Assembly: GCA_958295675.1 (NCBI GenBank)
Contig: OY282360.1
Coordinates: 261,466 to 325,465 of the forward strand
Direction of reading: 5' to 3'
Source: Minisyncoccota bacterium
GTDB lineage: Bacteria; Patescibacteriota; Minisyncoccia; Phycocordibacterales; JABAAK01
Length of the DNA: 64,000 nucleotides
Both the position numbers and the translations under genes were made by a program. The notes beneath the pieces were generated by a model, which saw nothing but the letters and a program-made list of their open reading frames with translations, made no database searches and was not told where the DNA came from. Numbering within the stretch: the first letter of the stretch is position 1; the number at the start of each line of letters is the position of its first letter. Positions 1-64,000 of this stretch are shown piece after piece.

Positions 1-1
1 G

Positions 2-592
2 GTGGAAGTGCCGGGCAGAGTCGCGCTCAATGAAGCGATTGAAATCACAAAATTATTTCTGAACAACAGTGCCCGCAAATTTATCAACGGTGTACTCGGC
101 GCGATTTACCTTGAGGTGAAAGACCCGAATGAGGATGAGTATGTGCCGAAGAAACTGAAGCACAAGAAATCAGTCGGCGGCGTCGTGTTCAAAACAGGGG
201 ATGATAACAAGGTGCAGTTCGCGTTTGTGCACGATGTGTTCGGCAAATGGACACTTTCAAAAGGAGGACTTGAAGAAGGCGAGAGCAACGAGGATGGTTT
301 CAAACGGATCATCAAGGATGAGATCGGTATTGATGTGGAAGCACTTGAGAAGATAGGATCAAACGCGTATATCGCACACCCTCCGGACGGCGCGATACGC
401 AAAGAAGTATCGTACATGCTCGGCAGGACGAATGACAAAGAACTGAACCTGAAAGAAACCGGCGGCTTAGATGATACAAAGTGGTTTGACTATGAAGAAG
501 CGAAAAAACTCGCTTTCTATCCGGACCTCAAACAGATTATTTTAGACGGCATGGAAAAGGCGATGCAGGAGTACGCCAAAACGCCGGTGTAA
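2..592 (+). CDS. NusB C-terminal region fused to a NUDIX hydrolase domain (5' partial, continues upstream of window)
   Basis: N-terminal residues '...KFINGVLGAIYLEV' match the conserved NusB C-terminus. Downstream 'GKWTLSKGGLEEGESNEDGFKRIIKDEIGI' fits the Nudix box GX5EX7R..xEExG. The ORF runs open from the window edge. Confidence 0.55.
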   Translation: MEVPGRVALNEAIEITKLFLNNSARKFINGVLGAIYLEVKDPNEDEYVPKKLKHKKSVGGVVFKTGDDNKVQFAFVHDVFGKWTLSKGGLEEGESNEDGFKRIIKDEIGIDVEALEKIGSNAYIAHPPDGAIRKEVSYMLGRTNDKELNLKETGGLDDTKWFDYEEAKKLAFYPDLKQIILDGMEKAMQEYAKTPV

Positions 593-597
593 GTGAT

Positions 598-1317
598 ATG
601 AACGAAAAAACGCGACAGGAAGACACGGAGCCACTGGAACAGGCGGTTGGTCATACATTTACGGATAAACAGTTACTCGCGCAGGCACTCACGCACCGAT
701 CATTTTCAAATGAAAATAACGGCGCGCCGCACAATGAACGACTTGAATTTTTAGGTGATGCGATTCTCCAGTTCGCGACAACAGTTAAGCTGTATCGTCT
801 TTTTCCTGACGAGCCGGAAGGCGCGCTCAGCGTCTATCGCTCGCTGGTCGTGAAAACGGATTTTCTTATGCGTGTTGCGGAACGATTGAAACTCAGGGAG
901 CACCTGAGAGTGTCGGAAGGACAGAAAAAGGAAATGCAGAACAGTGCCACGCCGGTGCTTGCCGATGCGGTGGAAGCACTGATTGGCGCGGTATACCTTG
1001 ACGGCGGATTAGAATCAGCGGAGAAGTGTGTGGAGACACATATACTCATGAATGTGGAGGAGTATCTGGCGGAAACACCCTTCAGGGATCCGAAGAGCGA
1101 ATTACAGGAATATGCGCAGCGGGAAATGCAGATCACACCGGAATACGAGGTACTGAGTGAGGACGGTCCGGATCATGAAAAGGTATTCACGGTCGGGGTG
1201 ACTGTCGGTGGCGAAACAATCGCGAAAGCGACCGGCAAATCAAAACAGGACGGCGCGCAAAAGGCGGCACAACAGGCGCTTGAGGTGTATAAAAAACAAA
1301 ACGAAGAAACGGCGTAA
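598..1317 (+). CDS. rnc: Ribonuclease III
   Basis: RNase III signature 'ERLEFLGDAIL' with a C-terminal dsRBD-like segment (KVFTVGV..GKSKQDGAQKAAQQALE). The ATG lies 3 nt after the upstream stop, so the gene is operonic. Confidence 0.9.
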   Translation: MNEKTRQEDTEPLEQAVGHTFTDKQLLAQALTHRSFSNENNGAPHNERLEFLGDAILQFATTVKLYRLFPDEPEGALSVYRSLVVKTDFLMRVAERLKLREHLRVSEGQKKEMQNSATPVLADAVEALIGAVYLDGGLESAEKCVETHILMNVEEYLAETPFRDPKSELQEYAQREMQITPEYEVLSEDGPDHEKVFTVGVTVGGETIAKATGKSKQDGAQKAAQQALEVYKKQNEETA

Positions 1318-1454
1318 GTTTCCGTATACATATATGTACAACGGTAGTAATGCCGACGGAAGCGTCCTGATGAACAGGCGTTTGAAAATACGGATGACAA
1401 GAAAAAACAACAAGGAGTGCAGTGTGGAAAAGAACAGAGAGGTAGTAATAAAAA

Positions 1455-1463
1455 ATGTATAAT
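1455..1463 (+). promoter_or_regulatory. -10-like TGTATAAT immediately upstream of the 1472 start (possible leaderless transcript)
   Basis: TATAAT at 1458-1463 is only 8 nt from the ATG at 1472. No Shine-Dalgarno sequence lies between them. Confidence 0.3.
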
Positions 1464-1471
1464 ACACGCAC

Positions 1472-2758
1472 ATGAAGATTAGTATCATCGTTCCATCCGT
1501 TATCGCAGTTCTGCTCGTTCTATCCGCTGCCGGTTGGTATATCACTACACAGTTGGAACGACCAGAAAGAATACTCCTCAGTGCGATCAAGGCAGACAAC
1601 TTAGATCTCTACGATGCGTTTAAGAGTATGGAAGTAAGTGCTGATGTAACACTATCAGCAGCAACGGACATGCTGACACAAGAAGACAGGGAAGCAATCG
1701 CGTTTTTGAGCGAATTTGTGAATGGTGTGAAAGAAGAAGTGCCGGATCCGCTGACCGCACAGGTATCGTTTGATTTTACGGAGGAATTGGAAAAAGGGTG
1801 GGCAAGTAATCCGAGAGGACCGTGGACGAACAGCGAGGGCAACCTGACGCTTGCGACAAATCTGATTGAGCAGGGAGAACTTTCAGTGGATGTGCGCTCA
1901 GTCGGCGACACCGGAGAACTATTTTTCCGTCTTGCTGAATCACCGGACTTTGTGATTACCGAACTGAAAAACATGGTGGATGCCGTCCGTGGTGTATGGG
2001 TTGAGGCGGACATACCCGACGATCTGAAAGCAATGCTGCTGGCAGAAGAGAACAATCTTTCGAAAACAGAAATGAAGATGGTACAGGATGCGTTGAACGA
2101 TTTCCTGACGGCATTGGTTAAGAATCGCGTACTTGTGCTGGAATTCAGTGAAAACAGTGAACCTGATGAACGCACCATCTCATACCGTGTGGATTTGCTC
2201 GCGCTGAAAAAAATACTGAAGAAAGAGAAAGAGAGAGCAAGGAAGCAGGTATTGAAACCGTTGGCGAAAATAATAGTGATAATGGATAACGCCGCTGAGC
2301 GCAGATTCTCCGGCAATTCACAGACAAATGAAAATCTGGATCAACAAATTGACGAAGTGTATGAAGATATCGTATTGGAACTGACGAGAGAACACGGCAG
2401 TGTGCTGAGATTCATAGAAAAATACCATAACGATATAGCGATAACGGGTACGATTGACATACGCACAGACACCTATGTATCGGATATCCTTACGATTGCG
2501 ATTGCGCTGGATCTGAAAGGTCTGACAGATGATAAGGAGTTCGCGGAAGAACCCTTTGACGGCACGCTTGATATTGCCATCAGTGTATCGCTCTCCGAGA
2601 AAGGTATCACAATTCAAAAACCGGAAGATGCACAGCGTCTTTCCGAACTCAGAGAGTTTCAAAGTTTGTGGGCCGGCATTATTTTCACACTCGCGCTGCG
2701 CGCGCAACAGGGAGGTGCATTTCCAAACACGACCGAAGGAGATATCTTCTTCCCGTAG
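1472..2758 (+). CDS. Hypothetical protein with N-terminal membrane anchor or signal (428 aa)
   Basis: Hydrophobic N-terminus 'ISIIVPSVIAVLLVLSAAGWYI'. Long ORF with normal composition and no motif I recognise. Confidence 0.55.
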   Translation: MKISIIVPSVIAVLLVLSAAGWYITTQLERPERILLSAIKADNLDLYDAFKSMEVSADVTLSAATDMLTQEDREAIAFLSEFVNGVKEEVPDPLTAQVSFDFTEELEKGWASNPRGPWTNSEGNLTLATNLIEQGELSVDVRSVGDTGELFFRLAESPDFVITELKNMVDAVRGVWVEADIPDDLKAMLLAEENNLSKTEMKMVQDALNDFLTALVKNRVLVLEFSENSEPDERTISYRVDLLALKKILKKEKERARKQVLKPLAKIIVIMDNAAERRFSGNSQTNENLDQQIDEVYEDIVLELTREHGSVLRFIEKYHNDIAITGTIDIRTDTYVSDILTIAIALDLKGLTDDKEFAEEPFDGTLDIAISVSLSEKGITIQKPEDAQRLSELREFQSLWAGIIFTLALRAQQGGAFPNTTEGDIFFP

Positions 2759-2889
2759 CAGTCAACAAACATGACAGGATTGTGTCGGAATTAAAAACAA
2801 TGTGAAGGTATATCGTACCTCCGGCATTATCAACATCTCGCGCGACTGTCACCCGAACATGTCATTTGTTCGTGATACAGTAAAAATAT

Positions 2890-4353
2890 ATGTGTGGCGT
2901 TATAGGGCATCTTGGTCGTGGTTCTTCCGGTCAGATTCTCGCGAAAGCATTACCCGGTTTTTTTCATCGCGGGTTTGATTCTGCGGCGATAGTAACGGTT
3001 GATGCGGACGGATGCACACACACAAAGAACGATATACAGCCGACGGCACATCAGGAGATAGCGGCGGATGCACTGCGCGGACAGATGGGGATAGCACACA
3101 ATCGATATACCACCACCGGCTCGGCAATAAGCACGGCAGAACGACAGCCGTTTGTATTTGAGCGCGACGGCATCTCGCTCGTCTTTGCGCATAACGGCAA
3201 CATGGTAGACACGGAAGAATGCCGCGCGGTACTGCATGCGAAGGGATATACGATCCGTTCGCAGTCAGATTCAGAATTGCTCGGTCTCACATTCTTTGAC
3301 GCGTATCTGCACTCAGAAAAAGACACGGTGGAAGAGAAAGTGTACGACGCGGTTGCCGCGGTGCATATGGCGTGCGATGATGCGTACTCGGTTGTCTGTG
3401 CGCTGCGCGATGTCGGATTGATCGCATTCCGCGACCCGCACGGCATCCGTCCGCTGGTTGTTATGCGTCATACGCAGACAGACGATTGGATCGTGGCAAG
3501 CGAGGACGCACCGCTCCGCGCGCAGGGTTTTGATCTTGTCGGTGATGTCGCGCCCGGAGAGGCGGTCATCATCAACACCGCTACCGCCGCGACGCCAAGC
3601 GGGCATCAGCACATAGTCAGCAGAAGACAATGCGCGTCTCATCCGGAACATGTGCCGTGCGCTCTTGAGTATGTTTACCTCGCCCGTGCGGATTCCGTCA
3701 TAAACGGCATATCTGTCCGTGCCGCGCGTCGCGCACTCGGCAGAGCGCTCGGAAAGCATTTGTCAGAGACGATTCCGTTCCGCCCGGACTGTGTCGTGCC
3801 GATTCCGTCCACACCGTGTGATGCGGCAAGGGAAGTTGCCGATGTTCTCGGTGTGCCGTATGTAGAGGGGCTGATAAAAAAGCCAAAAAAGATGCGAACA
3901 TTCATACTGCCGTATAACAGGTTTAAGGCGGTGCAGGAAAAGTTCCGCATAGATATTGAATCGTTGAAAGGAAAGCGTGTACTGCTCGTGGATGATTCTA
4001 TCGTCAGAGGTAACACAATTAGAGGTGTTATGGAACTTCTGAAAAGCGCCGGATGCGGAGAGGTATACATCGCGGCATGCTCGCCGCCGGTAAAATACCA
4101 GAATGTATACGGCATCTCCATACCAACCACCACGGAACTTGTGGCAAATCAGTATCCTGATACAGCCGACCGCGCGGCATACCTCAATGTGGACGGGATT
4201 CTGCATATCCCCGATGATGTATTTATTGATGTATTCACCGCCCTTTCCGACAAGATTGAAAAGTTTGATTTCTCGTCATTCTTCGGAGAATATATAACCC
4301 CGACCGTGACGGACACCTATCTCAGACGATTGGAGGAAAATATGCAACGATGA
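2890..4353 (+). CDS. purF: Amidophosphoribosyltransferase-like (class II glutamine amidotransferase + PRTase)
   Basis: Starts 'MCGVIG' (Ntn Cys nucleophile). 'HNRYTTTGS' matches the PurF HVRYxTxG region. The C-terminal PRTase motif is 'VLLVDDSIVRGNT'. Confidence 0.8.
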   Translation: MCGVIGHLGRGSSGQILAKALPGFFHRGFDSAAIVTVDADGCTHTKNDIQPTAHQEIAADALRGQMGIAHNRYTTTGSAISTAERQPFVFERDGISLVFAHNGNMVDTEECRAVLHAKGYTIRSQSDSELLGLTFFDAYLHSEKDTVEEKVYDAVAAVHMACDDAYSVVCALRDVGLIAFRDPHGIRPLVVMRHTQTDDWIVASEDAPLRAQGFDLVGDVAPGEAVIINTATAATPSGHQHIVSRRQCASHPEHVPCALEYVYLARADSVINGISVRAARRALGRALGKHLSETIPFRPDCVVPIPSTPCDAAREVADVLGVPYVEGLIKKPKKMRTFILPYNRFKAVQEKFRIDIESLKGKRVLLVDDSIVRGNTIRGVMELLKSAGCGEVYIAACSPPVKYQNVYGISIPTTTELVANQYPDTADRAAYLNVDGILHIPDDVFIDVFTALSDKIEKFDFSSFFGEYITPTVTDTYLRRLEENMQR

Positions 4354-4385
4354 GGTCTGAGGTCTGCTCCGCATCCTCGTTCCGA

Positions 4386-5000
4386 TTATGCTAAGACGAA
4401 TTGAACAACAAAAGACAAACAGAGGATAATCAGATAGACGGCGAGGAAAAAGGGAAGAACACACCGGATATTCTTTCTATACAACAGTTGCCGGTCAATG
4501 CGCGGCGGACTGCCGTGCATGTTCGCTTCTTTCGCGCCCGGTACACGCAGCAGCACTAAGATAAATACGATACTTAATAAAGAGAAAACAACGCTGATCG
4601 CGAACAGCCACCAGAACCACTCACCCGTGTCAGGAGCAAACCATTCCACCAAGGCGAGTATGACATTCAGCCAGGAAACAGCGAGGAGCGCGGCAAGCCA
4701 TCCGGACCACCCGATGTCATGCAGCCGCCGTACTGTGAAAGGAATAAGAATGAGAAGCGGGATGAGAATCGGAAAAAAGAAAAGAAAGTGAGACAGCAAC
4801 AGCAGCAACAGTTCGCTGAATACATATTCAAATTTCTCAGATAGGTACGCGGTATACAACGCAAAGTTTTCTGAAACGAACACAAACAGAGAGAGTGCAT
4901 AGAGTAAACAGAGAGGAGCGATACCCAGCAGTGCGGGCAGTAAGTACTCTTTTCTGCTGATCCGACCGCGGAACATGGTTGTAATGAAACGCATACACAT
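4386..5000 (-). CDS. DUF805-family inner membrane protein
   Basis: 'MFRGRISRKEY' N-terminus and 'RRLHDIGWSGW' motif typical of DUF805, with multiple TM helices. I chose the internal start at 5000 because the longer ORF listed to 5534 is antisense to the SMC gene. A TATAAT (revcomp of 5007-5012) sits 6 nt upstream of this ATG. Confidence 0.65.
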   Translation of the reverse strand: MCMRFITTMFRGRISRKEYLLPALLGIAPLCLLYALSLFVFVSENFALYTAYLSEKFEYVFSELLLLLLSHFLFFFPILIPLLILIPFTVRRLHDIGWSGWLAALLAVSWLNVILALVEWFAPDTGEWFWWLFAISVVFSLLSIVFILVLLRVPGAKEANMHGSPPRIDRQLLYRKNIRCVLPFFLAVYLIILCLSFVVQFVLA

Positions 5001-5006
5001 ACTAGT

Positions 5007-5012
5007 ATTATA
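5007..5012 (-). promoter_or_regulatory. -10 TATAAT (minus strand) 6 nt upstream of the DUF805 start
   Basis: Plus-strand 'attata' at 5007-5012 reads TATAAT on the minus strand. It is followed by 'actagt' and then the ATG. Confidence 0.3.
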
Positions 5013-5123
5013 GCGCATGCGGAGAGAGAGGCAGTTCAATAGCGCGACGGCGGTGTCAGGAATATATCCGTAGACGGAACGCAGCACCGCTATTTCGGCG
5101 CAAGTTTTTTCATAGAGAGATGC

Positions 5124-5129
5124 TACAAT
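5124..5129 (+). promoter_or_regulatory. -10-like TACAAT abutting the SMC-like gene start
   Basis: TACAAT overlaps the first ATG (5128). The second in-frame ATG at 5137 gives the canonical SMC start 'MYLKELQIEGFKSF' 7 nt downstream. Confidence 0.3.
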
Positions 5130-5136
5130 GGCGTGT

Positions 5137-7290
5137 ATGTATCTCAAAGAGCTGCAGATAGAAGGGTTTAAGTCATTCGGAAAACCGGTCACATTGTCAT
5201 TCCCGACCCGTATCACGGGCATTGTCGGTCCGAACGGATCAGGCAAGTCAAATGTGACGGAGGCATTCCGCTTCGTGCTGGGCGAACAGTCAATGAAGTC
5301 ACTGCGCGGCAGGCGGGGCGAAGATCTTATCTTCAACGGTGGTGACGGCGCGTCCCGCGCGTCCAAAGCGTCCGTACGCGTTACCTTTGATAACACTGAC
5401 CATACGCTGGACGATTCATTTGATGAGGTAACCGTGTCGCGCACCGTGCGCCGCGACGGTTCAAACGAGTACGCCGTGAACGGGACACAGGTGCGCCATC
5501 GCGATATCGTCGAGATGCTCGCCGGGGTGAACATCGGCGCGACCGGTCATCATATCATTTCACAGGGCGAGGCGGATAGTATTCTCAACGCGAGCCCCGA
5601 GGAGCGAAAAGAAATCTTAGAGGACGGGTTAGGACTGAAACTGCTCCAGTACCGCCGCGCGGAGGCGGAAAAAAAACTGGAACGCGCACGCCAGAACATC
5701 GCGGAAACGGATCTGCTGATCCGAGAGCTGACGCCGCACATGCGCCATCTGAAGCGTCAGGTGGAACGCTACAAAAAAGCGCGAGCCGTCCGCACCGAAT
5801 TGGAATCGCTGTACGCCGACTACCTCGCCCGGGAAACGCGCTACATAGCACAAACCACCGCGGAACTGGAGCCGCGCGAACACGCGCTGGCGCGCCAAAT
5901 GGCGGATGCGGAGAAAAAGGTGTCCGATGAGAAACATAGACGCGCCGGCACGAAAGACGACCTGACACCCCGCATACAACAAACAGAAAAAAAACTGGCG
6001 GCAGTGCGGGAAAAGAAAGATGCCGCGGCACGGGAATTAGGACGGGCGGAAGGCGAACACAGTGCGCTTGAGCGTCTCGGAAACACAAACACGGCGATTG
6101 AGCGGAAAAAGGTATTGGAGCTCAGGGATGACATACAGCACCGCGCGGCAGCGGCAAATCAGGAAGAACGCTCACGCCTCATTGACTACATCATCGGCCG
6201 TCTCACGGCGTTTCTCAAAACAGACGGTATAAACAGCGCAGCGCAGCGGCACGACGGCGATGCGATACGGAAAGAACAGGAGACCCTGCGGAAGACACTG
6301 GAACGCCTGAGTAAAGAAGAACAGGAGATTACCGCCGAACGCGACCGTCTGCGCGAACAACAGGAGGAGCGGATAGGCGAGATGCGGAAGTCGGAATCCG
6401 CGGTCATCGCCCTGATGGATGAAAAAGCGAAAGCGGAGCGGGAACTGTCCGACACGCGCCGCCGCCTCGCTGTGCTCAGGGAGGATGAAACGCAGTTGCG
6501 CCGCGAACTGGAGGAAGGTGCGGTACTCGTCGGTCCGAACATCTACGCGTACAAGGAGAAAAAAGTCCCGGAAACCGAGCAGCCGGAAAAGCGTGAAAAA
6601 CAGAAAGAGCGGCAGCGCCAACTGGAGCGAAAAAAAATACAACTGGAAACTATAGGGACGGACAGCGGCGAGGATGCTTTCAAAGAGCACGATGAGGTGA
6701 AGGAGCGAATGGATTTCCTCACCCGCGAGAAGGACGATCTGCTGAAAAGTATCGCCGACTGCGAGCAATGCATCAAACGCGTGCAAAAAGAGGTAGACAG
6801 CAGGTTCGCGGAGGGTATAAAAAAGATAAGCGGGGAGTTTGAAAGTTTTTTCAAAATCCTGTTCGGCGGCGGCACTGCGGCAATTATCACAGAAAAAACA
6901 AAAATAGAGAAAGACAACGGTGAAACGGAAGAGCGCATCGGCGTGGAGGTGAAAGTATCGCTCCCGAGAAAAAAAATCCGTTCGCTGAGCCAACTCTCCG
7001 GCGGCGAGCGAGCACTGGTTTCAATAGCACTCCTGTTCGCCATATCACAGGTGACGCCGCCACCGTTCCTCGTGCTGGACGAGACGGATGCCGCGCTGGA
7101 CGAGGCGAATTCACGACGGTACGCGTCCATCATTGAGGTGCTGGCGAAGCGTTCGCAATTAATACTTGTCACGCACAATAGGGAAACAATGCACTGTGCC
7201 GGCGCGCTCTACGGCATCACCATGAACGCGGCAGGTATCTCAACACTTCTGTCGGTGCAGTTTGACGAAGCGGTGCAGGTGGCGAAGTAA
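5137..7290 (+). CDS. smc: Short SMC-family ATPase (chromosome segregation SMC-like protein, about 717 aa)
   Basis: Walker A 'GPNGSGKSN'. Extended charged coiled-coil region. C-terminal ABC signature and Walker B 'LSGGERALVSIALLFAI...LVLDETDAALD', very close to canonical SMC. It is much shorter than typical SMC (about 1180 aa). The start could alternatively be 5128. Confidence 0.7.
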   Translation: MYLKELQIEGFKSFGKPVTLSFPTRITGIVGPNGSGKSNVTEAFRFVLGEQSMKSLRGRRGEDLIFNGGDGASRASKASVRVTFDNTDHTLDDSFDEVTVSRTVRRDGSNEYAVNGTQVRHRDIVEMLAGVNIGATGHHIISQGEADSILNASPEERKEILEDGLGLKLLQYRRAEAEKKLERARQNIAETDLLIRELTPHMRHLKRQVERYKKARAVRTELESLYADYLARETRYIAQTTAELEPREHALARQMADAEKKVSDEKHRRAGTKDDLTPRIQQTEKKLAAVREKKDAAARELGRAEGEHSALERLGNTNTAIERKKVLELRDDIQHRAAAANQEERSRLIDYIIGRLTAFLKTDGINSAAQRHDGDAIRKEQETLRKTLERLSKEEQEITAERDRLREQQEERIGEMRKSESAVIALMDEKAKAERELSDTRRRLAVLREDETQLRRELEEGAVLVGPNIYAYKEKKVPETEQPEKREKQKERQRQLERKKIQLETIGTDSGEDAFKEHDEVKERMDFLTREKDDLLKSIADCEQCIKRVQKEVDSRFAEGIKKISGEFESFFKILFGGGTAAIITEKTKIEKDNGETEERIGVEVKVSLPRKKIRSLSQLSGGERALVSIALLFAISQVTPPPFLVLDETDAALDEANSRRYASIIEVLAKRSQLILVTHNRETMHCAGALYGITMNAAGISTLLSVQFDEAVQVAK

Positions 7291-7400
7291 CAAGGAACAT
7301 GCAATCGGAAAGAAAAGTTATTAACACGGCGTGAAGTGAGCAAAGGCGGATTAAAGTATACTAAAATTATTAATCTATATAAAATAGATGAGTACTTGTT

Positions 7401-10400
7401 ATGTATATAACGCAAAATATTTTTTGGTCAAGAGCGACGGCATGGTGTGTCTCAATTGCAATGTTGTTTTCAGTAGTCGGTCCGGCAACACATGCGCAAA
7501 CACAACAGGAACCGCCGGAGCAACAGGCAGAAGCACCGCCGGAGCGTGTGTCGGACGATGATGAAGAGGAAGAAGAACCTGCAGAGCAGGAGGAAGAACA
7601 AGAGGAAGATGAGGAAGAGGAAGTAGTACCGACGGCAACACTTAGCGGTCTCACGGTCTCAGAAACCAATCTCAACGAGCCGTTTGACGCGGAGACAACT
7701 GCCTACACTGCCGATGTAGCGAACACTATTGAAACAGTAACCGTCAGCGCTACACCGACGGACGACACCGCGACGGTCACCTACGATCCGACCGATGCCG
7801 ACACGGAAGAAGAGGGACATCAGATCGCGCTCACGGAAGGGGAGAATACGGTAACGGCGGAGGATGCCGCCGCAACACAGACCTACATCCTGACGGTGAC
7901 CAGAGCTGCGGAAGAAGAACCTGTAGAGGAAGAGAGTGAACCCGAGGGTGACGATGCTACTGAACCCGCCGATGACACGACAAATGAGCAGGCGGATGAC
8001 GAAGAGGAGGAATCAAACGAAGATGGAGAGGAAGAAGGTGAGGAGGAAAACGAAGAACAGGAGGAGAGTGAAGAGGAAGAAGAACCTGTAGAGCAGGAGG
8101 AAGAGGAACAAGAAGAAACAATAACACCACCAACGCTCAACGGTCTCACGGTTTCGGACACCAATCTCAACGAACCGTTTGACGCGGAGACAACTACCTA
8201 CACCGTTGATGTAGCAAATGACATTGAGAATGTGACAGTCACACCTACCGCAGACGATACGATGACAGTAGCATTCACTGACACAACGGATACCGACACG
8301 GAAGAAGAGGGGCATCAGGTCGCGCTCACGGTTGGGGAGAATACGGTAACGATAACAGTCACCGCACAAGACGGGGTAACTGCACAAACTTACATCCTAA
8401 CAATCACCAGAGCCGCCGAGGAATCTGAACATGAAGATGAAGAAGAGACAGAGGAAGAACAGGAAACACCGGAACCGACTGTGGAGCCGGCACCAGAACA
8501 ATCACAACCGGAAGCACAACGACAGCAGGCGCAACTTCCTGATGACGATACCTCGGATACGCAGGCAAATCCGAACGGTCCCCTCCTCATCGCACTAAAA
8601 CCGTCGTCCGACTCACACCGCCACGGCACCATCACCGCGGTAACGGCACTCCCCGGATCACCGACAACCGGCACGGTGATTCGGTTCACCGCATCAGCAT
8701 CATCGCTGGCGAACACGGTGGACACTGACGGCAGTACCGCAAAAACAACCGCGGCGGCAAACGACATGTTCCAGTACAACGACACCAAGTGGGTCTTTAT
8801 GGGAAACGGTGCCACCACGGTGGGCATCAGTTCGGATGTGGACGGGATTACGAATGACGATACACCGACCTTTGTGGTAAAAAGTGCTGACGGCAACACC
8901 TTCGGCGGCGGCAGAGACGATGAAGCGTTTATCGCGAAGCACGCCGGAGCATGTTCTTCGGTGACAATACCAAATAACAGTCTCAACGGTCTTAATCGGA
9001 ATCATGCTGAATATATTTTTAGATCCAGAAGCGGTTGGACAGAAATTGACAGTTTTGATATGGACCTGGATCGGGGAGGTTACAGTGCCGCAGCATCGTT
9101 TGAATTAACATCGGATGAACTTACCGCTGGAAAATACTGTTTCATTGCTTTTTACACTGATAATGGACGAGCAACAGCAAATACTAGTACCGGTCTTACG
9201 GTGACTATAGATAATTCCATAACCACACCGTCACTCAGCATATCCTCCGGCACCGGCACCGCGACACCGACGGTCACTGTTACCAACCTTGAGAATAATG
9301 CCAAAGTGCGTCTCTACACCAGTAGTAACTGCAGCACCGGCACCGCACTCGGTAGTGGCGACACCACAGTAGGAGCGTCAACCAGGGTGAACATTGATTT
9401 GACTGGACGGTCTGTCGGTGACATCTTTTACGCAAAACACACCGATGTCGCAGGTAACACGGCTTGCCGCAGCGGGGTGACGAATATTCCAGGATTGACA
9501 CTTGATCTCACCTCCGACACCGGCACTGACACCACCGACGACCATACAAGCGACACTACACCAGAGTTTACAGTGACCGGATCAACCGCATACGGCGGCT
9601 CAGCGAATAACGAAGTACGCCTCTATCATAAGAACACCGCCTGCGGCACCCTCCCGCCTGTCACGACAATCGCCGGTCTCACCGGATGGACACTCTACAA
9701 AACAACCGATGTCTCCGCTTCCTCCGTCACCTCCACAGCCGGTATCACCTCCGGCACCGCGCTGACCACCGCCGATGAGCACTGCTTCCTTGCTGTTTAC
9801 TCAGCCGACGGCTCGGCGATAACACGATACGGACAGTTGGATGTCGTTATAGACACCACCGCACCGACAATCATCCCACACATCTCACCGTCGCTGCCAT
9901 CAGGCACACCGACAAAGTTCTCGCATGCCGGTGATGTTGCGGTACCATTGGATGATTGGGAGTTCTTCGGCTCCACCGTATCTCTCTCCGCGGACGGCAC
10001 CCTCATGGCAGTTGGTGCGTCACGCGATGATGATGGTGGTACCGACAGCAACAGAGGCGCGGTGTACCTCTTTCAAAAGACAAATGGCTCCTGGGCGAAG
10101 ACCCTGAAGATCTCTGACAATGGCGGCGGCGAGGGATTACTGGATATCAATTTGAGTGATTATGACTACTTCGGCTCCGCCGTCTCCTTCTCGGGAGACG
10201 GCACCGTACTGGCAGTAGGTGCGGATGGTGACGATGACGGTGCGGTGCACCTCTTTCAAAAAACAAATGGCTCCTGGGCGAAGACCCTGAAGATCTCTGA
10301 CAATGACGGCGGTGAGGGATTACTGGATATCAATTTGGGCGACAATGACAACTTCGGCTCCGCCGTATCTCTCTCCGCGGACGGCACTGCACTGGCAGTG

Positions 10401-13400
10401 GGTGCACACGATGACGATGGACGATACAACAACAGAGGTGCGGTCTACCTCTTTCAAAAAACAGACGGTGTATGGGCGAAGACCCTGAAGATCTCTGACA
10501 ATAGCGGCGGCGAGGGATTACTTAATATCGATTTGAGTAGAAGTGACGACTTCGGCTCAGCCGTCTCCTTCTCGGGAGACGGCACCGTACTGGCAGTAGG
10601 TGCGGATGGTGACGATGAAGGCGCGGTGTACCTCTTTCAAAAAACAAATGGCTCCTGGGCGAAGACCTTGAAGATCTCTGACAATGACGGCGGTGAGGGA
10701 TTACTGGATATCAATTTGAGCATATTTGACAACTTCGGCACCGCCGTATCTCTTTCCGCGGACGGCACCGCACTAGCGGTTGGTACGGGTGATAACATCA
10801 GTAGCAAAGGCGCGGTGTACCTCTTTCAAAAGACAAATGGCTCCTGGGCGAAGACCCTGAAGATCTCTGACAACGGCGGCGGCACAGAACTTTTGGATAT
10901 CAATTTGAGCGACAGTGACAGCTTCGGCTCCGCCGTCTCCTTCTCGGGAGACGGCACCGTACTGGCAGTAGGTGCGGATGGTGACGATGACGGCAACAAC
11001 AGCGACATAAATGCCAATAGAGGCGCGGTCTACACATTCGATGTCTCGCCGACTTCAACTACATCTGCGACTGTCACCGCCGTTGACACTGAAGACAGCA
11101 GCACCATGAAATATAAAAAGGTGAGTGGCACCGCCTGCACGGCGACACAGTTCGCAAGCGGTACAGGAACACCGTATGCCGAGAAGGATGCAATTACCGT
11201 CACCAGTGAAACAGATAATAACAAACGGTTTTGTTTCAGGTCGGAAGACGGAGTAGGGAATATCGGTTACGGTATCTCCGCGACAATTGCCGGTATAGAC
11301 ACCACCGCACCGACACTTATTGCTTTCAAAATAGGCACCGGCAGTACCGCGACCTATAAAGTCAGTGCCACGGACAACTCACCCGTCACCGGCAAGACCA
11401 AGGATAATATCGCAGCAGGCAGCTGTACCGACACGACCACAACCGACAACACCTGGACCAGTTACACCCCCGGAACAGAATCCGTCACAGCACACGATGA
11501 CAACGGCAGGTGCATCATTGTTATTGACGCGGCAGGGAACAAGAAAGCACAGCACCTATCGGATAGTGATAACAGCTATCAGACACCGTCCGCAGCGGTG
11601 ACCGGCATAAATTTGCAGGACGGCTCTGATACCGGAGCGGATAATGACAATATCACCTCCGACACCACCGCGCCGGTGATTGAATTTACAGCAACCGCAA
11701 GTGCCACGACAACCGGACGGTGGAGAAAACAGGACGGAGAGTGGAGTTCAACAACCGCCACCACCAATAGCGGCACTGTCACCACCACCCGAACCTACAC
11801 CCTCCCAAACCTGACAGGCGGTGACGGTGTATATGAGGTGGAGATAACACAAACTGAATCGGGGGAACCGGCAAACCCAACACTCTACACATTCACATTG
11901 GACACGAAAGCACCTACCGTGATACCTTTCACTGTCGCTCCCACTCCGGGCGACATTAACTACCTTGGTATTGACGACAGTATCACAGCCTCATTTCTCT
12001 TTAATGAGTCTATGGCAGTGTCACCGGTACTTACCGGAAAGTTCATCAACGACGAGACGGATATTCCAGCATCAGGAGGCAATCATCACACCATCACCGC
12101 CGTTCGCTACGACGCGACGACACAAACCCTCACACTTACCGTCAGGGATGCGGGACCTGATGTCGCCGTGGGTAACTTAAAGTATCAGATTACCAACGGC
12201 GCAGCAATCACTGACATAGCGGGCAACGCTCTCGGTACGCAGACCCGCACGATGTCTATCGACGATACGGCAATAGATACGACAAAACCCATACTCACCT
12301 CCACCAGAGTGGGTACCAGCAGCACCGCAACCTACATAGTCACCGCCACGGACACCTCACCCGTCACCGGAAAAACAAAAGACAATGTCATCTTGACAAA
12401 CTGTACTGACACCACAACCACCGATAACACATGGACATATTACACATCTGGAGAATATACCGGCACGGCAGACAACACCAATGGCAGATGTGTTATCATC
12501 ACGGACGCGGCAGGAAACAAGAAAGCACAGCATCTCTCAGACAGTGATAACACTGTGACGAGTGTTCCTATACTGACACTTGATCTCACCTCCGACACCG
12601 GCACTGACACCACCGACGACCATACAAGCGACACTACACCAGAGTTTACAGTGACCGGATCAACCGCGTACGGCGGTTCCGCGAACAACGAAGTACGCCT
12701 CTATCATAAGAACACCGCCTGCGGTACCCTCCCGACCGACATCACGACAATCACTGCACTCACCGGATGGACACTCTACAAAACAACCGCTACCTCCGCT
12801 ACCTCTTCCACTACCACAACCGGTATCACCTCCCAAACCGCGCTGACCACCACCGACGACCACTGTTTCCTTGCCATCTACTCAACCGACGGCTCAGCGA
12901 TAACACGATACGGACAACTTGATGTCGTCATAGACATCACTGCACCGACAGTCATCCCACACATCTCACCGTCGCTGCCGTCAGGCACGCCGACGAAGTT
13001 CTCACGCGCCGGTGATGTTGCGGTACAATTGGATAGTGGTGACGAATTCGGCTCCGCCGTATCTCTCTCCGCGGATGGCACCCTCATGGCAGTTGGTGCG
13101 TCACACGATGATGGCACCGACAGCAACAGAGGTGCGGTCTACCTCTTTCAAAAAACAAATGGCTCCTGGGCGAAGACCCTGAAGATCTCTGACAATGACG
13201 GTAGTGAAGGATTGCTGGATATCAATTTGAGCAACGGTGACAACTTCGGCTCCGCCGTATCTCTCTCTGCGGACGGCACCATACTGGCAGTCGGTGCGGA
13301 TGGTGACGATGACGGTGCGGTGTACCTCTTTCAAAAAACAAATGGCTCCTGGGCAAAGACCCTGAAAATCTCTGACAATGGCGGTGGCGAGGGATTACTG

Positions 13401-16400
13401 GATATTGATTTGAGTGCAGGTATATTTGACAATAATTTCGGCTCCGCCGTATCTCTCTCTGCGGACGGCACCGCACTGGCGGTTGGTGCGGATGGTGACA
13501 ATAACAATGACGGTGCGGTCTACCTCTTTCAAAAATCAGGCAACACATGGGCAAAGACCCTGAAAATCTCACACACCGGTGATGTTGCGGTACCATTGGA
13601 TGATTGGGACTTCTTCGGTTCCGCCGTGTCTCTCTCTGCGGACGGCACCACACTGGCGGTTGGTGCGTCACGCGATGATGATGGCAACAACAGCAGCATA
13701 AATGCCAATAGAGGCGCGGTCTATCTCTTTCAAAAATCAGGCAATACCTGGGCAAAGACCTTAAAAATCTCCGACAACGGCGGCGGCACAGAACTTTTGG
13801 ATATCAATTTGAGCGACAGTGACAGCTTCGGCTCCGCCGTCTCCTTCTCGGGAGACGGCACCACACTGGCAGTGGGTGTGGATGGTGACAATGAAGGTGC
13901 GGTGTACCTCTTTCAAAAAACAAATGGCTCCTGGGCGAAGACCTTGAAGATCTCTGACAACGGCGGCGGTGAGGGATTATTGGATATTGATTTGAGCAAC
14001 TATGACAACTTTGGCACTGCCGTATCCCTTTCTGTTGACGGCACGCTGGTGGCAGTAGGTGCGGATGGCGATTATGAAGGTGCGGTCTACACATTCGATG
14101 TCTCGCCGACTTCAACTACATCTGCGACTGTCACCGCCGTTGACACTGAAGACAGCAGCACCATGAAATATAAAAAGGTGAGTGGCACCGCCTGCACAGC
14201 GACACAGTTCACGGGCGATACAGGAACACCATATACCGAAGGTGATGCGATTACCGTCACCAGTGAAACAGATAATAACAAACGGTTTTGTTTCAGGTCG
14301 GAAGACGGAGCGGGGAACATCGGTTACGGTATTTCTATCACTCCGAATATAGACACCACTGCCCCCACACTCACCCCCACCAAAGTAGGCATCGGCAATG
14401 CAGCGACCTACAAAGTCAGTGCCACGGATGTCTCACCACCCCTCACCGGTAGAACAAAAGACAATGTCGCCTTGGTCGACTGTACCGACAGCGCGGTAAC
14501 GACAACCTCTGCGGGCTGGTCGGATTACACTCCCGGAACAGACACCGGCACTGCCGATGACACCAACGGCAGGTGTGTCATCATCACGGACGCGGTGGGG
14601 AACAGCAAAGCCCAGCATCTCTCAGACAGTGATAATACGATAACGGGTGTTCCCGCACTGACACTTGATCTCACTTCCGACACCGGCGACACCACCGATG
14701 ACCATACAAGCGACACCACGCCCGCGTTCACGGTGACGGGATTAACCGCGTACGGCGGCTCCGCGAACAACGAAGTGCGTCTCTACCACAAGAACACTGC
14801 TTGCGGCATCCTCCCGACCGCCATCACGACTATCGCCGGTCTCACCGACTGGACACTCTATAAAACAACCGATGTCTCCGCCGCCTCTTCCACCACCACA
14901 ACCGGCATCACTTCAGGAACCGCGCTGACCACCACCGACGAGCACTGTTTCCTTGCTGTCTACTCAACCGACGGCTCGGCAATAACACGACACGGACAGC
15001 TTGATGTCGTTATAGACACCACCACGCCGACGGTCATCCCCCACATCATACCCTCCCTCCCGTCAGGCACGCCGACAAAGTTCTCGCATACCAGTGATGT
15101 CGCGGTGACACTAGATGATGATGACCGTTTCGGCAGTGCAGTTGCATTCTCTGCGGATGGCACCCTCATGGCGGTGGGTGCATACGGCGACGATGACGGC
15201 GGTACCGATAACAACAGCAATAGAGGTGCGGTGTACCTCTTTCAAAAAACAAATAGCTCCTGGGCGAAGACCCTAAAGATCTCTGACAATAACAACGGTT
15301 CAGGATTATTGGATATTGATTTGGATAATAGCGACCGTTTCGGCACTACCACCTCCCTTTCCGCTGACGGCACCATGCTGGCAGTGGGTGCGTACGGCGA
15401 CGATGACGGTGGCACCAACCGAGGCGCGATCTATCTCTTTCAAAAAACGGGCAATACCTGGGCGAAGACCTTAAAAATCTCCGACAACGCCGGTGGTTCA
15501 GGATTGTTGGATATCAATTTAAGTGATTATGACCGCTTCGGTCGCGCTGTCTCCCTTTCCGCCGACGGCACCATGCTGGTAGCGGGTTCGTACGGTGACG
15601 ATGACGGCGGTACCACGAGCGACCGTAACAGAGGTGCGGTCTATCTCTTTCAAAAAACAGGCGATACCTGGGCAAAGACCTTAAAAATATCCGACAACGG
15701 CGGCGGTGAGGGATTATTGGACATCAATTTGGACAACAATGATCGCTTCGGCGTCGCTGCCTCTCTTTCCGCCGACGGCACTATGTTGGCAGTGGGAGCA
15801 TACTATGATGACGATGGTCATGCAAGTGTTGACAGAGGCGCGGTCTACCTCTTTCAAAAAACAAACGGTACCTGGACGAAGACCCTGAAAATCTCCGACA
15901 ATGATGACAGTGAGGGATTATTGGACATCAATTTGGACAACAATGATGAATTCGGCAACGCCATCTCCTTTTCCGCAGACGGTACCATGCTGGCAGTGGG
16001 TGCACACGATGACGATGACGGTGGACAACACAATAACAGAGGCGCGGTCTACCTCTTTCAAAAAACAGGCGGTACATGGGCAAAGACCTTAAAAATCTCC
16101 GACAACGATGGCGGCAAAGAACTATTGGATATCAATTTGCGCAACCATGACTTCTTCGGCTCCGCCGTCTCCTTCTCGGGAGACGGAACCATGCTGGCGG
16201 TGGGAGCAGATCATAATGATGACGGTAGCAGTAACAGCTATGAGAGAGGCGCGGTCTACGCATTCAGCGTATCGCCGAAACTGACCGCTTCCGCGACGGT
16301 CACCGCCGTTGACACTGAGGACAGCAGCACGATGAAATATATGAAAACTACCGGCACCTCCTGTACATCCGCGCAGTTTGCGGGCGGCACAGGAACACCA

Positions 16401-17774
16401 TATACCGAAGGAGACGAGATTACCGTCGCCACTGAAGCGGACAACAACAAACGGTTTTGTTTTAAGTCGGAAGACGGAGCAGGGAATAGCAGTTACGGTA
16501 TCTCCGCCGTCCTGAACATAGACACCACTGCCCCCGTGCTCACCCCGATCAGAACGGGCACCGGCAGCACCGCGACCTACATAGTCACTGCCACGGATGT
16601 CTCACCGCCCCTCACCGGAAAAACAAGAGATAATATCGCCTCGGGAAGCTGCACCGACACCCTCTACACCTTCCTCACCAGTTACTTTTGGTCGGACTAC
16701 ACCCCCGGAACGAATGTTGGCACCGCAGACGACACCAACGGCAGGTGTGTCATCATCACGGATGCGGCAGGCAACAGCAAAGCCCAGCATCTCTCGGACA
16801 GCGACAACACGATTGAGAGCGACTTCACCCTGGACATCACCGGCAACGACACCGCCAACTATCTGGATGCCATTGTCCACTACTATTACGCGCAAAACCC
16901 GAGCGATGAGTCAGCGGGCGGTGCGGTCATGGCGAATTTCATCAATGCAAACGACTCACCGGCGAAGACAGGGACCCCGATCACCACGGCAACTATCTAC
17001 ACAACGATGCAGGATTCCGCCACGACGCGTGATTTCACCGGCAACGGCACGGCAAACTATCTGGATGCCATTGTTCACTACTACTACGCGCAGAACCCGC
17101 TCGATCAGTCAGCGGGCGGCGCAGTTATGGCGAACTTTATCAACGCGAACGACTCACCGGCGAAGACAGGGGTTCCGACCACCACGGAAGCTATCTACAC
17201 GCTGCTTCAAGGATTAGGGGGGAGATCGGGCGATTCTTCCGATAGAATCGCGGTTTCCACATCCGCCGTTATCCAGGACTTTTCGGATGGCAGTAACCAA
17301 AAACTCTATGAGTTTACCATTGCCGCGGATGATGCAGGTGATGTCTATCTCGGTCAGGTTGCCCTCACATTCACCGGTGCACACAGTAAGCTCGGCACGG
17401 TGAATATTCGTCGCGGAACATTAACCAGTTCGCCTGTGGTTGCTTCAGGATCTCCTGCTTCAGAACCTGTGAAATTCCCGTTCACCAATGTTGAGACCAT
17501 TGATTCCGGTGAATCGGTAACATTCTCAGTAACCGCTCCTGTGTCCGGTGTCGCTGACGACGAATCTATCACGATTGAGCTTGCTGCAGACAGTGAACCG
17601 ACTGCTGCGAATAAAGTTGGTCAGGAATTCACAGATGCGAAAGATGACTTCAACTTTGTCTGGTCGCCGAATTCGTTAGATAACGAAGGTGCGATAAGTA
17701 ACAACGCCGACTGGTTCTCCGGTTGGGCTGTCTTTGACGATGTTGAGGGCTGGACAAGTGACGAGGATAACTAA
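7401..17774 (+). CDS. Giant secreted surface protein G1 (3457 aa): signal peptide, acidic stalk with 2 cadherin-like domains, Ig-like domains, three FG-GAP beta-propeller modules, C-terminal tandem dockerin-like modules plus a unique 186-aa tail
   Basis: Uninterrupted 10.4-kb ORF with signal-like N-terminus 'MYITQNIFWSRATAWCVSIAMLFSVVGPATHAQ'. Cadherin-like units follow the pattern 'LSGLTVSxTNLNEPFDAETTxYTADVAN..VTV..TPTDD...EGENTVTITVTAxDGVTxQTYxLTxTR'. FG-GAP blades repeat as 'FGSAVSLSADGTxLAVGA..DDDG..RGAVYLFQKTNGSWAKTLKISD'. Confidence 0.85.
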   Translation: MYITQNIFWSRATAWCVSIAMLFSVVGPATHAQTQQEPPEQQAEAPPERVSDDDEEEEEPAEQEEEQEEDEEEEVVPTATLSGLTVSETNLNEPFDAETTAYTADVANTIETVTVSATPTDDTATVTYDPTDADTEEEGHQIALTEGENTVTAEDAAATQTYILTVTRAAEEEPVEEESEPEGDDATEPADDTTNEQADDEEEESNEDGEEEGEEENEEQEESEEEEEPVEQEEEEQEETITPPTLNGLTVSDTNLNEPFDAETTTYTVDVANDIENVTVTPTADDTMTVAFTDTTDTDTEEEGHQVALTVGENTVTITVTAQDGVTAQTYILTITRAAEESEHEDEEETEEEQETPEPTVEPAPEQSQPEAQRQQAQLPDDDTSDTQANPNGPLLIALKPSSDSHRHGTITAVTALPGSPTTGTVIRFTASASSLANTVDTDGSTAKTTAAANDMFQYNDTKWVFMGNGATTVGISSDVDGITNDDTPTFVVKSADGNTFGGGRDDEAFIAKHAGACSSVTIPNNSLNGLNRNHAEYIFRSRSGWTEIDSFDMDLDRGGYSAAASFELTSDELTAGKYCFIAFYTDNGRATANTSTGLTVTIDNSITTPSLSISSGTGTATPTVTVTNLENNAKVRLYTSSNCSTGTALGSGDTTVGASTRVNIDLTGRSVGDIFYAKHTDVAGNTACRSGVTNIPGLTLDLTSDTGTDTTDDHTSDTTPEFTVTGSTAYGGSANNEVRLYHKNTACGTLPPVTTIAGLTGWTLYKTTDVSASSVTSTAGITSGTALTTADEHCFLAVYSADGSAITRYGQLDVVIDTTAPTIIPHISPSLPSGTPTKFSHAGDVAVPLDDWEFFGSTVSLSADGTLMAVGASRDDDGGTDSNRGAVYLFQKTNGSWAKTLKISDNGGGEGLLDINLSDYDYFGSAVSFSGDGTVLAVGADGDDDGAVHLFQKTNGSWAKTLKISDNDGGEGLLDINLGDNDNFGSAVSLSADGTALAVGAHDDDGRYNNRGAVYLFQKTDGVWAKTLKISDNSGGEGLLNIDLSRSDDFGSAVSFSGDGTVLAVGADGDDEGAVYLFQKTNGSWAKTLKISDNDGGEGLLDINLSIFDNFGTAVSLSADGTALAVGTGDNISSKGAVYLFQKTNGSWAKTLKISDNGGGTELLDINLSDSDSFGSAVSFSGDGTVLAVGADGDDDGNNSDINANRGAVYTFDVSPTSTTSATVTAVDTEDSSTMKYKKVSGTACTATQFASGTGTPYAEKDAITVTSETDNNKRFCFRSEDGVGNIGYGISATIAGIDTTAPTLIAFKIGTGSTATYKVSATDNSPVTGKTKDNIAAGSCTDTTTTDNTWTSYTPGTESVTAHDDNGRCIIVIDAAGNKKAQHLSDSDNSYQTPSAAVTGINLQDGSDTGADNDNITSDTTAPVIEFTATASATTTGRWRKQDGEWSSTTATTNSGTVTTTRTYTLPNLTGGDGVYEVEITQTESGEPANPTLYTFTLDTKAPTVIPFTVAPTPGDINYLGIDDSITASFLFNESMAVSPVLTGKFINDETDIPASGGNHHTITAVRYDATTQTLTLTVRDAGPDVAVGNLKYQITNGAAITDIAGNALGTQTRTMSIDDTAIDTTKPILTSTRVGTSSTATYIVTATDTSPVTGKTKDNVILTNCTDTTTTDNTWTYYTSGEYTGTADNTNGRCVIITDAAGNKKAQHLSDSDNTVTSVPILTLDLTSDTGTDTTDDHTSDTTPEFTVTGSTAYGGSANNEVRLYHKNTACGTLPTDITTITALTGWTLYKTTATSATSSTTTTGITSQTALTTTDDHCFLAIYSTDGSAITRYGQLDVVIDITAPTVIPHISPSLPSGTPTKFSRAGDVAVQLDSGDEFGSAVSLSADGTLMAVGASHDDGTDSNRGAVYLFQKTNGSWAKTLKISDNDGSEGLLDINLSNGDNFGSAVSLSADGTILAVGADGDDDGAVYLFQKTNGSWAKTLKISDNGGGEGLLDIDLSAGIFDNNFGSAVSLSADGTALAVGADGDNNNDGAVYLFQKSGNTWAKTLKISHTGDVAVPLDDWDFFGSAVSLSADGTTLAVGASRDDDGNNSSINANRGAVYLFQKSGNTWAKTLKISDNGGGTELLDINLSDSDSFGSAVSFSGDGTTLAVGVDGDNEGAVYLFQKTNGSWAKTLKISDNGGGEGLLDIDLSNYDNFGTAVSLSVDGTLVAVGADGDYEGAVYTFDVSPTSTTSATVTAVDTEDSSTMKYKKVSGTACTATQFTGDTGTPYTEGDAITVTSETDNNKRFCFRSEDGAGNIGYGISITPNIDTTAPTLTPTKVGIGNAATYKVSATDVSPPLTGRTKDNVALVDCTDSAVTTTSAGWSDYTPGTDTGTADDTNGRCVIITDAVGNSKAQHLSDSDNTITGVPALTLDLTSDTGDTTDDHTSDTTPAFTVTGLTAYGGSANNEVRLYHKNTACGILPTAITTIAGLTDWTLYKTTDVSAASSTTTTGITSGTALTTTDEHCFLAVYSTDGSAITRHGQLDVVIDTTTPTVIPHIIPSLPSGTPTKFSHTSDVAVTLDDDDRFGSAVAFSADGTLMAVGAYGDDDGGTDNNSNRGAVYLFQKTNSSWAKTLKISDNNNGSGLLDIDLDNSDRFGTTTSLSADGTMLAVGAYGDDDGGTNRGAIYLFQKTGNTWAKTLKISDNAGGSGLLDINLSDYDRFGRAVSLSADGTMLVAGSYGDDDGGTTSDRNRGAVYLFQKTGDTWAKTLKISDNGGGEGLLDINLDNNDRFGVAASLSADGTMLAVGAYYDDDGHASVDRGAVYLFQKTNGTWTKTLKISDNDDSEGLLDINLDNNDEFGNAISFSADGTMLAVGAHDDDDGGQHNNRGAVYLFQKTGGTWAKTLKISDNDGGKELLDINLRNHDFFGSAVSFSGDGTMLAVGADHNDDGSSNSYERGAVYAFSVSPKLTASATVTAVDTEDSSTMKYMKTTGTSCTSAQFAGGTGTPYTEGDEITVATEADNNKRFCFKSEDGAGNSSYGISAVLNIDTTAPVLTPIRTGTGSTATYIVTATDVSPPLTGKTRDNIASGSCTDTLYTFLTSYFWSDYTPGTNVGTADDTNGRCVIITDAAGNSKAQHLSDSDNTIESDFTLDITGNDTANYLDAIVHYYYAQNPSDESAGGAVMANFINANDSPAKTGTPITTATIYTTMQDSATTRDFTGNGTANYLDAIVHYYYAQNPLDQSAGGAVMANFINANDSPAKTGVPTTTEAIYTLLQGLGGRSGDSSDRIAVSTSAVIQDFSDGSNQKLYEFTIAADDAGDVYLGQVALTFTGAHSKLGTVNIRRGTLTSSPVVASGSPASEPVKFPFTNVETIDSGESVTFSVTAPVSGVADDESITIELAADSEPTAANKVGQEFTDAKDDFNFVWSPNSLDNEGAISNNADWFSGWAVFDDVEGWTSDEDN
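7626..7904 (+). repeat. Cadherin-like beta-sandwich domain 1 of G1 (carries a 5-codon in-frame deletion relative to paralogous units)
   Basis: 'ENTVTAEDAAATQTY' here versus 'ENTVTITVTAEDGVTVQTY' in the other copies. Confidence 0.6.
8127..8411 (+). repeat. Cadherin-like beta-sandwich domain 2 of G1
   Basis: Same about 95-aa unit flanked by poly-Glu/Asp linkers. Confidence 0.6.
9930..11045 (+). repeat. FG-GAP beta-propeller module A of G1 (about 7 blades, near-identical at nt level)
   Basis: Tandem about 180-bp units contain 'ggcgcggtctacctctttcaaaaaacaaatggctcctgggcgaagaccctgaagatctctgacaatg'. Confidence 0.65.
12990..14100 (+). repeat. FG-GAP beta-propeller module B of G1 (about 9 blades, with an internal restart of the propeller-start motif)
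   Basis: The propeller-start motif 'AGDVAV(P/Q)LD..FGSAVSLSADG' appears at 13000 and again at 13570 ('HTGDVAVPLDDWDFFGS'). Confidence 0.6.
15090..16265 (+). repeat. FG-GAP beta-propeller module C of G1
   Basis: Blades 'RFGxAxSLSADGTMLAVGAYGDDDGG..RGAVYLFQKTG.TWAKTLKISDN', more diverged than modules A and B. Confidence 0.6.
16821..17211 (+). other. C-terminal tandem dockerin-like calcium-loop modules (2 x about 62 aa) of G1
   Basis: 'DITGNDTANYLDAIVHYYYAQNP..AGGAVMANFINANDSP' occurs twice. 'D-x-T-G-N-G-T-x-N-Y-L-D-x-x-x-x-x-Y' aligns to the dockerin F-hand loop/helix 'D-V-N-G-D-G-x-V-N-x-x-D-x-x-x-L-x-x-Y'. The module is conserved at the C-terminus of G1-G6. Confidence 0.5.
17212..17771 (+). 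other. Unique 186-aa C-terminal extension of G1 ending '...NADWFSGWAVFDDVEGWTSDEDN'
   Basis: Present only in G1. A 60-bp relic of its end survives untranslated downstream of G2 (22330-22427). Confidence 0.5.
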
Positions 17775-17868
17775 GGTGTAGTGAGTTCTGTCGGTGCCGA
17801 GGATGGTTGATATATGCGTGATGTGTTTTTTGTGCATACACATATATTATTCTGTTACCATACAATAC

Positions 17869-18009
17869 ATGGAATATAGTATTTCTCAGATAATAGTACT
17901 TGGTGTGATAATAGGCGGAGCAATATGCGTGAGATTGCTTATCCAACGGATAAGAAGAAAAATGATAAAAAAATTACTTACGAACTTGAGAAAGAATATA
18001 CTGAGATAA
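17869..18009 (+). CDS. Small conserved single-TM protein (46 aa), copy 1
   Basis: 'MEYSISQIIVLGVIIGGAICVRLLIQRIRRKMIKKLLTNLRKNILR' has one TM helix and a basic tail. A paralog at 22501-22644 differs by conservative substitutions and a 1-codon in-frame indel. Confidence 0.4.
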   Translation: MEYSISQIIVLGVIIGGAICVRLLIQRIRRKMIKKLLTNLRKNILR

Positions 18010-18094
18010 TTGGACAGGTGCGCAGTGTGATGTTGCGCGATAGCAAAAGCAGATGATACGGCAACGGACATATTCGACACACTGCATACGCTGG

Positions 18095-18181
18095 CAGGGA
18101 GGTAGGATTATCCACCTCCAATACATGATGTGATAATATAACAAGTATACTACCCATGTGTACAGCACAGGTATAGGTAGT
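18095..18181 (+). promoter_or_regulatory. Conserved promoter/5'-leader cassette upstream of G2 (degenerate copy)
   Basis: 'taggattatccacc...gataatataacaagtatactacccatgtgtacagcacaggtataggtagt' then ATG. Homologous to the cassettes at 23125, 34478, 37381 and 43331. Confidence 0.5.
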
Positions 18182-21100
18182 ATGTATATAACTAAAAAAT
18201 TCTTTCTCACACGATGTATCGCACTGTGGGTGATACTCGCGCTGATGGTAACACTCATTCCGACCGCTCCGTATGCGGTCGGTCAGGAAGAAAAGAAACC
18301 TGATGGGGGGGGTACGACAGATACACCGCAGGAAACACCGAATCAACAGCAGGCAGAAGCGCCACCGGAGCGTGTGTCGGACGATGATGAAGAGCAGGAA
18401 GAACCTGCAGAGCAAGAGGAGAGTGAGGAAGAGGAAACACCGGCACCAACGCTCAGCAATCTCACGGTCTCGGACACCAATCTTAACGAGCCGTTTGACG
18501 CGGAGACAACTGCCTACACCGCCGATGTGGCGCATACTAGTGAAACAGTAACAATCAGCGCGACACCGACGGACGACACCATGACCGTCACCTACGATCC
18601 GACCGATGCCGACACGGAAGAAGAAGGACAGCAGGTCAATCTAACAGAAGGAGAGAACACCGTAACGATAACAGTAACAGCAGAGGACGGGGTAACGGTG
18701 CAGACCTACACCCTAACGATCACCAGAGCGGCGGAAGAGCCGAGTGAACCCGAGGATAGTGAAGAAGAGGAAGAAGAATCTGTAGGGGGAGAAAATGAGG
18801 AAACAGAGGAAGAGGAAGAAACACCGGAACCGACTGCAGAACCGGCACCGGAACAACCGCAGCCACAAGCACAACAGCAACAGCAGGTACAACTTCCTGA
18901 TGATGACGACACCGCGGGCACGCAGGCATACACAGCACCGACAGGCGCGCTGACCCTTGACCTGAAAACCGACAGTGACAGCGGATCAAGTACCACGGAC
19001 GACATCACCAAAAACACCTCACTCACCTTCACTGTTTCAAGCGGTGCGAATTTTGGCGGTACGGATAGTAGCAATGCCAGTACAGTGGGTATGATTTATA
19101 AAAATGAAGGTTGCAGCAGCGGGACAGCGATACCGGCAGATGGCACGAATTGGGGACATTCGAGCAACAATAATGGTTTCCATAATGATTTGCCCGTTGC
19201 ATGGAGAAACAGCGCGACGAAAGAATCTACAGGTACCCCGGCAACAAGTTTTGATGTAACATTTGATATAGCAGGGAAGCCGTGGGGATCTTCCAGTCTC
19301 ACAGTGCCAACGGTTACGGACGGCGTGAAATGCTTCATCGCCGCGTTTTTTGCCGGCGATACCGCAACTGTGTCCAGCAGTAACACCAGTGCCGGTCTTG
19401 AGGTAACCATAGACACAACGGCGACTACCCCGTCACTCAGCATATCCTCCGGTGCCGGCTCCGAGGCACCAGTCGTCGCCATTACCAACCTTGAGAGTAA
19501 CGGCAAGGTGCGTCTCTACACCGATAGCGACTGCAGCGCAAGCAACGCGCTCGGCAGCGACGACACCTCGGTGGGAGCGTCAACGACCACCGCGAGTATC
19601 ACCCTGAGCGGACGGTCTGCCAGTGATACTTTTTACGCGAAGCACACCGATGTCGCGGGCAACACGGCCTGCAGCAGCAGCGGGGTATCAAATGTTTCCG
19701 TGCTGACACTTGATCTCACTTCCGACACCGGCGACACCACCGACGACCGCACCTCCGACACCACACCCGCGTTCACGGTGACGGGAGAAACCGCGTATGG
19801 CGGCTCCGCGAGCAACGAAGTACGCCTCTACCACAAGAACACCGCCTGCGGCATCCTCCCGACCGACATCACGACCACCACCGGTCTCACTGACTGGACA
19901 CTTTACAAAACAACCGATGTCTCCGCCTCCCCCGCCGTTACCACCACAACTGGCATCACCTCCGACACCGCGCTGACCACCACCGACGAACACTGCTTCC
20001 TCGCTGTCTACTCATCCGACGGCTCGGCGATAACCCGATACGGACAGTTGGATGTCGTTATAGACACCACCGCACCGACAATCATCCCCCGTGTCGCGCC
20101 GTCCTATCCGTCAGGCACACCGACCAAGTTCTCGCACGCCGGTGATGTCGCGGTGACATTGGATAATCGTGACTTCTTCGGCTCCGCCACCGCTCTCTCA
20201 GCGGACGGCACGCTGATGGCGGTGGGGGTACTGAGCGACGATGACGGCGGCAGCGACAGAGGCGCGGTGCACCTCTTTGAAAAAACAGATGCCACATGGA
20301 CGAAAACCCTGAAAATCTCCGACAACAACGGCGGCACAGAACTTTTGGATATCAATTTGGATAACAGTGACGCTTTCGGCACCACCGTCTCCCTCTCAGC
20401 GGACGGCACCCTGCTGGCGGTGGGGGCAGATAGTGACGACGACGGCGGCGGCGGCAACAAAGGCGCGGTCTATCTCTTTGAAAAAACAAGCACCGGGTGG
20501 GCGAAGACCTTGAAGATCTCTGACAATGCCAACACTGCAGGACTCTTGGATATCAATTTGGATACCGGTGACCGGTTCGGCAGCGCCGCTGCTCTCTCGG
20601 CAGACGGCACCGCACTGGCAGTGGGGGCGATCTACGACGATGACGGCGGCAGAAATGCCGACCGAGGCGCGGTCTATCTCTTTGAAAAAACAAGCACCGG
20701 GTGGGCGAAAACCCTAAAAATCTCTGACAACGACGGCGGCACAGAACTTTTGGATATCAATTTGGATGATGATGACGACTTTGGCATATCGGTTGCGCTC
20801 TCCGCGGACGGCACCGCACTTGCCGTCGGTGCGAAGTCAGACGATGACGGTGAAGCCGTCATAATCAGAAGAGGAAGAGGAAGAACAATATATGATACCG
20901 ATACCGACCGAGGCGCGGTCTATCTCTTTGAGAAATCAGACGGTACCTGGGCGAAGACCCTGAAAATCTCCGACAACGACGGCGGGAGTGCGGGACTCTT
21001 GGATATCAATTTGGACGTCGGTGATCTCTTCGGCAACGCCGTCTCCCTTGTGGCGGATGGCACCCTGCTGGCGGTGGGGGCACAGGACGACGATGATAAC

Positions 21101-22270
21101 GGCAGAGGCAAAGGCGCGGTCTACCTCTTTCAAAAATCAGACACCGCATGGGCGAAGACCCTGAAAATCTCCGACAACAACGGCGGAAGTGCGGGACTCT
21201 TGGACATCAATTTGACCACTATTGACCGGTTCGGCTCCGGCGTCTCCCTTGCCGCGGACGGTACCGCACTGGCGGTGGGTGCGAGAAATGATAGCAGTAC
21301 CAAAGGCGCGGTCTACGCGTTCAGCGTATCTCCGAAACTGACCGTTTCCGCGACTGTCACCGCCGTTGACACTGAGGACAGCAGCACGATGAAATATATG
21401 AAAACCACCGGCACCGCCTGCACAGCGACACAGTTCGCGGGCGGCACGGGAACACCGTATACCGAAGGAGACGAGATTACCGTCGCCACTGAAGCGGACA
21501 ACAACAAACACTTCTGCTTCAAGTCGGAAGACGGAGCAGGGAATAGCAGTTACGGTATCTCCGCCGTCCTGAACATAGACACCACCGCCCCCGTGCTCAC
21601 CCCGATTAGAACGGGTACCGACAACACCGCCACCTACATAGTCACCGCCGCCGACAACTCACCCCTCACCGGTGTAACAAAAGACAATGTCGCCTTGGCC
21701 GACTGTACCGACACGACCACGACCGACAACACCTGGACGAGTTACACCCCCGGAGACGACATCGGCACCGCGGACGACACCAACGGCAGGTGTGTCATCA
21801 TCACGGATGCGGCAGGCAACAGCAAAGCCCAGCACCTCTTAGACAGCGACAACACGATTCGAGCTGACTTCACCCTGGACATCACCGGCAACGGCACGGC
21901 AAACTACTTAGATGCCATTGTCCACTACTACTATGCGCAGAACCCGATCGATCAGTCAGCGGGCGGTGCCGTCATGGCGAATTTCATCAATGCGAACGAC
22001 TCGCCGACGAACACAGAGAACCAGACCGACACGGCAGCTATCTACACAACGATGCAGGATTCCGCCACAACGCGTGACTTCACCGGCAACGGCACCACCA
22101 ACTACTTGGACGCCATTGTCCACTACTACTATGCGCAGAACCCGATCGATCAGTCAGCGGGCGGCGCGGTCATGGCGAATTTCATCAATGCGAACGACTC
22201 ACCGACGAACACAGAAAACCAGACCAACACGGCGGCTATCTACACGCTGCTTCAGAATTTTGATCTGTGA
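18182..22270 (+). CDS. Giant secreted surface protein G2 (about 1362 aa): signal peptide, acidic stalk with 1 cadherin-like domain, Ig-like domains, one FG-GAP propeller module, C-terminal tandem dockerin-like modules
   Basis: I place the start at the second Met 'MYITKKFFLTRCIALWVILALMVTLIPTAPYAVGQ', which matches the other paralogs (the ORF track starts at 18158). The internal module at 19690-21550 is homologous to the G1 modules. Confidence 0.8.
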   Translation: MYITKKFFLTRCIALWVILALMVTLIPTAPYAVGQEEKKPDGGGTTDTPQETPNQQQAEAPPERVSDDDEEQEEPAEQEESEEEETPAPTLSNLTVSDTNLNEPFDAETTAYTADVAHTSETVTISATPTDDTMTVTYDPTDADTEEEGQQVNLTEGENTVTITVTAEDGVTVQTYTLTITRAAEEPSEPEDSEEEEEESVGGENEETEEEEETPEPTAEPAPEQPQPQAQQQQQVQLPDDDDTAGTQAYTAPTGALTLDLKTDSDSGSSTTDDITKNTSLTFTVSSGANFGGTDSSNASTVGMIYKNEGCSSGTAIPADGTNWGHSSNNNGFHNDLPVAWRNSATKESTGTPATSFDVTFDIAGKPWGSSSLTVPTVTDGVKCFIAAFFAGDTATVSSSNTSAGLEVTIDTTATTPSLSISSGAGSEAPVVAITNLESNGKVRLYTDSDCSASNALGSDDTSVGASTTTASITLSGRSASDTFYAKHTDVAGNTACSSSGVSNVSVLTLDLTSDTGDTTDDRTSDTTPAFTVTGETAYGGSASNEVRLYHKNTACGILPTDITTTTGLTDWTLYKTTDVSASPAVTTTTGITSDTALTTTDEHCFLAVYSSDGSAITRYGQLDVVIDTTAPTIIPRVAPSYPSGTPTKFSHAGDVAVTLDNRDFFGSATALSADGTLMAVGVLSDDDGGSDRGAVHLFEKTDATWTKTLKISDNNGGTELLDINLDNSDAFGTTVSLSADGTLLAVGADSDDDGGGGNKGAVYLFEKTSTGWAKTLKISDNANTAGLLDINLDTGDRFGSAAALSADGTALAVGAIYDDDGGRNADRGAVYLFEKTSTGWAKTLKISDNDGGTELLDINLDDDDDFGISVALSADGTALAVGAKSDDDGEAVIIRRGRGRTIYDTDTDRGAVYLFEKSDGTWAKTLKISDNDGGSAGLLDINLDVGDLFGNAVSLVADGTLLAVGAQDDDDNGRGKGAVYLFQKSDTAWAKTLKISDNNGGSAGLLDINLTTIDRFGSGVSLAADGTALAVGARNDSSTKGAVYAFSVSPKLTVSATVTAVDTEDSSTMKYMKTTGTACTATQFAGGTGTPYTEGDEITVATEADNNKHFCFKSEDGAGNSSYGISAVLNIDTTAPVLTPIRTGTDNTATYIVTAADNSPLTGVTKDNVALADCTDTTTTDNTWTSYTPGDDIGTADDTNGRCVIITDAAGNSKAQHLLDSDNTIRADFTLDITGNGTANYLDAIVHYYYAQNPIDQSAGGAVMANFINANDSPTNTENQTDTAAIYTTMQDSATTRDFTGNGTTNYLDAIVHYYYAQNPIDQSAGGAVMANFINANDSPTNTENQTNTAAIYTLLQNFDL
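20141..21330 (+). repeat. FG-GAP beta-propeller module of G2
   Basis: Blades 'FGxxxxLSADGTxLAVGAxxDDDG..(R/K)GAVYLFEKTSTGWAKTLKISDN'. Confidence 0.6.
21865..22267 (+). other. C-terminal tandem dockerin-like modules of G2
   Basis: 'DFTLDITGNGTANYLDAIVHYYYAQNPIDQSAGGAVMANFINANDSPTNTENQT' occurs twice and ends 'LLQNFDL*'. Confidence 0.5.
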
Positions 22271-22500
22271 GGAGATGCGAAACGGATGCACCGCGCCGCG
22301 GTAAATCAGAAGAACATTGAGCGGCTGTTGCAGAATGCTGATTGGGCTGTCTTTAACGACGATGATGTTGAGGACCGGACAAGCGACGAGGATAACCAAA
22401 GCGCAGTGAGTCCTGTCGGTGCCGAGGATCGTTGACATATACACATGATGTGTTGTTTGTACATACACACATGTTATTCTATTACCATACAATACATGAC

Positions 22501-22644
22501 ATGGAAGAGTATAGTATTTATCAGATGATAGTAGTTGGTGTGATAATAGGCGGGGCAATGGGTGTGGGCTTGCTTATCCGACGGATGAGAGCAAAAATGA
22601 TAAAAAAATTACTTACGCACTTGAGAAAGAATATACTGAGATAA
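22501..22644 (+). CDS. Small conserved single-TM protein (47 aa), copy 2
   Basis: 'MEEYSIYQMIVVGVIIGGAMGVGLLIRRMRAKMIKKLLTHLRKNILR'. The C-terminal half is nearly identical at nt level to copy 1. Confidence 0.4.
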   Translation: MEEYSIYQMIVVGVIIGGAMGVGLLIRRMRAKMIKKLLTHLRKNILR

Positions 22645-22678
22645 TTGAACAGGTGCGCAGTGTTAAGAAAAAAAAGCA

Positions 22679-22715
22679 GTATATACAACACATTTTAAAA
22701 ATATCCTTATATTAC
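22679..22715 (+). repeat. 37-bp perfect direct repeat, copy 1 (gtatatacaacacattttaaaaatatccttatattac)
   Basis: Exact second copy at 22766-22802 (87-bp period), immediately upstream of the truncated ComF-like ORF. Confidence 0.8.
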
Positions 22716-22765
22716 AGCGAAAATATACACTAGGATAAACCATGCAATGATAAGTAAAATAACCT

Positions 22766-22802
22766 GTATATACAACACATTTTAAAAATATCCTTATATT
22801 AC
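22766..22802 (+). repeat. 37-bp perfect direct repeat, copy 2
   Basis: Identical to 22679-22715. Confidence 0.8.
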
Positions 22803-22837
22803 TACCTTGATTTAGTTTATACTACTCACTACCAATT

Positions 22838-23110
22838 GTGACGGTGAGAAAAAAATATACAGATGTCGCGCGACAGCAAAAACATTTGAGCAACATTCGC
22901 GATCGTGTGCAGAATGCCAATGAGACATTTTTTCCGGATAAAACAGATAGACAGTACGACAGTATAGTACTGATTGATGATATGGTCGGCTCCGGTGCTT
23001 CGTTCAATCAGGTCGCGAAAAAACTTGTCAATCGGAACAGTGCGAAAGAAGTGTACGGCATCAGTATCGTCGGTGATCAAAATGGATTCAGTGCGGTGAA
23101 AAAAATATAG
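22838..23110 (+). pseudogene. ComF-family / type I phosphoribosyltransferase C-terminal fragment (90 codons, GTG-initiated, likely gene remnant)
   Basis: 'SIVLIDDMVGSGASFNQVAKKL...AKEVYGISIVG' matches the PRTase motif and ComFC C-terminus. It lacks the N-terminal zinc-finger/PRT half, and there is no ATG start. Confidence 0.45.
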
Positions 23111-23124
23111 CACCGTCTCGGGCA

Positions 23125-23200
23125 GTAAGATTGTCCACCTGTAATAAATAATGCGATAATATAACAAGTACACTGCCTATGTGTACAGCACAGGTATAGT
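23125..23200 (+). promoter_or_regulatory. Conserved promoter/5'-leader cassette upstream of G3: TTGTCC(23131-36)-N18-GATAAT(23155-60), leader hairpin GTACAC-tgcctat-GTGTAC (23168-23186), SD AGGT (23192-95)
   Basis: 'taagattgtccacctgtaataaataatgcgataatataacaagtacactgcctatgtgtacagcacaggtatagt' then ATG. Present in five copies. Confidence 0.5.
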
Positions 23201-26200
23201 ATGTATATACATAAAAAAATATTTCTCACACGATGTATCGCACTCTGGGTAATACTCGCGCTGATGGTAACACTCGTCCCAACCGCTCCGTATGCCGTCG
23301 GTCAGGAAGCAAAGAAACCTGATGGGGGGGGTACGACAGATACACCGCAGGAAGCACCGGAGCAACAGGCGGAAGCACCGCCGGAGCGTGTGTCGGACGG
23401 TGATGAAGAGCAGGAGGAGAGTGAGGAAGAGGAAACACCGGCACCAACACTCATCGGTCTCACGGTCTCAGGAACCGATCTTAACGAAACATTTGATTCT
23501 GCCGTAACAACCTACACCGCCGATGTGGCACATGACAGCGAAACAGTAACAATCAGCGCGACACCGATGGACGATACGGCAACTGTGGCATTTACTGATA
23601 CAACGGATGCCGACACGGAAGAAGACGGACACCAAGTCAATCTCACGGAAGGGGAAAATACGGTAACAATAACAGTAACAGCGCAGGACGGAGTAACTAC
23701 ACAAACTTACACCCTGACAGTGACCAGAGCTGCTGAAGAAGAACCTACAGAGGAAGAAGAACAAGAAGAGGCGGATGAAAACGAAGAGCAAGAGGATGAA
23801 GAAGAGACAGGAGAAGAAACACCGGCACCAACACTCAGCGGTCTCACGGTTTCGGATACCGATCTCAATGAACCGTTTGATGCGGAGACAACTGCATATA
23901 CCGCCGATGTGGCGCATGACAGCGAAACCGTCACAATCAGCGCGACATCAACAGACAACACCGCGACCGTCACCTACGATCCGACCGATGCCGACACGGA
24001 AGAAGAGGGACAGCAGGTCAATCTCACGGAAGGGGAAAACACGGTAACGATAACAGTGACGGCGGAAGACACAACACAAACCTATACACTCACCATCACC
24101 AGAGCTGCGGAAGAAGAACAAGAGGATGAAGAAGAGACAGGAGAAGAAACACCGGAGCCGACTACAGAACCGGCACTGGAACAACCACAAGCACAGCAGC
24201 AACAGCAGGTACAACTTCCCGACGATGACGATACCTCGGATACGCAGGGTGCTCCATCAGGTCCGTTGATACTGGTTTTAAAAACATCGTCCGATTCACA
24301 CCGCCACGGCACCATCACGACGGTAACGGCACTCCCCGGATCGCCGACAAGCGGCGCGGTGATTCGATTCACCGAGTCGGCGTCATCGCTGGCGAACACG
24401 GTAGACACTGACGGCAGCACCGCGAAAACAACCGCGGCGGCAAACGATATGTTCCGGTACAACGGCACCAAATGGGTCTTTATGGGAAACGGCGTCACCA
24501 CGGCGGGCATCAGTTCGGATGTTGACGGGATTACGAGCGACGACACGCCGACTTTTAATGTCAGTAATTCGGCGACATTCAATTCGAACGATGGGAGTTT
24601 AGAAGAAGCGTCGTTCCTGATGAAAAAAGATCAGGGGTGCGCGGGGCTGTCAAAACCGTCAGGGGATTATATTCCTATTACCCGTACGCAGAGGTGGTCG
24701 CATATATTCACAGAAAGATCTATGACTAATTCATATGACGCGCTCATTGGGACGCAGAATGCCGGGATGAAATGTCTCAGTGTGGGATGGGTAACACACG
24801 GGCAGAACACCAGTAACTGGAGTGAATTACTTGAGGTGACGATAGACACCGGGGCGACCACACCGACAGTCGCTATCACCTCCGGTGCCGGCACAGGCAA
24901 CCCGACGGTGCGGGTGAGCGGTCTTGAATCGGGTGGTGCGGTGGCGCAGCTGTTTAGTGACTCGGGGTGCGGCACGGCAATCAGTGGTGTGTCATCACGC
25001 ACCGGCGCGTCTGAGACCTCCAAAGACCTGACCACAACCACAATCGTCGCCGCGGGTGCGAGCATCTACGCGAAGCAGACGGATGTGGCAGGCAATGGTT
25101 CCGCGTGCAGCGACGCGGTGCTCAACGCGGTGCCATCCGCCGCGGTGAGCGGTATTGATTTAAAAACAGGCAGCGACACCGGCACACAGGACGATAGCAT
25201 CACCAGCGATACCACAGCACCGGCACTAGGGTTCACACAGGTGTCAGGCGCGACCATTACCGTCCGCTACCGCAAGGTGGGAGGGTCGTGGACAACGATA
25301 CAATCAGGAAGTATCACGGCAACAGGAGCTGCGGGTACGATAACCTTACCGAATCTCACGGCGGGTGACGGGACATACGAGGTGGAGATAACGCAGGATG
25401 ATGACGGCAACGGCGCGAGGAGTCCGACAGCGGCGACCTACATATTCACGCTGGATACCACCGCGCCGACCGTTATCGTGAGCAGCACGCCGGCACTGCC
25501 GTCAGGCACTCCGACGAAGTTCTCGCAAACCGGCGGGGTCACAATCACATTGGAGAACGAGGACAAATTCGGCACCGCTACCTCTCTCTCGGCGGACGGC
25601 ATGCTGATGGCGGTGGGGGTACCAAATGACGATGACAAGGCAGGCGACAGTAGCGGCAACGACAGGGGCGCGGTGTATCTCTTTCAAAAATCAGGTGCCA
25701 CCTGGCAGAAGATACACAAGTTCTCCGACCACACCGGCAGCGGAGTGACCGGAACCCGGTTCACCACGGCAGTGACGGATGTTAATCTGAGCAACAGTGA
25801 CCATTTCGGCTCCGGTGTCTCGCTCTCCGCGGACGGCACGCTGCTGGCGGTTGGTGCGAGAGGTGATGGCACGGGTGCGGTCTACCTTTTTAAAAAATCA
25901 AGCACCACATGGCAAAAAATACACAAGTTCTCAAATCACACTACAAGCACGGAACCGGCGGTTCGTTTCACGGCGGCGATAACGGATGTTGATATAGGGG
26001 GTAGTGGCTGGTTTGGCACCGCAGTCTCCCTCTCGGCGAGCGGTGAAGTGCTGGCGGTTGGCGCGCGCGATGACGGCTCCTCTTCTAGAGGTGCGGTCTA
26101 CCTCTTTGAAAAAACAGACGGCAGCTGGTCGCAATCACTGAAAATATCCGATAACAATGGCGGGGCGGGATTGTTGGATATCACCCTGGATGCCCGTGAC

Positions 26201-29200
26201 TACTTCGGCTCCGACGTCTCGCTCTCAGCGGACGGCGCGCTGCTGGCGGTGGGGGCAGATGGTGACGATGACGGCTCCTCTTCCAGAGGTGCGGTCTACC
26301 TTTTTGAAAAAGCGAGCGGCTCGTGGACGAAGACCCTGAAGATTTCCCAAAACGGCGGAGGGAACTCAGGGTTATTGCATATCAATCTGGACGGCTCTGA
26401 CTATTTTGGCTCCGCGGTCTCGCTTGCCGGTACGGCACTTGCGGCGAGTGCGTACAGCGACGATGACGGCGGCACCGACCGAGGCGCAATCTATCTCTTT
26501 CAAAAAACAGACGGTTCCTGGACAAAGACCCTGAAAATCTCCGACAACGGCGGCAGCGGTACCGGATTGTTGGATATCAATTTGGACAACGATGATCGCT
26601 TCGGCTCCGCGGTCGCCCTCTCCGCGGACGGCACGGTGCTGGCAGCGGGCGCGCCCGATGACGATGATGGCGGCAGCAACAGCGGCGCGGTGTACCTGTA
26701 CGGTGTCTCACCTCCGACGATCGCCTCCGCCTCAACGGTCACCGCATTTGACAGCGAGGGCAGCAGCGCGATGAAGTGGGTGAAAATCAGCGACACCACC
26801 TGCACAGCGACACAGTTCACGGGCGATGCAGGGACGGTATATACCGAGGGGAGCGCGATTGTCGTCACTGATACCGCTGATAACGGGAAGCGGTTCTGCT
26901 TCCGCGTGCAGGATGCGGCGGGGAATATCGGCTTCGGCATCTCACCCGCTGTTACCGTAAACCCCCCGGTGGCACCGCCAACAAGTGCGTTTACAACACT
27001 GAAGATTAAGTCGGATGCAGCGAACGATACCGGTTCGTCACAGGACGATAATATAACAAAAAATACATCCCCGACATTTGTCGTTGGACACACGACCGAA
27101 TTCGGCGCACCGACCGGTCAAACGAAAGCTGGTATTCAGATAGGGTGGAAAAGCGGTACATGTCCCGCGGCAGTGCCGACGCAGACCACCGCGCAGTCCA
27201 TATATTCAGCCGGAACCGGATGGAATTACTATGGAACGGGGTTGCTGAGTGTGGGAGCCAAACAAACAAGTGTAGAGGTGGGAAGGCTTGCTGGCCAGAG
27301 CGTCTTAAGTGCCGGAACTATATGTATCCTCGCGTACTATAACCCGAACACCATCAACACAGGATCTACAGTGGTAACAGCATCGTATACAATGGGGGAA
27401 ATCACTATAGACACCACGAAGCCGGTGCTGACTGTCTTCAGGATATGGCACGGCAACGCGAACACGGTTACCTTCAGAATCAACGCCACGGACGATGCAC
27501 TGCCGATCACCGGCAGGACGAAAGATAATGTCACTTCGGCGAACTGCACCGACAGCACGGACACGACCGGCGGGGGCTGGACGGACTACACACCGGGAAC
27601 GGAAACCGGCACGGCGCATGACACCAACGGGAGGTGTGTCATCATCACGGACGCGACGGGCAACAGCAAAAAACAGCACCTGTCGGACTTTACGGCCTTC
27701 ACCCCCATACCGAAAACCCCCGTCGGACTCATCGACACCTGGACAGCGACGGGGGTCACTCTGAACTGGACTGATCCGAGTGACAGTGTGGTCACCGGCT
27801 ACCAATGGCAGCAGTGTGACGGCACGGGTGCGAACTGCGGCTCATGGACGAATATATCAGGAAGCAACGCGACGACGGTATCCTATGCGTTCACTGGTCT
27901 CACGGCGAACACGGGGTACACGATGAAACTGCGGGCGACCTACGCGACCGGCAACAGTATCGCCGTCTCGGCGGTCGGCATGACGGGGACGGTGTACGAC
28001 ACTGACGGTGACGGTCTCATTGATATCAATACTATTCAAAAACTCAACGCCATCCGGTATGACCTCAACGGAGACGGGGCCCCGAAGGCAGGACAGGAAA
28101 GCAACTACACCGCGGCGTTTCCGAACGCGGCGACCCACCTCGGCTGTCCGGGACCCTGTACCGGCTATGAGTTGACGGCGGATTTGGATCTCAACGATGA
28201 GACCGCCGGCATAAGAACCGACGACACCTACTACAACAGCGGTGCGGGGTGGGAGCCGATCGGCGCGGACAGTGCCAACAACCGCTTCACCGCTATTTTC
28301 AACGGCAGAGGGTTTGTCATTGACAATCTCTTTATCAATCGGGGAAGTACCGGCACCCAGGCATTATTCGCCGCGACGGAAACCGGCGCGAAGATCACCG
28401 CGGTCGGTCTGCGCGATGTCAGTGTCACCGGTGCCAACGGCTCGGCGGCTTTGGTCGGCGCGAGCAAGACAGGCACCGTCATCAACACGAGTTTCTCCAC
28501 GGGTACCGTTGCGGGCGCATGGGGTACCGGTGGGTTAGTGGGACACAACGAAGGCACGGTAGAGGCGAGTTACAGTGCAGCCACCGTATCCGGCACAATC
28601 TCCGTCGGCGGCTTAGTCGGCAACAGCCAGAACAGCGGCGCGAGTATTAAAAACAGTTACGCCTACGGTGCGGTGACGCAGAGCGGCAGTCAGCACCTCG
28701 GCGGCTTGGTCGGACACAGTCACACCAATGCGACGATAACAGACAGTTACTGGGATACCACGGTCACCGCAGCCGCGGGCACCACCACAACCGGCGCCAC
28801 CGGCAAGACCACGACACAGCTCCAGACACCCGTTGACTATACCGGTATCTACGCGACCTGGGATGACAGTGATGTCGGAGGTACCAGCGCGAATGACACG
28901 CCGTGGAACTTCGGCGAGAGTGGCCAGTATCCGGCATTGTCCTTCGGAGGACACCGAACGGCAACGCAATGGTCTGCCGAGGCAAACCTCACCGCCTTGA
29001 CGGTGTCGGTGGGTACGCTGAGTCCGTCCTTCACCGAGTCCCTCACCGCGTACACCATGGAAGTATCGCCGACAACCGCATCACTCACGGTCACCCCGAC
29101 ACTGCACACGGCGACCTCGTCCGTCACGGTGAACGGCAACACAGTCACCTCGGGCAGTCCGTCAGCGGCAATCGCGCTCACCGCGGGTGCGGTCACTGAC

Positions 29201-32200
29201 ATCACGATTGTCGTCACAGCAACATCCGGCAGCACCAACACCTACACCATCGCGGTCACGCGACTCAAAGATTACGATGATGACGATGACGGACTCATTG
29301 ACATACGCACCCACCAGCAGTTGAATGCGGTTCGCTGGGACTTGGACGGGAACGGCACCCCCGCCTCAGGACAGGGAACGAACTACACGACTGCCTTCCC
29401 CAGTGCGAGTACCGGTATGGGCTGCAAGCTTACAGATCACGACAACGACGCGAACACCGCCGATAAACCGACCTGCACCGGCTACGAACTCAGAGCGGAC
29501 ATTGATCTGGACACGGACGAAGACGGTAAAACATGGACAGGCACCGAAGCCAGCCCCAGCGGTGACTCAGGTGATGCCTACTACAACAGCGGATCGGGAT
29601 GGGCACCGATCGGTCACCAACCGTCGACGGCATTCAGCGGTACCTTTAAAGGAAACGGCTACACTATTAAGAACCTCTTTATTAATAGAACCGCGACCTA
29701 CACCGGACTCTTCGGCTTCGTCGGCAGACCGTCAAAAAGTCATACCCGCATTGAGGGGGTAGGACTAAAGAATGCCTATGTCAAAGGAGGCGGCTCAACC
29801 GGAGCGCTGGTCGGCAGAAATGAGAAACCCGTCACGGCAAGTTGGGTGACCGGAGCGGTGCGGGGAGCCAACGGTGTCGGCGGACTGATCGGACTGAACA
29901 CGAGTACGGTCACTGCTTCCTACTCCCTCGCGTCCGTCACCGCGACAAACACCGTCGGCGGACTCATCGGACAGCAGGAGAACGGTGGTATTGTCGCCAG
30001 CTACGCGGGCGGAAAGGTAAGTACCGCGGGAGCGACGAAGGGAGGTCTGGTCGCGAGCAAGAGCGGTACTGCATACGCCACGAACAGCTACTACAACAGC
30101 GACACCACCACCCTTGCGTCCTCCGCCCTCGGCACGGCAAAGACAGACAAGGCACTCAGAACACCCACCGGCTACACGGGTATCTATCTCAACTGGAATG
30201 TGGATGTGGGCGGTACGAACGCGACGGATGATCCGTGGAGTATTGTTGCGGGCAACTACCCGGTCCTGGACTACGGCGCGGGCGCGAGTGTTACGACGCA
30301 GAGAAACGAACAGCCGGCGGTGCCTGCGAAACCGACCATTGCCCTGCAGAGCCCCACCACCACACCGCACACCGACAAAACCCCCACCTTCCGGGTGACC
30401 ACACTGACCACAGGAGCGACGATCACACTGCACACCGGCAGCGACTGCAGCGGTACAGCACTCACCACCACCCCGACAACCGTCACCGTCGCAAGCAGCG
30501 ACACCACCAAAGACATTGACTCCACCTTCGTCGTCGGTAGTTACACCATTTTCGCGAAACAAACGAAAGACAACATCCCCGTCTGCTCATCAGGCATCTC
30601 CTTTGAGATTAAAGGGAAACCCGCCGCGCCGGGGAACATAGCGATAGCCCCGGGAGACACGGAAGTCACAGTGAGTTGGGACAACCCCAACAATCCCACC
30701 ATCACGAGCTATGAATACAAACGGAAAGTGGGCACCGGTAACTATGATGCAAATTGGACAATGATCACGGGAGTGGGCGCGTCCGACACCTCGCACACCT
30801 TCACCGGTCTCACGAACGGCACCGCATATCAATACAAAATACGCGCGGTCAATGCCGCAGGCAACGGCGCGGAATCGGAGACAGCGGCGGCTACCCCGGT
30901 GGCGACCATCTCCGCGGCTCCCGCTTCACCGACCCTCGCTTCTGACAGCGGCAGTATCACACCGTACACCGGCACAGGCACCCACCGCACCCGTGACACC
31001 ACACCCACCATTGCATTCACCGCGGTCGCGAACGCCGTCACCACCGCGAAGTACCGGCAGGGAACCAGCGGCGTGTTCAGCAACACCGGCATCACCTATG
31101 TCGGCACCGGTTCAACCACCGCCCGCACCGCCACGCTTCCGACGCTCAGCACAAACGGCACCTATCAGGTGGAGATTACCCAGACAGAGAGCGGCAAGAC
31201 AGCGAAAACAGTCACCTACTCCTTTATGCTTGATACCGTGTCACCGACAGTCACCCCCGCCGTTTCAAAAACAGGACACACCCAGTCAGGCGGTACCGAC
31301 TATCTCAGCATCGGCGACACCATCACCGTCACATTCACCTTTGATGAAGATATGCCGGCGACACCGGTGCTCACGGGAAAGTTCAGGAACAATGCGACGG
31401 ACATTCCGGCATCAGGAGGCAATCATCACACGATCGCTCCGGCGCGTACCTCCGCGACGGTGCAGACCTTGAAACTCACCGTCAGAGACGCGGGACCCGA
31501 TGTCGCCGACGGTAACCTCAAATACCAACTCACCAACGGCACTGCACTCACCGACCTCGCCGGCAACGCTCTCGGCGCGCAGACCGTCACCACTATCGCG
31601 AACACGGTGATAGACACCACCAAGCCGACACTTACGGCATTCAGAGTGGGGAGCGGCAACAGTGCGACTTACAGAGTCACCGCGACAGATGCTTCGTCCG
31701 TCACCGGCAGGACGAAAGATAATGTCGCCACGGGAAGTTGCACTGACAATACAGACACGACCGGTGGGAGTTGGACGGACTACACGCCGGGAGCAGATAC
31801 CGGCACCGCCCACGACACCGCCGGCAGGTGTGTCATCATCACGGACACGGCAGGGAACAGTAAAAAACAGCATCTCTTGGACAGCACGGTCATGGCGGTC
31901 ATACCGACAGCCCCCACCGGACTCACCGGCACCTGGGGCACAGCGGGTATCACCCTGAACTGGACTGATCCGAGCGAAAGCAGCATCACCAAGTATCAAT
32001 ACCAACAGTGTGACAGTGCCGGGGTCACCTGCGGCTCGTGGACTGATATACCAAGCAGCGGTGCCACCACCGTCACGCATCCCATCACCGGTCTCACGGC
32101 GAACACGGGATACTCGTTCAAACTCAGAGCGGTCAATGCGAACGGCGACGGTACCGCCGCCTCCATAACCGGCACCACGGGCACCATCTACGACACGGAC

Positions 32201-33574
32201 ACAGACGGCCTCATTGATATCAATACTATTCAAAAACTCAACGCCATCCGGTATGACCTCAACGGAGACGGTGTCCCGAAGGCAGGACAGGAAAGCAACT
32301 ACACCACAGTGTTCCCGAACGCGGCGACGCATCTCGGCTGTCCGGGACCCTGTACCGGCTATGAACTGACCGCGGATTTAGATTTCGATACCGACGATGC
32401 GGACATCAGAACCGACGACACCTACCACAACAGCGGCGCGGGGTGGGAACCGATCGGTGCGGACAGTGCCGGCAACCGCTTCACTGCCACATTCAACGGC
32501 AACGGCTTTGTCATTGACAACCTTTTGATCAATCGGAGCAGTACCGGCACCCAGGCATTATTCGCCGCGACAGAAACCGGCGCGAAGATCACAGCGGTCG
32601 GCATGCGCGATGTCAATGTCGCCGGTACCAACGGCTCGGCTGCTTTGGTCGGCGCGAGCAAGAGTGGTACCGTCATCAGCGCGAGTTTCTCCACCGGATC
32701 AATCACCGGCGCATGGGCTGCCGGCGGGTTAGTGGGATACAACGAAGGCACGGTAGAGGCGAGTTACAGCTCCGCCACCGTATCCGGCACGACCGCCGTC
32801 GGCGGTTTGGTCGGCAACAGCCAGAACAGCGGCGCGAGTATTAAAAACAGTTACGCCTATGGTGCGGTGACCCAGAGCGGCACAACCCATCTCGGCGGCT
32901 TGGTCGGACACAACCACACCAACGCGACGATAACAGATAGTTACTGGGACACTGAGGTCACCACGGCCGCAGGCGTCGGTACCACCGGCGCGGTCGGTAA
33001 GACCACAACACAGCTCCAGACACCCGTCGACTATACCGGTATCTACGCGACATGGGATGACAGTGATATAGGGGGCACCAGTGCCAATGACGCGCCATGG
33101 GACTTCGGCAGGAGTAGCCAATATCCGGCACTGACATTCGGAGGACACCGAACGGCGACGCAACGGCCTGCTTTCACCCTGGACATCACCGGCAACGGCA
33201 CGGCAAACTATCTGGATGCCATTGTCCACTACTATTACGCGCAGAACCCGATCGATCAGTCAGCGGGCGGTGCGGTCATGGCGAACTTCATCAATGCGAA
33301 CGACTCGCCGACGAACACAGAGAACCAGACCGACACGGCGGCTATCTACACAACGATGCAGGATTCCGCCACAACGCGTGACTTCACCGGCAACGGTACC
33401 ACCAATTATCTGGACGCCATTGTCCACTACTATTACGCGCAAAACCCGATCGATCAGTCAGCGGGCGGCGCGGTCATGGCGAACTTTATCAATGCGAACG
33501 ACTCACCGACGAACACAGAGAACCAGACCAACACGGCGACTATCTACGCGCTGCTTCAAAACCTGGATCTGTAA
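23201..33574 (+). CDS. Giant secreted surface protein G3 (3457 aa): signal peptide, 2 cadherin-like domains, Ig-like domains, one FG-GAP propeller, two FN3 + Ca-loop + GLUG beta-helix modules, an internal canonical cadherin-like domain, a third FN3, C-terminal tandem dockerin-like modules
   Basis: FN3: 'GVTLNWTDPSDSVVTGYQWQQC...GLTANTGYTMKLRA'. Ca-loop: 'DTDGDGLIDINTIQKLNAIRYDLNGDG'. GLUG-like repeats: 'GGLVGHNEGTVEASYSAATVSG..VGGLVGNSQNSGASIKNSYAYGAVTQSG..LGGLVGH'. Internal cadherin-like domain: 'LTALTVSVGTLSPSFTESLTAYTMEVSPTTASLTVTP...TYTIAVTR'. Confidence 0.85.
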   Translation: MYIHKKIFLTRCIALWVILALMVTLVPTAPYAVGQEAKKPDGGGTTDTPQEAPEQQAEAPPERVSDGDEEQEESEEEETPAPTLIGLTVSGTDLNETFDSAVTTYTADVAHDSETVTISATPMDDTATVAFTDTTDADTEEDGHQVNLTEGENTVTITVTAQDGVTTQTYTLTVTRAAEEEPTEEEEQEEADENEEQEDEEETGEETPAPTLSGLTVSDTDLNEPFDAETTAYTADVAHDSETVTISATSTDNTATVTYDPTDADTEEEGQQVNLTEGENTVTITVTAEDTTQTYTLTITRAAEEEQEDEEETGEETPEPTTEPALEQPQAQQQQQVQLPDDDDTSDTQGAPSGPLILVLKTSSDSHRHGTITTVTALPGSPTSGAVIRFTESASSLANTVDTDGSTAKTTAAANDMFRYNGTKWVFMGNGVTTAGISSDVDGITSDDTPTFNVSNSATFNSNDGSLEEASFLMKKDQGCAGLSKPSGDYIPITRTQRWSHIFTERSMTNSYDALIGTQNAGMKCLSVGWVTHGQNTSNWSELLEVTIDTGATTPTVAITSGAGTGNPTVRVSGLESGGAVAQLFSDSGCGTAISGVSSRTGASETSKDLTTTTIVAAGASIYAKQTDVAGNGSACSDAVLNAVPSAAVSGIDLKTGSDTGTQDDSITSDTTAPALGFTQVSGATITVRYRKVGGSWTTIQSGSITATGAAGTITLPNLTAGDGTYEVEITQDDDGNGARSPTAATYIFTLDTTAPTVIVSSTPALPSGTPTKFSQTGGVTITLENEDKFGTATSLSADGMLMAVGVPNDDDKAGDSSGNDRGAVYLFQKSGATWQKIHKFSDHTGSGVTGTRFTTAVTDVNLSNSDHFGSGVSLSADGTLLAVGARGDGTGAVYLFKKSSTTWQKIHKFSNHTTSTEPAVRFTAAITDVDIGGSGWFGTAVSLSASGEVLAVGARDDGSSSRGAVYLFEKTDGSWSQSLKISDNNGGAGLLDITLDARDYFGSDVSLSADGALLAVGADGDDDGSSSRGAVYLFEKASGSWTKTLKISQNGGGNSGLLHINLDGSDYFGSAVSLAGTALAASAYSDDDGGTDRGAIYLFQKTDGSWTKTLKISDNGGSGTGLLDINLDNDDRFGSAVALSADGTVLAAGAPDDDDGGSNSGAVYLYGVSPPTIASASTVTAFDSEGSSAMKWVKISDTTCTATQFTGDAGTVYTEGSAIVVTDTADNGKRFCFRVQDAAGNIGFGISPAVTVNPPVAPPTSAFTTLKIKSDAANDTGSSQDDNITKNTSPTFVVGHTTEFGAPTGQTKAGIQIGWKSGTCPAAVPTQTTAQSIYSAGTGWNYYGTGLLSVGAKQTSVEVGRLAGQSVLSAGTICILAYYNPNTINTGSTVVTASYTMGEITIDTTKPVLTVFRIWHGNANTVTFRINATDDALPITGRTKDNVTSANCTDSTDTTGGGWTDYTPGTETGTAHDTNGRCVIITDATGNSKKQHLSDFTAFTPIPKTPVGLIDTWTATGVTLNWTDPSDSVVTGYQWQQCDGTGANCGSWTNISGSNATTVSYAFTGLTANTGYTMKLRATYATGNSIAVSAVGMTGTVYDTDGDGLIDINTIQKLNAIRYDLNGDGAPKAGQESNYTAAFPNAATHLGCPGPCTGYELTADLDLNDETAGIRTDDTYYNSGAGWEPIGADSANNRFTAIFNGRGFVIDNLFINRGSTGTQALFAATETGAKITAVGLRDVSVTGANGSAALVGASKTGTVINTSFSTGTVAGAWGTGGLVGHNEGTVEASYSAATVSGTISVGGLVGNSQNSGASIKNSYAYGAVTQSGSQHLGGLVGHSHTNATITDSYWDTTVTAAAGTTTTGATGKTTTQLQTPVDYTGIYATWDDSDVGGTSANDTPWNFGESGQYPALSFGGHRTATQWSAEANLTALTVSVGTLSPSFTESLTAYTMEVSPTTASLTVTPTLHTATSSVTVNGNTVTSGSPSAAIALTAGAVTDITIVVTATSGSTNTYTIAVTRLKDYDDDDDGLIDIRTHQQLNAVRWDLDGNGTPASGQGTNYTTAFPSASTGMGCKLTDHDNDANTADKPTCTGYELRADIDLDTDEDGKTWTGTEASPSGDSGDAYYNSGSGWAPIGHQPSTAFSGTFKGNGYTIKNLFINRTATYTGLFGFVGRPSKSHTRIEGVGLKNAYVKGGGSTGALVGRNEKPVTASWVTGAVRGANGVGGLIGLNTSTVTASYSLASVTATNTVGGLIGQQENGGIVASYAGGKVSTAGATKGGLVASKSGTAYATNSYYNSDTTTLASSALGTAKTDKALRTPTGYTGIYLNWNVDVGGTNATDDPWSIVAGNYPVLDYGAGASVTTQRNEQPAVPAKPTIALQSPTTTPHTDKTPTFRVTTLTTGATITLHTGSDCSGTALTTTPTTVTVASSDTTKDIDSTFVVGSYTIFAKQTKDNIPVCSSGISFEIKGKPAAPGNIAIAPGDTEVTVSWDNPNNPTITSYEYKRKVGTGNYDANWTMITGVGASDTSHTFTGLTNGTAYQYKIRAVNAAGNGAESETAAATPVATISAAPASPTLASDSGSITPYTGTGTHRTRDTTPTIAFTAVANAVTTAKYRQGTSGVFSNTGITYVGTGSTTARTATLPTLSTNGTYQVEITQTESGKTAKTVTYSFMLDTVSPTVTPAVSKTGHTQSGGTDYLSIGDTITVTFTFDEDMPATPVLTGKFRNNATDIPASGGNHHTIAPARTSATVQTLKLTVRDAGPDVADGNLKYQLTNGTALTDLAGNALGAQTVTTIANTVIDTTKPTLTAFRVGSGNSATYRVTATDASSVTGRTKDNVATGSCTDNTDTTGGSWTDYTPGADTGTAHDTAGRCVIITDTAGNSKKQHLLDSTVMAVIPTAPTGLTGTWGTAGITLNWTDPSESSITKYQYQQCDSAGVTCGSWTDIPSSGATTVTHPITGLTANTGYSFKLRAVNANGDGTAASITGTTGTIYDTDTDGLIDINTIQKLNAIRYDLNGDGVPKAGQESNYTTVFPNAATHLGCPGPCTGYELTADLDFDTDDADIRTDDTYHNSGAGWEPIGADSAGNRFTATFNGNGFVIDNLLINRSSTGTQALFAATETGAKITAVGMRDVNVAGTNGSAALVGASKSGTVISASFSTGSITGAWAAGGLVGYNEGTVEASYSSATVSGTTAVGGLVGNSQNSGASIKNSYAYGAVTQSGTTHLGGLVGHNHTNATITDSYWDTEVTTAAGVGTTGAVGKTTTQLQTPVDYTGIYATWDDSDIGGTSANDAPWDFGRSSQYPALTFGGHRTATQRPAFTLDITGNGTANYLDAIVHYYYAQNPIDQSAGGAVMANFINANDSPTNTENQTDTAAIYTTMQDSATTRDFTGNGTTNYLDAIVHYYYAQNPIDQSAGGAVMANFINANDSPTNTENQTNTATIYALLQNLDL
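25555..26715 (+). repeat. FG-GAP beta-propeller of G3 (two blade flavours)
   Basis: Blades 'FGxxVSLSADG(T/A)LLAVGA..D.....GAVYLF(Q/E)K..G(S/T)W(Q/S)K..K(F/I)SD'. Confidence 0.6.
27700..27965 (+). other. Fibronectin type III domain (G3, first of three)
   Basis: FN3 consensus W..P......Y.......(L/T)...GLT.NT.Y.(F/M)KLRA. Confidence 0.6.
28230..28800 (+). other. GLUG-type beta-helix repeat region (G3, first of two), preceded by a DxDGDG Ca-binding loop at 27990-28100
   Basis: Repeated 'GGLVG' spaced about 20-25 aa apart, with 'NSYAxG.V' cores. Confidence 0.55.
33172..33571 (+). other. C-terminal tandem dockerin-like modules of G3
   Basis: Two about 62-aa repeats ending 'LLQNLDL*'. Confidence 0.5.
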
Positions 33575-33674
33575 GGAGATGCGAAACGGATGCACCGCGG
33601 TACGCGGAGTGTATTGCTGCATGGAATCATGGAATAAGGAATGTAGATAGGTACGATATCGGAAGCATGCTATA

Positions 33675-33689
33675 GTATCACTAATACTG
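33675..33689 (+). promoter_or_regulatory. Dyad AGTATcactaATACT overlapping a TATAGT -10-like hexamer upstream of the candidate antitoxin gene
   Basis: 5-bp inverted arms with a 5-nt spacer lie 9 nt upstream of the ATG at 33698. This is a typical autoregulatory operator layout for toxin-antitoxin loci. Confidence 0.25.
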
Positions 33690-33697
33690 ATGCAACC

Positions 33698-33904
33698 ATG
33701 AAAAACAAACTGCACACACTTATAAACGGTCTGAAAAATAAATTTCGCGGTCATAAGAATAACCGACCGGCAGCATCCGATGAAACACCAACGAATAACG
33801 GCAGCACACTCAGTCAGGAGGAAGCAAACAGAAGGATTGATAAAGCCGCGAAAGTAACCGTTGAACGATACGGTCATATCATTGAACGCCTCTCAAAAGA
33901 GTAG
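33698..33904 (+). CDS. Candidate antitoxin / small upstream partner of the Doc toxin (68 aa)
   Basis: Its stop TAG is separated by 1 nt from the Doc ATG (TAGtATG translational coupling). No family motif recognised. Confidence 0.3.
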   Translation: MKNKLHTLINGLKNKFRGHKNNRPAASDETPTNNGSTLSQEEANRRIDKAAKVTVERYGHIIERLSKE

Positions 33905-33905
33905 T

Positions 33906-34343
33906 ATGGAGTTTCTCACAGAAGAACACTTATTGCGCCTGTACGACACAGAGCGGAAAACAGGGTATCTCACCGGACTCTTCGGTCCGTTTCTGCCGAC
34001 TGATCGGGAAGTATGGGCGGAAAAGATGGCGGCAGTGCAGGGTATCGTGCAAAACAGAAGTACCATGCTCGGCGACGACCTGCACGGTACCATTGCGCGG
34101 GCGATGTTCCTGATTATCAAGGGACACAAGCTGGTTGACGGCAATAAACGCTCCTCCATTCTCTGCATGATCGGTATGTACTATCTGAACGGATATGAGA
34201 TGACAATTGATCCGGAAGCACTGTACAGGAAAGTAAAAGAAATAGCGGCACTTGATTCGCAGACCTGCGATGATGATACGATAGTTGCCGATGTGAAAAA
34301 GTTTCTGCAGGACGGCACGTACAGCGGTGCGGATACAAGGTAG
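33906..34343 (+). CDS. doc: Doc (death-on-curing) family toxin, Fic-fold
   Basis: 'GHKLVDGNKRSSIL' matches the Doc motif HxFx(D/N)GNKR. It is about 145 aa and is coupled to the upstream small ORF. I start it at 'MEFLTEEH' rather than the overlapping ORF-track start at 33861. Confidence 0.7.
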   Translation: MEFLTEEHLLRLYDTERKTGYLTGLFGPFLPTDREVWAEKMAAVQGIVQNRSTMLGDDLHGTIARAMFLIIKGHKLVDGNKRSSILCMIGMYYLNGYEMTIDPEALYRKVKEIAALDSQTCDDDTIVADVKKFLQDGTYSGADTR

Positions 34344-34477
34344 GGAACAAATAAAGTGCGCAGCGCGCGCTGTGGCATCAAAAAAATATTTTTGAAATTT
34401 TTGAAATTATTATCATAATCGGGTTATAGACCCGTGGTAGCAGGTATATCGAAATCATATATAAAAATACTACTAGT

Positions 34478-34555
34478 AAAATTGTCCACCTGTAATAAAT
34501 AATGCGATAATATAACAAGTACACTGTCTATGTGTACAGCACAAGTATAGTTAGT
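34478..34555 (+). promoter_or_regulatory. Conserved promoter/5'-leader cassette upstream of G4
   Basis: 'aaaattgtccacctgtaataaataatgcgataatataacaagtacactgtctatgtgtacagcacaagtatagttagt' then ATG. Confidence 0.5.
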
Positions 34556-37360
34556 ATGTATATAACTAAAGAACTCTTTCTCACGCGATGTATCGCACTC
34601 TGGGTGATACTCGCGCTGATGGTAACACTCATGCCGATTGCTCCGTATGCCGTCGGTCAGGAAGAAAAGAAACCTGATGGGGGGGGTACGACAGATACAC
34701 AACAAGAAGCGCCGCCGGAGCGTGTGTCGGATGATGAAGAGACAGGGGAAGAAACACCGGAAGAACGAGAGGAAGAGGCAGGTGGAGATGATGAAGAGGA
34801 AGCACCAGAACCGACTGCAGAACCGGCACCGGAACAACCGCAACCACAAACACAGCAGCAACAGCAGGTACAACTCCCCGATGATGACGACACCGCGGAC
34901 ACGCAGGCACAAACACCACCGACAGGCGCGCTGACTCTTGACCTGAAAGCCGGCAGTGACAGCGGATCAAACACCGCAGACAATATTACGAAAAACACCT
35001 CACTCACCTTTACTATTTCAAGTTCCACGAGTTTCGGCGGCACGAATACTGCCGATGACGGCACGAATATAGCCATTATTTATAAAAACAGTAGTTGCAG
35101 CACCGGAGCGGCGATACCGGCGAACGGCACCGCCTGGGGTGATTATGGTGGCTCTTACAATGGTTTTCATTCCTCTTTGAATAGCGCATGGAGGAACACT
35201 ATAAGTAGAAAAAACACAAGACACCCGGCAGCAAGCCACGATCTATCACTTGATATAACCGCGATTCCGTGGGGTGGCGGTTCCTTCACAGCACCAACGG
35301 TTACGGACGGGGTGAAGTGTTTCATCACTGCATATTTTCCAGATGGAGCTGCCTCAGCCAGCTATACCAGCAGTAACACCAGTACCGGTCTTGAAGTGAC
35401 CATAGACAGGGTAACGACCACGCCGACACTCAGAATACACTCCGGCGGCGGCACCGCGTCACCGACCGTTCGTGTTGCAAATCTTGAGAATAACAGTAGA
35501 GTGCGTCTCTACACCTCTTCTAACTGTACGACCGGTGCGCTCGGCAGCGGTGACACCACGGTGGGACCGACGGCAGTAGTGGATATCGCCCTGAGCGGAC
35601 GAACCTCAGGTGAGAAGTACTACGCCAAGCACACGGATGTCGCCGGCAACACGCCCACTTGCAGCAGCGCGGTGACGAATACCGCATCCGCTCCGCCAGC
35701 TCCCACCGGTCTCACCGGCGCCTGGACAGCGGGAGGGGTCACCCTCAACTGGACTGACCCGAACAATAGTGGAATCACCAAGTATCAATACCAACAGTGC
35801 AATAGTGCCGGTGCCAGTTGCGGTTCGTGGACTGATGTAGCGAGTAGCGGTGCGACCACCGTCACACATCCTATCACCGGTCTCACGGCGAACACGGGAT
35901 ACACTTTCAAACTCAGAGCGGTCAACGCGACTGGCGATGGTGCCGCAGCATCAACCGCCGGCAAAACAGGCACGGTGTATGACACGGACACAGACGGTCT
36001 CATTGATATCAATACAATTCAAAAACTCAACGCCATCCGCTGGGATCTCAACGGTGACGGCACCCCCGACTCAGGACATGCAACAAACTACAACGGGGTA
36101 TTCTCAAACGCCGCCACCAACCTCGGCTGTCCGGGACCCTGTACCGGCTACGAACTGACCGCGGATTTGGATTTCAATACCGGCGATGCGGTCAGAACCG
36201 ACGACACCTACCACAATAGCGGAGCGGGATGGGAACCGATCGGTGCTGACAATTCCAGCGGCCGCTTCACCGCCATCTTTAACGGCAGGGGTTTTGTCAT
36301 TGATAACCTCCTCATCAATCGGAGCAGTACCGGCACCCAGGCATTGTTCGCCGCGACAGATAACGGAGCCCGCATCACCGCGGTCGGTCTCCGCGATGTC
36401 AATGTCACCGGTGCCAACGGTTCTGCGGCACTGGTCGGCGCGAGCCAGTCCGGCACGGTCATTAACGCGAGTTTCTCCACCGGATCAATCACCGGTAAGT
36501 GGGCAACCGGTGGGTTAGTGGGATGGAATGCCGGCACGGTGGAGGCGAGTTACAGCTCCGCCGCCGTATCCGGCACGACCGCCGTCGGTGGCTTGGTCGG
36601 CAACAGCCAGAACAGCGGCGCGAGTATTAAAAACAGTTACGCCTACGGTGCGGTGACGCAGAGCGGCAGTCAGCACCTCGGCGGCTTGGTCGGACACAGC
36701 CACAGCAGCGCGACGATAACAAGTAGTTATTGGAACACCGAGGTCACCACGGCCGCGGGTACCGGCACCACCGGCGCGGTCGGCAAGACCACAACACAGC
36801 TCCAAACACCGACGACCTACACCGGTATCTATGCGACATGGGACGACAGTGATATCGGGGGTACCAGCGCGAATGACGCGCCGTGGGACTTCGGCACGAA
36901 CAGTCAGTATCCCGCGCTGTCCTTCGGAGGACACCGAACAGCGACGCAACGATCTGCCTTCACCCTGGACATCACCAGCAACGGTACCGCCAACTACTTA
37001 GACGCCATTGTGCACTACTACTACGCGCAGAACCCGATCGATCAATCGGCAGGCGGCGCCGTCATGGCAAACTTTATCAATACAAACGACTCACCGACGA
37101 AGACAGGGGATCCGACCACCACAGCAGCTATCTACACAACGATGCAGGATTCCGCCACAACGCGTGACTTCACCGGCAACGGCACCACCAACTATCTGGA
37201 CGCCATTGTGCACTACTACTATGCGCAAAACCCGATCGATCAGTCAGCGGGCGGCGCGGTCATGGCGAACTTCATCAATGCGAACGACTCACCGGCGAAG
37301 TCGGGAGCCCCGACCGACACGGCGGCTATCTACACGCTGCTTCAAAACCTGGAGCCGTAG
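34556..37360 (+). CDS. Surface protein G4 (934 aa, minimal paralog): signal peptide, acidic stalk (no cadherin-like unit), Ig-like domains, FN3, Ca-loop, GLUG beta-helix, C-terminal tandem dockerin-like modules
   Basis: Start taken at 'MYITKELFLTRC...'. FN3 at about 35690-35960, GLUG region at about 36200-36900, C-terminal modules at 36956-37357. Confidence 0.8.
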   Translation: MYITKELFLTRCIALWVILALMVTLMPIAPYAVGQEEKKPDGGGTTDTQQEAPPERVSDDEETGEETPEEREEEAGGDDEEEAPEPTAEPAPEQPQPQTQQQQQVQLPDDDDTADTQAQTPPTGALTLDLKAGSDSGSNTADNITKNTSLTFTISSSTSFGGTNTADDGTNIAIIYKNSSCSTGAAIPANGTAWGDYGGSYNGFHSSLNSAWRNTISRKNTRHPAASHDLSLDITAIPWGGGSFTAPTVTDGVKCFITAYFPDGAASASYTSSNTSTGLEVTIDRVTTTPTLRIHSGGGTASPTVRVANLENNSRVRLYTSSNCTTGALGSGDTTVGPTAVVDIALSGRTSGEKYYAKHTDVAGNTPTCSSAVTNTASAPPAPTGLTGAWTAGGVTLNWTDPNNSGITKYQYQQCNSAGASCGSWTDVASSGATTVTHPITGLTANTGYTFKLRAVNATGDGAAASTAGKTGTVYDTDTDGLIDINTIQKLNAIRWDLNGDGTPDSGHATNYNGVFSNAATNLGCPGPCTGYELTADLDFNTGDAVRTDDTYHNSGAGWEPIGADNSSGRFTAIFNGRGFVIDNLLINRSSTGTQALFAATDNGARITAVGLRDVNVTGANGSAALVGASQSGTVINASFSTGSITGKWATGGLVGWNAGTVEASYSSAAVSGTTAVGGLVGNSQNSGASIKNSYAYGAVTQSGSQHLGGLVGHSHSSATITSSYWNTEVTTAAGTGTTGAVGKTTTQLQTPTTYTGIYATWDDSDIGGTSANDAPWDFGTNSQYPALSFGGHRTATQRSAFTLDITSNGTANYLDAIVHYYYAQNPIDQSAGGAVMANFINTNDSPTKTGDPTTTAAIYTTMQDSATTRDFTGNGTTNYLDAIVHYYYAQNPIDQSAGGAVMANFINANDSPAKSGAPTDTAAIYTLLQNLEP
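36956..37357 (+). other. C-terminal tandem dockerin-like modules of G4
   Basis: 'AFTLDITSNGTANYLDAIVHYYYAQNPIDQSAGGAVMANFINTNDSP...' occurs twice and ends 'LLQNLEP*'. Confidence 0.5.
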
Positions 37361-37380
37361 TAACGGAAAAGACGGTCAGG

Positions 37381-37476
37381 CAGTGCACCTTGGCGGGGAG
37401 GTAAGATTGTCCACCTGTAATAAATAATGCGATAATATAGCAAGTATACTGCTTGTGTGTACAGCACAGGTATAGT
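37381..37476 (+). promoter_or_regulatory. Conserved promoter/5'-leader cassette upstream of G5
   Basis: 'ccttggcggggaggtaagattgtccacctgtaataaataatgcgataatatagcaagtatactgcttgtgtgtacagcacaggtatagt' then ATG. The stem here is GTATAC/GTGTAC, which is a U-G wobble if transcribed. Confidence 0.5.
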
Positions 37477-40400
37477 ATGTATATACATAAAAAACTCTTT
37501 CTCACACGATGTATCGCACTCTGGGTAATACTCGCGCTGATGGTAACACTTATACCGACCGCCCCGTATGCCGTCGGTCAGGAAGAAAAGAAACCTGATG
37601 GGGGGGGTACGACAGATACACCGCAGGAAGCACCGGAGCAGCAAGCAGAAGCACCGCCGGAGCGTGTGTCGGACGGTGATGAAGAGGAGGAAGAACCTGC
37701 AGAGCAGGAGGAGAGTGAGGATGAAGAAACACCGGCACCAACGCTCAGCGGTCTCACGGTCTCGGATACCGATCTCAATGAACCGTTTGATCCTGCCGTA
37801 ACAACCTATACCGCCGATGTGGCACATAACAGCGAAACCGTAACAATCAGCGCGACACCGACGGACGAGACGGCAACTGTGGCATTTACTGATACAACAG
37901 ATGCCGACACAGACACGGTGGGACAGCAGGTCAATCTCACGGAAGGGGAGAACACGATAACGATAACGGTCACGGCGGAGGATGCCGTCGCAACACAGAC
38001 CTACACCCTGACAGTGACCAGAGCTGCGGAAGAGGAAGAAGAACAAGAAGAGGCGAATGAAAACGAAGAGCAAGAGGATGAAGAAGAGGCAGGAGAAGAA
38101 ACACCGGAAGAACGAGAGGAAGAGACAGCGGGTGGAGATGATGAAGAAGAACAAGAAGAGGAGGAAACACTGGAACCGATTGCAGAACCGGCACCGGAGC
38201 AACCACAAGCACAGCAGCAACAGCAGGCGCAACTTCCTGATGACGACACCGCGGATACGCAGGCGGCCCCGACCGGCAAGCTCGGTGTCAAGCTGAAATA
38301 CGATGCGACAGACGACACGGGAACATTGGAAGACAGCGTCACCAGTAATACCGCGCCGACACTGGCGGTCACGTCAACGACGAACTCATTTTTCGGCGGC
38401 GACAATGATACCGTTGAGGTGTACTACAAAAACTCGGCGTGTGCGACGGGCAGCGCGGTGCCGACCACGGCGTTTGACGCGAGCGGTACGGCACCGTCCG
38501 GCTGGACGAGATACGGCGCGAGCACGGGGGCACAGGCGCTGTCAACGCTGATTTATGTGTCGGCGGGCACCACTACCCTCACTGCCGGCACCTATTGCTT
38601 CTTCGTCGCGCACACCGCCGCCGGCACGACCACGACGCTCAGCAGCCACAGTGTGGGATACGAGGCGATAATAGACAATACCGCGCCGGTGCTCACTGCG
38701 TTCAAGATAGGGACCGGCAGTACGGCGACCTACGCGGTCACCGCCACGGACAACATGCCGCTTACCGGTAAGACGAAAGACAATGTCGCCGCGGGAAGCT
38801 GTACCGACACCACAACCACGGACAGCACCTGGACGGACTATGTCCGGGGAACAAACACCGGCACGGCGCACGATACCAACGGGAGGTGTGTCATCTTTTC
38901 TGATGTGGCGGGCAACAAGAAGGCGCAGCATCTCTTGGACAGTGCGTCCGTCACCGCCTTAACCACGCCCACGGCGCCCGTCGGATTCACTGCGGCGTGG
39001 AACGCGGCGGGAGTGACTCTCAACTGGACCGGTCCGACCGGCAGTACGGTCACCGGGTATCAAACGCAGCAGTGCGACGGCGACGGGAATACCTGCGGCT
39101 CGTGGACTGATATATCAGGAAGCAGCGCGACGACGGTGTCCCATGCGGTCACGGCGCTCTCGGCGAATACGGCGTACACCGTCAAACTCAGAGCGAGTAA
39201 CACGAACGGCGGCGGTTTTGAGGTGGTCGCGGTCGGCACGACGGGCACGGTGTACGATACGGACGGCGACGGCCTCATTGATATTAATACAATTGAAAAA
39301 CTCAACGCGATGCGGTGGGATTTAAACGGGAACGGGGTGGTGTCTTCCGCTGATGAGGGAACGAACTGGACATCCGGGAATGATACGAAATATACGGCGG
39401 TGTTTCCGACCGCGGCGACCTACCTGGGCTGTCCGGGACCGTGTGTCGGCTATGAGCTGACCGCGGACCTGGACCTTGATGATAACGATGCGGGCGACCG
39501 CACCGACGACACCTTCTACAATAGCGGCAGCGGTTGGGAGCCGATCGGTCCCAGCTACATCAACTCATACGCGGCAACATTCAACGGGAACGGGTTTATG
39601 ATTGATAATCTGTTCATTAACCGTGCAATAAATGGAGTCGGATTCTTCAATTATCTCACCGGCACGGTCACGGCGGTCGGCCTCCGCGATGCCGATGTGA
39701 GCAGCGACGGTCGCATAGGTATTCTCGTCGGCCAAAGTTACGGCACGGTCACGGCATCATTTGCTACGGGCTCGGTCAGCGGCGCAAATATCGTCGGTGG
39801 ATTGGTTGGAGGGATGCATGGTACATCATCGGTGGTGCAGGCGAGCTATACCAATGTGACGGTCAGTGGCACCGCTGATAATCTCGGCGTCGGCGGATTA
39901 GTGGGTTCCAATCACGGCGGCGATATTATCAACAGTTACGCGTATGGGGCGGCATCCAGCAGGAACCCGACGACCACACACCTCGGCGGACTCGTCGGCG
40001 GGACACACGGCAGATCCACGGTAACTGCCAGTTACCACGACAGTACGGTCACGTCGTCCGACGGATACAATACGCCTGCCACCGGCAAGACCACGGCGCA
40101 ATTGCAGTCGCCGACGGGCTACACGGGTATTTTCAGCGCCTGGGATGACAGCGATCTGGACGGAGACGGGAACAATGATACGCCGTGGGACTTCGGCTCA
40201 AACACGCAGTATCCCATCCTGTCCTTCGGCGGCCACCGGGTGGCGACGCAGCGGGATTCGGCGGGGAATCTCAGCGCGCTGACGATCTCGGCGGGCGCGT
40301 TGTCCCCGACCTTTAATGCGTACCGGTACCTCTACGATGTGGAGATACCGGCGGCTACCACGACAGTCACGGTCACGCCGACGGTGTTCACCTCGGGCGC

Positions 40401-43254
40401 GTCGGTGACGGTGAACGGCAGCACGGTCACGTCGGGTAGCCCGTCAGCGGCGATCACGCTCGCGGCGGTGGGCACGGCCACGACGATCACGATTGTCGTC
40501 ACGCCGTCGTCGGGTGACCCGCAGACCTACACGATCTCGGCGACCCGAAAGAATGATTATGACGATGATGATGACGGGCTCATTGATATACGCACGCATC
40601 AGCAATTGAATGCGGTGCGCTGGGATCTGGACGGCGACGGGATGCCGGCGGCGGTTGGGGAAATAGACCACCGGGCCGCGTTCTCGCACGCGATGGCCGG
40701 TATGGGCTGTACGACGGCCTGCACCGGCTATGAGCTCAGGGCGGACATTGATGTGGATACGGACGGAGACAATGACGGGACGTGGACGGGCGACGAGGCG
40801 AGTCCGACCGGGGACAGCGGTGATATGTACTACAACGGCGGGAGCGGCTGGCTGCCGATCGGCACGGCCACGAATTCATTCCGCGCGACCTTCAAAGGAA
40901 ACGGCTACACGATCGCGAACCTCTTTATTAATAGAAGCACGACGAATGATGCGGGGCTGTTCGGCCATGTCGGGGTGCCGTCCAACAGCCATACCCGCAT
41001 TGAGGGGGTGGGACTCAAAAATGCCTACGTCAGAGGAGCGGATAGGACGGGTGCGCTGGTGGGCAACAGTGAGAAGCCGGTCACGGCGAGCTGGGTGTCC
41101 GGCGTGGTCAGAGGAGGCGCGCAGGTCGGCGGGCTGATCGGGCTGAGCGAGGGCGAGGTGACAGCAAGCTATTCGCTGGCTTCGGTCACGGCGACGAACA
41201 AGGGAGGCGGGCTCATCGGCGAGCAGGACGGCGATACGATCACCGCGAGCTATGCCATCGGGAACGTGAGTGTCTCGGGAGCGACGGAGGGAGGACTGGT
41301 GGCGACGGCGACCAACACCCCCACCGAGACGAATACGTATTACAATAGCGAGACGACGACGCTGAGTGCCTCGGCGCTCGGCACGGCGAAGACGAGCGCG
41401 CAGCTCACGGCGCCGACGGGCTACACGGGTATATATGCAAACTGGAATGTGGATGTGGGCGGCACGAGTGCGGCGGATGATCCGTGGAGCATTGCCGCGG
41501 GCAGGTACCCGGTCCTGAAATACGGCGCGGGGGCGGATACGGCGCAGCAGGCGGCGGAGCAACTGCCGGCAGCTCCGCAGGGGCTCACCGCGGTGGCCGG
41601 TAATACGGAAATCACGGTCTCCTGGACGAATCCGAACGACCCGACGATCACGAAATATCAATACAAACGAAAAGTCGGCACCGGCAACTACGACGCGAGT
41701 TGGACGGACATCCCGGGCGTGGGCGCGACCGGCACCTCCTACACCTTCACGGGGCTCACGAACGGGACCGTCTATCAGTACAAAATTCGCGCGGTGAACG
41801 CGGCGGGCAATAGCGCGGAAGCGGAAACGACGGCGGCTACCCCGGCGATTGCCACCTCTGCTGCCCCCGCTTCGGTCACGCTCGCGCGGGACGCGGACGC
41901 CATTGATCCCTACACCGGCACGGGCACCCACCGCACCAGAGACACCACCCCGACTATTTCATTCACCGCGGTCTCCGGCGCGACCACGACGGTGCAGTAC
42001 CGGCAGGGAGCCAGCGGCGCGTTCAGCGCCACCGGGGTCACGCACACCGGTACTGGCTCGGACACCTCCCGCACCGCCACGCTTCCCGCACTCAGCACCA
42101 ACGGCACCTATCAGGTGGAGATTACCCAAACGGAGAGCGGCAAAGCGGCGCAAAAGAGCACCTACGACTTTATGCTTGACACGGAGGCACCAACCGTCAA
42201 TGCCGGATTTATTAAAAACAATGTAAACGCCTCGGGCGGTGTTGACTATTTCGGTGTAGATGGTGTTCTCATCGTCTCATTTACCTTTAATGAGGATATC
42301 GCCGCATCACAGACCATCACCGGAAAGTTCGTGAACGACGCGGCGGATATTCCGGCATCGGGCGGCAGCCATCACGCCATCTCGGTGAACCGTATCAATG
42401 CGACCAAGCAAACCCTCACCCTCAGCGTCAGAGACGAGGGACCTGATGTCGCCGTAGACGACCTGAAATATCAGATCACCAACGGCACGGCACTCACTGA
42501 CCTCGCCGGCAACGCGCTCGGCGCGCAAAGTGTCACCGGTATCGCGAACGTTGCGATAGACACGACGAAGCCGACGCTCACCCCGACCAAGGTGGGCACC
42601 GGCAATGCGGCGACCTACAAAGTCAGTGCGACGGACAACTCCCCGCCCCTCGCCGGCAGGACGAAGGACAATGTCGCCGTGGCTAACTGCACGGACAATG
42701 CGGTCACGACAACCGCTGCGGGCTGGTCGGGGTACACGCCCGGAACGAACGCCGGCACCGCGGACGACACCAACGGCAGGTGTGTCGTTATCACGGACGT
42801 GGCCGGCAACAGCAAGGCGCAGCATCTTTCGGATGGGGATAATGCTATTACCGCCGACTTCACCCTGGACATCACCGGCAATGGCACGGCAAACTATCTG
42901 GATGCCATTGTCCACTACTACTATGCGCAGAATCCCAATGATCAACCGACGGGCGGCGCGGTCATGGCGAACTTTATCAATGCGAACGACTTTCCGGTGA
43001 AGACAGGGAGCCCGATCACCACAGCAGATATCTACACAACGATGCAGAATTCCGCTGCGACGCGCGACTTCACCGGCAACGGCACGGCAAACTACCTGGA
43101 TGCCATTGTCCACTACTACTACGCGCAGAATCCCAATGATCAACCGACGGGCGGCGCGGTCATGGCGAACTTTATCAATGCGAACGACTTTCCGGTGAAG
43201 ACAGGGAGCCCGACCACCACAGCGGCTATCTACACGCTGCTTCAAGGATTGTGA
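37477..43254 (+). CDS. Giant secreted surface protein G5 (about 1925 aa): signal peptide, 1 cadherin-like domain, Ig-like domains, FN3, Ca-loop + GLUG region, internal cadherin-like domain, second beta-helix region, FN3, Ig-like domains, C-terminal tandem dockerin-like modules
   Basis: Start at 'MYIHKKLFLTRC'. Same module vocabulary as G3 and G6. C-terminal modules at 42855-43251 end 'LLQGL*'. Confidence 0.8.
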   Translation: MYIHKKLFLTRCIALWVILALMVTLIPTAPYAVGQEEKKPDGGGTTDTPQEAPEQQAEAPPERVSDGDEEEEEPAEQEESEDEETPAPTLSGLTVSDTDLNEPFDPAVTTYTADVAHNSETVTISATPTDETATVAFTDTTDADTDTVGQQVNLTEGENTITITVTAEDAVATQTYTLTVTRAAEEEEEQEEANENEEQEDEEEAGEETPEEREEETAGGDDEEEQEEEETLEPIAEPAPEQPQAQQQQQAQLPDDDTADTQAAPTGKLGVKLKYDATDDTGTLEDSVTSNTAPTLAVTSTTNSFFGGDNDTVEVYYKNSACATGSAVPTTAFDASGTAPSGWTRYGASTGAQALSTLIYVSAGTTTLTAGTYCFFVAHTAAGTTTTLSSHSVGYEAIIDNTAPVLTAFKIGTGSTATYAVTATDNMPLTGKTKDNVAAGSCTDTTTTDSTWTDYVRGTNTGTAHDTNGRCVIFSDVAGNKKAQHLLDSASVTALTTPTAPVGFTAAWNAAGVTLNWTGPTGSTVTGYQTQQCDGDGNTCGSWTDISGSSATTVSHAVTALSANTAYTVKLRASNTNGGGFEVVAVGTTGTVYDTDGDGLIDINTIEKLNAMRWDLNGNGVVSSADEGTNWTSGNDTKYTAVFPTAATYLGCPGPCVGYELTADLDLDDNDAGDRTDDTFYNSGSGWEPIGPSYINSYAATFNGNGFMIDNLFINRAINGVGFFNYLTGTVTAVGLRDADVSSDGRIGILVGQSYGTVTASFATGSVSGANIVGGLVGGMHGTSSVVQASYTNVTVSGTADNLGVGGLVGSNHGGDIINSYAYGAASSRNPTTTHLGGLVGGTHGRSTVTASYHDSTVTSSDGYNTPATGKTTAQLQSPTGYTGIFSAWDDSDLDGDGNNDTPWDFGSNTQYPILSFGGHRVATQRDSAGNLSALTISAGALSPTFNAYRYLYDVEIPAATTTVTVTPTVFTSGASVTVNGSTVTSGSPSAAITLAAVGTATTITIVVTPSSGDPQTYTISATRKNDYDDDDDGLIDIRTHQQLNAVRWDLDGDGMPAAVGEIDHRAAFSHAMAGMGCTTACTGYELRADIDVDTDGDNDGTWTGDEASPTGDSGDMYYNGGSGWLPIGTATNSFRATFKGNGYTIANLFINRSTTNDAGLFGHVGVPSNSHTRIEGVGLKNAYVRGADRTGALVGNSEKPVTASWVSGVVRGGAQVGGLIGLSEGEVTASYSLASVTATNKGGGLIGEQDGDTITASYAIGNVSVSGATEGGLVATATNTPTETNTYYNSETTTLSASALGTAKTSAQLTAPTGYTGIYANWNVDVGGTSAADDPWSIAAGRYPVLKYGAGADTAQQAAEQLPAAPQGLTAVAGNTEITVSWTNPNDPTITKYQYKRKVGTGNYDASWTDIPGVGATGTSYTFTGLTNGTVYQYKIRAVNAAGNSAEAETTAATPAIATSAAPASVTLARDADAIDPYTGTGTHRTRDTTPTISFTAVSGATTTVQYRQGASGAFSATGVTHTGTGSDTSRTATLPALSTNGTYQVEITQTESGKAAQKSTYDFMLDTEAPTVNAGFIKNNVNASGGVDYFGVDGVLIVSFTFNEDIAASQTITGKFVNDAADIPASGGSHHAISVNRINATKQTLTLSVRDEGPDVAVDDLKYQITNGTALTDLAGNALGAQSVTGIANVAIDTTKPTLTPTKVGTGNAATYKVSATDNSPPLAGRTKDNVAVANCTDNAVTTTAAGWSGYTPGTNAGTADDTNGRCVVITDVAGNSKAQHLSDGDNAITADFTLDITGNGTANYLDAIVHYYYAQNPNDQPTGGAVMANFINANDFPVKTGSPITTADIYTTMQNSAATRDFTGNGTANYLDAIVHYYYAQNPNDQPTGGAVMANFINANDFPVKTGSPTTTAAIYTLLQGL
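42855..43251 (+). other. C-terminal tandem dockerin-like modules of G5
   Basis: Variant 'NPNDQPTGGAVMANFINANDFPVKTGSP', occurring twice. Confidence 0.5.
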
Positions 43255-43330
43255 TTGTAGTGCCGGAAAAGACGATCGGGCAGTACACCTTGGCGGGGAG
43301 GTGGGGAAGAGTAGCACTGTCTCGGGATAG

Positions 43331-43408
43331 TAAGATTATCCACCTGTAATAAATAATGCGATAATATAGCAAGTATACTGCCCGTGTGTACAGCACAGAT
43401 ATTATTGT
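43331..43408 (+). promoter_or_regulatory. Conserved promoter/5'-leader cassette upstream of G6
   Basis: 'taagattatccacctgtaataaataatgcgataatatagcaagtatactgcccgtgtgtacagcacagatattattgt' then ATG. Confidence 0.5.
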
Positions 43409-46400
43409 ATGTATATAACTAAAGAACTCTTTCTTACACGATGTATCGCACTGTGTGTGATACTCGCATTACTCGGCACACTCATTCCGACCGCTCCGTA
43501 TGCCGTCGGTCAGGAAGGAGAAACGCCTGAAGAGGGGGGTGCGACGAACACACAACAGGAAGCACCGGAGCAACAGGCAGAAGCGCCGCCGGAGCGTGTA
43601 TCGGATAATGAAGAACAAAGTGAACCGACCGGGAGTGGTGAAGAAGAAAACGAAGAACAGGAAGATGAGGAAGAGGAAGCAGCACCAATACTCAGCGGTC
43701 TCACGGTCTCGGACACCGATCTCAACGAACCATTTGATTCTACCGTAACAACCTATACCGCTGATGTGGCGAATACTATTGAAACAGTAACAATCAGCGC
43801 GACACCGACGGACGACATCATGACCGTCACCTACGATCCGACCGATACCGACACGGAAGAAGACGGACACCAAGTCAATCTCACAGAAGGAGAGAACACC
43901 GTAACGATAACAGTAACCGCAGAGGACGGGGTAACGGTGCAGACCTATACGCTCACCATCACCAGAGCGGCGGAAGAGGAAGAAGAGAGTGAACCCGAAG
44001 ATGATAATACACAACCTGCAAATGAGCCGGCGGACGACGAAGAGGAGGAAGCAGAGGAAAATGAGGAATCAGAAGAAGAGGAAAACGAAGAGCAGGAAGC
44101 ACCGGCACCAACGCTCATCGGTCTTACGGTCTCGGACACTGATCTTAACGAAACATTTGACCCTACTGTTACAACCTACACCGCCGATGTGGCGAATACT
44201 ATTGAAAATGTGACGGTAACAGCAACCGCAGACAATACAATGACCGTGGCATTTACTGATACAACGGATGCCGACACGGAAGAAGACGGACAGCAAGTCA
44301 ATCTCACGGAAGGAGAAAACACCGTAACGATAACGGTAACCGCAGAGGACGGGGTAACGGTGCAGACCTACACCCTGACAGTGACCAGAGCGGCGGAAGA
44401 GTCGAGTGAACCCGAGGATGACGATACACAACCTACAAATGAGCCGGCGGACGACGAAGAAGAAACTGTAGAGGAAGAGGAGGGTGAAGAAGAAAGTGAA
44501 GAGGAAGAAGAACAAGAAGAGGCGAATGAAAACGAAGAGCAAGAGGATGAAGAAGAGACAGGAGAAGAAACACTGGCACCAACGCTCAGCGGTCTCACGG
44601 TCTCGGATACCGATCTTAACGAACCATTTGATTCTACCGTAACAAGTTACACGGCTGATGTTGCAAATGACATTGAGAATGTAACGGTTACGCCGACCGC
44701 AGACGATACGATGACCGTAGCATTCACCGACACGACGGATGCCGACACGGAAGAAGAAGGACACCAAGTTAATCTAACAGAAGGAGAGAACACCGTAACG
44801 ATAACGGTCACGGCACAGGACGGGGTAACGGTGCAGACCTACACCCTAACGATCACCAGAGCTGCGGAAGAAGAACAAGAAGAGGAAGAAGAATCCGTAG
44901 AGCAAGAGGATGAAGAAGAGGAGGAAACACCGGCACCGACCGCGGAGCCCGCACCGGAACAACCGCAGCCACAAACACAACAGCAACAGCAGGCGCAACT
45001 GCCTGATGATGACACCGCGGGCACGCAGGGTGCTCCGTCAGGTGCGCTGATACTGATTTTAAAACCGTCTTCCGACTCACACCGCCACGGCACCATTGAC
45101 GCAGTAACCGCGCTCCCCGGATCTCCGACGGACGGCACCATGATTCGGTTCACCGCATCGGCGACATCACTCACAAACACCTACGAAACCAACGGCATCA
45201 CGGTGAAAACGACCGCCGCGGTCAACGATATGTTCCGGTATGAAAGTACCGGCACCAAGTGGGTCTTTATGGGAAACGGTGCCACCACAGCCGGCATCAG
45301 TTCGGATGTTGACGGGATTACGAATGACGATACACCGACCTTTACTATAAAAAGTTCCGACGGCGGAAACTTCGGCGGTGGCGGTGGCGGGGATGAAGCT
45401 TTTTTCCTATTTAAAAAAGATCAGGGGTGTGCGGGACTCTCCAAACCGTCAGGGGCATATCTCGACATCAGCGAAGTGCTGGGGTGGTCGCAGGCGTCCT
45501 ATCAAACTAGTGAGACCAATGCATATGATGCGCAAATCGTGACACAGAGTATCGAGAAGATATGTTTGAGTGCAGGATTTACAGACGATGGGCAGAACAC
45601 CAGTAACTGGAGTGAATTACTTGAGGTGACGATAGACACCACGGCGACCACACCGACAGTCGCTATCACCTCCGGTGTCGGTACAAGCAACCCGACGGTG
45701 CGGGTGTCGTCGCTTGAACCGGGCGGCGCAACGGCGCAGCTGTTCAGTGATTCGTCCTGCTCCTCATCAATCAGCGGCACGGCGACCACCGGCGCGTCTG
45801 AGACGCACAAGGATATAACCACAACCACAAGTGTCGCCGCGGATGCGAGCATCTACGCGAAGCAGACAGATGTTGCCGGCAACACGGCCTGCAGTGCCGC
45901 GGTGGTGAATGCGGTGCCGTCCGCAGCGGTGAGCGATATTGATCTGAAAACAGGCAGCGACACCGGCACGCAGGACGACGACATCACGAGCGATACCACG
46001 GCACCGGAGATAGGATTCACGCAGGTGGCAGGTGCGACCATTACCGCCCGCTATCGCAAGGTGGGAGGATCGTGGACAGCTATACAATCAGGAAGTATCA
46101 CGGCGACGGGAACCGCGGGTACAATCACCCTACCGCTTCTCACGGCGGGTGACGGCGCGTACGAGGTGGAGATAACACAGGATGATGATGGCAACGGCGC
46201 GAGGAGTCCGACAGCGACGACCTACATGTTCACGCTTGATATCACCGCACCGACGGTTTTCACCAGTATTACGCCGGCAGTGCCGTCAGGCACCCCGACG
46301 AAGTTCTCGCGTACCGGCGGGGTCACGGTGGCGTTGAGCAATGAAGACAGATTCGGCTCCGCTACCTCTCTCTCCGCGGACGGCACGCTGATGGCGGTGG

Positions 46401-49400
46401 GGGTTCCGGACGACGATGACCGGGGGAGCGACAGCGACGGTGACAATAGGGGCGCGGTGTACCTCTTTCAAAAATCAGGTGCCACCTGGCAAAAGATACA
46501 CAAGTTCTCCGACCACACCGGCAGCGCGGTGACCAGAACCCGGTTCACCTCGGCAGTGACGGATGTTGATCTGAGCGACGGTGACAATTTCGGCTCCGGC
46601 GTTTCCCTCTCGGCAAGCGGCACGCTGCTGGCGGTGGGCGCGCGAAATGACAACACCGGCAGCGATAACAAAGGTGTGGTCCACCTTTTTCAAAAATCAG
46701 GCACCGCCTGGTCGCGGGTGCACACATTCTCCGACCACACCGCAAGCACCAACACGGAAACCCGTTTCACGACAGCGGTAACAGATGTTGATATATCAAG
46801 CAATGCCAATTTCGGTTCCGCTGTATCCCTCTCGGCAAGCGGTACGCTGTTGGCGGTGGGAGCGTCAGCAGCGGCACCCAACTCAAAAGGCGCGGTGTAC
46901 CTCTTTGAAAAAACAGGTGCCTTGTGGTCGCAGTCACTCAAAATCTCCGATAACGAGGGCGGATCGGGACTCCTTGATGTTGGTCTATATACCGATGAAA
47001 GCTTCGGCACCGCTACCTCCCTCTCGGCAAGCGGCACACTGCTGGCGGTGGGCGCACCATCAAACGATGATGGCGGTATCGAAAAGGGCGCGGCCTACCT
47101 CTTTGAAAAAACAGACGGCTCGTGGGCGAAGACACTGAAGATATCCGATAACGGCGGCGGCGAAGAACTCTTGGATATCAATTTGACTAACGGCGACCAC
47201 TTCGGATCCGCCGTCTCGCTTGCCGGTACGGCACTGGCGGTGGGGGCGTATGATACCGGCACCTTTAACGAAGGATCAATCCACCTTTTTGAAAAATCAC
47301 GCGCCGGATGGTCAAAATCGCTTGAAATATCAGAAAACAGCGGCGGCATGGGGCTCCTGAATATCAGTTTGGACAACGAAGACGAGTTCGGCTCCGGTGG
47401 CTCCCTCTCTGCGGACGGCACAGTGCTGGCAGCGGGCGCGCCTGCTGACGATGACGGCGGCGATGCCAGCGGCGCGGTGTACCTGTATGGTGTCTCGCCG
47501 GTGACAACCGCCCGCGCCGCGACGGTCGCCGCATTTGATGACGAAGACAGCAGCACGATGAAGTATGTGAAAATCAGTGACAGCACCTGCACGGCGGCAC
47601 AGTTCACGGGCGATGCGGGAACGACATATACCGAGGAGAGCGCGATTATCGCCAACACCTTCAGTACCGACAACGGGAAGCGGTTCTGCTTCCGCGTGCA
47701 GGATGCGGCGGGGAATATCGGCTATGGCAGCTCCGTCGCTATTACCATCACCGCGCCGCCGGCACCGCCGGCAACCCCCGACGGTCTCACCGGCACCTGG
47801 ACAACAACGGGGGTTACCCTCAACTGGACTGATCCGAATGACAATGCGATCACAAAGTATCAATACCAACAGTGTGATAGCACCGGTGCCACCTGCGGAT
47901 CATGGACTGATGTGGCGAGCAGCGGTCCGACCACGGTCACGCACCCCATCACCAGTCTCACGGCGAACACGGGATACACCTTCAAACTCAGGGCGGTCAA
48001 TGCGAGCGCGAACAGCACCGCCGCATCCATCGTCGGCACCACAGGCACGGTGTACGACACGGACACTGACGGGCTCATTGATATCAATACAATTCAAAAA
48101 CTCAACGCGATTCGGTATGACCTGAACGGAGACGGTACCCCCGCATCAGGACAGGGGACAAACTATACGGTCGGTTTCCCGAATGGAGCAACACACCTCG
48201 GCTGTCCGGGACCCTGCACCGGCTACGAGCTGACGGCGGACCTGGACTTGAACGATGAGACCGCCGGCATCCGAACCGACGACACCTACTACAACGGCGG
48301 CAGCGGTTGGGAACCCATCGGCACCGCCACGGATTCGTTCACGGGAACCTTCAACGGCAGGGGATTTGTCATTAATAATCTCTCAATTAACCGCACGACC
48401 GGCACGGTCGGACTCTTCGGGAATATAGGGAGCGGCGGTACGGTCACGGCAGTCGGCATCCGTAATGCCGATGTGAACGGCGGCACCAACAACGCCGGCG
48501 CGCTCGCCGGCAGCAGTGCCGGCACGATTACCGCGAGTTTCTCCGCGGGAACTGTTGCAGGCGGCGACGGAACCGGCGGCTTAGTGGGAGACAACAGCGG
48601 CACAGTGGAGGCGAGCTACAGCACCGCGACGGTGACGGGCACGGGAGACGCGGTCGGCGGACTGGTCGGCAGCAGTACCGGATCCGGCACGCTCATTCGC
48701 GCGAGTTACGCGCTCGGCGCGGTAACCAGCGCGACAAACTCAACGCAAGCCGGCGGACTAGTCGGCACCAACAGAACCGGCGCGGCGGTAACCGCCAGTT
48801 ACCACAACAGCGCGGCGACCTCACAGAACGGCGAGGGCGGTGCCACCGGCAAAACACCGACACAACTGCAAACACCGACGGGCTATACCGGTATCTACGC
48901 GACATGGGATGACAATGATATAGACGGAAGTGGCGGGAATGATGCGCCGTGGGACTTCGGTTCAAACGGTCAGTATCCCGTCCTGTCGTTCGGAGGGCAT
49001 CGGACAACAATGCAGCGGTCTGGCGCGGTGACCTCGGTCACCCTCGCCGCTGACGGCAGCAGTATCGCTCCCTACACCGGCACAGGCACCCACCGCACCA
49101 GAGACGCTACCCCCACCATTTCATTCACCGCGGTCGCGAACGCGACCACCACCGTGAAATACCGGCAGGGAACCAGCGGCGCGTTCACCGACACCGGAGT
49201 TACCCATTATATCAACACCGGTCCAAGCACGAGCCGCAACGCCCTGCTCCCGACGCTCAACACCAACGGTACCTATCAGGTAGAAGTCACGCAGGATGAA
49301 GATGGGGTGGGCGGCAAGACAGCAAGCATATTTACCTATACCTTTATCTTTGACACGCTGTCGCCGACCGTCACCCCCACCATCGCGAAAACCGGACACA

Positions 49401-52400
49401 CACAATCAGGCGATGTTGACTACCTCAATGTTGGTGACGGTATCACGGTCACCCTCACCTTTAATGAGGACATCACCGCGGCACAGACCATTGCCGGAAA
49501 ATTCATAAACGACGCGGCGGACATTCCGGCATCGGGAGGCAGCCATCACACCATCACCGCCGTTCGCACCGACGCGACGACGCAGACCCTCACCCTCACC
49601 GTCAGGGACGCGGGACCTGATGTCGCCGCGGGTGATCTGAAGTATCAGATTACCAATGGCGCGGCACTAACTGACTTGGCGGGCAACACCCTCGGCGCGC
49701 AGAGTGTCACCGCTATCGCGAGCACGGTGATAGATACGACGAAGCCGACGCTCACCCCGACCAAAACGGGTACCGGCAATGCAGCGACCTACAGAGTCAC
49801 CGCCACGGACATTTCACCCGTCACCGGCAGAACAAAAGATAATGTCATCTTGGCAAACTGTACCGACACGACCACGACCGACAACTCGTGGACCAGTTAC
49901 ACCCCGGGAGACAACACCGGCACCGCGGACGACACCAACGGCAGGTGTGTCATCATCACGGACGCGGCGGGCAACAGCAAAGCCCAGCATCTTTCGGACA
50001 GCGCATCCGTCACTGCCGTACCGGCGGCGCCCACCGGTCTCACCACCCACTGGACAGCGGGAGGGGTCACGCTCAACTGGACTGACCCGAGCGACAGCAC
50101 CATCACCAAGTATCAATACCAACAATGCGACAGCACGGGTGCGACCTGCGGCTCGTGGACGGATATACCAAGCAGTGGTGCCACCACCACGACCTACCCC
50201 GTCACCGCTCTCTCAGCAAACACGGGATACACTTTCAAACTCAGAGCGGTCAGCGCGACCGGCGATAGTATCGCCGTCTCGGCGGTCGGCACCACGGGTA
50301 CGGTGTACGACACGGACACAGACGGGCTCATTGATATCAATACAATTCAAAAACTCAACGCGATTCGGTATGACCTGAACGGAGACGGTACCCCCGCGAC
50401 AGGACAGGAAACAAACTATACGGCCGGTTTCCCGAATGGAGCAACACACCTCGGCTGTCCGGGACCCTGCACCGGCTATGAGCTCACCGCGGACTTAGAT
50501 CTGAACGATAACGGCAGCGGCAGAAATGACGACACCTACAACAACAGCGGTGCGGGGTGGGAGCCGATCGGCGCGGACAGTGCAGGCAACCGCTTCACCG
50601 CTATCTTCAACGGCAACGGCTTCGTTATTGATAACCTTCTCATCAATCGGGGAAGTACCGGTAACCAGGCATTGTTCGCCGCGACGGAAACCGGCGCGCA
50701 CATCACGGCAGTCGGTCTGCGCAATGTGAATATCACCGGTGCCAACAGATCGGCAGCTTTGGTCGGCGCGAGCAAAGCCGGCACGGTCATTAACGCGAGT
50801 TTCTCCACCGGATCAATCACCGGCGCATTGGCAACTGGCGGGTTAGTGGGATACAACGAAGGCACCGTGGAAGCGAGTTACAGTGCCGCGGCGGTCTCCG
50901 GCACGACTGCCGTTGGCGGACTGGTCGGCAACAGCCAGAGCAGCGGTGCGAGTATTAAAAACAGTTACGCGTACGGTGCCGTCACCCAAACCGGCTCAGG
51001 AAACCTCGGCGGCTTGGTCGGAAACAATCACACCAACGCGACGATAACAAATAGTTACTGGGATACCGCTTCCACCACATCTGCGGGCACTGGTACCACC
51101 GGCGCCACCGGCAAAACACCGACACAACTGCAAACACCCGTCGGCTACACTGGTATCTACAGTACCTGGGACGACAGTGATATCGGGGGCACCAGCGCCA
51201 ATGACGCGCCGTGGGACTTCGGCACGAACAGTCAGTACCCCGTGCTTTCCTTCGGGGGGCATCGGACAACAACGCAGCGAGGTGATGTGGCGAACCTCAG
51301 CGATCTGACGGTCTCGGCGGGTACCCTCACCCCTGCCTTTGCCGCGAACACATATACATACACCATGAAGGTACCGGCAGCGACGGCGACCCTCACGGTC
51401 ACACCGACGACGCTCCACACGGAAACCTTGTCCGTCACGGTAAACGGCAACACGGTCGCCTCCGGCAGTCCGTCAGCGGCGATCACCCTCACCGTGGGAG
51501 AAACAACCGACATCACGATTGTCGTCACCCCGACGGTGGGGAGTGCCAATACCTACACGCTCAGGGTCACCCGGCTGAAAGATTACGATGATGACGATGA
51601 CGGACTCATTGATATACGCACCCATCAGCAGTTGAATGCCATCCGCTGGGACTTGGACGGGGACGGTACTGCCGCCTCGGGATACACGACTGCCTTCCCT
51701 CATGCGAGCACCGGTATGGGCTGTAAAGTCACCGACCACGACAACAACCCAACCACCCCGCAGCAGGAAACCTGCACGGGCTATGAGCTAAGAGCGAACA
51801 TTAATTTAGACACCAACGGCAACGGCACCAGTGACCACGGTGATGCCTACTATAACAATGGATATGGATGGGTACCGATCGGTCAGCTGAACTCAGCATT
51901 CAATGCCACCTTCAGCGGCAACGGACACACCATATCCAACCTCCACATCAACAGAACCTCGACCTACACCGGACTTTTCGGATTCGTCGGCGGCTCAAAT
52001 AACCATACCCGCATTGAAGGCGTGGGGCTAAAAAATGTCAGCGTCAGAGGAGGCATCTCCACCGGAGCCCTCGCCGGCAGAAATGAAAAACCCGTCACCG
52101 CCAGCTGGGTGACCGGCGCGGTGCGGGGAACGCGACTTGTCGGCGGGCTCATCGGGCAGAACACAAGCACCGTCACCGCCTCCTACTCCCTCGCCTCGGT
52201 CAACGTCACGTCGAACAACGCCGGCGGGCTTATCGGGCAGCAGGTGAACGGCGGCATCACCGCCAGCTACGCCAGTGGGAAAGTGACCGGCTCGGGAACA
52301 AAAGGAGGTCTCGTTGCCGCAAAAACCGGCTCGCCCGGCGACACCAACAACTACTACAACAGCGATACCAGCGGCATGACTGCCTCCGCGCTCGGCACGG

Positions 52401-54583
52401 CCAAGACAGACAAGGAACTCAGGACACCCACCGGCTACACCGGTATCTACCAGAACTGGAATGTGGATGTGGGCGGCAGCAATACAGCGGATGATCCGTG
52501 GAGCATCGTCGCGGGCAACTACCCGGTTCTGGACTACGGCGCGGGCGCGAGTGTTACGACGCAGAGAAACGAACAGCCGGCGATGCTGACCACGCCGACG
52601 ATAGTGCGGCACAGTCCGACAGGTGCCGTCCACACCGACAAAACCCCGACCTTCCGAGTAATCTCACTGACGGAAGGTGCGACGATCACGCTGCACACCG
52701 GCAGTGACTGTAGCGGCGCAGCCCTCACCACCACCCCGACAACCGTCACGGTCGCAAGTAGCGACACCACCAAAGACATTGACTCCACATTTGTCGTCGG
52801 TAGTTACACCATTTTCGCGAAACAGACGAAGGGCAATATCTCCGCCTGCTCATCAGGGGTCTCATTTGAAATTAAGGGAACACCCGCCGCGCCGGCAAAT
52901 ATAGCGATAGCACCAGGAGACACCGAGGTCACCGTCAGCTGGGACAATCCGAACAACCCCACCATCACCAAGTATCAATACCAACAGAAAACAGGAGGCG
53001 GCAATTACGGCTCATGGACGGACATCAGCGGGTCAGACGCATCCACCCTTTCGGAGACCTTCACCGGCCTCACGAACGGCACCGCATATCAATACAAAAT
53101 ACGCGCGGTGAACGCCGCAGGCGACGGTGCGGAATCGGAGACCTCGGCGGCCACGCCGTTGGCAAGTATCTCCGCGGCCCCCGCTTCGGTATCGCTCGCT
53201 CTTGACACCAACGACAATATCACCCCCTACATCACCTCCGGCACCATACCCCGCACCCGTGATACCACCCCCACCATCACATTCACCGCCGTCGGGGGTG
53301 CAACCACCACCGTGAAGTACCGGCAAGGAACCAGCGGCGCGTTCAGCGACACCGGCGTCACGCACACCGGCACCGGCTCAGACACCGCCCGCACCGCCAC
53401 GCTTCCAACGCTCAGCACCAACGGCACCTATCAAGTGGAAGTCACGCAGGATGAAGACGGCATAGGAAGCACAAAAACAGTGAAAGCAGTCACCTACACA
53501 TTTATCTTTGACACGCAGGCACCAACCGTCAGTGCCACCATCGCAAAAACCGGACACGCATTGTCAGGCGGTGTTGACTACCTCAGCATCGGCGACACCA
53601 TCACCGTTACATTCACATTTAATGAAGACATCACCGCAGCACAAACTATCACCGGAAAGTTCGTGAACGACGGCGTTGACATCCCGTCATCAGTAGAGAA
53701 CTATCATACCGTCACCCCGGCACGCACCTCCGCCACCGCGCAGACTCTCACCCTCACCGTCAGAGACGCAGGACCCGATGTCGCCGCGGACAACCTCAAA
53801 TATCAGATCACCAACGGCACCGCACTTACCGACCTCGCCGGCAACGCCCTCGGCGCGCAGAGTGTCACCGCTATAGCGAACACCGTCATAGACACCACAA
53901 AGCCGGCACTCACCCCAACCAAAGTGGGCACCGGCAATGCAGCCACCTACAAAGTCGCCGCCACCGACATTTCACCCGTCTCCGGCAGGACGAAAGATAA
54001 TGTCGCCTCGGGAAGCTGCACCGACACGACCACGACCGGTGGGAGTTGGTCAGATTACACCCCCGGAACAGACACCGGCACCGCCCACGACACCGCCGGC
54101 AGGTGTGTCATCATCACGGATGCGGCGGGGAACAAGAAAGCCCAGCATCTCTCGGACAGCGACAACACGATTCAAGCTGACTTCACCATGGACATCACCG
54201 GCAACGGCACGGCAAACTATCTGGACGCCATTGTCCACTACTACTACGCGCAAAACCCGATCGATCAATCGGCGGGCGGCGCGGTTATGGCGAATTTTAT
54301 CAATGCAAACGACTCACCTGTGAAGACAGGGAGCCCGACCACTACGGCGGCTATCTACACAAGTATGCAGAATTCCGCCACAACGCGTGACTTCACCGGC
54401 AACGGCACGGCAAACTATCTGGACGCCATTGTCCACTACTACTACGCGCAAAACCCGATCGATCAATCGGCGGGCGGCGCGGTTATGGCGAATTTTATCA
54501 ATGCAAACGACTCACCTGTGAAGACAGGGAGCCCGACCACTACGGCGGCTATCTACACATTGCTTCAGAGTTTTGATCTGTGA
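43409..54583 (+). CDS. Giant secreted surface protein G6 (3724 aa): signal peptide, 3 cadherin-like domains in an acidic stalk, Ig-like domains, FG-GAP propeller, repeated FN3 + Ca-loop + GLUG beta-helix modules, internal cadherin-like domains, C-terminal tandem dockerin-like modules
   Basis: Largest paralog. Cadherin-like units at about 43690, 44110 and 44590. Propeller at 46345-47500. FN3 at about 47770, 50040 and 52900. C-terminal modules at 54176-54580. Confidence 0.85.
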   Translation: MYITKELFLTRCIALCVILALLGTLIPTAPYAVGQEGETPEEGGATNTQQEAPEQQAEAPPERVSDNEEQSEPTGSGEEENEEQEDEEEEAAPILSGLTVSDTDLNEPFDSTVTTYTADVANTIETVTISATPTDDIMTVTYDPTDTDTEEDGHQVNLTEGENTVTITVTAEDGVTVQTYTLTITRAAEEEEESEPEDDNTQPANEPADDEEEEAEENEESEEEENEEQEAPAPTLIGLTVSDTDLNETFDPTVTTYTADVANTIENVTVTATADNTMTVAFTDTTDADTEEDGQQVNLTEGENTVTITVTAEDGVTVQTYTLTVTRAAEESSEPEDDDTQPTNEPADDEEETVEEEEGEEESEEEEEQEEANENEEQEDEEETGEETLAPTLSGLTVSDTDLNEPFDSTVTSYTADVANDIENVTVTPTADDTMTVAFTDTTDADTEEEGHQVNLTEGENTVTITVTAQDGVTVQTYTLTITRAAEEEQEEEEESVEQEDEEEEETPAPTAEPAPEQPQPQTQQQQQAQLPDDDTAGTQGAPSGALILILKPSSDSHRHGTIDAVTALPGSPTDGTMIRFTASATSLTNTYETNGITVKTTAAVNDMFRYESTGTKWVFMGNGATTAGISSDVDGITNDDTPTFTIKSSDGGNFGGGGGGDEAFFLFKKDQGCAGLSKPSGAYLDISEVLGWSQASYQTSETNAYDAQIVTQSIEKICLSAGFTDDGQNTSNWSELLEVTIDTTATTPTVAITSGVGTSNPTVRVSSLEPGGATAQLFSDSSCSSSISGTATTGASETHKDITTTTSVAADASIYAKQTDVAGNTACSAAVVNAVPSAAVSDIDLKTGSDTGTQDDDITSDTTAPEIGFTQVAGATITARYRKVGGSWTAIQSGSITATGTAGTITLPLLTAGDGAYEVEITQDDDGNGARSPTATTYMFTLDITAPTVFTSITPAVPSGTPTKFSRTGGVTVALSNEDRFGSATSLSADGTLMAVGVPDDDDRGSDSDGDNRGAVYLFQKSGATWQKIHKFSDHTGSAVTRTRFTSAVTDVDLSDGDNFGSGVSLSASGTLLAVGARNDNTGSDNKGVVHLFQKSGTAWSRVHTFSDHTASTNTETRFTTAVTDVDISSNANFGSAVSLSASGTLLAVGASAAAPNSKGAVYLFEKTGALWSQSLKISDNEGGSGLLDVGLYTDESFGTATSLSASGTLLAVGAPSNDDGGIEKGAAYLFEKTDGSWAKTLKISDNGGGEELLDINLTNGDHFGSAVSLAGTALAVGAYDTGTFNEGSIHLFEKSRAGWSKSLEISENSGGMGLLNISLDNEDEFGSGGSLSADGTVLAAGAPADDDGGDASGAVYLYGVSPVTTARAATVAAFDDEDSSTMKYVKISDSTCTAAQFTGDAGTTYTEESAIIANTFSTDNGKRFCFRVQDAAGNIGYGSSVAITITAPPAPPATPDGLTGTWTTTGVTLNWTDPNDNAITKYQYQQCDSTGATCGSWTDVASSGPTTVTHPITSLTANTGYTFKLRAVNASANSTAASIVGTTGTVYDTDTDGLIDINTIQKLNAIRYDLNGDGTPASGQGTNYTVGFPNGATHLGCPGPCTGYELTADLDLNDETAGIRTDDTYYNGGSGWEPIGTATDSFTGTFNGRGFVINNLSINRTTGTVGLFGNIGSGGTVTAVGIRNADVNGGTNNAGALAGSSAGTITASFSAGTVAGGDGTGGLVGDNSGTVEASYSTATVTGTGDAVGGLVGSSTGSGTLIRASYALGAVTSATNSTQAGGLVGTNRTGAAVTASYHNSAATSQNGEGGATGKTPTQLQTPTGYTGIYATWDDNDIDGSGGNDAPWDFGSNGQYPVLSFGGHRTTMQRSGAVTSVTLAADGSSIAPYTGTGTHRTRDATPTISFTAVANATTTVKYRQGTSGAFTDTGVTHYINTGPSTSRNALLPTLNTNGTYQVEVTQDEDGVGGKTASIFTYTFIFDTLSPTVTPTIAKTGHTQSGDVDYLNVGDGITVTLTFNEDITAAQTIAGKFINDAADIPASGGSHHTITAVRTDATTQTLTLTVRDAGPDVAAGDLKYQITNGAALTDLAGNTLGAQSVTAIASTVIDTTKPTLTPTKTGTGNAATYRVTATDISPVTGRTKDNVILANCTDTTTTDNSWTSYTPGDNTGTADDTNGRCVIITDAAGNSKAQHLSDSASVTAVPAAPTGLTTHWTAGGVTLNWTDPSDSTITKYQYQQCDSTGATCGSWTDIPSSGATTTTYPVTALSANTGYTFKLRAVSATGDSIAVSAVGTTGTVYDTDTDGLIDINTIQKLNAIRYDLNGDGTPATGQETNYTAGFPNGATHLGCPGPCTGYELTADLDLNDNGSGRNDDTYNNSGAGWEPIGADSAGNRFTAIFNGNGFVIDNLLINRGSTGNQALFAATETGAHITAVGLRNVNITGANRSAALVGASKAGTVINASFSTGSITGALATGGLVGYNEGTVEASYSAAAVSGTTAVGGLVGNSQSSGASIKNSYAYGAVTQTGSGNLGGLVGNNHTNATITNSYWDTASTTSAGTGTTGATGKTPTQLQTPVGYTGIYSTWDDSDIGGTSANDAPWDFGTNSQYPVLSFGGHRTTTQRGDVANLSDLTVSAGTLTPAFAANTYTYTMKVPAATATLTVTPTTLHTETLSVTVNGNTVASGSPSAAITLTVGETTDITIVVTPTVGSANTYTLRVTRLKDYDDDDDGLIDIRTHQQLNAIRWDLDGDGTAASGYTTAFPHASTGMGCKVTDHDNNPTTPQQETCTGYELRANINLDTNGNGTSDHGDAYYNNGYGWVPIGQLNSAFNATFSGNGHTISNLHINRTSTYTGLFGFVGGSNNHTRIEGVGLKNVSVRGGISTGALAGRNEKPVTASWVTGAVRGTRLVGGLIGQNTSTVTASYSLASVNVTSNNAGGLIGQQVNGGITASYASGKVTGSGTKGGLVAAKTGSPGDTNNYYNSDTSGMTASALGTAKTDKELRTPTGYTGIYQNWNVDVGGSNTADDPWSIVAGNYPVLDYGAGASVTTQRNEQPAMLTTPTIVRHSPTGAVHTDKTPTFRVISLTEGATITLHTGSDCSGAALTTTPTTVTVASSDTTKDIDSTFVVGSYTIFAKQTKGNISACSSGVSFEIKGTPAAPANIAIAPGDTEVTVSWDNPNNPTITKYQYQQKTGGGNYGSWTDISGSDASTLSETFTGLTNGTAYQYKIRAVNAAGDGAESETSAATPLASISAAPASVSLALDTNDNITPYITSGTIPRTRDTTPTITFTAVGGATTTVKYRQGTSGAFSDTGVTHTGTGSDTARTATLPTLSTNGTYQVEVTQDEDGIGSTKTVKAVTYTFIFDTQAPTVSATIAKTGHALSGGVDYLSIGDTITVTFTFNEDITAAQTITGKFVNDGVDIPSSVENYHTVTPARTSATAQTLTLTVRDAGPDVAADNLKYQITNGTALTDLAGNALGAQSVTAIANTVIDTTKPALTPTKVGTGNAATYKVAATDISPVSGRTKDNVASGSCTDTTTTGGSWSDYTPGTDTGTAHDTAGRCVIITDAAGNKKAQHLSDSDNTIQADFTMDITGNGTANYLDAIVHYYYAQNPIDQSAGGAVMANFINANDSPVKTGSPTTTAAIYTSMQNSATTRDFTGNGTANYLDAIVHYYYAQNPIDQSAGGAVMANFINANDSPVKTGSPTTTAAIYTLLQSFDL
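46345..47500 (+). repeat. FG-GAP beta-propeller of G6
   Basis: Blades 'FGSxxSLSASGTLLAVGA......GAVYLFEKTG..WSQSLKISDN'. Confidence 0.6.
54176..54580 (+). other. C-terminal tandem dockerin-like modules of G6
   Basis: 'DFTMDITGNGTANYLDAIVHYYYAQNPIDQSAGGAVMANFINANDSPVKTGSPTTTAAIYT' occurs twice. Confidence 0.5.
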
Positions 54584-54610
54584 GGAGAAAAAAGAGGATA
54601 TATTCCATAG

Positions 54611-54726
54611 TTTAAGTTCGAGGCATAACTTAAAATATAACTTTTTATAATTTAAGTTTGAGGCATAACTTAAAATATAAATTTCTATAATGTAAGTTTG
54701 GGGCATAACTTAAATTATAAATCTCC
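54611..54726 (+). repeat. 3 x 40-bp tandem repeat, each unit with an 8-bp dyad (TTTAAGTT-n8-AACTTAAA)
   Basis: The unit 'tttaagttcgaggcataacttaaaatataactttttataa' repeats at 54611, 54651 and 54691 (the third copy is degenerate). The stems are AT-rich. It lies between the G6 stop and the Fic gene promoter. Confidence 0.7.
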
Positions 54727-54752
54727 AAAAAGCGCATTTTACGGTAGAATTA

Positions 54753-54761
54753 TGGTATAAT
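54753..54761 (+). promoter_or_regulatory. Extended -10 (TGgTATAAT) upstream of the Fic gene
   Basis: 'tggtataat' at 54753-54761. The in-frame stop at 54745 means the Fic ORF cannot start before about 54748. Confidence 0.35.
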
Positions 54762-54870
54762 ATGCCACACAGCATATTTTCGTATAACACAAGACAAACA
54801 GACAGAACAGCCGTACACAGCGGGAACATACAGGAAAAACATCTATAATGAGATTGAATATGAGAGTTTT

Positions 54871-55941
54871 GTGCCGAGTCGGGTGAATAAAGCGTACGAT
54901 ATCAAGGATCCGAATGTGCTGATATATGTTGAGAAAGCAATGCATCGTCTCGGTGAACTCAACGCATACTCATATCTTATTCCTGATGTTGATTTCTTTA
55001 TCCGTATGCATATAAATAATGAGGCCGTGAAATCAAGCAGAATTGAAGGAACAAAAACAGGCATAGACGAGGCGATTCTCAACAGGGAAGAGATTAATCC
55101 GGAGATGCGGGATGATTGGCAGAAAGTGCAGAATTATGCGAACGCGATGGAATACGGCATAAAAGAAATGAAAGAATTACCGGTATGTATGCGATTGTTA
55201 TGCGGCGTGCATAAAGAATTGATGCAGGAAGTGCGCGGTGAAGACAAGCAGCCGGGAAAATTCAGAAAAGAACAAAATTGGATAGGCGGCAAGAGCATTC
55301 AGGATGCGTCATTTATACCGCCGCATCCGGATGATGTGTCAGACGCGCTGCAAGATTGGGAGAAATTTGTGAATAACAGGCGAATAACAATATCGGATCT
55401 CATACAAATTGCCATAGCCCATTACCAATTTGAGACTATTCACCCGTTTAATGACGGGAACGGGAGAACGGGTCGTATAGCAATAATACTGCAACTTATC
55501 GAAATGGGTGTGCTGGATAAGCCGACATTGTATCTCTCTGACTTTTTTGAAAAGCATCGGGAAAAATATTACGACACCCTCTCCGCGGTTCGTGATTCAA
55601 ACAAGATGGATCAATGGATTTTGTTTTTTCTGGAAGGTCTTGCGGAAACAGCGAAAAAAGGGAGAGAAACACTCCAAAATATTGTTGCTTTGCGGGAGGA
55701 ATATGCAAGTAAAGTATTCACTTTAGATCGGCAGGCGAAATTAGCGGACAAGATACTCACCCACGCCTTCTCTCATCCGGGGTTTAATGTGGCGGAAATA
55801 GTGCAGCATTGCAAAACATCAACGGCAACAGCGAATGCGGTCATCAGCAAAATGGTGGATTGCGGTATGCTGAAAGAAATAACAGGATACTCCAGAAACA
55901 GGATATTTGTATTATGGGAATATCTTGCTTTATTCAAGTGA
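54871..55941 (+). CDS. fic: Fic family protein (AMPylator-type Fic domain with C-terminal wHTH-like region)
   Basis: Canonical Fic motif 'HPFNDGNGRTGR'. The N-terminal 'EAVKSSRIEGT' region is typical of Fic proteins. GTG start. Confidence 0.85.
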   Translation: MPSRVNKAYDIKDPNVLIYVEKAMHRLGELNAYSYLIPDVDFFIRMHINNEAVKSSRIEGTKTGIDEAILNREEINPEMRDDWQKVQNYANAMEYGIKEMKELPVCMRLLCGVHKELMQEVRGEDKQPGKFRKEQNWIGGKSIQDASFIPPHPDDVSDALQDWEKFVNNRRITISDLIQIAIAHYQFETIHPFNDGNGRTGRIAIILQLIEMGVLDKPTLYLSDFFEKHREKYYDTLSAVRDSNKMDQWILFFLEGLAETAKKGRETLQNIVALREEYASKVFTLDRQAKLADKILTHAFSHPGFNVAEIVQHCKTSTATANAVISKMVDCGMLKEITGYSRNRIFVLWEYLALFK

Positions 55942-56056
55942 ATGTTATATCACTCACGCTGTTTCCTTGGCAGGATTTTTCACTGAAAGGCAGGTAAACA
56001 CTGTACCTGTCGTGAAAAACTCTGCGATACGGGCATACAGGAAGTTTTACACATGT

Positions 56057-56086
56057 TTGACAAATAATCATTCATAACGGTATACA
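56057..56086 (+). promoter_or_regulatory. Sigma70-like promoter TTGACA-N18-TATACA upstream of G7
   Basis: TTGACA at 56057-62 and TATACA at 56081-86, about 40 nt upstream of the ATG at 56127. Confidence 0.35.
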
Positions 56087-56126
56087 CTACAAATATATTT
56101 ATTGGTAGAATAATTTATAATTTTAT

Positions 56127-59100
56127 ATGTATATTAAAAATAAATTTAGCACACGGTTAAGTCTTACAAGCGGTATCACCGCACTGAGTATTATTGTAAG
56201 TGTACTGGCAATGTCTGCGATGCCGGCGTACGCGACGACTCCGGGCGGCACACTGTCTGGGCATGCGCCGACAGAAGCAAGCAACCCGAGCGTGAGAGCG
56301 TACACCTCTGACACATCAGGAGTAAAGTTGCGCATCAGACCGTCAATCACTACCGCGCTGTCAAACACGGTGCCGTTTCCAGCCGGCGATGTATCAACGA
56401 AAGAATTTCTGATATATTCCCGCATATTCTACGACTCAAACAAAGTAACGCCGAGCAATCTTGAAATCGGCGGTGAGACCTACACGGGTACTGTCGGCGG
56501 TAATGCTACTTTGGTGCAGGATAAATATATACACGGGGGAGGTATAAATCTGTCTCCAATAAATATATACGCTGGTTTCTACCAGCTCATAGACACCCTC
56601 AGTATCACAACTCCTCAGGCAAGTTCGCACTGTCTGTTTAATACCGGCATGATACCGGACAGTATTGACGGCACCGACACGTCATCCGCCACTTTGGCAA
56701 CGGTGAAGAGCACGATAGAGGCGCTCGGCTACGACAAGTGTGTATTGGTGGGTGTTTCTATTAACGGTGTCCGTGTTGAGAACGGCATCTCAAAAAATCT
56801 GTTTGCCAACGCACTGACCACCGGCACCAACCTTGATCTCGGTGATGTCAACTTCAACATCGAGGACGGCGCGGGCGGCAATATTGACTTCCTTTCATGG
56901 GTATTTATCAAACAGGGCGCGTCGTCATGGAATGTCTCGCCGGGCACGATTACCAGTATCAGTGATTCAAAACCTCCGACTATCACGCTGGAGGAGAATT
57001 TACCGACCACCACCAGCACCACCGACGATGAGTTTAAGATGCAGGTGAGCGAACCAATCGCGCTCAACAAAGTTACCGTTACCTGTACACCCGGCACGAC
57101 CTATACACCCGGCGGCGGCACCAATATCAATCCGACCCTGATCATCGCCGACAGCACGGGCGGTGCGGCGCGCACCACGGCGATTCCCAAGGGTGTTGAT
57201 GTGTTTGTCAAAATTTCTGCGGGTTTGACCGGTAGCACGCGGTATACCTGCGCAGCGACGGTGTCCGACGGCACCAACACCTCCGCTTCGGCGACGCAGC
57301 TCGGATCGTTCATCTTTGCCGACACAACAGCACCAATGTTTGACAGTATTGCCGTGGAGCGGAGCAGTACGAATAATGCGGATGCCAAGAGCAATAAGTA
57401 TGCGAAAGAGGATGATACCGTAAAAGTAACATTGAATTTCAACGAGAACATAAGCAGCGTCGGGACGGTGGTCATCAAGATGGGTGGTAGCAGTGGCACG
57501 ACGGTAACCTCGTCAGACCCGAAGGATCCGAGCGATGATACCACATTTGATGGTTCCAGTGACACCACAAGCAGCGTGTACTATACATTTGATGTTCCTT
57601 CGGGGGTAAACGGTGCCGTGTATGTTTCAGCGGTTAATTTTATTGATAAAGCGTCAGCCCCGAACACACAAAGCGTTGCACAAAACTACACAACAACTAC
57701 AGCCGACGACACACTGGCATCATTCTTCGTCATTGACACTGTCGCGCCGAGCGCACCGTCAGCACCTGATTTGAAAGCTGGTTCAGACACCGGTCACAGC
57801 GACATTGACAATATTACCAGTAACGAAACACCGATCATCACTGTGGATCTCGCTACCAATGCCGATAGCACCGTTGATCGCGCGCGGGTAACAGCAACCA
57901 AAAGCAGTGAAACCGTGGTCGGCAACAGAAACGGTGACGGTGATGTGACACTCGGTACGCTTGCGGAAGGTACCTGGTCAGTTGAGGTGAACGCGATTGA
58001 TAATGCGGGCAACAGCATCGCATCCGGCAGTCCGCTGAGTGTGAGGATCGACAAAACAGCACCGACAAGCCCGACCGTTCCGCTGAACTCCGCAGCACCA
58101 TTCGCGAGCAGCGACCGCTACATTAACAGTGCCGAGAGTTCAACGAATGCGGCGACAGTATTGGTCGGCACCACAACGGGAGGCGGCAAACATGACGGAT
58201 CGGATGCATTTGCGATTACCGCGAGTGACACAGCTTGCCAAGACGGTCTCACATTCGGCGAATCAGACACCGTGGAAGTGCGGGATGTGTCATCGGACGG
58301 CGTGTACCGCGTATGTTTCCGCGCCGCTGACGAGGCGGGCAACTATGCCTACGCGACCAGTCCCACATTCACGAAGGACACCACCGATCCGACCGTATTT
58401 ATCATAGATTTGACCGTCAATAATTATCAAATTACCGCCGCCGATGCCAATACGCCAACGGCATCATATGTTCTCAACGGTATTGCGTCATCAGGTGTGA
58501 CATGTAACGCCGGACAGACATACACACCGGTGCCGGGGAATAGCCAAATCACCATCACGGCCGGCAATCTACCGTGTGTATCAGTAGCCGATGCCGCAGG
58601 AAACACCATATATTCAACATCAGTCACACAGGGCGCGGCAATAACCGGTATCGGTGTGAGCTCGGAGACAGCAGGCAGCAAACTGATAGGCGGCAGCAGC
58701 ACATTTAATGTATACGGCACGGGACCGGCCGAATCAACAGTCACCCTCCGCCGCCGATCAACCAGTACTACAACTGACACGCTGAGTGATTACGCCACTG
58801 TTATCGGCAGCGACACAATTGCCTCCGGTGCTAGCACCTGGTCCGTGGCGGTCAACCTCGCTGACGACACCTATGATTTCGCAACCACATCCGTGCTCGG
58901 TGACGGTACGGTACTCAACACTCCAGTGCCATACAAAGGGGTGGTTGTTGACACGACAGCACCGACCGCATCACTGTCGGCAACACCGACCGCCGCCAGC
59001 GTGAGCAACGCCACCACAGCCACCGCGACAGTCGCCGGAACCGGTGTGACGCACTATAAATATGAGATTGTCGCGGGAGCATCCTGTTCAGGTGCCACCT

Positions 59101-60329
59101 ACGCTGGCAGTGAAGTTGTGGTCGGAACCGGAATCTCAGAAATTTCTGCTATCTCACCCCTCGCGGACGGACCGGTATCTCTCTGTGTTATCGGCAGGGA
59201 TCAGGCAGGGAACTGGCAGCAAACCGGCACTCCGCACACCTGGACGAAGGACACCACCGGTCCGTCACTCACCTTTGTCTCGCTGACATCGGACAACACG
59301 GGTAATACCGCCTTTTCAAAAGAAAATCATGTACTCACGGCACTCGTGCGTGTTACTGATGCGAATCCGGCGGCAACATTTACTCCGACAGCGAGCATCG
59401 ATGTTTCCGGTCTGACACTCAGCGCGAAATTAGCATCGCGGCTTACCGACGGCAATATTCAGATTGTCGGCACGCTTCCGACATCACTCACCGGAATAAC
59501 CAACACAGCTACACCGTCGGTATCCGTCACCGGCAGCACTGTCGTTGACGCTGCGGGGAACGCTGCCACAGATTTGACACACGCCGCGACCGCGCACACC
59601 GTGGACGATCAGGCACCGACTGTATCGGCAGTATCCGCGACATCAAATGAGCGTGGGCGGACATCTATCTCCTTTACCACCGCGACTGCGACAGCACAGG
59701 AACCGCTTCAGGTAGTACTGAGCCACTCCTGCGACGCTGATGCCGGTTTTGATTCAAAGAGCGTGAGCGGTGCCGGCGCGCAGAGCGTGGTCTACAGCGG
59801 TATCAATGCCGAAACCTATAGCGACTGTACCGTGAAAGTGGTAGACCCGGTAGGACATGAATCCACACCGGTCTCTATCGCTGAGTTCAGCGTGCTGCGC
59901 AGAGGCGGGTCGGCAGGACCGGTCTCCGGAGGAGGCGGTTCCCGCGCTCCCTCACTGTCCGAAAGCCGACAGGGTCCGTCAGCATCCGCATCTCGGGTAA
60001 TCGGATCATCGGCAGGAGCCGCAGCAGCACCTGTCGTGCTATACCGCCGCGGTGATGAGAATCCGCAGATCAGGCAGATACAGCAGTCACTCAATTATCT
60101 CGGACACACAATCGCGGAGAGCGGTCCCGGCTCACCGGGAAGCGAGACCGATTATTTCGGACCGGCAACAGAGCGCGCGGTGATGAGTTTCCAGCAAGCG
60201 AACAGTATGTCCGCAACAGGTGTACTTGACGGAACGACCGTAAGGCAGATTCTCATCATGACGATCATTAAGAGAATAGAGGCAATCAAATTGAGAATTG
60301 CGGAACTGCAGAGCGCAGAGGGAGAGTAG
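56127..60329 (+). CDS. Surface protein G7 (1400 aa): signal peptide, tandem bacterial Ig-like domains, C-terminal PG_binding_1-like peptidoglycan-binding domain
   Basis: Signal 'MYIKNKFSTRLSLTSGITALSIIVSVLAMSAMPAYA'. Repeated 'DTTAP(T/S)' Ig-domain boundaries. The C-terminus 'IRQIQQSLNYLGHTI...DYFGPATERAVMSFQQANSMSATGVLDGTTVRQIL' matches the PG_binding_1 pattern (vk.lQ..L..lGy...vDG.fG..T..AV..FQ...gL..dGivg..T). It has no cadherin-like, GLUG or dockerin-like modules. Confidence 0.8.
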   Translation: MYIKNKFSTRLSLTSGITALSIIVSVLAMSAMPAYATTPGGTLSGHAPTEASNPSVRAYTSDTSGVKLRIRPSITTALSNTVPFPAGDVSTKEFLIYSRIFYDSNKVTPSNLEIGGETYTGTVGGNATLVQDKYIHGGGINLSPINIYAGFYQLIDTLSITTPQASSHCLFNTGMIPDSIDGTDTSSATLATVKSTIEALGYDKCVLVGVSINGVRVENGISKNLFANALTTGTNLDLGDVNFNIEDGAGGNIDFLSWVFIKQGASSWNVSPGTITSISDSKPPTITLEENLPTTTSTTDDEFKMQVSEPIALNKVTVTCTPGTTYTPGGGTNINPTLIIADSTGGAARTTAIPKGVDVFVKISAGLTGSTRYTCAATVSDGTNTSASATQLGSFIFADTTAPMFDSIAVERSSTNNADAKSNKYAKEDDTVKVTLNFNENISSVGTVVIKMGGSSGTTVTSSDPKDPSDDTTFDGSSDTTSSVYYTFDVPSGVNGAVYVSAVNFIDKASAPNTQSVAQNYTTTTADDTLASFFVIDTVAPSAPSAPDLKAGSDTGHSDIDNITSNETPIITVDLATNADSTVDRARVTATKSSETVVGNRNGDGDVTLGTLAEGTWSVEVNAIDNAGNSIASGSPLSVRIDKTAPTSPTVPLNSAAPFASSDRYINSAESSTNAATVLVGTTTGGGKHDGSDAFAITASDTACQDGLTFGESDTVEVRDVSSDGVYRVCFRAADEAGNYAYATSPTFTKDTTDPTVFIIDLTVNNYQITAADANTPTASYVLNGIASSGVTCNAGQTYTPVPGNSQITITAGNLPCVSVADAAGNTIYSTSVTQGAAITGIGVSSETAGSKLIGGSSTFNVYGTGPAESTVTLRRRSTSTTTDTLSDYATVIGSDTIASGASTWSVAVNLADDTYDFATTSVLGDGTVLNTPVPYKGVVVDTTAPTASLSATPTAASVSNATTATATVAGTGVTHYKYEIVAGASCSGATYAGSEVVVGTGISEISAISPLADGPVSLCVIGRDQAGNWQQTGTPHTWTKDTTGPSLTFVSLTSDNTGNTAFSKENHVLTALVRVTDANPAATFTPTASIDVSGLTLSAKLASRLTDGNIQIVGTLPTSLTGITNTATPSVSVTGSTVVDAAGNAATDLTHAATAHTVDDQAPTVSAVSATSNERGRTSISFTTATATAQEPLQVVLSHSCDADAGFDSKSVSGAGAQSVVYSGINAETYSDCTVKVVDPVGHESTPVSIAEFSVLRRGGSAGPVSGGGGSRAPSLSESRQGPSASASRVIGSSAGAAAAPVVLYRRGDENPQIRQIQQSLNYLGHTIAESGPGSPGSETDYFGPATERAVMSFQQANSMSATGVLDGTTVRQILIMTIIKRIEAIKLRIAELQSAEGE

Positions 60330-60360
60330 GAAAAAATATGAGCGAATTCTTTCGCGGTAT

Positions 60361-60383
60361 GCCGCGCCCATTTCGGGCGCGGC
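60361..60383 (+). terminator. Intrinsic terminator candidate after G7 (9-bp GC stem GCCGCGCCC-attt(c)-GGGCGCGGC, then TTTgccgTATAT)
   Basis: Perfect GC-rich inverted repeat 32 nt after the stop codon, followed by a U-rich tract. Confidence 0.55.
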
Positions 60384-60552
60384 TTTGCCGTATATAAATG
60401 AATATGTAGTATTACTGTCCGCCGCGGAAACAGATATGTGCGGTCAGCGTTCAAGTAAATAAAAAAGTTATCAACACGGATAAAAATAAACAAGCGCAGT
60501 ATCAAGTATACTGGGATTATTACTATTAAAAAGGGTTAATACATTTTTTTGT

Positions 60553-63500
60553 ATGCATATAAGTCAAAGTATATTCTTGTCACGGTTTGTGGCAGTGTTT
60601 GTCTCAATGGCAATGATTTTTTCTGTAACGATGATTCCTGTCTCTTCCGCGCAGGTGCCTCCTGAGACACCGGCGGCAAATGACGGGCAGCAGGGAACTG
60701 GAGATGATTCTTCGGAAGAGCAAACAGACGAAACACAGTTACCGGATGATGAAGATACTTCAAACACTCAACCCGAAACACCGGCAGAGGATGACGCGAC
60801 CCTCTCGGCACTGACCCTCTCGGACGATAGAGCACTCAACGAACCGTTTGAGACAGCGACAACCGCCTACACCGCTGATGTGGCGAATACTATTGAAACA
60901 GTAACAGTCAGCGCGACAGCAACCAATAGCGATGCGACTGTTGTCTACACCGACACCACAGATGCCGACACAGACACGGTGGGACAGCAGGTCACGCTCA
61001 CGGAAGGAGAGAACACCGTAACGATAATAGTCACGGCACAGGACGGAGTAACCGTGCAGACCTATACCCTAACGATCACCAGAGCGGCTGAAGAGCCAAG
61101 TGAACCCGAGGATGATAATACGCAACCTGCAAATGAGCCAGCGGACGACGAAGAAGAACCTGTAGAGGAAGAGGAGGAATCAAACGAAGATGGAGAGGAA
61201 GAAAGTGAAGAGGAAGAACAGGAGGAGAGCGAAGAAGAGGAAGAGGAAACAGCACCGACGGCAGCACTCAGCGGTCTCACGGTCTCGGACACCGATCTTA
61301 ACGAAACATTTGATCCTGCTGTAACAAGTTACACGGCTGATGTTGCAAATGCTATTGAGAATGTAACGGTTACACCGACCGCAGACGATACGGTAACTGT
61401 GGCATTTACTGATACCACGGATGCCGACACGGAAGAAGAGGGACACCAGGTCGCGCTCACGGAAGGAGAGAACACCGTAACGATAACGGTAACTGCGCAG
61501 GACGGGGTAACCGTGCAGACCTATACGCTAACCATCACCAGAGCGGCTGAAGAGCCAAGTGAACCCGAGGATGACAATACGCAACCTGCAAATGAGCCGG
61601 CAGACGACGAAGAAGAACCTGTAGAGGAAGAGGAAGAATCAAGCGAAGAGGAAGAGGAAGAAAGTGAAGAGGAAAACGAAGAACAGGAAACACCGGCAGA
61701 GGATGATGCGACCCTCTCAGCACTGACCCTTTCGGACGATATATCGCTCAACGAACCGTTTGACGCGGCGACAACCGCCTATACCGCTGCTGTCGCGAAT
61801 GCCGTTGAAGCAGTAACCGTTACCGCGACACCGACGAATGACACCGCAACGGTCACGTACGATCCGACTGATGCCGATACGGAAGAAGAGGGACACCAAA
61901 TCAATCTCACGGAAAGGGAGAACACGATAACGATAACGGTACAGGACGGGGTAACCGTACAAACCTATACACTCACCATTACCAGAGCGGCGGAAGAGGA
62001 AAGTGAGGAAGAAGAGGAAACACCGACACCAACACTCAGCAATCTCACGGTCTCGGACACTAATCTTAACGAACCGTTTGACTCGGAGACAACCGCCTAC
62101 ACCGCTGATGTTGCAAATGAGATTGAAAATGTGACAGTAACACCGACCGCAGACGATGCAATGACCGTGGCATTTACTGATACAACGGATGCCGACACGG
62201 AAGAAGACGGACACCAAGTCAATCTAACAGAAGGAGAGAACACCGTAACGATAACGGTAACCGCAGAGGACGGGGTAACGGTGCAAACCTATACACTCAC
62301 TATCACCAGAGCGGTGGAAGAGGAAGAGCCAAGTGAACCCGAGGACGACGATGCAGCAGAGCCGGCAGACGAAGAAGAGGAGGAAACACCGGAGCCAGTT
62401 GTGGAAAGCGTACCGGAGCCGACCGTTGAAGTAATGGCACCGCCACAACCACAGGCACAACGGCAGCAGGCGCAACTTCCCGGTGACGACACCTCGGATA
62501 CGCAGGCGGCACCGACCACTGCGTATACGGTAAGCATCAAACCGAATGCGATAAACGACACTGGTTCGTCAAATAGCGATAATGTCACCAAGAACAAGAG
62601 ACCGGCAATTCGAATTAGTCAAGCGTCTGACTATGGTCCGGAGACGGGTCAAAATAATCACCAAGCGAATGTTCGGTTAAAGTCTGGCGCCTGTCCGGCG
62701 GCTTTGCCAACTGACACCAACACGCAGGCGCTAAGTCAGGCCGGATGGTCAATATGGTATGGAGGCTTTGCCTTAACTGCTGGTACTACCACATACAGAA
62801 CGCTGGATGTTGCAAGATCTGCCGCGAGTGATCTGTCTGACGGACAGTATTGTGCACTGGGATATTACAACACAGACCATGCGGGCGGTGCTACATCTAA
62901 TACACTGGTAACGGCCTCATACGGAATGAGGACAATAACGATAGACAGCACCGCACCGTCCGCACCGACGCTTGCCATTGCTTCTGGTGGCGGGACACTG
63001 AGACCGACAGTAAGAGTGAGCGGGCTTGAGAATACTGGTAGTGTTAAGGTACAACTGTTTACTGCTCTCAACACTGGTGATGTCACTCAATGTGCTTCAA
63101 GCGCGAGTGCAGTTGTAACAACCAGTGCGGGTGAGACATCCAAGGATGTGCTGGCGACCGTAGATGTGACTGCCGGTAACAATATATATGCCAACCAAAT
63201 AGATGCTGCTGGCAACACATCTAACTGCAGCGGTTATTTACAAAACATCAGCAAGACAGCCACACCGACCGGGCTTGATTTAGATGATTCAACCAACTCG
63301 GGATCAAACACCGACAGTATCACCAACAACACAACACCGAAGATAGCATTCACCGCGGCGAGCGGTGCCACGATTGCGGCAACATTCAGCAGCAAGCCGT
63401 CCGGTGCGAGTTCGCTGAGCGACACGATACCCGTCTCAACAACCGGCACAAGCCCCACTCTCGCCGAGACAAGCGGATCATATACGCTCACCCTCCCGAC

Positions 63501-64000
63501 CCTGAGTACGAACGGTGACTACGAGGTCTCCATCACCGCGCAGGGGAGCGGGGAAACGGTCTCCGCTGCCGCAACCTACACCTTCACCCTGGACACGGTA
63601 GCACCGTCTGCCAGTAATGTCAGACTGAGCATCGCGGCGCCGTTTGCCTCGGATCGGTATATAAATGATAGTGAGAAGGCGAATACCAACACGCTTGTTG
63701 GTAGTGTGACCGCGACGGGACACAGTGCCGCACTGGACAGATTTGCGGTTATTGCTGCAACCGGAGGAGTATGTGACAATACGGTTACCTTTGAAACAAA
63801 AGCGAACACCACCGCGGCAGATGCTGCAACGGACGGTGAATATATAATCTGTTACCGCGCGCAGGATGCGGCGACGAACAGCACATATATAGTAAGTATT
63901 GACACATTTACCCGCGACACCGCTGCACCGACCGTTGCTATTTCCACAAATGACTATATTGAAACAGACGGTGTATGGCACAACGGTGATATATATTTAA
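60553..64000 (+). CDS. Giant secreted surface protein G8 (3' partial, more than 1149 aa in window): distinct signal peptide, 4 cadherin-like domains in an acidic stalk, conserved QQAQLPGDDTSDTQ hinge, Ig-like domains
   Basis: ATG at 60553 begins 'MHISQSIFLSRFVAVFVSMAMIFSVTMIPVSSAQ'. The frame stays open to the window end (spot-checked at 62461-62700 and 63961-64000). Cadherin-like units at about 60790, 61255, 61690 and 62020. It is absent from the ORF track because there is no stop in the window. Confidence 0.8.
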   Translation, partial: MHISQSIFLSRFVAVFVSMAMIFSVTMIPVSSAQVPPETPAANDGQQGTGDDSSEEQTDETQLPDDEDTSNTQPETPAEDDATLSALTLSDDRALNEPFETATTAYTADVANTIETVTVSATATNSDATVVYTDTTDADTDTVGQQVTLTEGENTVTIIVTAQDGVTVQTYTLTITRAAEEPSEPEDDNTQPANEPADDEEEPVEEEEESNEDGEEESEEEEQEESEEEEEETAPTAALSGLTVSDTDLNETFDPAVTSYTADVANAIENVTVTPTADDTVTVAFTDTTDADTEEEGHQVALTEGENTVTITVTAQDGVTVQTYTLTITRAAEEPSEPEDDNTQPANEPADDEEEPVEEEEESSEEEEEESEEENEEQETPAEDDATLSALTLSDDISLNEPFDAATTAYTAAVANAVEAVTVTATPTNDTATVTYDPTDADTEEEGHQINLTERENTITITVQDGVTVQTYTLTITRAAEEESEEEEETPTPTLSNLTVSDTNLNEPFDSETTAYTADVANEIENVTVTPTADDAMTVAFTDTTDADTEEDGHQVNLTEGENTVTITVTAEDGVTVQTYTLTITRAVEEEEPSEPEDDDAAEPADEEEEETPEPVVESVPEPTVEVMAPPQPQAQRQQAQLPGDDTSDTQAAPTTAYTVSIKPNAINDTGSSNSDNVTKNKRPAIRISQASDYGPETGQNNHQANVRLKSGACPAALPTDTNTQALSQAGWSIWYGGFALTAGTTTYRTLDVARSAASDLSDGQYCALGYYNTDHAGGATSNTLVTASYGMRTITIDSTAPSAPTLAIASGGGTLRPTVRVSGLENTGSVKVQLFTALNTGDVTQCASSASAVVTTSAGETSKDVLATVDVTAGNNIYANQIDAAGNTSNCSGYLQNISKTATPTGLDLDDSTNSGSNTDSITNNTTPKIAFTAASGATIAATFSSKPSGASSLSDTIPVSTTGTSPTLAETSGSYTLTLPTLSTNGDYEVSITAQGSGETVSAAATYTFTLDTVAPSASNVRLSIAAPFASDRYINDSEKANTNTLVGSVTATGHSAALDRFAVIAATGGVCDNTVTFETKANTTAADAATDGEYIICYRAQDAATNSTYIVSIDTFTRDTAAPTVAISTNDYIETDGVWHNGDIYL

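Follow-up and report, generated by a model that had tools for sequence, protein, structure and literature searches.

A tandem array of giant modular secreted proteins with a common C-terminal twin repeat in a Kaiserbacteria-related Patescibacterium

Between positions 7401 and 64000 of the window (the whole stretch of DNA that was analysed, 64 kb), the plus strand encodes seven paralogous giant secreted proteins, g1, g2, g3, g4, g5, g6 and g9, which span 934 to 3724 aa, with g9 incomplete at the window end (Table 1). The locus is best explained as a tandem, lineage-specific family of giant modular proteins, all-beta and Sec-exported, that would be displayed at the cell surface and may serve in adhesion, and the array is probably the organism's toolkit for sticking to other cells. 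It occupies about 8% of the DNA of this tiny-genome CPR bacterium.

All-against-all BLASTP connected g1–g6 and g9 through long blocks of 40–78% identity in permuted order, and the gene bodies are 70–87% identical in DNA between paralogs. In-window HMMs returned 16 Cadherin-like, 36 FG-GAP, 15 fn3 and 33 GLUG matches, with module order and copy number varying from gene to gene, as the first-pass annotation of this DNA had described for a mosaic family. Within g3 there is also an internal duplication of about 4.2 kb (81–87% DNA identity between copies), and g4 is identical to a database protein (P0001) on a 724,510-bp contig. The same annotation had counted eight paralogs in eight consecutive same-strand genes. 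The paralogy holds for seven but not for g8, and all the genes do lie on the plus strand, but a Fic gene of SoFic type, a Doc-like toxin ORF, a phosphoribosyltransferase (PRTase) fragment and small membrane ORFs stand between them. The eight large ORFs (g1–g6, g8 and g9) sum to 17,408 codons, short of the more than 18,000 first reported. We rejected g8 as a paralog, as its N-terminal part differs, it ends in a PG_binding_1 domain and it overlaps with the other array proteins only in Ig-like modules, at 30–35% identity. Like them, it starts with MYI, has a signal peptide and is preceded by the promoter element, here in a degenerate copy.

Pfam placed the propeller repeats in FG-GAP_2 (PF14312; E=7.5e-113 in g1), which supports the fold family proposed before but not the named PF01839, absent from the Pfam matches, and each propeller shows six repeats of about 67 aa rather than the suggested seven to nine blades. 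The Cadherin-like (down to 4e-61), fn3 (1e-19) and Glug (1.9e-08) assignments were far above chance, Big_13 was also matched, and the acidic stalks carry from 0 (g4) to 4 (g9) Cadherin-like units, as annotated. The Gln-rich hinge (Q5 run), thought to be conserved, is present in g2–g6 but not in the other array genes. The 'DTDGDGLI' Ca-loops and N-terminal hydrophobic signal-like segments were found as described, and the proteins are rich in Thr, Ser, Asp and Gly. The claim of Ig-like domains is borne out by the Big_13 matches and by an AF2 model of g2 aa 245–640, which is all-beta (pLDDT 67) and has the large-adhesin extender 6xi3 (E=1.7e-10) and SiiE as its best Foldseek matches. At the level of a predicted fold, this confirms the Ig-like modules of g2 as adhesin-type Ig domains. 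The C-terminal twin repeat, the common promoter and leader, the embedded Fic and Doc genes and the different kind of protein represented by g8 are features beyond the first-pass annotation.

Table 1. Positions of the array genes, shared elements and embedded small genes in the window
Feature	Position	Strand	Length	Description
g1 promoter-like site and leader	7355-7408
g1	7401-17774	+	3457 aa	Signal peptide; acidic stalk (2 Cadherin-like units); Ig-like domains; three six-repeat FG-GAP_2 propellers, Ig-like domains before each; twin C-terminal repeat; unique tail of ~180 aa
g1 twin repeat	16818-17228
Small membrane ORF	17869-18009	+	~46 aa	Single-pass; after g1
g2 promoter-like site and leader	18144-18189
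g2	18182-22270	+	1362 aa	Signal peptide; stalk with 1 Cadherin-like unit; Q-rich hinge; 3 Ig-like; six-repeat propeller; 2 Ig-like; twin repeat
g2 strain-variable cassette	18927-19400	+		First post-hinge Ig-like domain
g2 twin repeat	21863-22267
g1-tail remnant	22286-22435
Small membrane ORF, second copy	22501-22644			After g2
PRTase fragment	22838-23110	+		Truncated, PRTase-CE-like; between g2 and g3
g3 promoter-like site and leader	23131-23208	+
g3	23201-33574	+	3457 aa	Stalk with 2 Cadherin-like units; hinge; Ig domains; one propeller; three EF-like+GLUG modules; fn3; internal Cadherin-like unit; twin repeat
g3 twin repeat	33167-33571	+
68-aa ORF	33698-33904	+	68 aa	Upstream of and overlapping the Doc-like ORF
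Doc-like toxin ORF	33861-34343	+	160 aa	Between g3 and g4
g4 promoter-like site and leader	34482-34563
g4	34556-37360	+	934 aa	Minimal member: signal peptide; stalk with no Cadherin-like unit; hinge; 2 Ig; fn3; one EF-like+GLUG module; twin repeat
g4 twin repeat	36953-37357
g5 promoter-like site and leader	37407-37484
g5	37477-43254	+	1925 aa	Stalk with 1 Cadherin-like unit; hinge; Ig domains; fn3; two GLUG modules; internal Cadherin-like unit; fn3/Big_13; Ig domains; twin repeat; no propeller
g5 twin repeat	42853-43251
g6 promoter-like site and leader	43372-43416
g6	43409-54583	+	3724 aa	Stalk with 3 Cadherin-like units; hinge; Ig domains; one propeller; three GLUG modules; fn3/Big_13; internal Cadherin-like unit; twin repeat
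g6 twin repeat	54176-54580
Fic_N+Fic protein	54871-55941	+	356 aa	Motif HPFNDGNGRTGR; no signal peptide
g8	56127-60329	+	1400 aa	Related but distinct wall-binding protein (by domains): signal peptide; unique N-terminal region of ~500 aa; Big_13 and other Ig-like; Gly/Ser/Ala linker; C-terminal PG_binding_1
g9 promoter-like site and leader	60505-60560
g9	60553 to beyond 64000	+	at least 1149 aa	Signal peptide; stalk with 4 Cadherin-like units; Ig/Big_13 domains; C-terminus past window end

The paralogs are tied together at both ends. Upstream, a promoter-like site (TTGTCC-N18-TG-GATAAT, then AGTAYACT / GTACAC-N7-GTGTAC) is followed by the leader ATGTATATA, which encodes Met-Tyr-Ile, and the promoter-like pattern has seven matches in the window against 0 expected by chance. 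At the other end, g1–g6 all carry a twin 66-aa repeat with a Ca-loop-like motif, D[IF]TGNGTxNYLDAIVHYYYAQNP..GGAVMANFINAND, which is 88–94% identical in DNA between paralogs and 93–99% identical within one gene. The presence of ~180 aa beyond it in g1 means that this tag need not be terminal. No match to it was found in Pfam, NCBIfam or PDB, and a search of 1.84 billion protein cluster representatives gave nine matches, of which three were true ones outside the strain. In a sister species the tag ends a Peptidase_S8 (subtilisin-family) protein (P0356), a lone propeller protein (P0357) and a mosaic giant (P0355), and a mosaic giant ending at 24214 of the sister-species locus L012 closes with it too, suggesting that it behaves as a portable C-terminal module. 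Judged from these searches, the twin repeat is apparently a previously undescribed, lineage-restricted tail module; its structure model reached a pLDDT of 39.

With moderate confidence, we read the array as a recombining adhesin repertoire of the cell surface, retained by this new C-terminal tag and serving for attachment to host or partner cells. The proteins would be exported by Sec, lose their signal peptide by cleavage and be held non-covalently on the envelope by the twin repeat. Two observations point to this mode of retention: the twin repeat is the only part besides the signal peptide and leader common to the six complete paralogs, and no C-terminal membrane helix, LPXTG motif or lipobox was found in the array proteins. 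Anchor-like hydrophobic segments are N-terminal only; two internal ones, in g3 and g5, fall inside Cadherin-like domains. The twin repeat may act as a Ca-dependent docking tag, with the peptidoglycan-binding g8 as one candidate partner. The displayed modules would form a repertoire of binding specificities toward host or partner cells, with hosts and possibly phages exerting the selection that maintains its diversity. The best named relatives of the short SMC adjoining the array are Candidatus Kaiserbacteria (58%) and other Patescibacteria, and by this marker the organism is taken to be a Kaiserbacteria-related Patescibacterium (CPR). The initial guess of an episymbiont fits this taxonomy (SMC relatives, 724.5-kb contig). 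The sister species has arrays of 1.5–4.6 kaa genes with the same domains, and relatives carry type IV pilus genes.

Comparison between strains shows how the repertoire changes. A second assembly, made independently from another sample, aligns collinearly with the window over 1–18927 and 19400–21393 at 97–99% identity, a comparison that covers positions 1–21393, g3–g9 resting on one assembly. Over 1–18927 the identity is 98.5%, g1 itself is near-identical, and an identical tract of ~11 kb (7246–18450) has flanks that are about 2.5% diverged. The g2 cassette between the collinear segments is replaced by an allele ~40% identical to that of the window, which resembles the g5 copy (66%); there is one substitution in the 65 codons preceding it, and the 3′ flank is about 97% identical. 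The ratio of synonymous to nonsynonymous changes is ~1:1 in g2, compared to 128:28 in housekeeping genes. According to the alignments, the family evolves through duplication, shuffling of blocks, short patches of conversion and exchanges between strains.

Domain replacement and the raised nonsynonymous fraction would also be expected of a phage-driven flexible genomic island, in which the giants are components exposed on the envelope that may act as phage receptors or shields, and their diversity reflects phage escape. The array contains the SoFic-type Fic (PADLOC SoFic, 377 bits), the Doc-like ORF and the PRTase-type fragment; a Fic gene with 59% identity to that of the window lies inside the sister species' array (L013, 16004–17167); and in a relative with an SMC of 62% identity, no such array follows the SMC gene. 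The Doc-like ORF scored 21.2 bits for Fic/DOC and 36.4 bits for DOC_P1 (cut-off 38.65), and it may form a putative toxin–antitoxin pair with the overlapping 68-aa ORF. However, the combination of Cadherin-like, integrin-type propeller, fn3 and adhesin Ig modules is typical of binding proteins, and the fall in GC content around the Fic gene (0.45) suggests that the defence genes may be later insertions. We consider the island account unlikely, and it is compatible with adhesion. The embedded SoFic-like and Doc-like genes and the PRTase fragment fit a phage-shaped flexible island as well as host attachment.

The proteins could instead build a structural coat, an S-layer-like or glycocalyx-like fibrous envelope for spacing or protecting the cell, without specific ligand binding. 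Their very long beta-sandwich chains, composition and acidic stalks would suit such a role, and the common retention tag and promoter suggest coordinated bulk expression. The fibrous surface of Vampirococcus has been attributed to giant proteins (PMC8080830). A purely structural coat, however, would not be expected to comprise seven differently shuffled paralogs, nor to undergo single-domain replacement between strains 98–99% identical across the locus, and we regard it as distinctly unlikely.

About 80 nt upstream of the genes are conserved along with their 5′ ends, as are the 3′ ends, while the middles are variable. Such conserved ends, with the conversion-like patches and the domain swapped between strains, could point to programmed antigenic or phase variation, in which one expressed gene is rewritten from the others or switched among them. 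Every giant member, however, forms a full ORF and brings its own start codon and promoter-like site, and in the 64-kb window we found no promoterless or silent cassettes and no invertase, recombinase or reverse transcriptase, only short A6–A7 runs after the start codon. A programmed switch is highly improbable, and the surface-layer variation system suggested at first gains no support in that form; there is, instead, evidence of recombination-driven diversification between strains.

A cellulosome-like extracellular scaffold, in which dockerin-like tags join proteins including proteases for the degradation of host or environmental polymers, would account for the DxTxNGxxNxxD-type loop of the tag and its occurrence on the subtilisin-family protein of the sister species. 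PF12733 and GLUG domains are also found in glycan- and protein-degrading systems. Yet the eight window proteins yielded no catalytic domain, and no cohesin was found. Dockerin membership of the twin repeat was rejected: it scored 9.8 bits against Pfam Dockerin_1, below the cut-off of 22.9, and hhalign gave a probability of 6% with the alignment confined to a loop of ~15 residues. We hold this scaffold to be improbable to a high degree. Lastly, collapsed or chimeric repeats yielding false giant ORFs are the least probable account: although the region is highly repetitive and the second assembly breaks inside g2 and has frameshifts in g1, the two assemblies are collinear over 1–18927 and 19400–21393, the 10-kb ORFs stay open, similar genes exist in the sister species, and paralogous segments are at most about 94% and mostly 70–87% identical, which makes the repeats resolvable.

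Among known systems, the array read as adhesins is closest in setting to the giants of CPR and ultrasmall episymbionts or predators, which combine a small CPR-type genome with very large extracellular multi-domain proteins and a presumed role in attachment. Vampirococcus lugosii has 10 proteins of 1392–4163 aa with integrin, fibronectin, PKD and other domains, of which the integrin-type and fibronectin-type modules recur in the window, and the giant surface proteins of that CPR bacterium were proposed as host-attachment devices (PMC8080830). Dockerin-like elements rich in Ca-loops are noted in the products of the Omnitrophota giant genes (bioRxiv 10.1101/2023.11.21.568195). Compared to these giants, the window genes form one tandem array, are mutually paralogous and block-shuffled, share a promoter/leader and a lineage-restricted twin repeat, and encode no C-terminal membrane anchor or enzymatic domains. 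The passages of the two reports found by keyword make no mention of the tandem arrangement or the twin-repeat tag.

Like the giant RTX/T1SS adhesins (SiiE, LapA and MpIBP-type 'large adhesion proteins'), the window proteins have long chains of bacterial Ig-like extenders, with predicted Ca-binding loops inside the modules or joining them and putative ligand-binding modules set along the chain. They differ in their terminal modules and in having an N-terminal Sec-type signal rather than a C-terminal T1SS signal; the Pfam results hold no RTX nonapeptide (HemolysinCabind) match and the window no T1SS genes. The twin repeat resembles dockerins (PF00404) in its duplicated C-terminal segments, each opening with a 12-residue DxNxDGxxNxxD-type loop followed by a helix, in its portability across unrelated exoproteins and in the strong symmetry between the two copies; dockerins have a dual-binding symmetry. 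Its repeats are 57–66 aa long, in contrast to dockerin segments of ~22 aa, and its match to dockerins is sub-threshold and limited to the loop. The variable surface proteins of Mycoplasma and the tpr family of Treponema consist of paralogs in tandem whose 5′ and 3′ ends are conserved, whose modular centres vary and which undergo gene conversion, an organisation that the window array shares in its conserved ends, variable middles and signs of conversion. Unlike these families, with their programmed switches and short repeats, the window gave no sign of such a switch element, and the array members look independently expressible, are far larger and are made of folded domains.

From position 7401 to the end of the window the + strand carries every long ORF, and the eight large ones (g1–g6, g8 and g9) form an array of ~56.6 kb, ~7.8% of the 724.5-kb contig, a CPR-sized replicon. 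The products of g2 and g4 are identical to database proteins encoded on the 724,510-bp contig. Thr, Asp, Gly, Ala and Ser are abundant in the eight products, which sum to 17,408 codons, not the more than 18,000 given in the first-pass annotation. That annotation described eight consecutive same-strand paralogs; this is largely right, with five corrections needed. All eight are indeed on the same strand, but Fic, Doc-like, PRTase-type and small membrane ORFs lie between them. Mosaic paralogy is borne out for g1–g6 and g9 by BLASTP blocks of 300–1500 aa with 40–78% identity in permuted order, and internal super-repeats are present (e.g. in g3, with a ~4.2-kb period). g8 is of a different kind, having only Ig-type modules in common with the other array proteins (30–35% identity); it has its own ~500-aa N-terminal region and a C-terminal PG_binding_1 domain (50.8 bits), and is devoid of stalk, hinge and C-terminal tag. 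The array is thus composed of seven paralogs and one related wall-binding protein. Our data show that the array is real: a tandem family, specific to its lineage and subject to recombination, whose exported giant modular proteins have common expression signals.

Genes of the array and its flank, in window positions
Feature	Position	Strand	Length	Remark
NusB–NUDIX fragment	2-592	+		NusB and NUDIX fused in one 298-aa protein (second assembly, L001 2302-3198)
RNase III, then hypothetical protein	first 7.3 kb	+
PurF-like amidophosphoribosyltransferase	2890-4353	+
DUF805 gene	4386-5534	minus		longest-ORF call
Short SMC-like ATPase	5128-7290	+	720 aa
g1	7401-17774	+	3457 aa
Single-pass membrane ORF, copy	17869-18009		~46 aa	after g1
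g2	18182-22270	+	1362 aa
Remnant of g1 C-terminal tail	22286-22435			3′ of g2 stop codon
Single-pass membrane ORF, copy	22501-22644		~46 aa	after g2
PRTase-CE / defence-type phosphoribosyltransferase fragment	22838-23110		90 aa	between g2 and g3; profile positions 77-157/253
g3	23201-33574	+	3457 aa
Doc-like toxin ORF and upstream ORF	33698-34343	+	160 aa	between g3 and g4; motif GHKLVDGNKRSS
g4	34556-37360	+	934 aa
g5	37477-43254	+	1925 aa
g6	43409-54583	+	3724 aa
Fic gene	54871-55941	+	356 aa
g8	56127-60329	+	1400 aa
g9	60553 to beyond 64000	+	>=1149 aa	open at window end

The first 7.3 kb of the window hold ordinary genes, on the + strand except for DUF805; the longest-ORF call of the latter overlaps the SMC-like gene by ~400 nt, and in the other strain the DUF805 call is 191 aa. 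Neither Rfam nor a tRNA scan gave a match in the window, and terminator-like sites on its + strand are no more frequent than in shuffled sequence.

The module vocabulary proposed earlier was largely recovered by Pfam. Cadherin-like units (PF12733, gathering threshold 24.2) score 72–209 bits in g1, g2, g3, g5, g6 and g9 and are absent from g4 and g8 by Pfam, and fn3 (PF00041, threshold 25) scores 69.9, 32.8, 58.8 and 70.7 bits in g3, g4, g5 and g6. GLUG (PF07581, threshold 20.5) reaches 34.6 bits in g3, 20.1 in g4 and 17 in g5, with none in g6 at E ≤ 0.01, and HMMs built within the window find three to four GLUG motifs in each of nine homologous modules of g3–g6. The FG-GAP propellers are present as PF14312 (FG-GAP_2; 369 bits in g1, 124.5 in g2, 121.8 in g3 and 105.2 in g6), while PF01839, the family first named, is not among the Pfam matches. 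Nor is the proposed blade number of 7–9 supported, since the in-window HMM and the motif register give exactly six repeats of ~67 aa per propeller, each set bordered directly by Ig domains; Pfam counts six stretches each for g2, g3 and g6, and 17 for the three propellers of g1. A hidden seventh blade per propeller, beyond the six found by sequence, is possible. Ig-like domains are seen both by Pfam (Big_13; 46 bits in g8, 30.7 in g3 and 29 in g9) and by structure: the AF2 model of g2 residues 245–640 (pLDDT 67), for which paralogous copies were aligned as input, is all-beta and folds into three sandwich domains, and its top Foldseek matches are adhesin Ig repeats, namely 6xi3 (E = 1.7e-10), which shows tandem extender Ig domains from a large adhesion protein, and SiiE (2yn5/2yn3). 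The in-window HMMs count 16 Cadherin-like units, 36 FG-GAP repeats, 15 fn3 domains and 33 GLUG motifs, and almost all of the leftover gaps are covered by five more Ig-like types and a super-module of EF-like, GLUG and post-GLUG parts. Acidic stalks and 'DTDGDGLI' loops are found in the translations as described, and the Gln-rich hinge exists as a Q5 run, in g2–g6 only. Pfam matches to AnfO_nitrog, Ssl1 and the like are spurious overlaps with FG-GAP blades or sub-threshold, and PDB profile matches to 'Bagel' designer propellers and C protein alpha-antigen are summed 9-residue matches or have E ~0.2–0.4. It is plausible that the array is a repertoire of surface adhesins, consistent with the CPR context; the variable modules of its proteins would bind host or partner cells.

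The main rival to this reading is a phage-driven flexible island, which is favoured by the defence-type genes embedded in the array; the two are not mutually exclusive and can both hold. The 356-aa protein between g6 and g8 has Fic_N and Fic domains and the motif HPFNDGNGRTGR of the HxFx(D/E)GNGRxxR type; it matches PADLOC SoFic with 377 bits (positions 14–358/361) and NCBIfam SoFic with 186.9 bits, under the equivalog cut-off of 550, and local GC falls to 0.45 at its gene. A Fic that is 59% identical also sits inside the array of a sister species (locus L013, 16004–17167), which suggests that the linkage of Fic and array is stable and not a random insertion. The Doc-like ORF scores 36.4 bits against DOC_P1 (cut-off 38.65) and overlaps a 68-aa ORF upstream, possibly forming a toxin–antitoxin pair with it, and the PRTase-CE fragment is probably a decayed gene. 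Both the g1 tail remnant and a copy of the small membrane ORF lie behind g2; therefore the duplication unit once held the tail together with the small ORF.

Taxonomy here rests on the named matches of the SMC-like protein, the best being Candidatus Kaiserbacteria (58% and 51%), followed by Patescibacteria, Pacebacteria and Parcubacteria at 44–46%. Its relatives, with 51–64% identity, are on contigs of 0.63–0.93 Mb, and its length is typical of the 700–760 aa seen across Kaiserbacteria-like relatives. Type IV pilus genes occur in relatives. PurF relatives within the clade are 45–98% identical (45–83% in other species), and the next relatives outside it are from Proteobacteria at ~41%, so the gene may have been acquired horizontally; a scan of GTDB representatives with the PurF alignment returned solely proteobacterial and Flavobacterium PurF at 28–40%. 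Giant-gene arrays with the same domains plus Calx-beta also exist in the sister species (PurF identity 79%). Its locus L012 holds genes of 1546, 3002 and 3159 aa, and L013 holds genes of 2673, 2714 and 1948 aa, then the Fic gene, then one of 4603 aa. The 1546- and 3002-aa calls (L012 9935–24214) abut at an in-frame TGA (14639–14641) and may be one frameshifted gene of ~4.7 kaa, because the homologous reading continues in another frame. In a relative with a 62%-identical SMC and a 641-kb genome, there is no array behind the SMC gene. A protein word-index search returned nothing above ~1,650 aa; as g3, g5 and g6 themselves were missed there, the lack of giant homologues in that list is uninformative.

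All eight genes start with ATG-TAT-ATA or ATG-CAT-ATA, encoding MYI or MHI. Seven are preceded by a promoter-like element, TTGTCC/TTATCC-N18-TG-GATAAT, then AGTAYACT with a GTACAC-N7-GTGTAC palindrome, and g8 carries a degenerate copy of it. The combined pattern AGTAYACT-N15-45-TATGYATAT has seven matches, all at array gene starts, with 0 expected by chance. The palindrome is placed downstream of the promoter-like −10 site and upstream of the start codon, and could be an operator or a 5′-UTR hairpin for coordinated control. In g3 it is located at 23167–23190, with equivalents 5′ of g2, g4, g5 and g6, and its arm reads GTATAC in g2, g5 and g6. Programmed switching among the genes is unlikely: the hallmarks of cassette-based antigenic variation are missing, with no promoterless silent cassettes and with the same promoter-like site, leader and ATG at seven genes, and the window contains no recombinase ORF.

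At the ends of g1–g6 we found a twin 66-aa repeat, D[IF]TGNGTxNYLDAIVHYYYAQNP..GGAVMANFINAND.., hereafter the tag. Its DNA is the best conserved of the array, with 88–94% identity between genes, and the two copies in one gene are 93–99% identical, indicating concerted evolution. No relatives exist in Pfam, NCBIfam or the PDB. HMMER over 1.84 billion representative proteins gave nine matches, comprising four from this strain, two artefacts and three true ones: a 1948-aa mosaic (P0355), a 1244-aa Peptidase_S8 protein (P0356) and an 861-aa propeller protein (P0357), all with the tag at the C-terminus. The two others (P0354 and P0358) proved to be composition or repeat artefacts on inspection of their sequences. 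A gene of 3 kaa in L012 also terminates in the tag; none was found among GTDB representatives or, using a diversified twin-repeat alignment, in JGI metagenomes. These data show that the tag is a portable C-terminal module common to the family. It is not obligatorily C-terminal, because g1 continues past it; g1 alone does so, by ~180 aa (residues 3277–3457, window 17229–17771), and this post-tag domain has no Pfam match.

The tag contains candidate 12-residue loops, DITGNGTANYLD and DFTGNGTxNYLD in the window and DISGDNTLNTND and DISGNGATNQHD in the relatives, whose residues fit the dockerin or EF-hand Ca-loop pattern (D1, N/D/T3, D/N5, N/D9, D12); in the alignment D15 is invariant and D4 nearly so. 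As a family assignment, dockerin type I was rejected: PF00404 gives 9.8 bits (E = 1.3; gathering threshold 22.9) in the loop region only, and hhalign against three dockerin sequences gives a probability of 6% over 15 aligned columns. Dockerin chains appear in the PDB profile search only at E ~1.8, and AF2 yielded no usable fold for the tag (pLDDT 39, six near-identical rows). An enzyme scaffold, the role that dockerin-like modules might bring to mind, is an unlikely function for the array.

In line with the signal-peptide claim, all members have an N-terminal signal-like hydrophobic segment. None of the array proteins has a C-terminal hydrophobic helix or a terminal LPXTG, the sole LPxTG string being internal (g3 residue 1434). 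The sortase-anchored class was rejected for want of a C-terminal LPXTG, helix and charged tail, and the RTX/T1SS giant adhesin class because there is no HemolysinCabind or other RTX Pfam match and a signal-like segment is present. A lipoprotein anchor was also rejected, as the signal segment reads LTRC around its Cys, and Arg directly before Cys does not fit a lipobox. The giant proteins would be held on the envelope via the tag, because it is the sole common part of the six complete paralogs besides the signal peptide/leader and no other anchor exists.

To compare strains, we used an assembly from another ENA sample (ERZ19488997 contig_4, 23.9 kb), which is collinear with window positions 1–18927 (98.5%) and 19400–21393 (97.1%). 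Because this independent assembly is collinear there, g1 and most of g2 are not assembly artefacts; for g3–g9 the argument is that paralogous segments of the array are at most ~94% identical. Misassembly is unlikely. In the second assembly, g1 is broken into ORFs of 1474, 1795 and 124 aa (L001 10002–16959 / L005 1–9617) by single-base indels at window positions 7848, 11804, 11948 and 17239, which could be sequencing errors or real pseudogenisation. The housekeeping flank has 8–24 differing sites per 500 nt (~2.5%), with 128 synonymous versus 28 nonsynonymous codon changes. An 11.2-kb tract (7246–18450) covering the g1 promoter, g1 and the 5′ end of g2 is identical between the strains aside from three short, conversion-like patches (11441–11690, 12614–12767 and 14699–14780), which points either to a gene-specific sweep or to an exchange in the recent past. 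In the Cadherin-like unit of g2, 24 of 92 codons differ, and later in g2 the synonymous:nonsynonymous ratio is ~1:1. At 18927–19400, where the first post-hinge Ig domain of g2 lies, the other strain's allele is only ~40% identical and resembles the g5 copy (66%), and the window's version resembles that of g4 (59%). The identical tract with its patches, the divergent g2 unit and the replaced Ig domain together bear the signature of recombination among strains and among paralogs.

Beyond the adhesin repertoire, we put forward, as a bold and rather improbable proposal, a new way of displaying surface proteins by a docking tag, combined with cassette-like swapping of their binding domains. The 57–66-aa twin repeat would be a Ca-dependent module, a functional analogue of dockerin that arose within one small Kaiserbacteria-related clade, and would attach exchangeable giant adhesins, together with one or more subtilisin-type proteases, to a receptor bound to the cell wall; g8, with its peptidoglycan-binding domain, may be that receptor. 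A second role, as homology arms, would fall to the conserved promoter/leader and tag sequences, permitting swaps of whole genes and of single Ig domains, among paralogs and strains, and such swaps would re-tune which host cells the episymbiont can attach to. Should the tag be a docking module, this would represent a new principle of envelope display in a phylum with poorly known envelope biology. The tag, which is lineage-restricted, could explain cell retention of proteins that have no membrane anchor.

With the exception of type IV pili in Saccharibacteria, the means by which ultrasmall CPR bacteria recognise hosts and bind to them are still described as largely unknown (PMC12206443). The locus offers concrete candidates for host attachment: a single family that is diversifying, follows a clear modular grammar and has a defined variable domain, namely the Ig domain that comes first after the hinge. 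Through the 11-kb identical tract and the single-domain replacement, the evolution of host range in an uncultivated lineage becomes accessible to population genomics. In the CPR predator Vampirococcus, giant proteins with integrin and fibronectin domains have been suggested to serve in attachment to the host (PMC8080830), and Omnitrophota have giants described as Ca-loop-rich and 'dockerin-type' (bioRxiv 10.1101/2023.11.21.568195). This kind of protein is thus already known; to judge from these two accounts, the new details lie in how the array is organised, in the tag and in the evidence for domain swaps.

Follow-up and report, generated by a model that had tools for sequence, protein, structure and literature searches.

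The window, the whole 64,000-nucleotide stretch of DNA that was analysed, carries an array of giant secreted-protein genes that is probably an old modular multigene family, shuffled and patched by non-allelic gene conversion over short tracts. The repeated modules of this array had a mosaic structure, strain-specific patches carried the alleles of paralogous copies, and the architecture was stable in two assemblies.

The array contains at least eight giant genes, which together occupy about 7% of the 725-kb genome of this CPR/Patescibacteria-type bacterium. Their shared domain set comprises a cadherin-like sandwich, a Big_13-like domain, a six-repeat FG-GAP propeller resembling that of integrin alpha, two Ig-like domains, and a twin C-terminal repeat. 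Two of the genes are the following.

7401-17774, + strand: G1, 3457 aa with a signal peptide (from the open reading frame list and its translation)
18158-22270, + strand: open reading frame of G2, which harbours module D; translation probably starts at the ATG at 18182 (P0001, 1362 aa)

Besides acidic linkers, G1 has two cadherin-like units, three propeller modules, the twin C-terminal repeat, and a tail of 182 aa that is unique. G2 has a tail paralogous to that of G1. With Pfam, G1 matched FG-GAP_2 at E=7.5e-113 over 17 stretches and Cadherin-like at E=2.8e-25. The gathering score of 23 for FG-GAP (PF14312) was exceeded by both genes (G1, 369 bits in 17 stretches; G2, 124.5 bits in 6 stretches), as was the cut-off of 24.2 for the Cadherin-like beta sandwich (PF12733; 89 and 72.5 bits, respectively). 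No NCBIfam family matched G1 or G2, and an Rfam scan of both strands of the window gave no matches. A Pfam AnfO_nitrog match within blade C1 was rejected as spurious, as its 36 residues match a blade loop rich in glycine and aspartate. The proteins of the array are putative surface adhesins that would attach to a host cell.

The module repeated in these genes is 2.06-2.15 kb long per copy; in it, a weak Big_13-like domain is followed by six FG-GAP_2 blades and then by the Ig-like domains Ig1 and Ig2. As claimed in the preliminary description, it occurs three times in G1 and once in G2, and the motif LTLDLTSDTG starts at 9495, 12573, and 14658 in G1 and at 19703 in G2.

9495-11573, + strand: module A, with the Big_13-like domain, six FG-GAP blades (9966-11039), Ig1, and Ig2
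12573-14636, + strand: module B, blades at 13047-14096; 82% nucleotide identity to A
14658-16808, + strand: module C, blades at 15129-16265; nucleotide identity 79.5% with D and about 76% with either A or B
19703-21853, + strand: module D in G2, blades at 20177-21322

The four copies could be aligned end to end. An AF2 model of module A had a pLDDT of 79.8 (80-94 in the propeller part), and a Foldseek search with this model returned integrin alpha ectodomains as the top matches (E=5e-16). The closest folds were the ectodomains of integrin alphaM, alphaX, and alpha4, in which the propeller is followed by a thigh-like Ig domain. The module resembles integrin alpha in its FG-GAP_2 repeats and in the predicted order of a propeller and then Ig-like domains. 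It differs in that six FG-GAP repeats are detectable per propeller, one FG motif each, whereas classical integrin alpha has seven blades, although an N-terminal hairpin may form a seventh pseudo-blade here; furthermore, the sequence identity is about 12%, there is no beta subunit, and a chain contains several propellers.

The repeats lie where they had been described, but they are not near-identical, because whole modules shared 76-82% of nucleotides and 73-80% of amino acids. Synonymous divergence (dS) between module copies was 0.22-1.19 depending on the domain, with an approximately fourfold spread among the domains of one module pair, and exceeded the strain dS of 0.11-0.12 in flanking genes two- to tenfold. 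The dN/dS ratio was 0.1-0.4 throughout the copies. Among the site patterns in A-D, 123 supported AB|CD versus 30 and 37 for the two alternatives; the minority patterns were clustered, above all in Ig2. The module phylogeny is ((A,B),(C,D)). The 11 copies of the last Ig-like domain, Ig2, share 69-84% identity, and copies from one gene do not cluster together. The statement that such identity is maintained only by frequent recombination was not supported, since the module copies are more diverged at synonymous sites than the strains are and Ig2 does not group by gene.

Local similarity is considerably higher in some places, as follows.

11025-11275, + strand: highest-identity tract between A and B, against 14082-14332 (251 bp, 94.0%), comprising Ig1 and the final part of the last blade

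The longest exact match between modules, 116 bp, lies inside this tract. The opening 150 nt of modules A and B are 96% identical, and positions 16247-16588 of G1 and 21304-21645 of G2 are 92.8% identical over 345 bp. Hence, long similar stretches were indeed found, but those reported as almost identical over more than 150 bp reach at best 94-96% over 150-250 bp. Runs of concordant sites between module pairs were examined by permutation, which gave P<=2e-4 for A-B and C-D and 0.003 for A-C; at third codon positions only, P was 0.002 for A-B and 0.004 for A-C. Since these signals within the window were computed without the second assembly, they stand independently of it. The recombination between repeat copies proposed earlier is borne out by these runs, by the uneven dS, and by the paralogue-allele patches between strains described below.

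The propeller blades were also compared with each other.

9966-11039, + strand: propeller A, three copies of a two-blade unit with a period of 381 bp
13566-13690, + strand: second propeller-start motif in B, a chimeric B3/B4 blade junction with ISHTGDVAVPLDDWDFFG at 13566

TRF detected the unit of propeller A with a period of 381, 2.7 copies, and 85% matches. Among the even blades A2, A4, and A6, identity was 94-95%, and uninterrupted matches of 59-72 bp occurred (10169/10922, 10179/10560, and 10560/10932); the odd blades A1, A3, and A5 were 77-84% identical. The remaining blades of A and B were mostly about 75-92% identical (range 67-92%), and those within C and within D mostly 72-83% (range 68-83%). 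The near-identity described for blades within a module is therefore limited to A2, A4, and A6. The best matches from A to B were off-register, for example A4-B5 (92%) and A5-B4 (88%). At the B3/B4 junction, the upstream side is a normal blade end (WAKTLKIS), and the downstream side resembles a propeller start, most of all that of A, to which the motif is 88% identical (105/119 nt), compared with 82% to B's own start. This mid-array motif had been noticed before and is also present in the sister strain (P0152). A simple unequal crossover is insufficient as its origin, because such an event would alter the blade number and B keeps six blades.

The number of cadherin-like units varies from 0 to 4 among the paralogues, as had been noted previously. 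By gene, the counts are G1 2, G2 1, G3 2, G4 0, G5 1, G6 3, and G8 4. These units and the twin C-terminal repeats are located as follows.

7641-7910, + strand: cadherin-like unit 1 of G1, with a window-specific 12-bp (ITVT) deletion at 7847/7848
54188-54583, + strand: twin 66-aa C-terminal repeats of G6, in which 54191-54361 and 54389-54559 are identical at 170/171 positions
Equivalent C-terminal twins: 16830-17225 (G1), 21875-22270 (G2), 33179-33574, 36965-37360, and 42865-43260

The in-frame deletion in the first cadherin-like unit of G1 is present as reported, but it removes four codons rather than five. The 9-bp direct repeat ACGGTAACG flanks its site on either side, and the sister strain does not have the deletion. 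In the core tract of the twin repeats, within-gene identity was 92, 91, 95, and 99.4% in four of the six genes and 85% and 84% in G1 and G4, respectively, versus about 86% between genes regardless of position. The 170/171 tract of G6 is bordered by position-specific sequence and is the cleanest recent conversion in the window. The 134-aa C-terminus had no significant Pfam match at E<=1. The label "dockerin" for the twin repeats was discarded; the resemblance (D-x-T-G-N-G-T) is one judged by eye and has no Pfam support.

Subsequently, the window was compared with the sister strain L004. Only two strains were found in the databases searched, and the sole sources of the G1 cluster were the window genome and L004.

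7246-18450, no strand assigned: block in which the window and the sister strain show no background divergence (flank dS 0.11-0.12)
12603-12767, + strand: patch P2, which differs between the strains and lies in module B's Big-like domain; sub-tracts 12603-12623 and 12749-12767
14699-14780, + strand: patch P3, 82 bp of module C's Big-like domain with 13 substitutions between the strains
18927-19400, + strand: first Big-like domain of G2, a different cassette in the sister strain; nearest paralogue in G5 (38203-38685, 77%)

G1 of the window and that of L004 were identical over 11.2 kb save for three short patches, and the flanks differed by about 3%; 30 of the 31 substitutions in this block fell within about 500 bp (P ~1e-29). 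In P2, the sister strain carried C/D-type alleles, a 3-bp deletion among them. Its P3 sequence was 94% identical to module B of the window and just 86% identical to the allelic module C. In P2 and P3 together, 18 of the 23 changes were to a paralogue allele, versus a null expectation of 0.14 (P=1.2e-11). These are short tracts with paralogue alleles and unchanged flanks inside 11 kb of identity, the pattern of non-allelic gene conversion. The five private sister-strain alleles in P2/P3 were all synonymous third-position C>T changes found in no paralogue. No exact donor for P2 and P3 was found, the best candidate being 94% identical; it is possible that the donor sequence is not contained in the window or that P2 and P3 are polymorphisms of older date. 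Patch P1 (11441-11690) showed 2.8% divergence, and no paralogous donor for its part P1b (11666-11690) was found in the window; P1 looks like ordinary strain divergence rather than conversion.

Taken together, these findings suggest the following course of events. The 2-kb propeller module would have been duplicated long ago, and its copies would then have diverged under purifying selection. Through homologous recombination between the diverged copies, short tracts (about 20-250 bp) in one copy would repeatedly be replaced by those of another. This would occur from blade to blade within a propeller, among the G1 modules, between G1 and G2, and within the C-terminal twins. Slippage at short direct repeats would give small in-frame indels, and whole-domain cassettes would occasionally be swapped. 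The enzymatic route is presumed to be RecA-type repair on a paralogous template, and the resulting patchwork may alter binding or antigenic properties.

The preliminary description had instead attributed the repeats to frequent recombination or concerted evolution that keeps the modules near-identical and drives rapid length and antigenic variation. This is improbable. It is consistent with the local tracts at 94-100% identity, blades A2/A4/A6, the G6 twins, the variable cadherin-like unit number, and the conversion patches in a block otherwise free of substitutions; indeed, the twin C-terminal core shows the pattern of concerted evolution locally, with 91-99% identity within genes in four of the six genes. 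At the scale of the module, however, the pattern is the reverse of classic concerted evolution, because the modules match their strain counterparts (about 100%) and not their paralogues (about 80%). The whole-module divergence and the Ig2 copies also argue against it, and the rapid length variation did not appear, as module and blade numbers were constant across the two assemblies.

It is very improbable that the repeats or the conversion patches are assembly artefacts, arising from collapsed or mis-polished repeats or a strain-mixing consensus. The L004 assembly is noisy, with five single-base indels breaking reading frames and a contig end inside propeller D, and mis-polishing within repeats could mimic conversion there. 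Furthermore, the related genomes are long-read metagenome assemblies, and a zero-divergence block within flanks differing by 3% could be a consensus stitched from two strains. However, the two assemblies have different flanks and the same 10.4-kb G1 structure, collinear in one alignment with 7 small gaps, with the same module number, blade number, and second start motif in B; the repeat structure is not an assembly artefact, because this independent assembly shows the same layout. The private synonymous alleles in the patches and the mosaic signals inside the window likewise argue against an artefact. Equally improbable is pure duplication and divergence without recombination, the high-identity patches reflecting purifying selection or codon bias on conserved motifs: the low dN/dS and the location of the best-conserved tracts in conserved motifs such as LTLDLTSDTG and VTAVDTEDSSTMKY are in line with it, but it is largely refuted by the concordant runs at third codon positions, the fourfold dS spread, the clustered minority patterns, the paralogue alleles in strain-specific patches, and the G6 tract amid position-specific sequence.

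Short-tract conversion in an old family was then set against known systems. No close relatives of the module were found in GTDB genomes and JGI metagenomes, and exact-protein look-ups (P0001, P0032, P0003, and Fic) gave no further strain contigs. A PurF query of genome_contigs, made for taxonomy, likewise gave no match. In the two nearest genomes, whose RNase III is 61-63% identical, the syntenic regions had no giant-gene array and therefore could not be used as an outgroup.

Repeats in bacterial surface proteins are well known to undergo gene conversion. Silent-cassette systems of the pilE/pilS, vlsE, tprK, and MgPa type have one expression site and promoterless, truncated donor cassettes, whereas G1-G6 and G8 are all intact open reading frames that have signal peptides and upstream regions of their own, similar from gene to gene. 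Helicobacter pylori babA/babB is an example of paralogue gene conversion in bacterial adhesin families, and the cagY repeats of H. pylori undergo in-frame rearrangement in a surface-protein gene (PMC2194252). The present locus resembles both in its patchy copying and in-frame rearrangement among expressed paralogous surface-protein genes; it differs in belonging to an uncultured bacterium with a reduced genome, and its tracts come from one strain pair only.

Periscope proteins (SasG/Aap, Rib/alpha C, and the SHIRT arrays of Sgo_0707) have high DNA identity and repeat numbers that vary between close strains (PMC8201768). Like these, the present proteins are secreted bacterial surface proteins with tandem folded domains whose DNA similarity permits within-gene recombination; unlike these, the unit is a 700-aa multidomain propeller module and not a rod-forming stalk domain. 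Only A2/A4/A6 and the G6 twin approach such identity, and the window and L004 are equal in modules and blades, although two strains make this a weak test. In Apilactobacillus kunkeei, the consecutive giant genes Giant1-5 for extracellular proteins occupy about 6% of a small genome, with very uneven divergence and short within-gene recombination events, and certain pairs of strains from separate groups show almost no differences along a giant gene (PMC12863079). The 11.2-kb zero-divergence block matches the latter observation. The paralogous giant genes of A. kunkeei are less than 20% identical, and recent gene conversion between them was not found (PMC12863079), whereas the paralogues here exchange tracts and have modules in common that are 70-95% identical; phylum and domains are different as well.

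A bolder reading, which we consider doubtful, is that the eight-gene array is a dedicated host-attachment variation system of an ultrasmall episymbiont. Expressed paralogues would act as mutual donors for segmental conversion of Big-like and propeller surfaces, conversion would outpace point mutation, and successful G1 alleles would sweep between strains by homologous recombination. As a separate observation bearing on the relative pace of conversion and point mutation, the 11 kb without background substitutions holds at least three tracts.

The locus shows no new mechanism, and its evolution is of the mode ordinary for bacterial surface proteins. To our knowledge, almost nothing is known about the evolution of CPR surface proteins, which are the main candidates for recognizing and holding the host cell. 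The locus provides a concrete, testable case, in which modular integrin-like proteins of stable architecture exchange short segments between copies and strains.

The genes for NusB-NUDIX, RNase III, PurF-like and SMC-like housekeeping proteins precede eight giant secreted-protein genes (G1-G8) in the window. The giant genes lie on the + strand in a run that is uninterrupted except for a Fic gene between G6 and G7:

7401-17774, + strand: G1 (3457 aa)
18158-22270, + strand: G2
23201-33574, + strand: G3
34532-37360, + strand: G4
37453-43254, + strand: G5
43409-54583, + strand: G6
54871-55941: Fic/DOC-family gene (Fic_N + Fic), a lone gene between the giants G6 and G7
56127-60329, + strand: G7
about 60.5 kb to past the window end, + strand: G8

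The contig of origin has a length of 724,510 bp, and the array makes up about 7% of the genome, which is that of a reduced-genome bacterium of the CPR/Patescibacteria type. Its RNase III was 59% identical to the best named relative, a Candidatus Kaiserbacteria protein, and 61-63% identical to the proteins of the closest relatives, which are encoded on two contigs (641 and 831 kb) that look circular (L001 and L002; ENA ERZ25072670). The NusB-NUDIX/RNase III(/SMC) neighbourhood is kept in these two nearest related genomes; the giant-gene array was absent at this syntenic NusB-RNase III-SMC site of both, which points to a lineage-specific expansion. Unlike the other giants, G7 has neither cadherin-like units nor a propeller and carries Big_13 and a C-terminal PG_binding_1 domain, the latter suggesting attachment to peptidoglycan. 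A long DUF805 ORF (4386-5534, - strand) overlaps the beginning of the SMC-like gene. In a sister strain only 191 aa of this ORF were called and 5 bp (5084-5088) were deleted; hence, the true start probably lies further downstream than the first start codon in frame.

G1 contains the LTLDLTSDTG motif three times, starting at 9495, 12573 and 14658, and G2 contains it once, starting at 19703; the corresponding repeats of about 2 kb (modules A, B, C and D) end at 11573, 14636, 16808 and 21853, respectively, in agreement with the preliminary description, which had placed three modules in G1 and one in G2. In every module, a weakly Big_13-like domain is followed by a linker (PSLPSGTPTKFSHAGDVAV), the six FG-GAP_2 repeats that form the propeller blades, and two Ig-like domains (Ig1 and Ig2). 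When module A was modelled by AlphaFold from an input alignment of 16 sequences, the mean pLDDT was 79.8, with values of 80-94 for the propeller and both Ig domains and a poorly predicted Big-like domain; the top PDB matches to the model were integrin alpha ectodomains. A Pfam match to AnfO_nitrog inside an FG-GAP blade (15174-15281, G1 aa 2592-2627; 33.1 bits against a gathering threshold of 30.3) can almost certainly be dismissed as a false positive due to a G/D-rich loop. The number of cadherin-like units per paralogue was 0 to 4, as had been reported. Furthermore, the same domain order (Big_13-like, six-blade propeller, Ig1, Ig2, twin C-terminal repeat) was observed in related proteins of other uncultured organisms, and one of these proteins (P0154) has three tandem propellers. 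The giant-protein family is old and modular.

The modules had been described as near-identical. However, whole-module nucleotide identity was 82% for A-B, 79.5% for C-D and about 76% for the remaining pairs (73-79% between modules by BLAST), and higher identity was confined to tracts: 94 bp exact at module starts (96% over the first 150 nt of A and B), 116 bp exact within 251 bp at 94% for A-B (11025 vs 14082), 92.8% over 345 bp for C-D, and 94% over 134 bp for A-D. Near-identity of blades held only for propeller A, in which blades A2, A4 and A6 were 94-95% identical and TRF detected a 381-bp two-blade period (2.7 copies, 85% matches), and not elsewhere, the C and D blades being about 75% alike. 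Synonymous divergence was substantial and uneven, with dS for the Big-like domain, propeller, Ig1 and Ig2 of 0.24, 0.50, 0.22 and 0.93 in A-B and 0.30, 0.82, 0.24 and 0.36 in C-D, values of up to 1.19 in the cross pairs, and dN/dS of 0.12-0.44. The eleven Ig2 copies across the array were 69-84% identical and their nearest neighbours usually came from a different gene; therefore, wholesale homogenisation within G1 was not seen, yet mosaic tracts were present.

The quartet site patterns supported ((A,B),(C,D)) at 123 sites, against 30 and 37 for the alternatives, and the minority patterns were clustered in runs, chiefly in Ig2 and alignment columns 150-450. When polymorphic sites of the six module pairs were permuted in the manner of GENECONV, all sites gave P<=2e-4 for both A-B and C-D, with P=0.003 for A-C; third codon positions only gave 0.002 for A-B and 0.004 for A-C, both significant after correction for six pairs. 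In propeller B, the second start motif reported mid-array was indeed found at 13566. On its upstream side the sequence is that of an ordinary blade end, and the start-like portion shares 88% identity with the A start; the two are joined at a point where the TKFS/LKIS codons are alike. The motif replaces a structurally equivalent inter-blade segment. The best B-to-A blade matches were off-register. Propeller A is a two-blade unit in three copies, the even blades of which are homogenised further, and inside the propellers blade composition turns over while the number stays at six. The motif had been taken as an unequal-crossover scar, but a single unequal crossover fits this pattern less well than segment replacement, or duplication with compensating loss, does.

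The clearest within-gene homogenisation in the window lies outside the region of the preliminary description, in twin 66-aa repeats in the C-terminal region of all six paralogues G1-G6. Those of G6 (54191-54361 vs 54389-54559) were identical at 170 of 171 bp; those of G5 (42868-43037 vs 43066-43235) were 95.9% identical and have gene-specific residues in common (e.g. NDQPTGG...DFPVKTGSP). Within-gene identity of the core tract was 85, 92, 91, 84, 95 and 99.4% from G1 to G6, against about 86% between genes, at the same position or not. At their 3' ends, G2 and G3 (21869-22295 vs 33173-33599) were 94% identical over 427 bp, the match continuing 25 bp beyond both stop codons, and the domains directly upstream are wholly different in kind; these genes, dissimilar otherwise, have come to share the C-terminal cassette. 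Pfam gave no match for the twin repeat of G1-G6 (21866-22267 and equivalents; …TGNGTANYLDAIVHYYYAQNP…), a divergent version of which occurs in related organisms (…NDAIMHYIYEVF…, from P0163); the repeat may serve as a lineage-specific domain for anchoring or sorting. Only G1 has a 182-aa tail past the twin repeat (17226-17771), also without a Pfam match, and in the sister strain a 1-base deletion at 17239 detaches it as a 124-aa ORF.

Among 1.84 billion representative proteins scanned with HMMER, P0152 and P0223 proved to be pieces of the sister-strain G1 and G2, the locus of which is a 23.9-kb contig (L004; ENA ERZ19488997 contig_4). L004 was collinear with window positions 2017-18927 in a single alignment (98.6% identity, 7 small gaps) and then aligned with 19400-21393. 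Its G1 likewise contains three modules with six blades in each propeller, as well as the mid-array motif in B; this independent second assembly rules out an assembly artefact as the source of the architecture. Rapid length variation had been proposed, but module and blade numbers were equal in the two strains compared. Divergence was 2.96% in the left flank (dS 0.11-0.12 for PurF and SMC) and 2.3-2.6% in G2, and the divergence between the modules of this genome goes far beyond that of the strain split. Within 7246-18450 (11.2 kb), which takes in the G1 promoter, G1 in full and ~290 nt at the start of G2, the substitutions comprised one singleton (15000) and three patches, with a few indels in addition. 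This otherwise zero-divergence block suggests recent between-strain recombination, a gene-specific sweep of an adhesin allele, or a strain-mixed consensus; the L004 consensus is noisy, with five frame-breaking single-base indels.

Thirty of the 31 substitutions fall within about 500 bp (clustering P ~1e-29). The first patch, P1 (11441-11690; 7 substitutions, 2.8%), resembles the background divergence between the strains. P2 (12603-12623 and 12749-12767), at the start of module B, has C/D-typical bases and a 3-bp deletion in the sister strain. P3 (14699-14780), at the start of module C, has 13 substitutions in 82 bp; here the sister strain is A/B-like and the window D-like, and the L004 tract was 94% identical to window module B and 86% to its own allelic site. 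Taking P2 and P3 together, 18 of 23 substitutions were the allele of another module, against a random expectation of 14% (P=1.2e-11), and no exact donor match was found for either patch. The five private patch alleles were all synonymous third-position C>T changes, which makes genuine sequence the better explanation than mis-polishing. The in-frame deletion reported in the first cadherin unit of G1 is real and present in the window strain only, but it removes 12 bp (four codons, not five); it sits between two copies of ACGGTAACG, a position as expected from slippage. In L004 (16915-17310), a different, unalignable cassette takes the place of the first Big-like domain of G2 (18927-19400); the nearest window paralogue of this cassette is the equivalent G5 domain (38203-38685, 77%).

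Silent-cassette systems do not fit, since the paralogues are all intact genes, each with a signal peptide of its own. Periscope proteins are defined by highly identical tandem domains and repeat-number variation (PMC8201768); the logic that DNA identity permits recombination inside the gene is common to them and the present genes, but neither defining property was found here in the two strains. The closest genomic analogue of the G1-G8 array is the Apilactobacillus kunkeei Giant1-5 cluster, in which consecutive giant genes show very uneven divergence and otherwise distinct strains are near-identical, and in which paralogue-to-paralogue conversion was not found (PMC12863079). The preliminary description is thus partly confirmed as an observation and partly supported as an interpretation: the mosaic tracts and paralogue-allele patches favour recombination between repeats, and the lack of wholesale homogenisation speaks against its maintaining near-identity. 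Short tracts are copied between module copies, often enough to show between two strains with an otherwise identical G1. Evidence that comes directly from strains of a CPR organism slightly raises the interest of the finding, which is otherwise modest.

Follow-up and report, generated by a model that had tools for sequence, protein, structure and literature searches.

The six giant, adhesin-like paralogs G1–G6 encoded in the window, by which we mean the whole 64,000-nucleotide stretch analysed here, share a previously undescribed C-terminal module, an orphan domain composed of two tandem units of 57–66 aa. Its copies are under strong purifying selection and repeat far beyond chance. No test identifies the module as a dockerin, and homology with dockerins is not detectable from sequence. 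We tentatively favour, at a little under an even chance, the interpretation that it is a lineage-restricted, all-alpha tandem domain, probably calcium-stabilised, through which all members are held by one shared receptor of the cell envelope.

The carrier genes span positions 7401–54583 on the + strand (G1, 7401–17774; G2, 18158–22270; G3, 23201–33574; G4, 34532–37360; G5, 37453–43254; G6, 43409–54583), and all module features given below lie on the same strand. Each gene encodes a Sec-type signal peptide at the N-terminus and acidic linkers, and Cadherin-like, FG-GAP_2, Big_13, fn3 and GLUG domains were found among the six; outside the signal peptide region, the module is the one element that all of them share. 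By translation and motif scan the tandem pair could be located in all six coordinate ranges named in the preliminary description, which gives 12 copies in total, two tandem units at the C-terminus of each protein, and a scan of all six frames of the 64-kb window returned no 13th copy. In G1, unit r1 (66 aa) occupies 16821–17018 and unit r2 17019–17216, with the r2 loop at 17031–17066. As described before, the G1 pair precedes an extra tail, a G1-specific extension of 185 aa reaching to the stop codon (17217–17774), which matched no recognised family and is absent in relatives; a remnant of it lies downstream of G2. The pairs of G2 (21866–22270; r1 21866–22063, r2 22064–22261), G3 (33170–33574; r1 33170–33367, r2 33368–33565), G4 (36956–37360; r1 36956–37153, r2 37154–37351) and G6 (54179–54583; r1 54179–54376, r2 54377–54574) are each completed by 2 residues and a stop codon, while in G5 (42856–43254; r1 42856–43053, r2 43054–43251) the stop follows directly. 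The module end of the protein reads ...LLQNFDL, without a hydrophobic stretch, and neither a C-terminal TM segment nor LPXTG nor a known sorting domain was found there in the sequence or with NCBIfam models. The unit period in the window is exactly 66 aa (198 nt) and not the ~62 aa first estimated; likewise the two loops, thought to lie about 40 aa apart, are separated by 54 aa from the end of loop 1 to the start of loop 2, their starts being 66 aa apart. The upstream neighbour is an Ig-like domain in G1, G2, G5 and G6 and a GLUG-type domain in G3 and G4. Since the copies remain C-terminal after two different upstream domain types, the module can be considered shuffled.

Conservation is distributed unevenly along the unit. 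The 12 units are 73–98% identical in protein, with 38 of the 66 columns invariant, and divergence among the copies amounts to a synonymous pS of 0.34 and a non-synonymous pN of 0.073. In G1 r1, the loop covers aa 5–16 (16833–16868) and is followed by an invariant helix-1 segment (aa 17–27, 16869–16901), a conserved middle (aa 28–45, 16902–16955), a variable linker (aa 46–56, 16956–16988) and the last helix (aa 57–66, 16989–17018), where helix-1 segment, middle and linker were distinguished by segment-wise pN/pS and helices were assigned by carrying over the model of a relative's module together with the hydrophobic moment. The core, comprising loop, first helix and middle segment, has a pN/pS of 0.06, and the 11 residues after the loop show no amino-acid change at all at a local pS of 0.40; the 11-residue linker reaches a pN/pS of ~1. 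In line with the initial proposal, the whole family carries a strongly constrained C-terminal module, the appearance expected of a shared element for display or anchoring. Nucleotide identity is higher between the two units of one gene (0.843) than between units from different genes (0.794), the observed value being reached in 2 of 720 permutations, which is compatible with two equivalent binding faces.

Each unit contains a 12-residue loop with oxygen-donor residues at position 1 (D), 3 (T/S), 5 (N/D), 9 (N/D/G) and 12 (D), with Gly at position 6, A/T/V at position 8 and Ala at position 13. The loop string quoted in the preliminary description, opening with D-I-T-G-N-G, holds for most copies, with exceptions in G1 r1 (D-I-T-G-N-D) and G4 r1 (D-I-T-S-N-G). 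Loop and following helix fit the pattern of EF-hand/dockerin-type calcium loops twice per module, Thr/Ser at position 3 being atypical. We infer that the loop binds calcium, with the reservation that position 3 is T/S and not D/N and position 8 is A/T/V and not I/L/V. The post-loop segment has its hydrophobic-moment maximum at 100 degrees, the periodicity of an alpha-helix. AlphaFold2 gave an unusable model for the window's own sequence (pLDDT 35.7); for a relative's pair it returned six helices, three per unit (pLDDT of the helices ~70–75, pTM 0.52), with loops at pLDDT <50 and no entering helix abutting the loop. On this model each loop is predicted to reside within its own three-helix unit, and a helical-wheel reading predicts that the conserved His/Tyr of the post-loop helix are exposed.

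Among 1.84 billion protein representatives, the module matched only the protein family of G1–G6 and their relatives. These relatives, from metagenome contigs of ENA sample ERZ19489113, have several giant genes at syntenic loci that terminate in a module of ~39% identity, in which the motif D-x-[TS]-G-[DN]-G-x-x-x-x-x-D-A-I-x-H-Y-x-Y is kept. Their loop starts are 57 aa apart and the pair measures ~118 aa, vs 132 aa in the window. D1 and D12 are invariant in the 12 window copies and in at least 10 copies from relatives, and the residues invariant with relatives included are D1, D12, A13, I14, H16, Y17 and Y19.

We propose a model in which each unit, after Sec export of the protein, would fold around a Ca2+ ion held in the EF-hand/DxDxDG-type loop (D-x-[TS]-G-[DN]-G-x-x-[NDG]-x-x-D). 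The loop would lead directly into an amphipathic helix with the invariant D-A-I-x-H-Y-x-Y, followed by a short second helix around G..M..F and a third helix. The exposed, conserved His/Tyr patch beside the loop, shown twice per module, would then bind one common envelope receptor, possibly a protein or a wall glycopolymer, and so retain the six otherwise anchorless paralogs on the cell surface. The module would thereby work like a dockerin, SLH or PG-binding tail while being a member of none of these families. Both the tethering role and the receptor are conclusions drawn indirectly. Against tethering it should be noted that the analysis yielded no binding partner and no cohesin in the window, and that an uncleaved N-terminal signal peptide would itself be the anchor and place the module at the distal tip. 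The G1 module, moreover, is not terminal because the 185-aa tail follows, which also counts against tethering. A further, rather doubtful extension is that module and non-cohesin envelope receptor constitute an independently evolved 'plug-and-socket' display system for exchangeable giant adhesins in a small-genome, probably host-dependent bacterium; the pair would then be a functional analogue of cohesin–dockerin built from a different helical scaffold.

The same architecture could be read in the opposite orientation, with the module as a distal ligand-binding, host-binding or self-association element, built as two three-helix bundles in the manner of protein A, GA, FIVAR or silk terminal domains, on the outer tip of fibres that an uncleaved N-terminal signal anchor holds in place. 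The N-terminal hydrophobic segment of G1–G6, followed by long acidic spacers able to span the wall, would suit such fibres, as would the further domain tolerated after the module in G1. We nevertheless regard this orientation as unlikely, since the module is invariant over six paralogs with differing middles, as expected of a housekeeping role such as anchoring and not of diversified ligand recognition, and since the A-x-G motif ahead of QEE is compatible with signal peptide cleavage, judged by sequence only.

Among the closest known counterparts of the module is the type I dockerin (PF00404; C. thermocellum CelS, PDB 2MTE/1DAQ), which is likewise C-terminal on secreted multidomain proteins and internally duplicated, has a 12-residue loop with D1/D12, oxygen donors at 3, 5 and 9 and a directly following helix but no entering helix (F-hand), and keeps its two copies alike. 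From the F-hand match put forward in the preliminary description, the loop donors 1, 3, 5, 9 and 12 with the subsequent helix stand, while homology with dockerins is unsupported by profile scores. The best Dockerin_1 score is 10.1 bits (E 0.97) against a gathering score of 22.9 bits, and it covers profile positions 3–23 of 57 with one loop, in the G2-type pair only; relatives' pairs gave no Dockerin_1 match at E up to 10. Against a dockerin profile whose PDB retrievals are exclusively cohesin-binding dockerin modules (30 PDB dockerin sequences), the module scores −3.4 bits, less than other DxNGDG loops of the proteins that carry it, and hhalign against this PDB-validated profile yields a probability of 1.6% over 14 columns. 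A PDB profile search with hmmsearch ranked 4UYQ_B (ScaB dockerin) as the best dockerin, with the loop only and E 0.67, and the tandem-pair profile found no dockerin in the PDB; nor did the predicted fold yield a significant similarity to dockerins. The layout differs as well: dockerins have a 22-aa duplicated segment in a ~60–70 aa module, in contrast to units of 57–66 aa with three predicted helices, and the CelS loops (residues 7–18 and 39–50) start 32 aa apart, in contrast to 66 aa in the window and 57 aa in relatives, so that the compact dockerin layout is absent. The CelS inter-loop gap is accordingly 20 aa and not the ~10 aa previously assumed for classical dockerins. In the module, T/S replaces N/D at position 3, and its helix conserves H-Y-x-Y where dockerins have an L-K-R-Y-type pattern.

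That the module is nonetheless a true but highly divergent dockerin, both F-hand loops forming one expanded dockerin whose cohesin, on a scaffold or anchor protein, is encoded elsewhere in the genome, appears improbable; this is the reading of the preliminary description. The F-hand pattern of loop and helix with invariant D1/D12 speaks for it, as does the near-identical internal duplication, reminiscent of dual-binding dockerins, and dockerins are the only PDB or Pfam families touched by the loop (Dockerin_1 at 10 bits, 4UYQ at E 0.67). These scores, however, are all far under significance and cover only 14–15 residues, relatives lack any Dockerin_1 match, and the validated profile prefers the internal DxNGDG loops of the same proteins. 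In favour of a dockerin, Ruminococcus flavefaciens group 1 dockerins have a 37–45-aa inter-repeat linker and group 2 a single repeat (PMC2930009), so that the spacing of the module is by itself not outside dockerin variation and cannot mark a new variant, as had been suggested. Yet R. flavefaciens dockerins (5LXV, 5M2S) are retrieved by the dockerin profile that misses the module, and their linker is not a copy of the segment after the second repeat, unlike in the module, where the ~40 residues behind loop 2 and its helix are a repeat of those behind loop 1 and its helix, a stretch that dockerins do not have. Dockerin-like helices split by inserted sequence have also been reported from 'Dockerin-type' giant proteins of Omnitrophota (bioRxiv 10.1101/2023.11.21.568195). 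These resemble the present case in being giant proteins on the surface of uncultivated, ultra-small bacteria and in having separated dockerin-like helical elements. Their repeats, though, are internal, flank a CBM35-like barrel and are recognised by EF-hand/dockerin HMMs, whereas the module is a terminal pair that lacks an inserted beta domain and escapes such HMMs. A cohesin (PF00963) was found by protein domain searches in no protein of the window, as had been noted before, the window being 64 kb of a contig of at least 724 kb, nor does the listing for ~75 kb of related loci contain one.

Convergence offers a further argument against dockerin ancestry, as Dx[DN]xDG loops, which can bind Ca2+ in extracellular proteins, are often lineage-restricted and are known in a loop-then-helix context, among others, have at least 16 structural contexts in which they arose by convergence (PMC3123361). 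The module shares with this class a short Asp/Asn/Gly-rich loop with spacing and Gly kept, metal binding being only putative in the module, and departs from it in D-x-[TS]-G-[DN]-G, with a hydroxyl at position 3 rather than a carboxyl or amide; because position 3 is Thr/Ser, the strict D-x-[DN]-x-D-G motif is absent. Membership in the EF-hand clan (CL0220) was rejected in view of A/T/V at position 8, where the canonical loop has I/L/V, Ala at position 13, where it has a hydrophobic residue, and the lack of an abutting entering helix, and EF-hand profile searches reported no family at E up to 10 in window or relatives' pairs.

Least probable is a C-terminal sorting or secretion signal for a dedicated export or attachment machinery, perhaps removed afterwards and comparable in function to a T9SS CTD or an exosortase/sortase signal: its strictly C-terminal place across a secreted family and the lineage specificity common among sorting tags would agree, but no NCBIfam sorting domain matched even at E up to 10, the prediction is all-alpha and not a beta-sandwich, ...LLQNFDL is neither a hydrophobic nor a basic tail, N-terminal Sec signals are already there, the module is internal in G1 and no candidate machinery was seen in the window. 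The beta-rich sorting domain named earlier as a refuting outcome is not borne out.

For tethering, the wall-anchoring modules PG_binding_1 (PF01471), SLH and CWB2 provide a second comparison, as they too occupy the C-terminus of large surface proteins that are secreted, at similar size and in tandem copies, yet contain no calcium loop. PG_binding_1, likewise a three-helix unit of about 60 aa, holds the module's position (E 1.9e-13) at the C-terminus of G7 (56127–60329, + strand), a large secreted protein without the module whose 61% identical ortholog adjoins a module-bearing gene in the related locus L001. By analogy of position this would suit an anchoring role of the module, and more speculatively G7 could be a partner candidate. 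Membership of the module in PG_binding_1 was rejected, as there is no Pfam match and hhalign against the G7 domain gives a probability of 0.08% over 11 columns.

The binding target, once known, would reveal how giant adhesins are held or aimed by such cells, and the module, for example in tagged recombinant form, could serve to trace the receptor in a lineage that is uncultivated. With the module, a clean and strongly selected case of an EF-hand-like loop in a new helical setting is added, relevant to the question whether docking of the dockerin type has more than one evolutionary origin; should the loop not bind calcium, what is left is a new orphan domain at the C-terminus. Displaying giant proteins at the surface can be considered a major investment for this organism, since G1–G8 fill most of the 64-kb window on a contig of only ~0.72 Mb. 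G8 extends past the window edge, and the carrier genes G1–G6 sum to ~45 kb, roughly 6% of the 724-kb contig.

In this analysis, we examined the C-terminal regions of the six giant secreted paralogs of the window, which are encoded on the same strand by giant genes at 7401–17774 (G1), 18158–22270 (G2), 23201–33574 (G3), 34532–37360 (G4), 37453–43254 (G5) and 43409–54583 (G6). From translation of the gene ends, the tandem pair of the preliminary description could be confirmed as two head-to-tail units, r1 and r2, at the end of each gene, with unit boundaries agreeing to within a few bases. A motif scan in all six frames of the window returned exactly 12 copies of the unit, all of them at these ends. 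The tandem repeat as such therefore stands, while its geometry had to be corrected from a period of about 62 aa and a loop spacing of about 40 aa to a period of exactly 66 aa (198 nt) and a loop spacing of 54 aa. Identity among the 12 copies ranges from 73 to 98%, with 38 of 66 columns invariant, and only in G1 is the module not terminal, being followed by 185 more residues.

A word-indexed search with the window pair against 5.8 billion proteins gave no match, a mixed profile in the same type of search matched solely the frameshifted fragment P0010, and DNA-pattern scans for the module gave no match in 185,579 species genomes and the JGI metagenomes. When 1.84 billion cluster representatives were searched exhaustively with HMMER, nine matches resulted, four of which are window proteins or near-identical versions, three chance matches and two true relatives. 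P0007 (a cohesin-repeat protein), P0008 and P0009 were rejected as homologs, their matches being short, repeated and due to chance. The true relatives are P0005 and P0006, which are likewise giant and share the domain repertoire of the window proteins. The metagenome contigs of the relatives (L001–L003, ENA sample ERZ19489113) are syntenic with the window, featuring giant genes, a Fic gene and an ortholog of the neighbouring large gene G7, and several of their giant genes bear other variants of the pair. Pair identity between the two lineages is about 39%, with D1, D12, A13, I14, H16, Y17 and Y19 (loop numbering) and G33, M37 and F40 (unit numbering) invariant in both. The difference between r1 (DFTLDITG...) and r2 (...RDF[TS]GNG...) is common to both lineages, and the unit duplication is therefore older than their split. 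In these long-read contigs we additionally observed several giant genes split by frameshifts, including within the module itself (L001 7035–10315 and L003 28479–28827); the splits probably reflect errors made in sequencing or assembling repeats, and not pseudogenes. The window is part of a contig of 724,510 bp. A PurF scan of genomes gave no close relative, and among named organisms the best matches in a PurF protein search reach only about 41% identity (Proteobacteria), which marks the lineage as poorly sampled.

The loop consensus, D-[IF]-[TS]-G-[DN]-[G/D/T]-x-[ATV]-[NDG]-x-x-D, provides side-chain oxygen donors at positions 1, 3, 5, 9 and 12 and a Gly at position 6, which is the arrangement of EF-hands and dockerins; Thr/Ser at position 3 and the weak hydrophobic residue at position 8 are atypical. 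The hydrophobic moment peaks at 100 degrees in the segment following the loop, D-A-I-x-H-Y-x-Y-..., and at 80–90 degrees in the two later segments of the unit. AlphaFold2 returned a useless model for the window pair when the alignment held the six paralogs only (pLDDT 35.7), while for a relative's pair, with a 10-row alignment of both lineages, mean pLDDT reached 61.5 and pTM 0.52, and each unit of the model has three helices (six in all) at about 70–75, with both loops below 50. Hydrophobic moments and modelled helices together predict an all-alpha module. In a helical-wheel projection, residues I14, Y17, I/Y18 and V21 would be buried, and the invariant H16 and Y19 would be exposed beside the loop. 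The module is a new domain family of very narrow distribution, in which a known calcium-loop theme occurs in a new helical context.

Comparison of copies at the same position gave pS 0.34 and pN 0.073, with pN/pS varying strongly along the unit: 0.05 in the loop (aa 5–16), 0.00 at pS 0.40 in the 11 residues after it (aa 17–27), 0.09 in the middle segment (aa 28–45), 0.98 in the linker (aa 46–56) and 0.43 in the last helix (aa 57–66). Loop, first helix and middle segment are therefore under strong purifying selection, so that conservation of the module is due to selection and not to recent copying, while the linker drifts. Nucleotide identity is higher between units within one gene (0.843) than between units of different genes (0.794), a difference reached by 2 of 720 permutations, and the within-gene excess is larger in the linker (0.889 versus 0.76), which indicates intragenic homogenisation of the r1/r2 pairs.

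Apart from the signal-peptide region, the module is the only element common to all six paralogs, whose middles differ. The domain ahead of it is of two different kinds among its carriers, which begin with Sec-type N-termini and lack any other anchor, and in G7 a peptidoglycan-binding three-helix domain (PG_binding_1) sits at the module's position; homology of the module with PG_binding_1 was tested and rejected. We therefore favour, tentatively, a reading in which all six proteins would share one tethering or docking module that binds an envelope receptor non-covalently and is probably stabilised by Ca. A role in distal binding or self-association appears unlikely.

The preliminary description had read the module as dockerin-like; its calcium-loop-like motif with following helix and its presence as a common C-terminal module are upheld, but membership in the dockerins is not. 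For Pfam Dockerin_1, whose cutoff is 22.9 bits, the score is only 10.1 bits (E 0.97), reached over one loop and helix by the G2-type pair alone; the relatives' pairs give no match. The best dockerin in a PDB profile search, A. cellulolyticus ScaB (4UYQ_B), aligned over 15 loop residues (E 0.67, 13 bits), and the tandem-pair profile found no dockerin in the PDB. For direct comparison, a dockerin profile of four sequences was used, the first checked as CelS; from the PDB this profile recovers nothing but dockerins (30 sequences). Against this profile, hhalign gave the module a probability of 1.6% over 14 columns, covering the loop only, and the dockerin HMM with filters off scored it at -3.4 bits, lower than the unrelated internal DxNGDG loops of G4 and G5. 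The duplicated unit of dockerins is a 22-aa F-hand, whereas that of the module is a predicted three-helix element of 57–66 aa. Loops of the type Dx[DN]xDG are known from at least 16 structurally unrelated settings and are probably convergent (PMC3123361). The long loop spacing had been offered as a possible sign of a new variant. R. flavefaciens dockerins, however, already include forms with inter-repeat linkers of 37–45 aa and forms with a single repeat (PMC2930009), so that the distance between the loops does not by itself speak against a dockerin or amount to something new. No cohesin was found among the window proteins or in the related loci, and within these regions the supposed cohesin partner is not upheld. 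As judged from these comparisons, resemblance at the level of the loop is supported and dockerin membership is not, and a true divergent dockerin is quite improbable.

EF-hand-like loops are also found inside G3–G6, ahead of the GLUG regions, in the internal motif D-T-D-G-D-G-L-I-D-I-x-T-x-x-Q-L-N-A-I-R-x-D-L-x-G-[DN]-G (e.g. G4 aa 505–518 and G5 aa 616–634), and these outscore the C-terminal module with the dockerin profile.

A sorting signal is very improbable: NCBIfam sorting-domain models do not match the module, and its predicted all-alpha fold differs from the beta-rich sorting domain (e.g. a T9SS-type CTD) that the preliminary description had named as an outcome refuting its reading. 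A beta-propeller (PQQ 'Bagel' blade), prompted by a PDB match at E=0.26, was rejected, as only the 10-mer H-Y-x-Y-A-x-N-P, added up across repeated blades, is left of the match once the profile is made more diverse, the turn is absent in the relatives and the segment shows helical periodicity.

The tail of G1 after the module (17217–17774, 185 aa) has no family match and is absent in the relatives; in the public gene call P0004 it is out of frame after 'GDSS'. A remnant of its last part and of the downstream DNA, 84% identical, follows the G2 stop codon at 22342–22663, which suggests the loss of about 500 nt of tail from G2. A stretch of roughly 50 nt that directly precedes the start codon in G2 (18102–18157), G3 (23125–23180), G4 (34481–34525) and G6 (43330–43383) is 82–85% conserved and may represent a leader or promoter element common to the paralogs.

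G7 (56127–60329) is without the module and comprises an N-terminal region of about 300 aa without assignment, Big_13 and the C-terminal PG_binding_1. Its ortholog at L001 11253–14693 is 61% identical, adjoins a module-bearing gene and is without the PG_binding_1 part. The next large gene, G8, starts near 60556 and runs out of the window. Between G6 and G7, a full-length Fic_N+Fic protein is encoded at 54871–55941, with a counterpart of 59% identity at the same position in L002 (16004–17167). Between G3 and G4, a 68-aa ORF (33698–33904) is followed by a 160-aa ORF (33861–34343) whose product shows a weak Fic/Doc match (E 5e-4) and a DGNKR-type motif; the two are possibly a Phd/Doc-like toxin-antitoxin pair. 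Ahead of G1, a 720-aa SMC_N-family ORF (5128–7290) and an opposite-strand 382-aa DUF805 ORF (4386–5534) overlap by about 400 nt, and the start of one of them is probably mis-set.

Follow-up and report, generated by a model that had tools for sequence, protein, structure and literature searches.

Introduction

Poly-G tracts in 5' coding regions form contingency loci, for example in surface genes of Neisseria and Campylobacter. Attachment to host cells is the presumed lifestyle of CPR/Patescibacteria, and we know of no description of programmed surface variation of this kind in CPR bacteria. The vpma genes of Mycoplasma agalactiae and the vsp genes of M. bovis are clustered paralogs in which a conserved 5' UTR and signal-peptide region precedes divergent, repeat-rich bodies (PMC2268961). 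[quoted passage not shown] Leaderless-rich "group C" genomes place an extended -10 box near the ATG and have few Shine-Dalgarno (SD) sites (PMC6028130).

Results and discussion

A 5' cassette shared by five paralogs of a giant surface-protein family

We analysed a stretch of 64,000 nucleotides (hereafter the window) from an uncultured, small-genome CPR/Patescibacteria bacterium, in which giant modular surface-protein genes form a tandem paralog family. Among named matches, the bacterium's RNase III is closest to those of Kaiserbacteria, Harrisonbacteria and Paceibacterota, and its relatives have contigs of 0.63-0.83 Mb. All of the paralogs (G1 to G8) lie on the + strand and encode proteins of 934-3724 aa with Cadherin-like, FG-GAP, fn3, GLUG and Big_13 modules, and the 5' and 3' ends of the genes are conserved around these shuffled modules.

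A preliminary description of this DNA reported a repeated block upstream of G2-G6 and read it as a promoter, leader and signal-peptide cassette duplicated with each paralog. A five-copy alignment bore out the block: homologous sequence precedes the ATGs at 18182, 23201, 34556, 37477 and 43409 (n=5), with a common onset ~77-83 nt 5' of each (~18100, 23124, 34476, 37399 and 43328) and a downstream limit at about codon 50, past the signal peptide. Its recurrence is far above chance and reflects homology. On the + strand, the G2 copy spans 18100..18331 and is identical in the second-strain contig L008; the G3 copy spans 23124..23350, from the upstream boundary through promoter zone, leader and signal peptide to a tract of eight Gs; the G4 (34476..34705) and G5 (37399..37626) copies were delimited by alignment and promoter scan; and the G6 copy (43328..43558) is the most diverged of the five. 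The 116 nt between the G4 stop codon and the G5 cassette contain no terminator-like site.

Each copy comprises a -35-like hexamer, an 18-nt spacer, TGn-GATAAT, the palindrome GTAYAC-N7-GTGTAC and a near-identical Sec signal peptide. The conserved hexamers and the constant spacer length support the reading of the block as a duplicated expression/secretion cassette, and on its sequence it may reasonably be taken to contain a promoter. The cassette is a further case of a known theme, that of conserved 5' cassettes in variable surface-protein families: like the vpma and vsp genes, G2-G6 share a conserved 5' UTR and signal-peptide region. Unlike the vpma/vsp lipoproteins, the proteins described here are giant, carry a signal peptide of the SPase I type and belong to a CPR host.

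Occurrence in other genomes

Exact-protein look-ups retrieved only three contigs of related strains (L007/L008/L011, L009 and L010). Complete genomes of two relatives (L012 and L013) share the NusB-NUDIX/rnc neighbourhood and lack the giant-protein array. Among GTDB representative genomes, no relative was found with either the signal-peptide alignment or the purF-like protein as the query. Searches of the protein database returned no candidate for the 50-aa N-terminus and only distant Cadherin-like matches for the 200-aa N-terminus, while the signal-peptide DNA pattern gave 0 matches in JGI metagenomes and the leader pattern 0 matches in the viral collection. A leader pattern with a free hairpin was matched six times, in each case by unrelated sequence and by chance.

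Overlapping -10 candidates in the promoter zone

The promoter scan flagged TTGTCC-N18-(TG)nGATAAT upstream of G3, G4 and G5. In G3 the -35-like hexamer TTGTCC lies at 23131..23136 (+), and one of its six columns is variable across the five copies: the position reads TTATCC in G2 (18108-18113) and G6 (43336-43341). The earlier statement that all copies carry TTGTCC-N18-GATAAT thus stands for GATAAT and for the 18-nt spacer, which is constant throughout, and fails for the -35 hexamer of G2 and G6. TTGTCC matches a -35 at 4/6 positions and TTATCC at 3/6. An extended -10 of the sigma-70 type (A2, T6 and a TG one base upstream) is present in all five window copies as TGCGATAAT or TGTGATAAT.

Three overlapping -10 candidates can be placed in this zone, which we describe for G3 on the + strand. 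P1 (TGCGATAAT, 23152..23160) combines the flagged TG with the invariant GATAAT; its predicted start, 23166-23168, makes it the sole candidate that would place the entire palindrome in the RNA. P1b (TAATATAAC, 23157..23165; TAATATAGC in G5 and G6) has a predicted start at ~23171-23173, within the left arm of the palindrome, and similar boxes (GTGGTATAAC and GTAATATAAC) are found in relatives. P2 (AAGTACACT, 23166..23174; AAGTATACT in G2, G5 and G6) spans the left arm and the first loop base, with a predicted start at ~23180-23184. On a 9-mer weight matrix for the lineage, which was built from just 39 upstream regions of two relatives and the same species by means of a seeded search, P1 scored 7.0 (4.9 in G2 and 4.1 in strain L009, where its TG has become CG in CGCGATAAT) and P1b 8.6 (6.1 in G5 and G6). 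P2 scored 8.9 in its T form AAGTATACT, within the top 0.04% of window 9-mers, and 6.6 in its C form AAGTACACT; a 10-mer matrix gave P2 a score of only 4.9. On the 9-mer matrix P1b and P2 score at P1 level or higher, with predicted starts inside or after the left arm.

Downstream of the palindrome, the conserved leader segment AGCACAGGTATAGT (23187..23200, +, from the alignment) holds AGGT and a third -10-like box, GGTATAGT; G2, G4 and G6 have indels of 3-4 nt in this segment. The AGGT had been described as the SD of every copy. It is present in G2, G3 and G5, while G4 has AAGT and G6 AGAT. SD cores occur in 7/48 genes of this lineage, which is the background frequency (12%).

Genes of this lineage mostly lack an SD and instead carry a -10 box, (T)GGTATACT, 6-10 nt 5' of the ATG. 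The left arm with the first loop base (AGTAYACT) fits the lineage -10 consensus, rTGGTATACT, and the palindrome may simply overlap a promoter box. A TG at -15/-14 is present in 23/29 and 16/29 lineage sites. The TGnTAnAnT-type box before most ATGs, the near absence of SD sites and the matching cassette boxes recall the "group C" genomes; unlike leaderless genes of that group, the paralogs have leaders: 26-44 nt separate the box from the ATG, and there are three overlapping boxes rather than one. A lineage-wide TGGTATACT box near start codons, together with near-absent SD sites, should be useful for gene-start prediction and promoter annotation.

We give about an even chance to a reading in which the cassette is a common 5' expression/secretion unit and the palindrome acts, most simply, at the DNA level, its left arm being a -10-type box. 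The promoter zone would consist of three overlapping -10-like boxes (TGCGATAAT, TAATATAAC and AAGTAYACT) behind a weak -35, followed by a short leader of ~20-35 nt that would lack a Shine-Dalgarno sequence, an A/U-rich start (ATGTATATA), a Sec (SPase I type) signal peptide and, in four copies, the eight-G tract. The left arm with the first loop base (TAYACT) would be a -10-type box of the kind used in this lineage, which would place the C/T site at position 3 of the -10 hexamer and make the first loop base, a T in every copy, the -7 T. The discriminator, a sequence-tolerant stretch between box and transcription start, would then comprise the five loop bases that vary, and the right arm would be part of a conserved start or leader segment, TGTGTACAGCACAGGTATAG. 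The cassette would have spread by duplication, and its similarity would be kept via gene conversion and purifying selection on promoter and leader. Both the box in use and the position of the transcription start are what we infer here.

Several observations sit less easily with this DNA-level reading. P1 has the best classical architecture of the candidates (-35, 18-nt spacer and TGn), and P2 has neither a TG at -15/-14 nor a -35. The DNA-level reading also leaves the invariant right arm GTGTAC unexplained, and the RNAalifold consensus structure of the leaders is the proposed hairpin.

The perfect 8-bp palindrome AGTATACT occurs five times in the window, compared with 0.28 expected, in every case 34-50 nt upstream of a paralog ATG. 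It precedes G1 (7355..7362, +; ATG 7401) and G8 (60505..60512, +; ATG 60555) in a second leader type without the right arm. P1 lies 40-44 nt from the ATG and the AGTATACT of G1, G7 and G8 38-42 nt; given this resemblance, P1 could work and the palindrome could be transcribed. The confinement of AGTATACT to paralog upstream regions would also suit an operator, in which a dimeric DNA-binding regulator would bind GTAYAC-type half-sites at or just past the transcription start, as well as AGTATACT of G1 and G8, and co-regulate the whole family. Conserved arms around a free 5-nt centre are the usual signature of a dimer site, and the hexamers GTAYAC, GTGTAC and GTATAG are spaced exactly 7 nt. However, the half-sites are only 6 bp long, the G1 and G8 sites differ in architecture, and no regulator gene was found among the window ORFs scanned. 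The motif also coincides with the -10 consensus found generally in the lineage, which accounts for it without a dedicated factor, and we regard an operator as quite improbable.

Conservation and folding of the palindrome

By pattern search and folding, the G3 palindrome GTACAC-TGCCTAT-GTGTAC occupies 23168..23186 (+), and its counterparts lie at 18145-18163, 34519-34537, 37444-37462 and 43373-43391 on the same strand. GTAYAC-N7-GTGTAC thus occurs exactly five times (18145, 23168, 34519, 37444 and 43373), compared with 0.59 expected from shuffles. The left arms had been correctly assigned as GTACAC in G3 and G4 and GTATAC in G2, G5 and G6, whereas the list of loops was incomplete, with TACCCAT of G2 missing. 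Loop positions 1 and 7 are invariant and positions 2-6 all vary.

Among the six distinct leaders (five paralogs and the second-strain orthologue L009), five of the six stem pairs are invariant. The remaining pair alternates between C-G and U-G, a one-sided change; there are no two-sided pair changes, contrary to the "compensatory stem variation" proposed earlier. This covariation result was indistinguishable from its shuffle control. Pairing is retained by 6/12 possible stem transitions, and a single inherited event can account for the C/U change.

In isolation the hairpin has a stability of -4.2 or -6.1 kcal/mol. Its ensemble probabilities in the five copies (0.00, 0.26-0.33, 0.26-0.29, 0.00 and 0.66-0.73) show that it is not the dominant fold in four of the five leaders, and leader z-scores against shuffles were non-significant (-1.3 to +0.4). 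Of the dinucleotide shuffles of the 60-nt leader, 27% contained a perfect 6-bp hairpin whose loop measured 3-9 nt, and six-nt inverted repeats numbered 6-8 per 161-nt cassette, compared with 3-5 expected. The hairpin within a single copy is not beyond chance. With Rfam covariance models, nothing in the window reached the gathering score, and 23100-23330 gave no match even at E<=1.

The preliminary description took the conserved stem and drifting loop as signs of a functional RNA hairpin; the same pattern is fitted equally well by a DNA-level reading. In the hairpin model transcription would start 6-8 nt past GATAAT, and the mRNA would begin with a 0-2 nt overhang and the 6-bp hairpin, blocking an RppH-type pyrophosphohydrolase and 5'-end-dependent RNases and thereby stabilising very long mRNAs. 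Some mRNAs are protected by 5' structures, because RppH and RNase E require a 5' end that is single-stranded (PMC3997798). P1, a classical extended -10 with a -35, would make the stem begin at the predicted +1 to +3, much as in the ompA/papA-type stem-loops; the hairpin is predicted to lie within 0-2 nt of the 5' end if P1 is used. The arms are conserved at 11/12 positions, the single substitution leaves a G-U pair in place, variation is found in the centre of the loop, and RNAalifold chose this helix. Against these points stand the lack of double changes, with a one-sided change being 50% likely to keep pairing; the low stability, with an ensemble probability of 0.00-0.33 in 4/5 copies; the frequency of comparable hairpins in shuffles; and the lack of an Rfam match. 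In addition, 2/3 of the -10 candidates start inside or past the left arm, the P1 TG is lost in L009, and AGTATACT is kept in G1 and G8 without the right arm. Unlike the ompA/papA-type stem-loops, this is a non-dominant 6-bp helix of -4 to -6 kcal/mol with no covariation, behind a predicted 5' end, and the two alternative -10 boxes would exclude it from the RNA. We consider a stabilising 5' hairpin unlikely and the claim for it weak; it is of little consequence unless mapping of the 5' end places it within the RNA.

In silico, the C/U site does affect the predicted structure. In the four leaders where the hairpin is not dominant, the left arm pairs more often with the start-codon region, and a C-to-U swap in G3 lowered P(hairpin) from 0.26 to 0.01 and raised TIR pairing from 0.42 to 0.77. 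These folds would agree with a translational switch, in which GUAUAC would pair with the start region (G)UAUG-UAUAU and mask the start codon, the competing open form would be the 5' hairpin with GUGUAC, and the C/U site would set the balance for each paralog. The pairing of GUAUAC with the AUG region appears in the minimum-free-energy folds of G1, G2, G5 and G7, left arm-TIR pairing has a probability of 0.73-0.81 for G2 and G5 and of 0.40-0.62 for G3 and G4, and the ATGTATATA or ATGCATATA start is retained in all eight paralogs despite divergence of the G1, G7 and G8 signal peptides. We nonetheless hold such a switch to be very unlikely, since A/U-rich UAUA repeats can pair by chance, none of the z-scores is significant, the pairing is absent from G6 (0.01), and the same unproven upstream transcription start is required as for the 5' hairpin.

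Two further structures were considered and rejected. A helix formed instead by the loop plus right arm with GCACAGGU had 83% of cells paired, with no double changes and several pairs broken, and was no better than shuffles. A minus-strand, terminator-like reading of the palindrome was flagged for the C-form copies alone, and there is no minus-strand gene to terminate.

Variation among the copies

Across the copies, the -10 has 0/6 variable columns, the -35 1/6, the spacer 5/18 at constant length, the stems 1/12 and the loop 5/7. Outside the loop, 11/63 sites of the noncoding core vary, compared with 16/36 adjacent third-codon positions (p=0.005). The spacer drifts in sequence in G2 and in strain L009 while keeping its length; L009 differs from the cassette by three spacer bases and one loop base, with GATAAT and AGTACACT..GTGTAC unchanged. 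Informative sites along the cassette give conflicting groupings, and these incompatible, mosaic patterns suggest that the copies are homogenised by gene conversion.

Mosaic cassettes, and arms around a 7-bp spacer that resemble a core site, would also be expected of a tyrosine recombinase site (arms plus 7-bp overlap) at which cassettes would be swapped or deleted, as by Xer1 in the mycoplasma vpma/vsp 5' UTR. In vpma/vsp, the conserved 5' UTR and signal-peptide region has recombination sites at -1 to -72 (PMC2268961). This explanation is the least probable of those considered and, in our view, extremely so: strand exchange requires a matching overlap and the spacer is different in every copy, the arms are only 6 bp, and no recombinase, including no Xer-type domain, was found among the window ORFs scanned. 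Unlike the vpma/vsp genes, moreover, the paralogs are co-oriented, which makes switching by inversion impossible, and a promoter-like zone stands at every copy rather than one active promoter per locus.

Signal peptide and eight-G tract

In G3 the start codon and Sec-type signal peptide, MYIHKKIFLTRCIALWVILALMVTLVPTAPYAVG followed by QE, occupy 23201..23308 (+), and the other copies show 70-94% identity to G3 over 50 aa. The c-region reads PYAVG/QE, with the cleavage site predicted from the A-x-G rule and no L-x-x-C lipobox at that site. The signal-peptide consensus reported earlier is indeed shared, with further variants at I7 (G3), M26/I28 (G4) and C16/L22/G23 (G6). All eight paralogs begin with ATGTATATA or ATGCATATA, and the signal peptides of G1, G7 and G8 have diverged.

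A run scan located the eight-G tract of G3 at 23324..23331 (+), in codons 42-44 (GGG GGG GGT). Further tracts lie at 18305, 34679 and 37600, and in G6 the tract is interrupted (GAGGGGGG). Apart from these cassette tracts, the 64 kb contain no G or C run of 7 or more. Shortening them to seven or lengthening them to nine Gs in silico produced a stop at codon 59-125 (G2-G5). As in poly-G contingency loci, the tract lies directly past the signal peptide, where a slip of +/-1 would truncate the protein. The length variation of such loci has so far not been seen here: the tracts of four paralogs and of L008 and L009, six in total with just two from extra sequences, all have eight Gs and are in frame.

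A more speculative proposal, to which we attach a low probability, is that the cassette is a contingency or variation module of a CPR episymbiont. Slippage at the eight-G tract would switch each giant adhesin paralog independently, gene conversion driven by the shared 5' and 3' ends would reshuffle adhesin modules, and the leader C/U site would tune expression through the choice of -10 box or through hairpin formation versus start-codon sequestration. Giant adhesin-like genes arrayed on one expression cassette that bears a slippage-prone eight-G tract and traces of gene conversion would suggest that surface variation is programmed in CPR bacteria.

Two minor candidates were set aside. Promoter-like matches at 17883 and 22518 lie inside small membrane ORFs, where they correspond to VIIGG codons, and are not copies of the cassette promoter. 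An N-terminal extension from the right-arm GTG would be in frame in G2 and G4 only.

A duplicated block with a putative promoter and signal peptide

The window carries eight large, co-oriented genes for secreted proteins, which start at 7401 (G1), 18182 (G2), 23201 (G3), 34556 (G4), 37477 (G5), 43409 (G6), 56127 (G7) and 60555 (G8). In those of the paralogs that were run against Pfam, the domains are Cadherin-like, FG-GAP_2, fn3, GLUG, Big_13 and PG_binding_1. Each gene is an assembly of shuffled repeat modules flanked by conserved 5' and 3' ends (repeat families D13 and D1). A block duplicated before G2-G6 had been proposed in the preliminary description, and alignment bore this out: there are five homologous copies, signal peptide included, with homology extending from 77-83 nt before the ATG to about codon 50. 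Several details were amended. A promoter scan flagged TTGTCC-18-GATAAT with an upstream TG in G3, G4 and G5, as described for all copies, but the -35 position is TTATCC in G2 and G6. Loop sequences within the downstream palindrome do differ between copies, the G2 loop being TACCCAT, a form missing from the earlier list; the proposed SD, AGGT, is AAGT in G4 and AGAT in G6; and the signal peptide has a few variants beyond those listed.

We judge it most likely that the block is a shared expression and secretion cassette of the paralog family. In this reading, overlapping -10 boxes form a promoter zone, followed by a short leader that lacks an SD and has an A/U-rich start, and then by a predicted Sec signal peptide, to which four copies add a run of eight G (G8 tract). 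The earlier observation largely holds, and its reading as a cassette with a promoter is reasonable, but a functional hairpin with compensatory variation is unsupported.

Among the five window copies, variable columns numbered 1/6 in the -35 element, 5/18 in the spacer (all changes in G2, length constant), 0/6 in GATAAT, 1/7 in the next 7 nt, 1/12 in the palindrome stems, 5/7 in the loop, 3/14 in the post-stem leader (plus indels) and 16/36 at third codon positions of the signal peptide. The non-loop core varied less than the adjacent third positions (p=0.005), as did the stems (p=0.035); the loop did not differ from them (p=0.24) and was more variable than the stems (p=0.0095). By this comparison, promoter and leader are constrained and the middle of the loop is free. 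The T residues at loop positions 1 and 7 are the same in every copy and each of positions 2-6 varies, a pattern of fixed ends and free centre that a plain hairpin loop does not predict.

Folding and covariation of the palindrome

The palindrome GTAYAC-N7-GTGTAC (23168-23186 in G3) has exactly 5 matches in the window versus 0.59 expected; since the five copies are homologous, copy number is uninformative on structure. When the 60-nt leader was shuffled with dinucleotides preserved, 27% of the shuffles contained a perfect 6-bp hairpin, and each 161-nt cassette holds 6-8 six-nt inverted repeats against 3-5 expected, so a single-copy 6-bp hairpin is unremarkable. The isolated hairpin folded at -6.1 kcal/mol with the GTACAC arm of G3 and G4 (C form) and at -4.2 kcal/mol with the GTATAC arm of G2, G5 and G6 (U form), and whole leaders folded no better than shuffles (z -1.3 to +0.4). 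With the transcript extended as far as +40, the hairpin had an ensemble probability of 0.00 for G2, 0.26-0.33 for G3, 0.26-0.29 for G4, 0.00 for G5 and 0.66-0.73 for G6. The left arm was predicted to pair with the start-codon region in G2-G5 about as often or more (probability 0.40-0.81). A pairing switch between 5'UTR and start codon is nevertheless a less likely rival than a functional 5' hairpin. No Rfam family matched.

The compensatory stem variation claimed earlier was not found. Six distinct leaders were compared, the five paralogs and one independent addition, a G3-leader orthologue from a second strain (L009, ENA ERZ27241687); the second-strain G2 leader (L008) is identical to that of the window. 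Five of the six stem pairs are invariant, and the sole varying pair changes on one side, being C-G in three leaders and U-G in the other three. None of the pairs in these leaders has changes in both partners, and the counts equal those of the shuffle control. Half of the transitions possible in the stem (6 of 12) would leave a standard pair, so a single transition that preserves pairing is a coin flip, and the C/U change may be one inherited event.

A functional 5' mRNA hairpin, the main rival, is therefore unlikely given the failed stability and covariation checks, and it depends on a predicted transcription start. Such mechanisms are well established in other systems (PMC3997798), and the best classical promoter architecture belongs to P1 (23152-23160), the only one of three overlapping -10 candidates in the G3 cassette predicted to place the complete hairpin in RNA, provided that initiation occurs at 23168 or earlier. 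The distance from P1 to the ATG also equals that of AGTATACT in G1, G7 and G8. A terminator-like reading of the minus strand, C-form palindrome plus TTGTTATATT (23168-23196 and 34519-34547), was rejected as a weak site with no minus-strand gene to use it.

The left arm resembles a lineage -10 box

The best named relatives of the window's RNase III are from Candidatus Kaiserbacteria, Harrisonbacteria, Falkowbacteria, Uhrbacteria and Paceibacterota, and the host is a CPR/Patescibacteria bacterium. Two complete genomes of relatives (L012, L013) share the NusB-NUDIX/rnc neighbourhood; the giant-protein array is absent from both. At gene starts from these genomes, a related-strain contig (L007) and the window, an SD core lay within -20..-4 in 7/48 genes versus a 12% background. 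A box with consensus rTGGTATACT was found at 29 sites in the two relatives and the window's species, mostly 6-10 nt before the ATG, with T at the third hexamer position in 24 and C in 5 (for example TGGTACACT and TGCTACACT). A start-proximal -10 box is the signature of leaderless transcription in 'group C' genomes (PMC6028130). Near-absent SD sequences and a (T)GGTATACT-type box near the ATG imply mostly leaderless or very short-leader mRNAs in this lineage.

AGTAYACT, which covers the left arm and the base that opens the loop, matches this box. The C/T polymorphism would then fall at hexamer position 3, the T that always opens the loop would be the -7 T, and the five variable loop bases would fill the stretch from box to transcription start. 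With a 9-mer PWM, AAGTATACT scored 8.9, which places it among the top 0.04% of 9-mers in the window, and AAGTACACT scored 6.6. The originally proposed TGCGATAAT scored 7.0, dropping to 4.9 in G2 and 4.1 in L009 (TG to CG), and the overlapping TAATATAAC 8.6, with 6.1 in G5 and G6. The 8-bp palindrome AGTATACT occurs 5 times in 64 kb (0.28 expected), always 34-50 nt before a paralog ATG (7355-7362 for G1, 18144, 37443, 43372 and 60505-60512 for G8), and GGTATACA lies upstream of G7 (56079-56086) at the same distance as in G1 and G8. The leaders of G1 and G8 form a second type, in which only three islands are conserved, AAAAGTTATYAACACGG, AAGTATACT and ATTATTA; the rest differs from the cassette leaders, and the right arm is absent from both. 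Because AGTATACT is kept there without a right arm, left-arm conservation has a reason that requires no hairpin. Against the -10 reading, P2 (23166-23174) lacks TG, and this reading does not account for why the right arm and a 20-nt block confined to the cassettes, TGTGTACAGCACAGGTATAG, never vary. A regulator operator at the palindrome is again a less likely rival than the functional 5' hairpin.

Exactly 7 nt separate each of three related hexamers from the next, in the order GTACAC, GTGTAC and GTATAG, giving a 13-bp period (23168-23199), the first spacer variable and the second (AGCACAG) conserved.

Probable exchange among cassettes and comparison with vpma/vsp

Parsimony-informative sites along the cassette give conflicting groupings ({G3,G4}, {G5,G6}, {G2,G6}, {G3,G5} and {G4,G6}), and all four allele combinations are found between sites a few nucleotides apart. 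These patterns indicate probable homogenisation by gene conversion, with repeated mutation of the loop as well, in agreement with the earlier suggestion that identical 5' ends would be substrates for such swapping. As no terminator-like sites were found between G4, G5 and G6, the internal cassettes may serve as promoters inside one longer transcription unit.

Among known systems the nearest are the mycoplasma vpma/vsp families, where a conserved 5' UTR and signal-peptide cassette also occurs (PMC2268961). Here, in contrast, every gene has its own predicted promoter, all genes point the same way, no recombinase was found among the ORFs scanned, and the signal peptide is of a non-lipoprotein type. 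The locus lies outside that system and adds a CPR bacterium to the known cases of the general design. A vpma/vsp-type recombinase site at the palindrome is likewise a less likely rival than the functional 5' hairpin.

G8 tracts, start regions and neighbouring sequences

Four side observations offer the best leads: the G8 tracts, the -10 box of the lineage, and two motifs found across the family, AGTATACT and ATGTATATA. The G8 tracts, at codons 42-44 (PDGGGT) of G2 (18305-18312), G3 (23324-23331), G4 (34679-34686) and G5 (37600-37607), have no equal elsewhere in the 64-kb window, which contains no other run of at least 7 G or C; the G6 counterpart is interrupted (GAGGGGGG). A slip of +/-1 would lead to a stop at codon 59-125, making the tract a candidate phase-variation switch. 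No tract-length variation was seen, every tract read being G8, two from other strains included.

Paralog starts read ATGTATATA (MYI) across all eight, with ATGCATATA in gene G8. Because this start is held even where the remaining signal peptide is only 29-35% identical, nucleotide-level constraint is suggested. A 6-codon upstream ORF, RTG TGT ACA GCA CAR GTA TAG (MCTAQV*; 23179-23199), has equivalents in G2, G4, G5 and L009 and stops 1-5 nt short of the main ATG. Its start codon survives the A/G change in the loop (ATG or GTG), and the G4 G-to-A change abolishing the 'SD' is synonymous within it; the pattern is broken in G6, and the ORF is probably due to chance.

In a related strain (L007 10002-16959 and L008 1-13915; ENA ERZ19488997 contig_4), the G1 orthologue is of a different length and is broken into three ORFs of 1474, 1795 and 124 aa, and the G2 orthologue is in two pieces; the breaks may reflect genuine frameshifts or homopolymer errors in long reads. 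Contig_4 stops inside G2, and assemblies seem broken at repeats. The 758-bp L009 contig finishes in Nextera adapter (CTGTCTCTTATACACATCT; 716-758), its last ~40 bases being an artefact.

A tandem module of ~66 aa (…TGNGTANYLDAIVHYYYAQNPIDQSAGGAVMANFINANDSP…), without a Pfam match in the proteins scanned, ends every one of G1-G6 (16688-17321, 21733-22366, 33173-33670, 36959-37456, 42723-43158 and 54046-54679) and may be an anchoring domain. Past the G2 stop (22286-22435) is a remnant of an extra C-terminal segment, NADW..DDVE..TSDEDN, retained only by G1. A conserved small ORF follows both G1 (17869-18009) and G2 (22507-22644); its product of ~46 aa has a single hydrophobic helix (MEYSISQIIVLGVIIGGA...KKLLTNLRKNILR). 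Conflict-system-type gene fragments sit between paralogs (22838-23110, 33861-34343 and 54871-55941): a 90-aa PRTase-CE piece lies immediately upstream of the G3 cassette, a Fic-like fragment precedes G4, and a full Fic/DOC gene follows G6.
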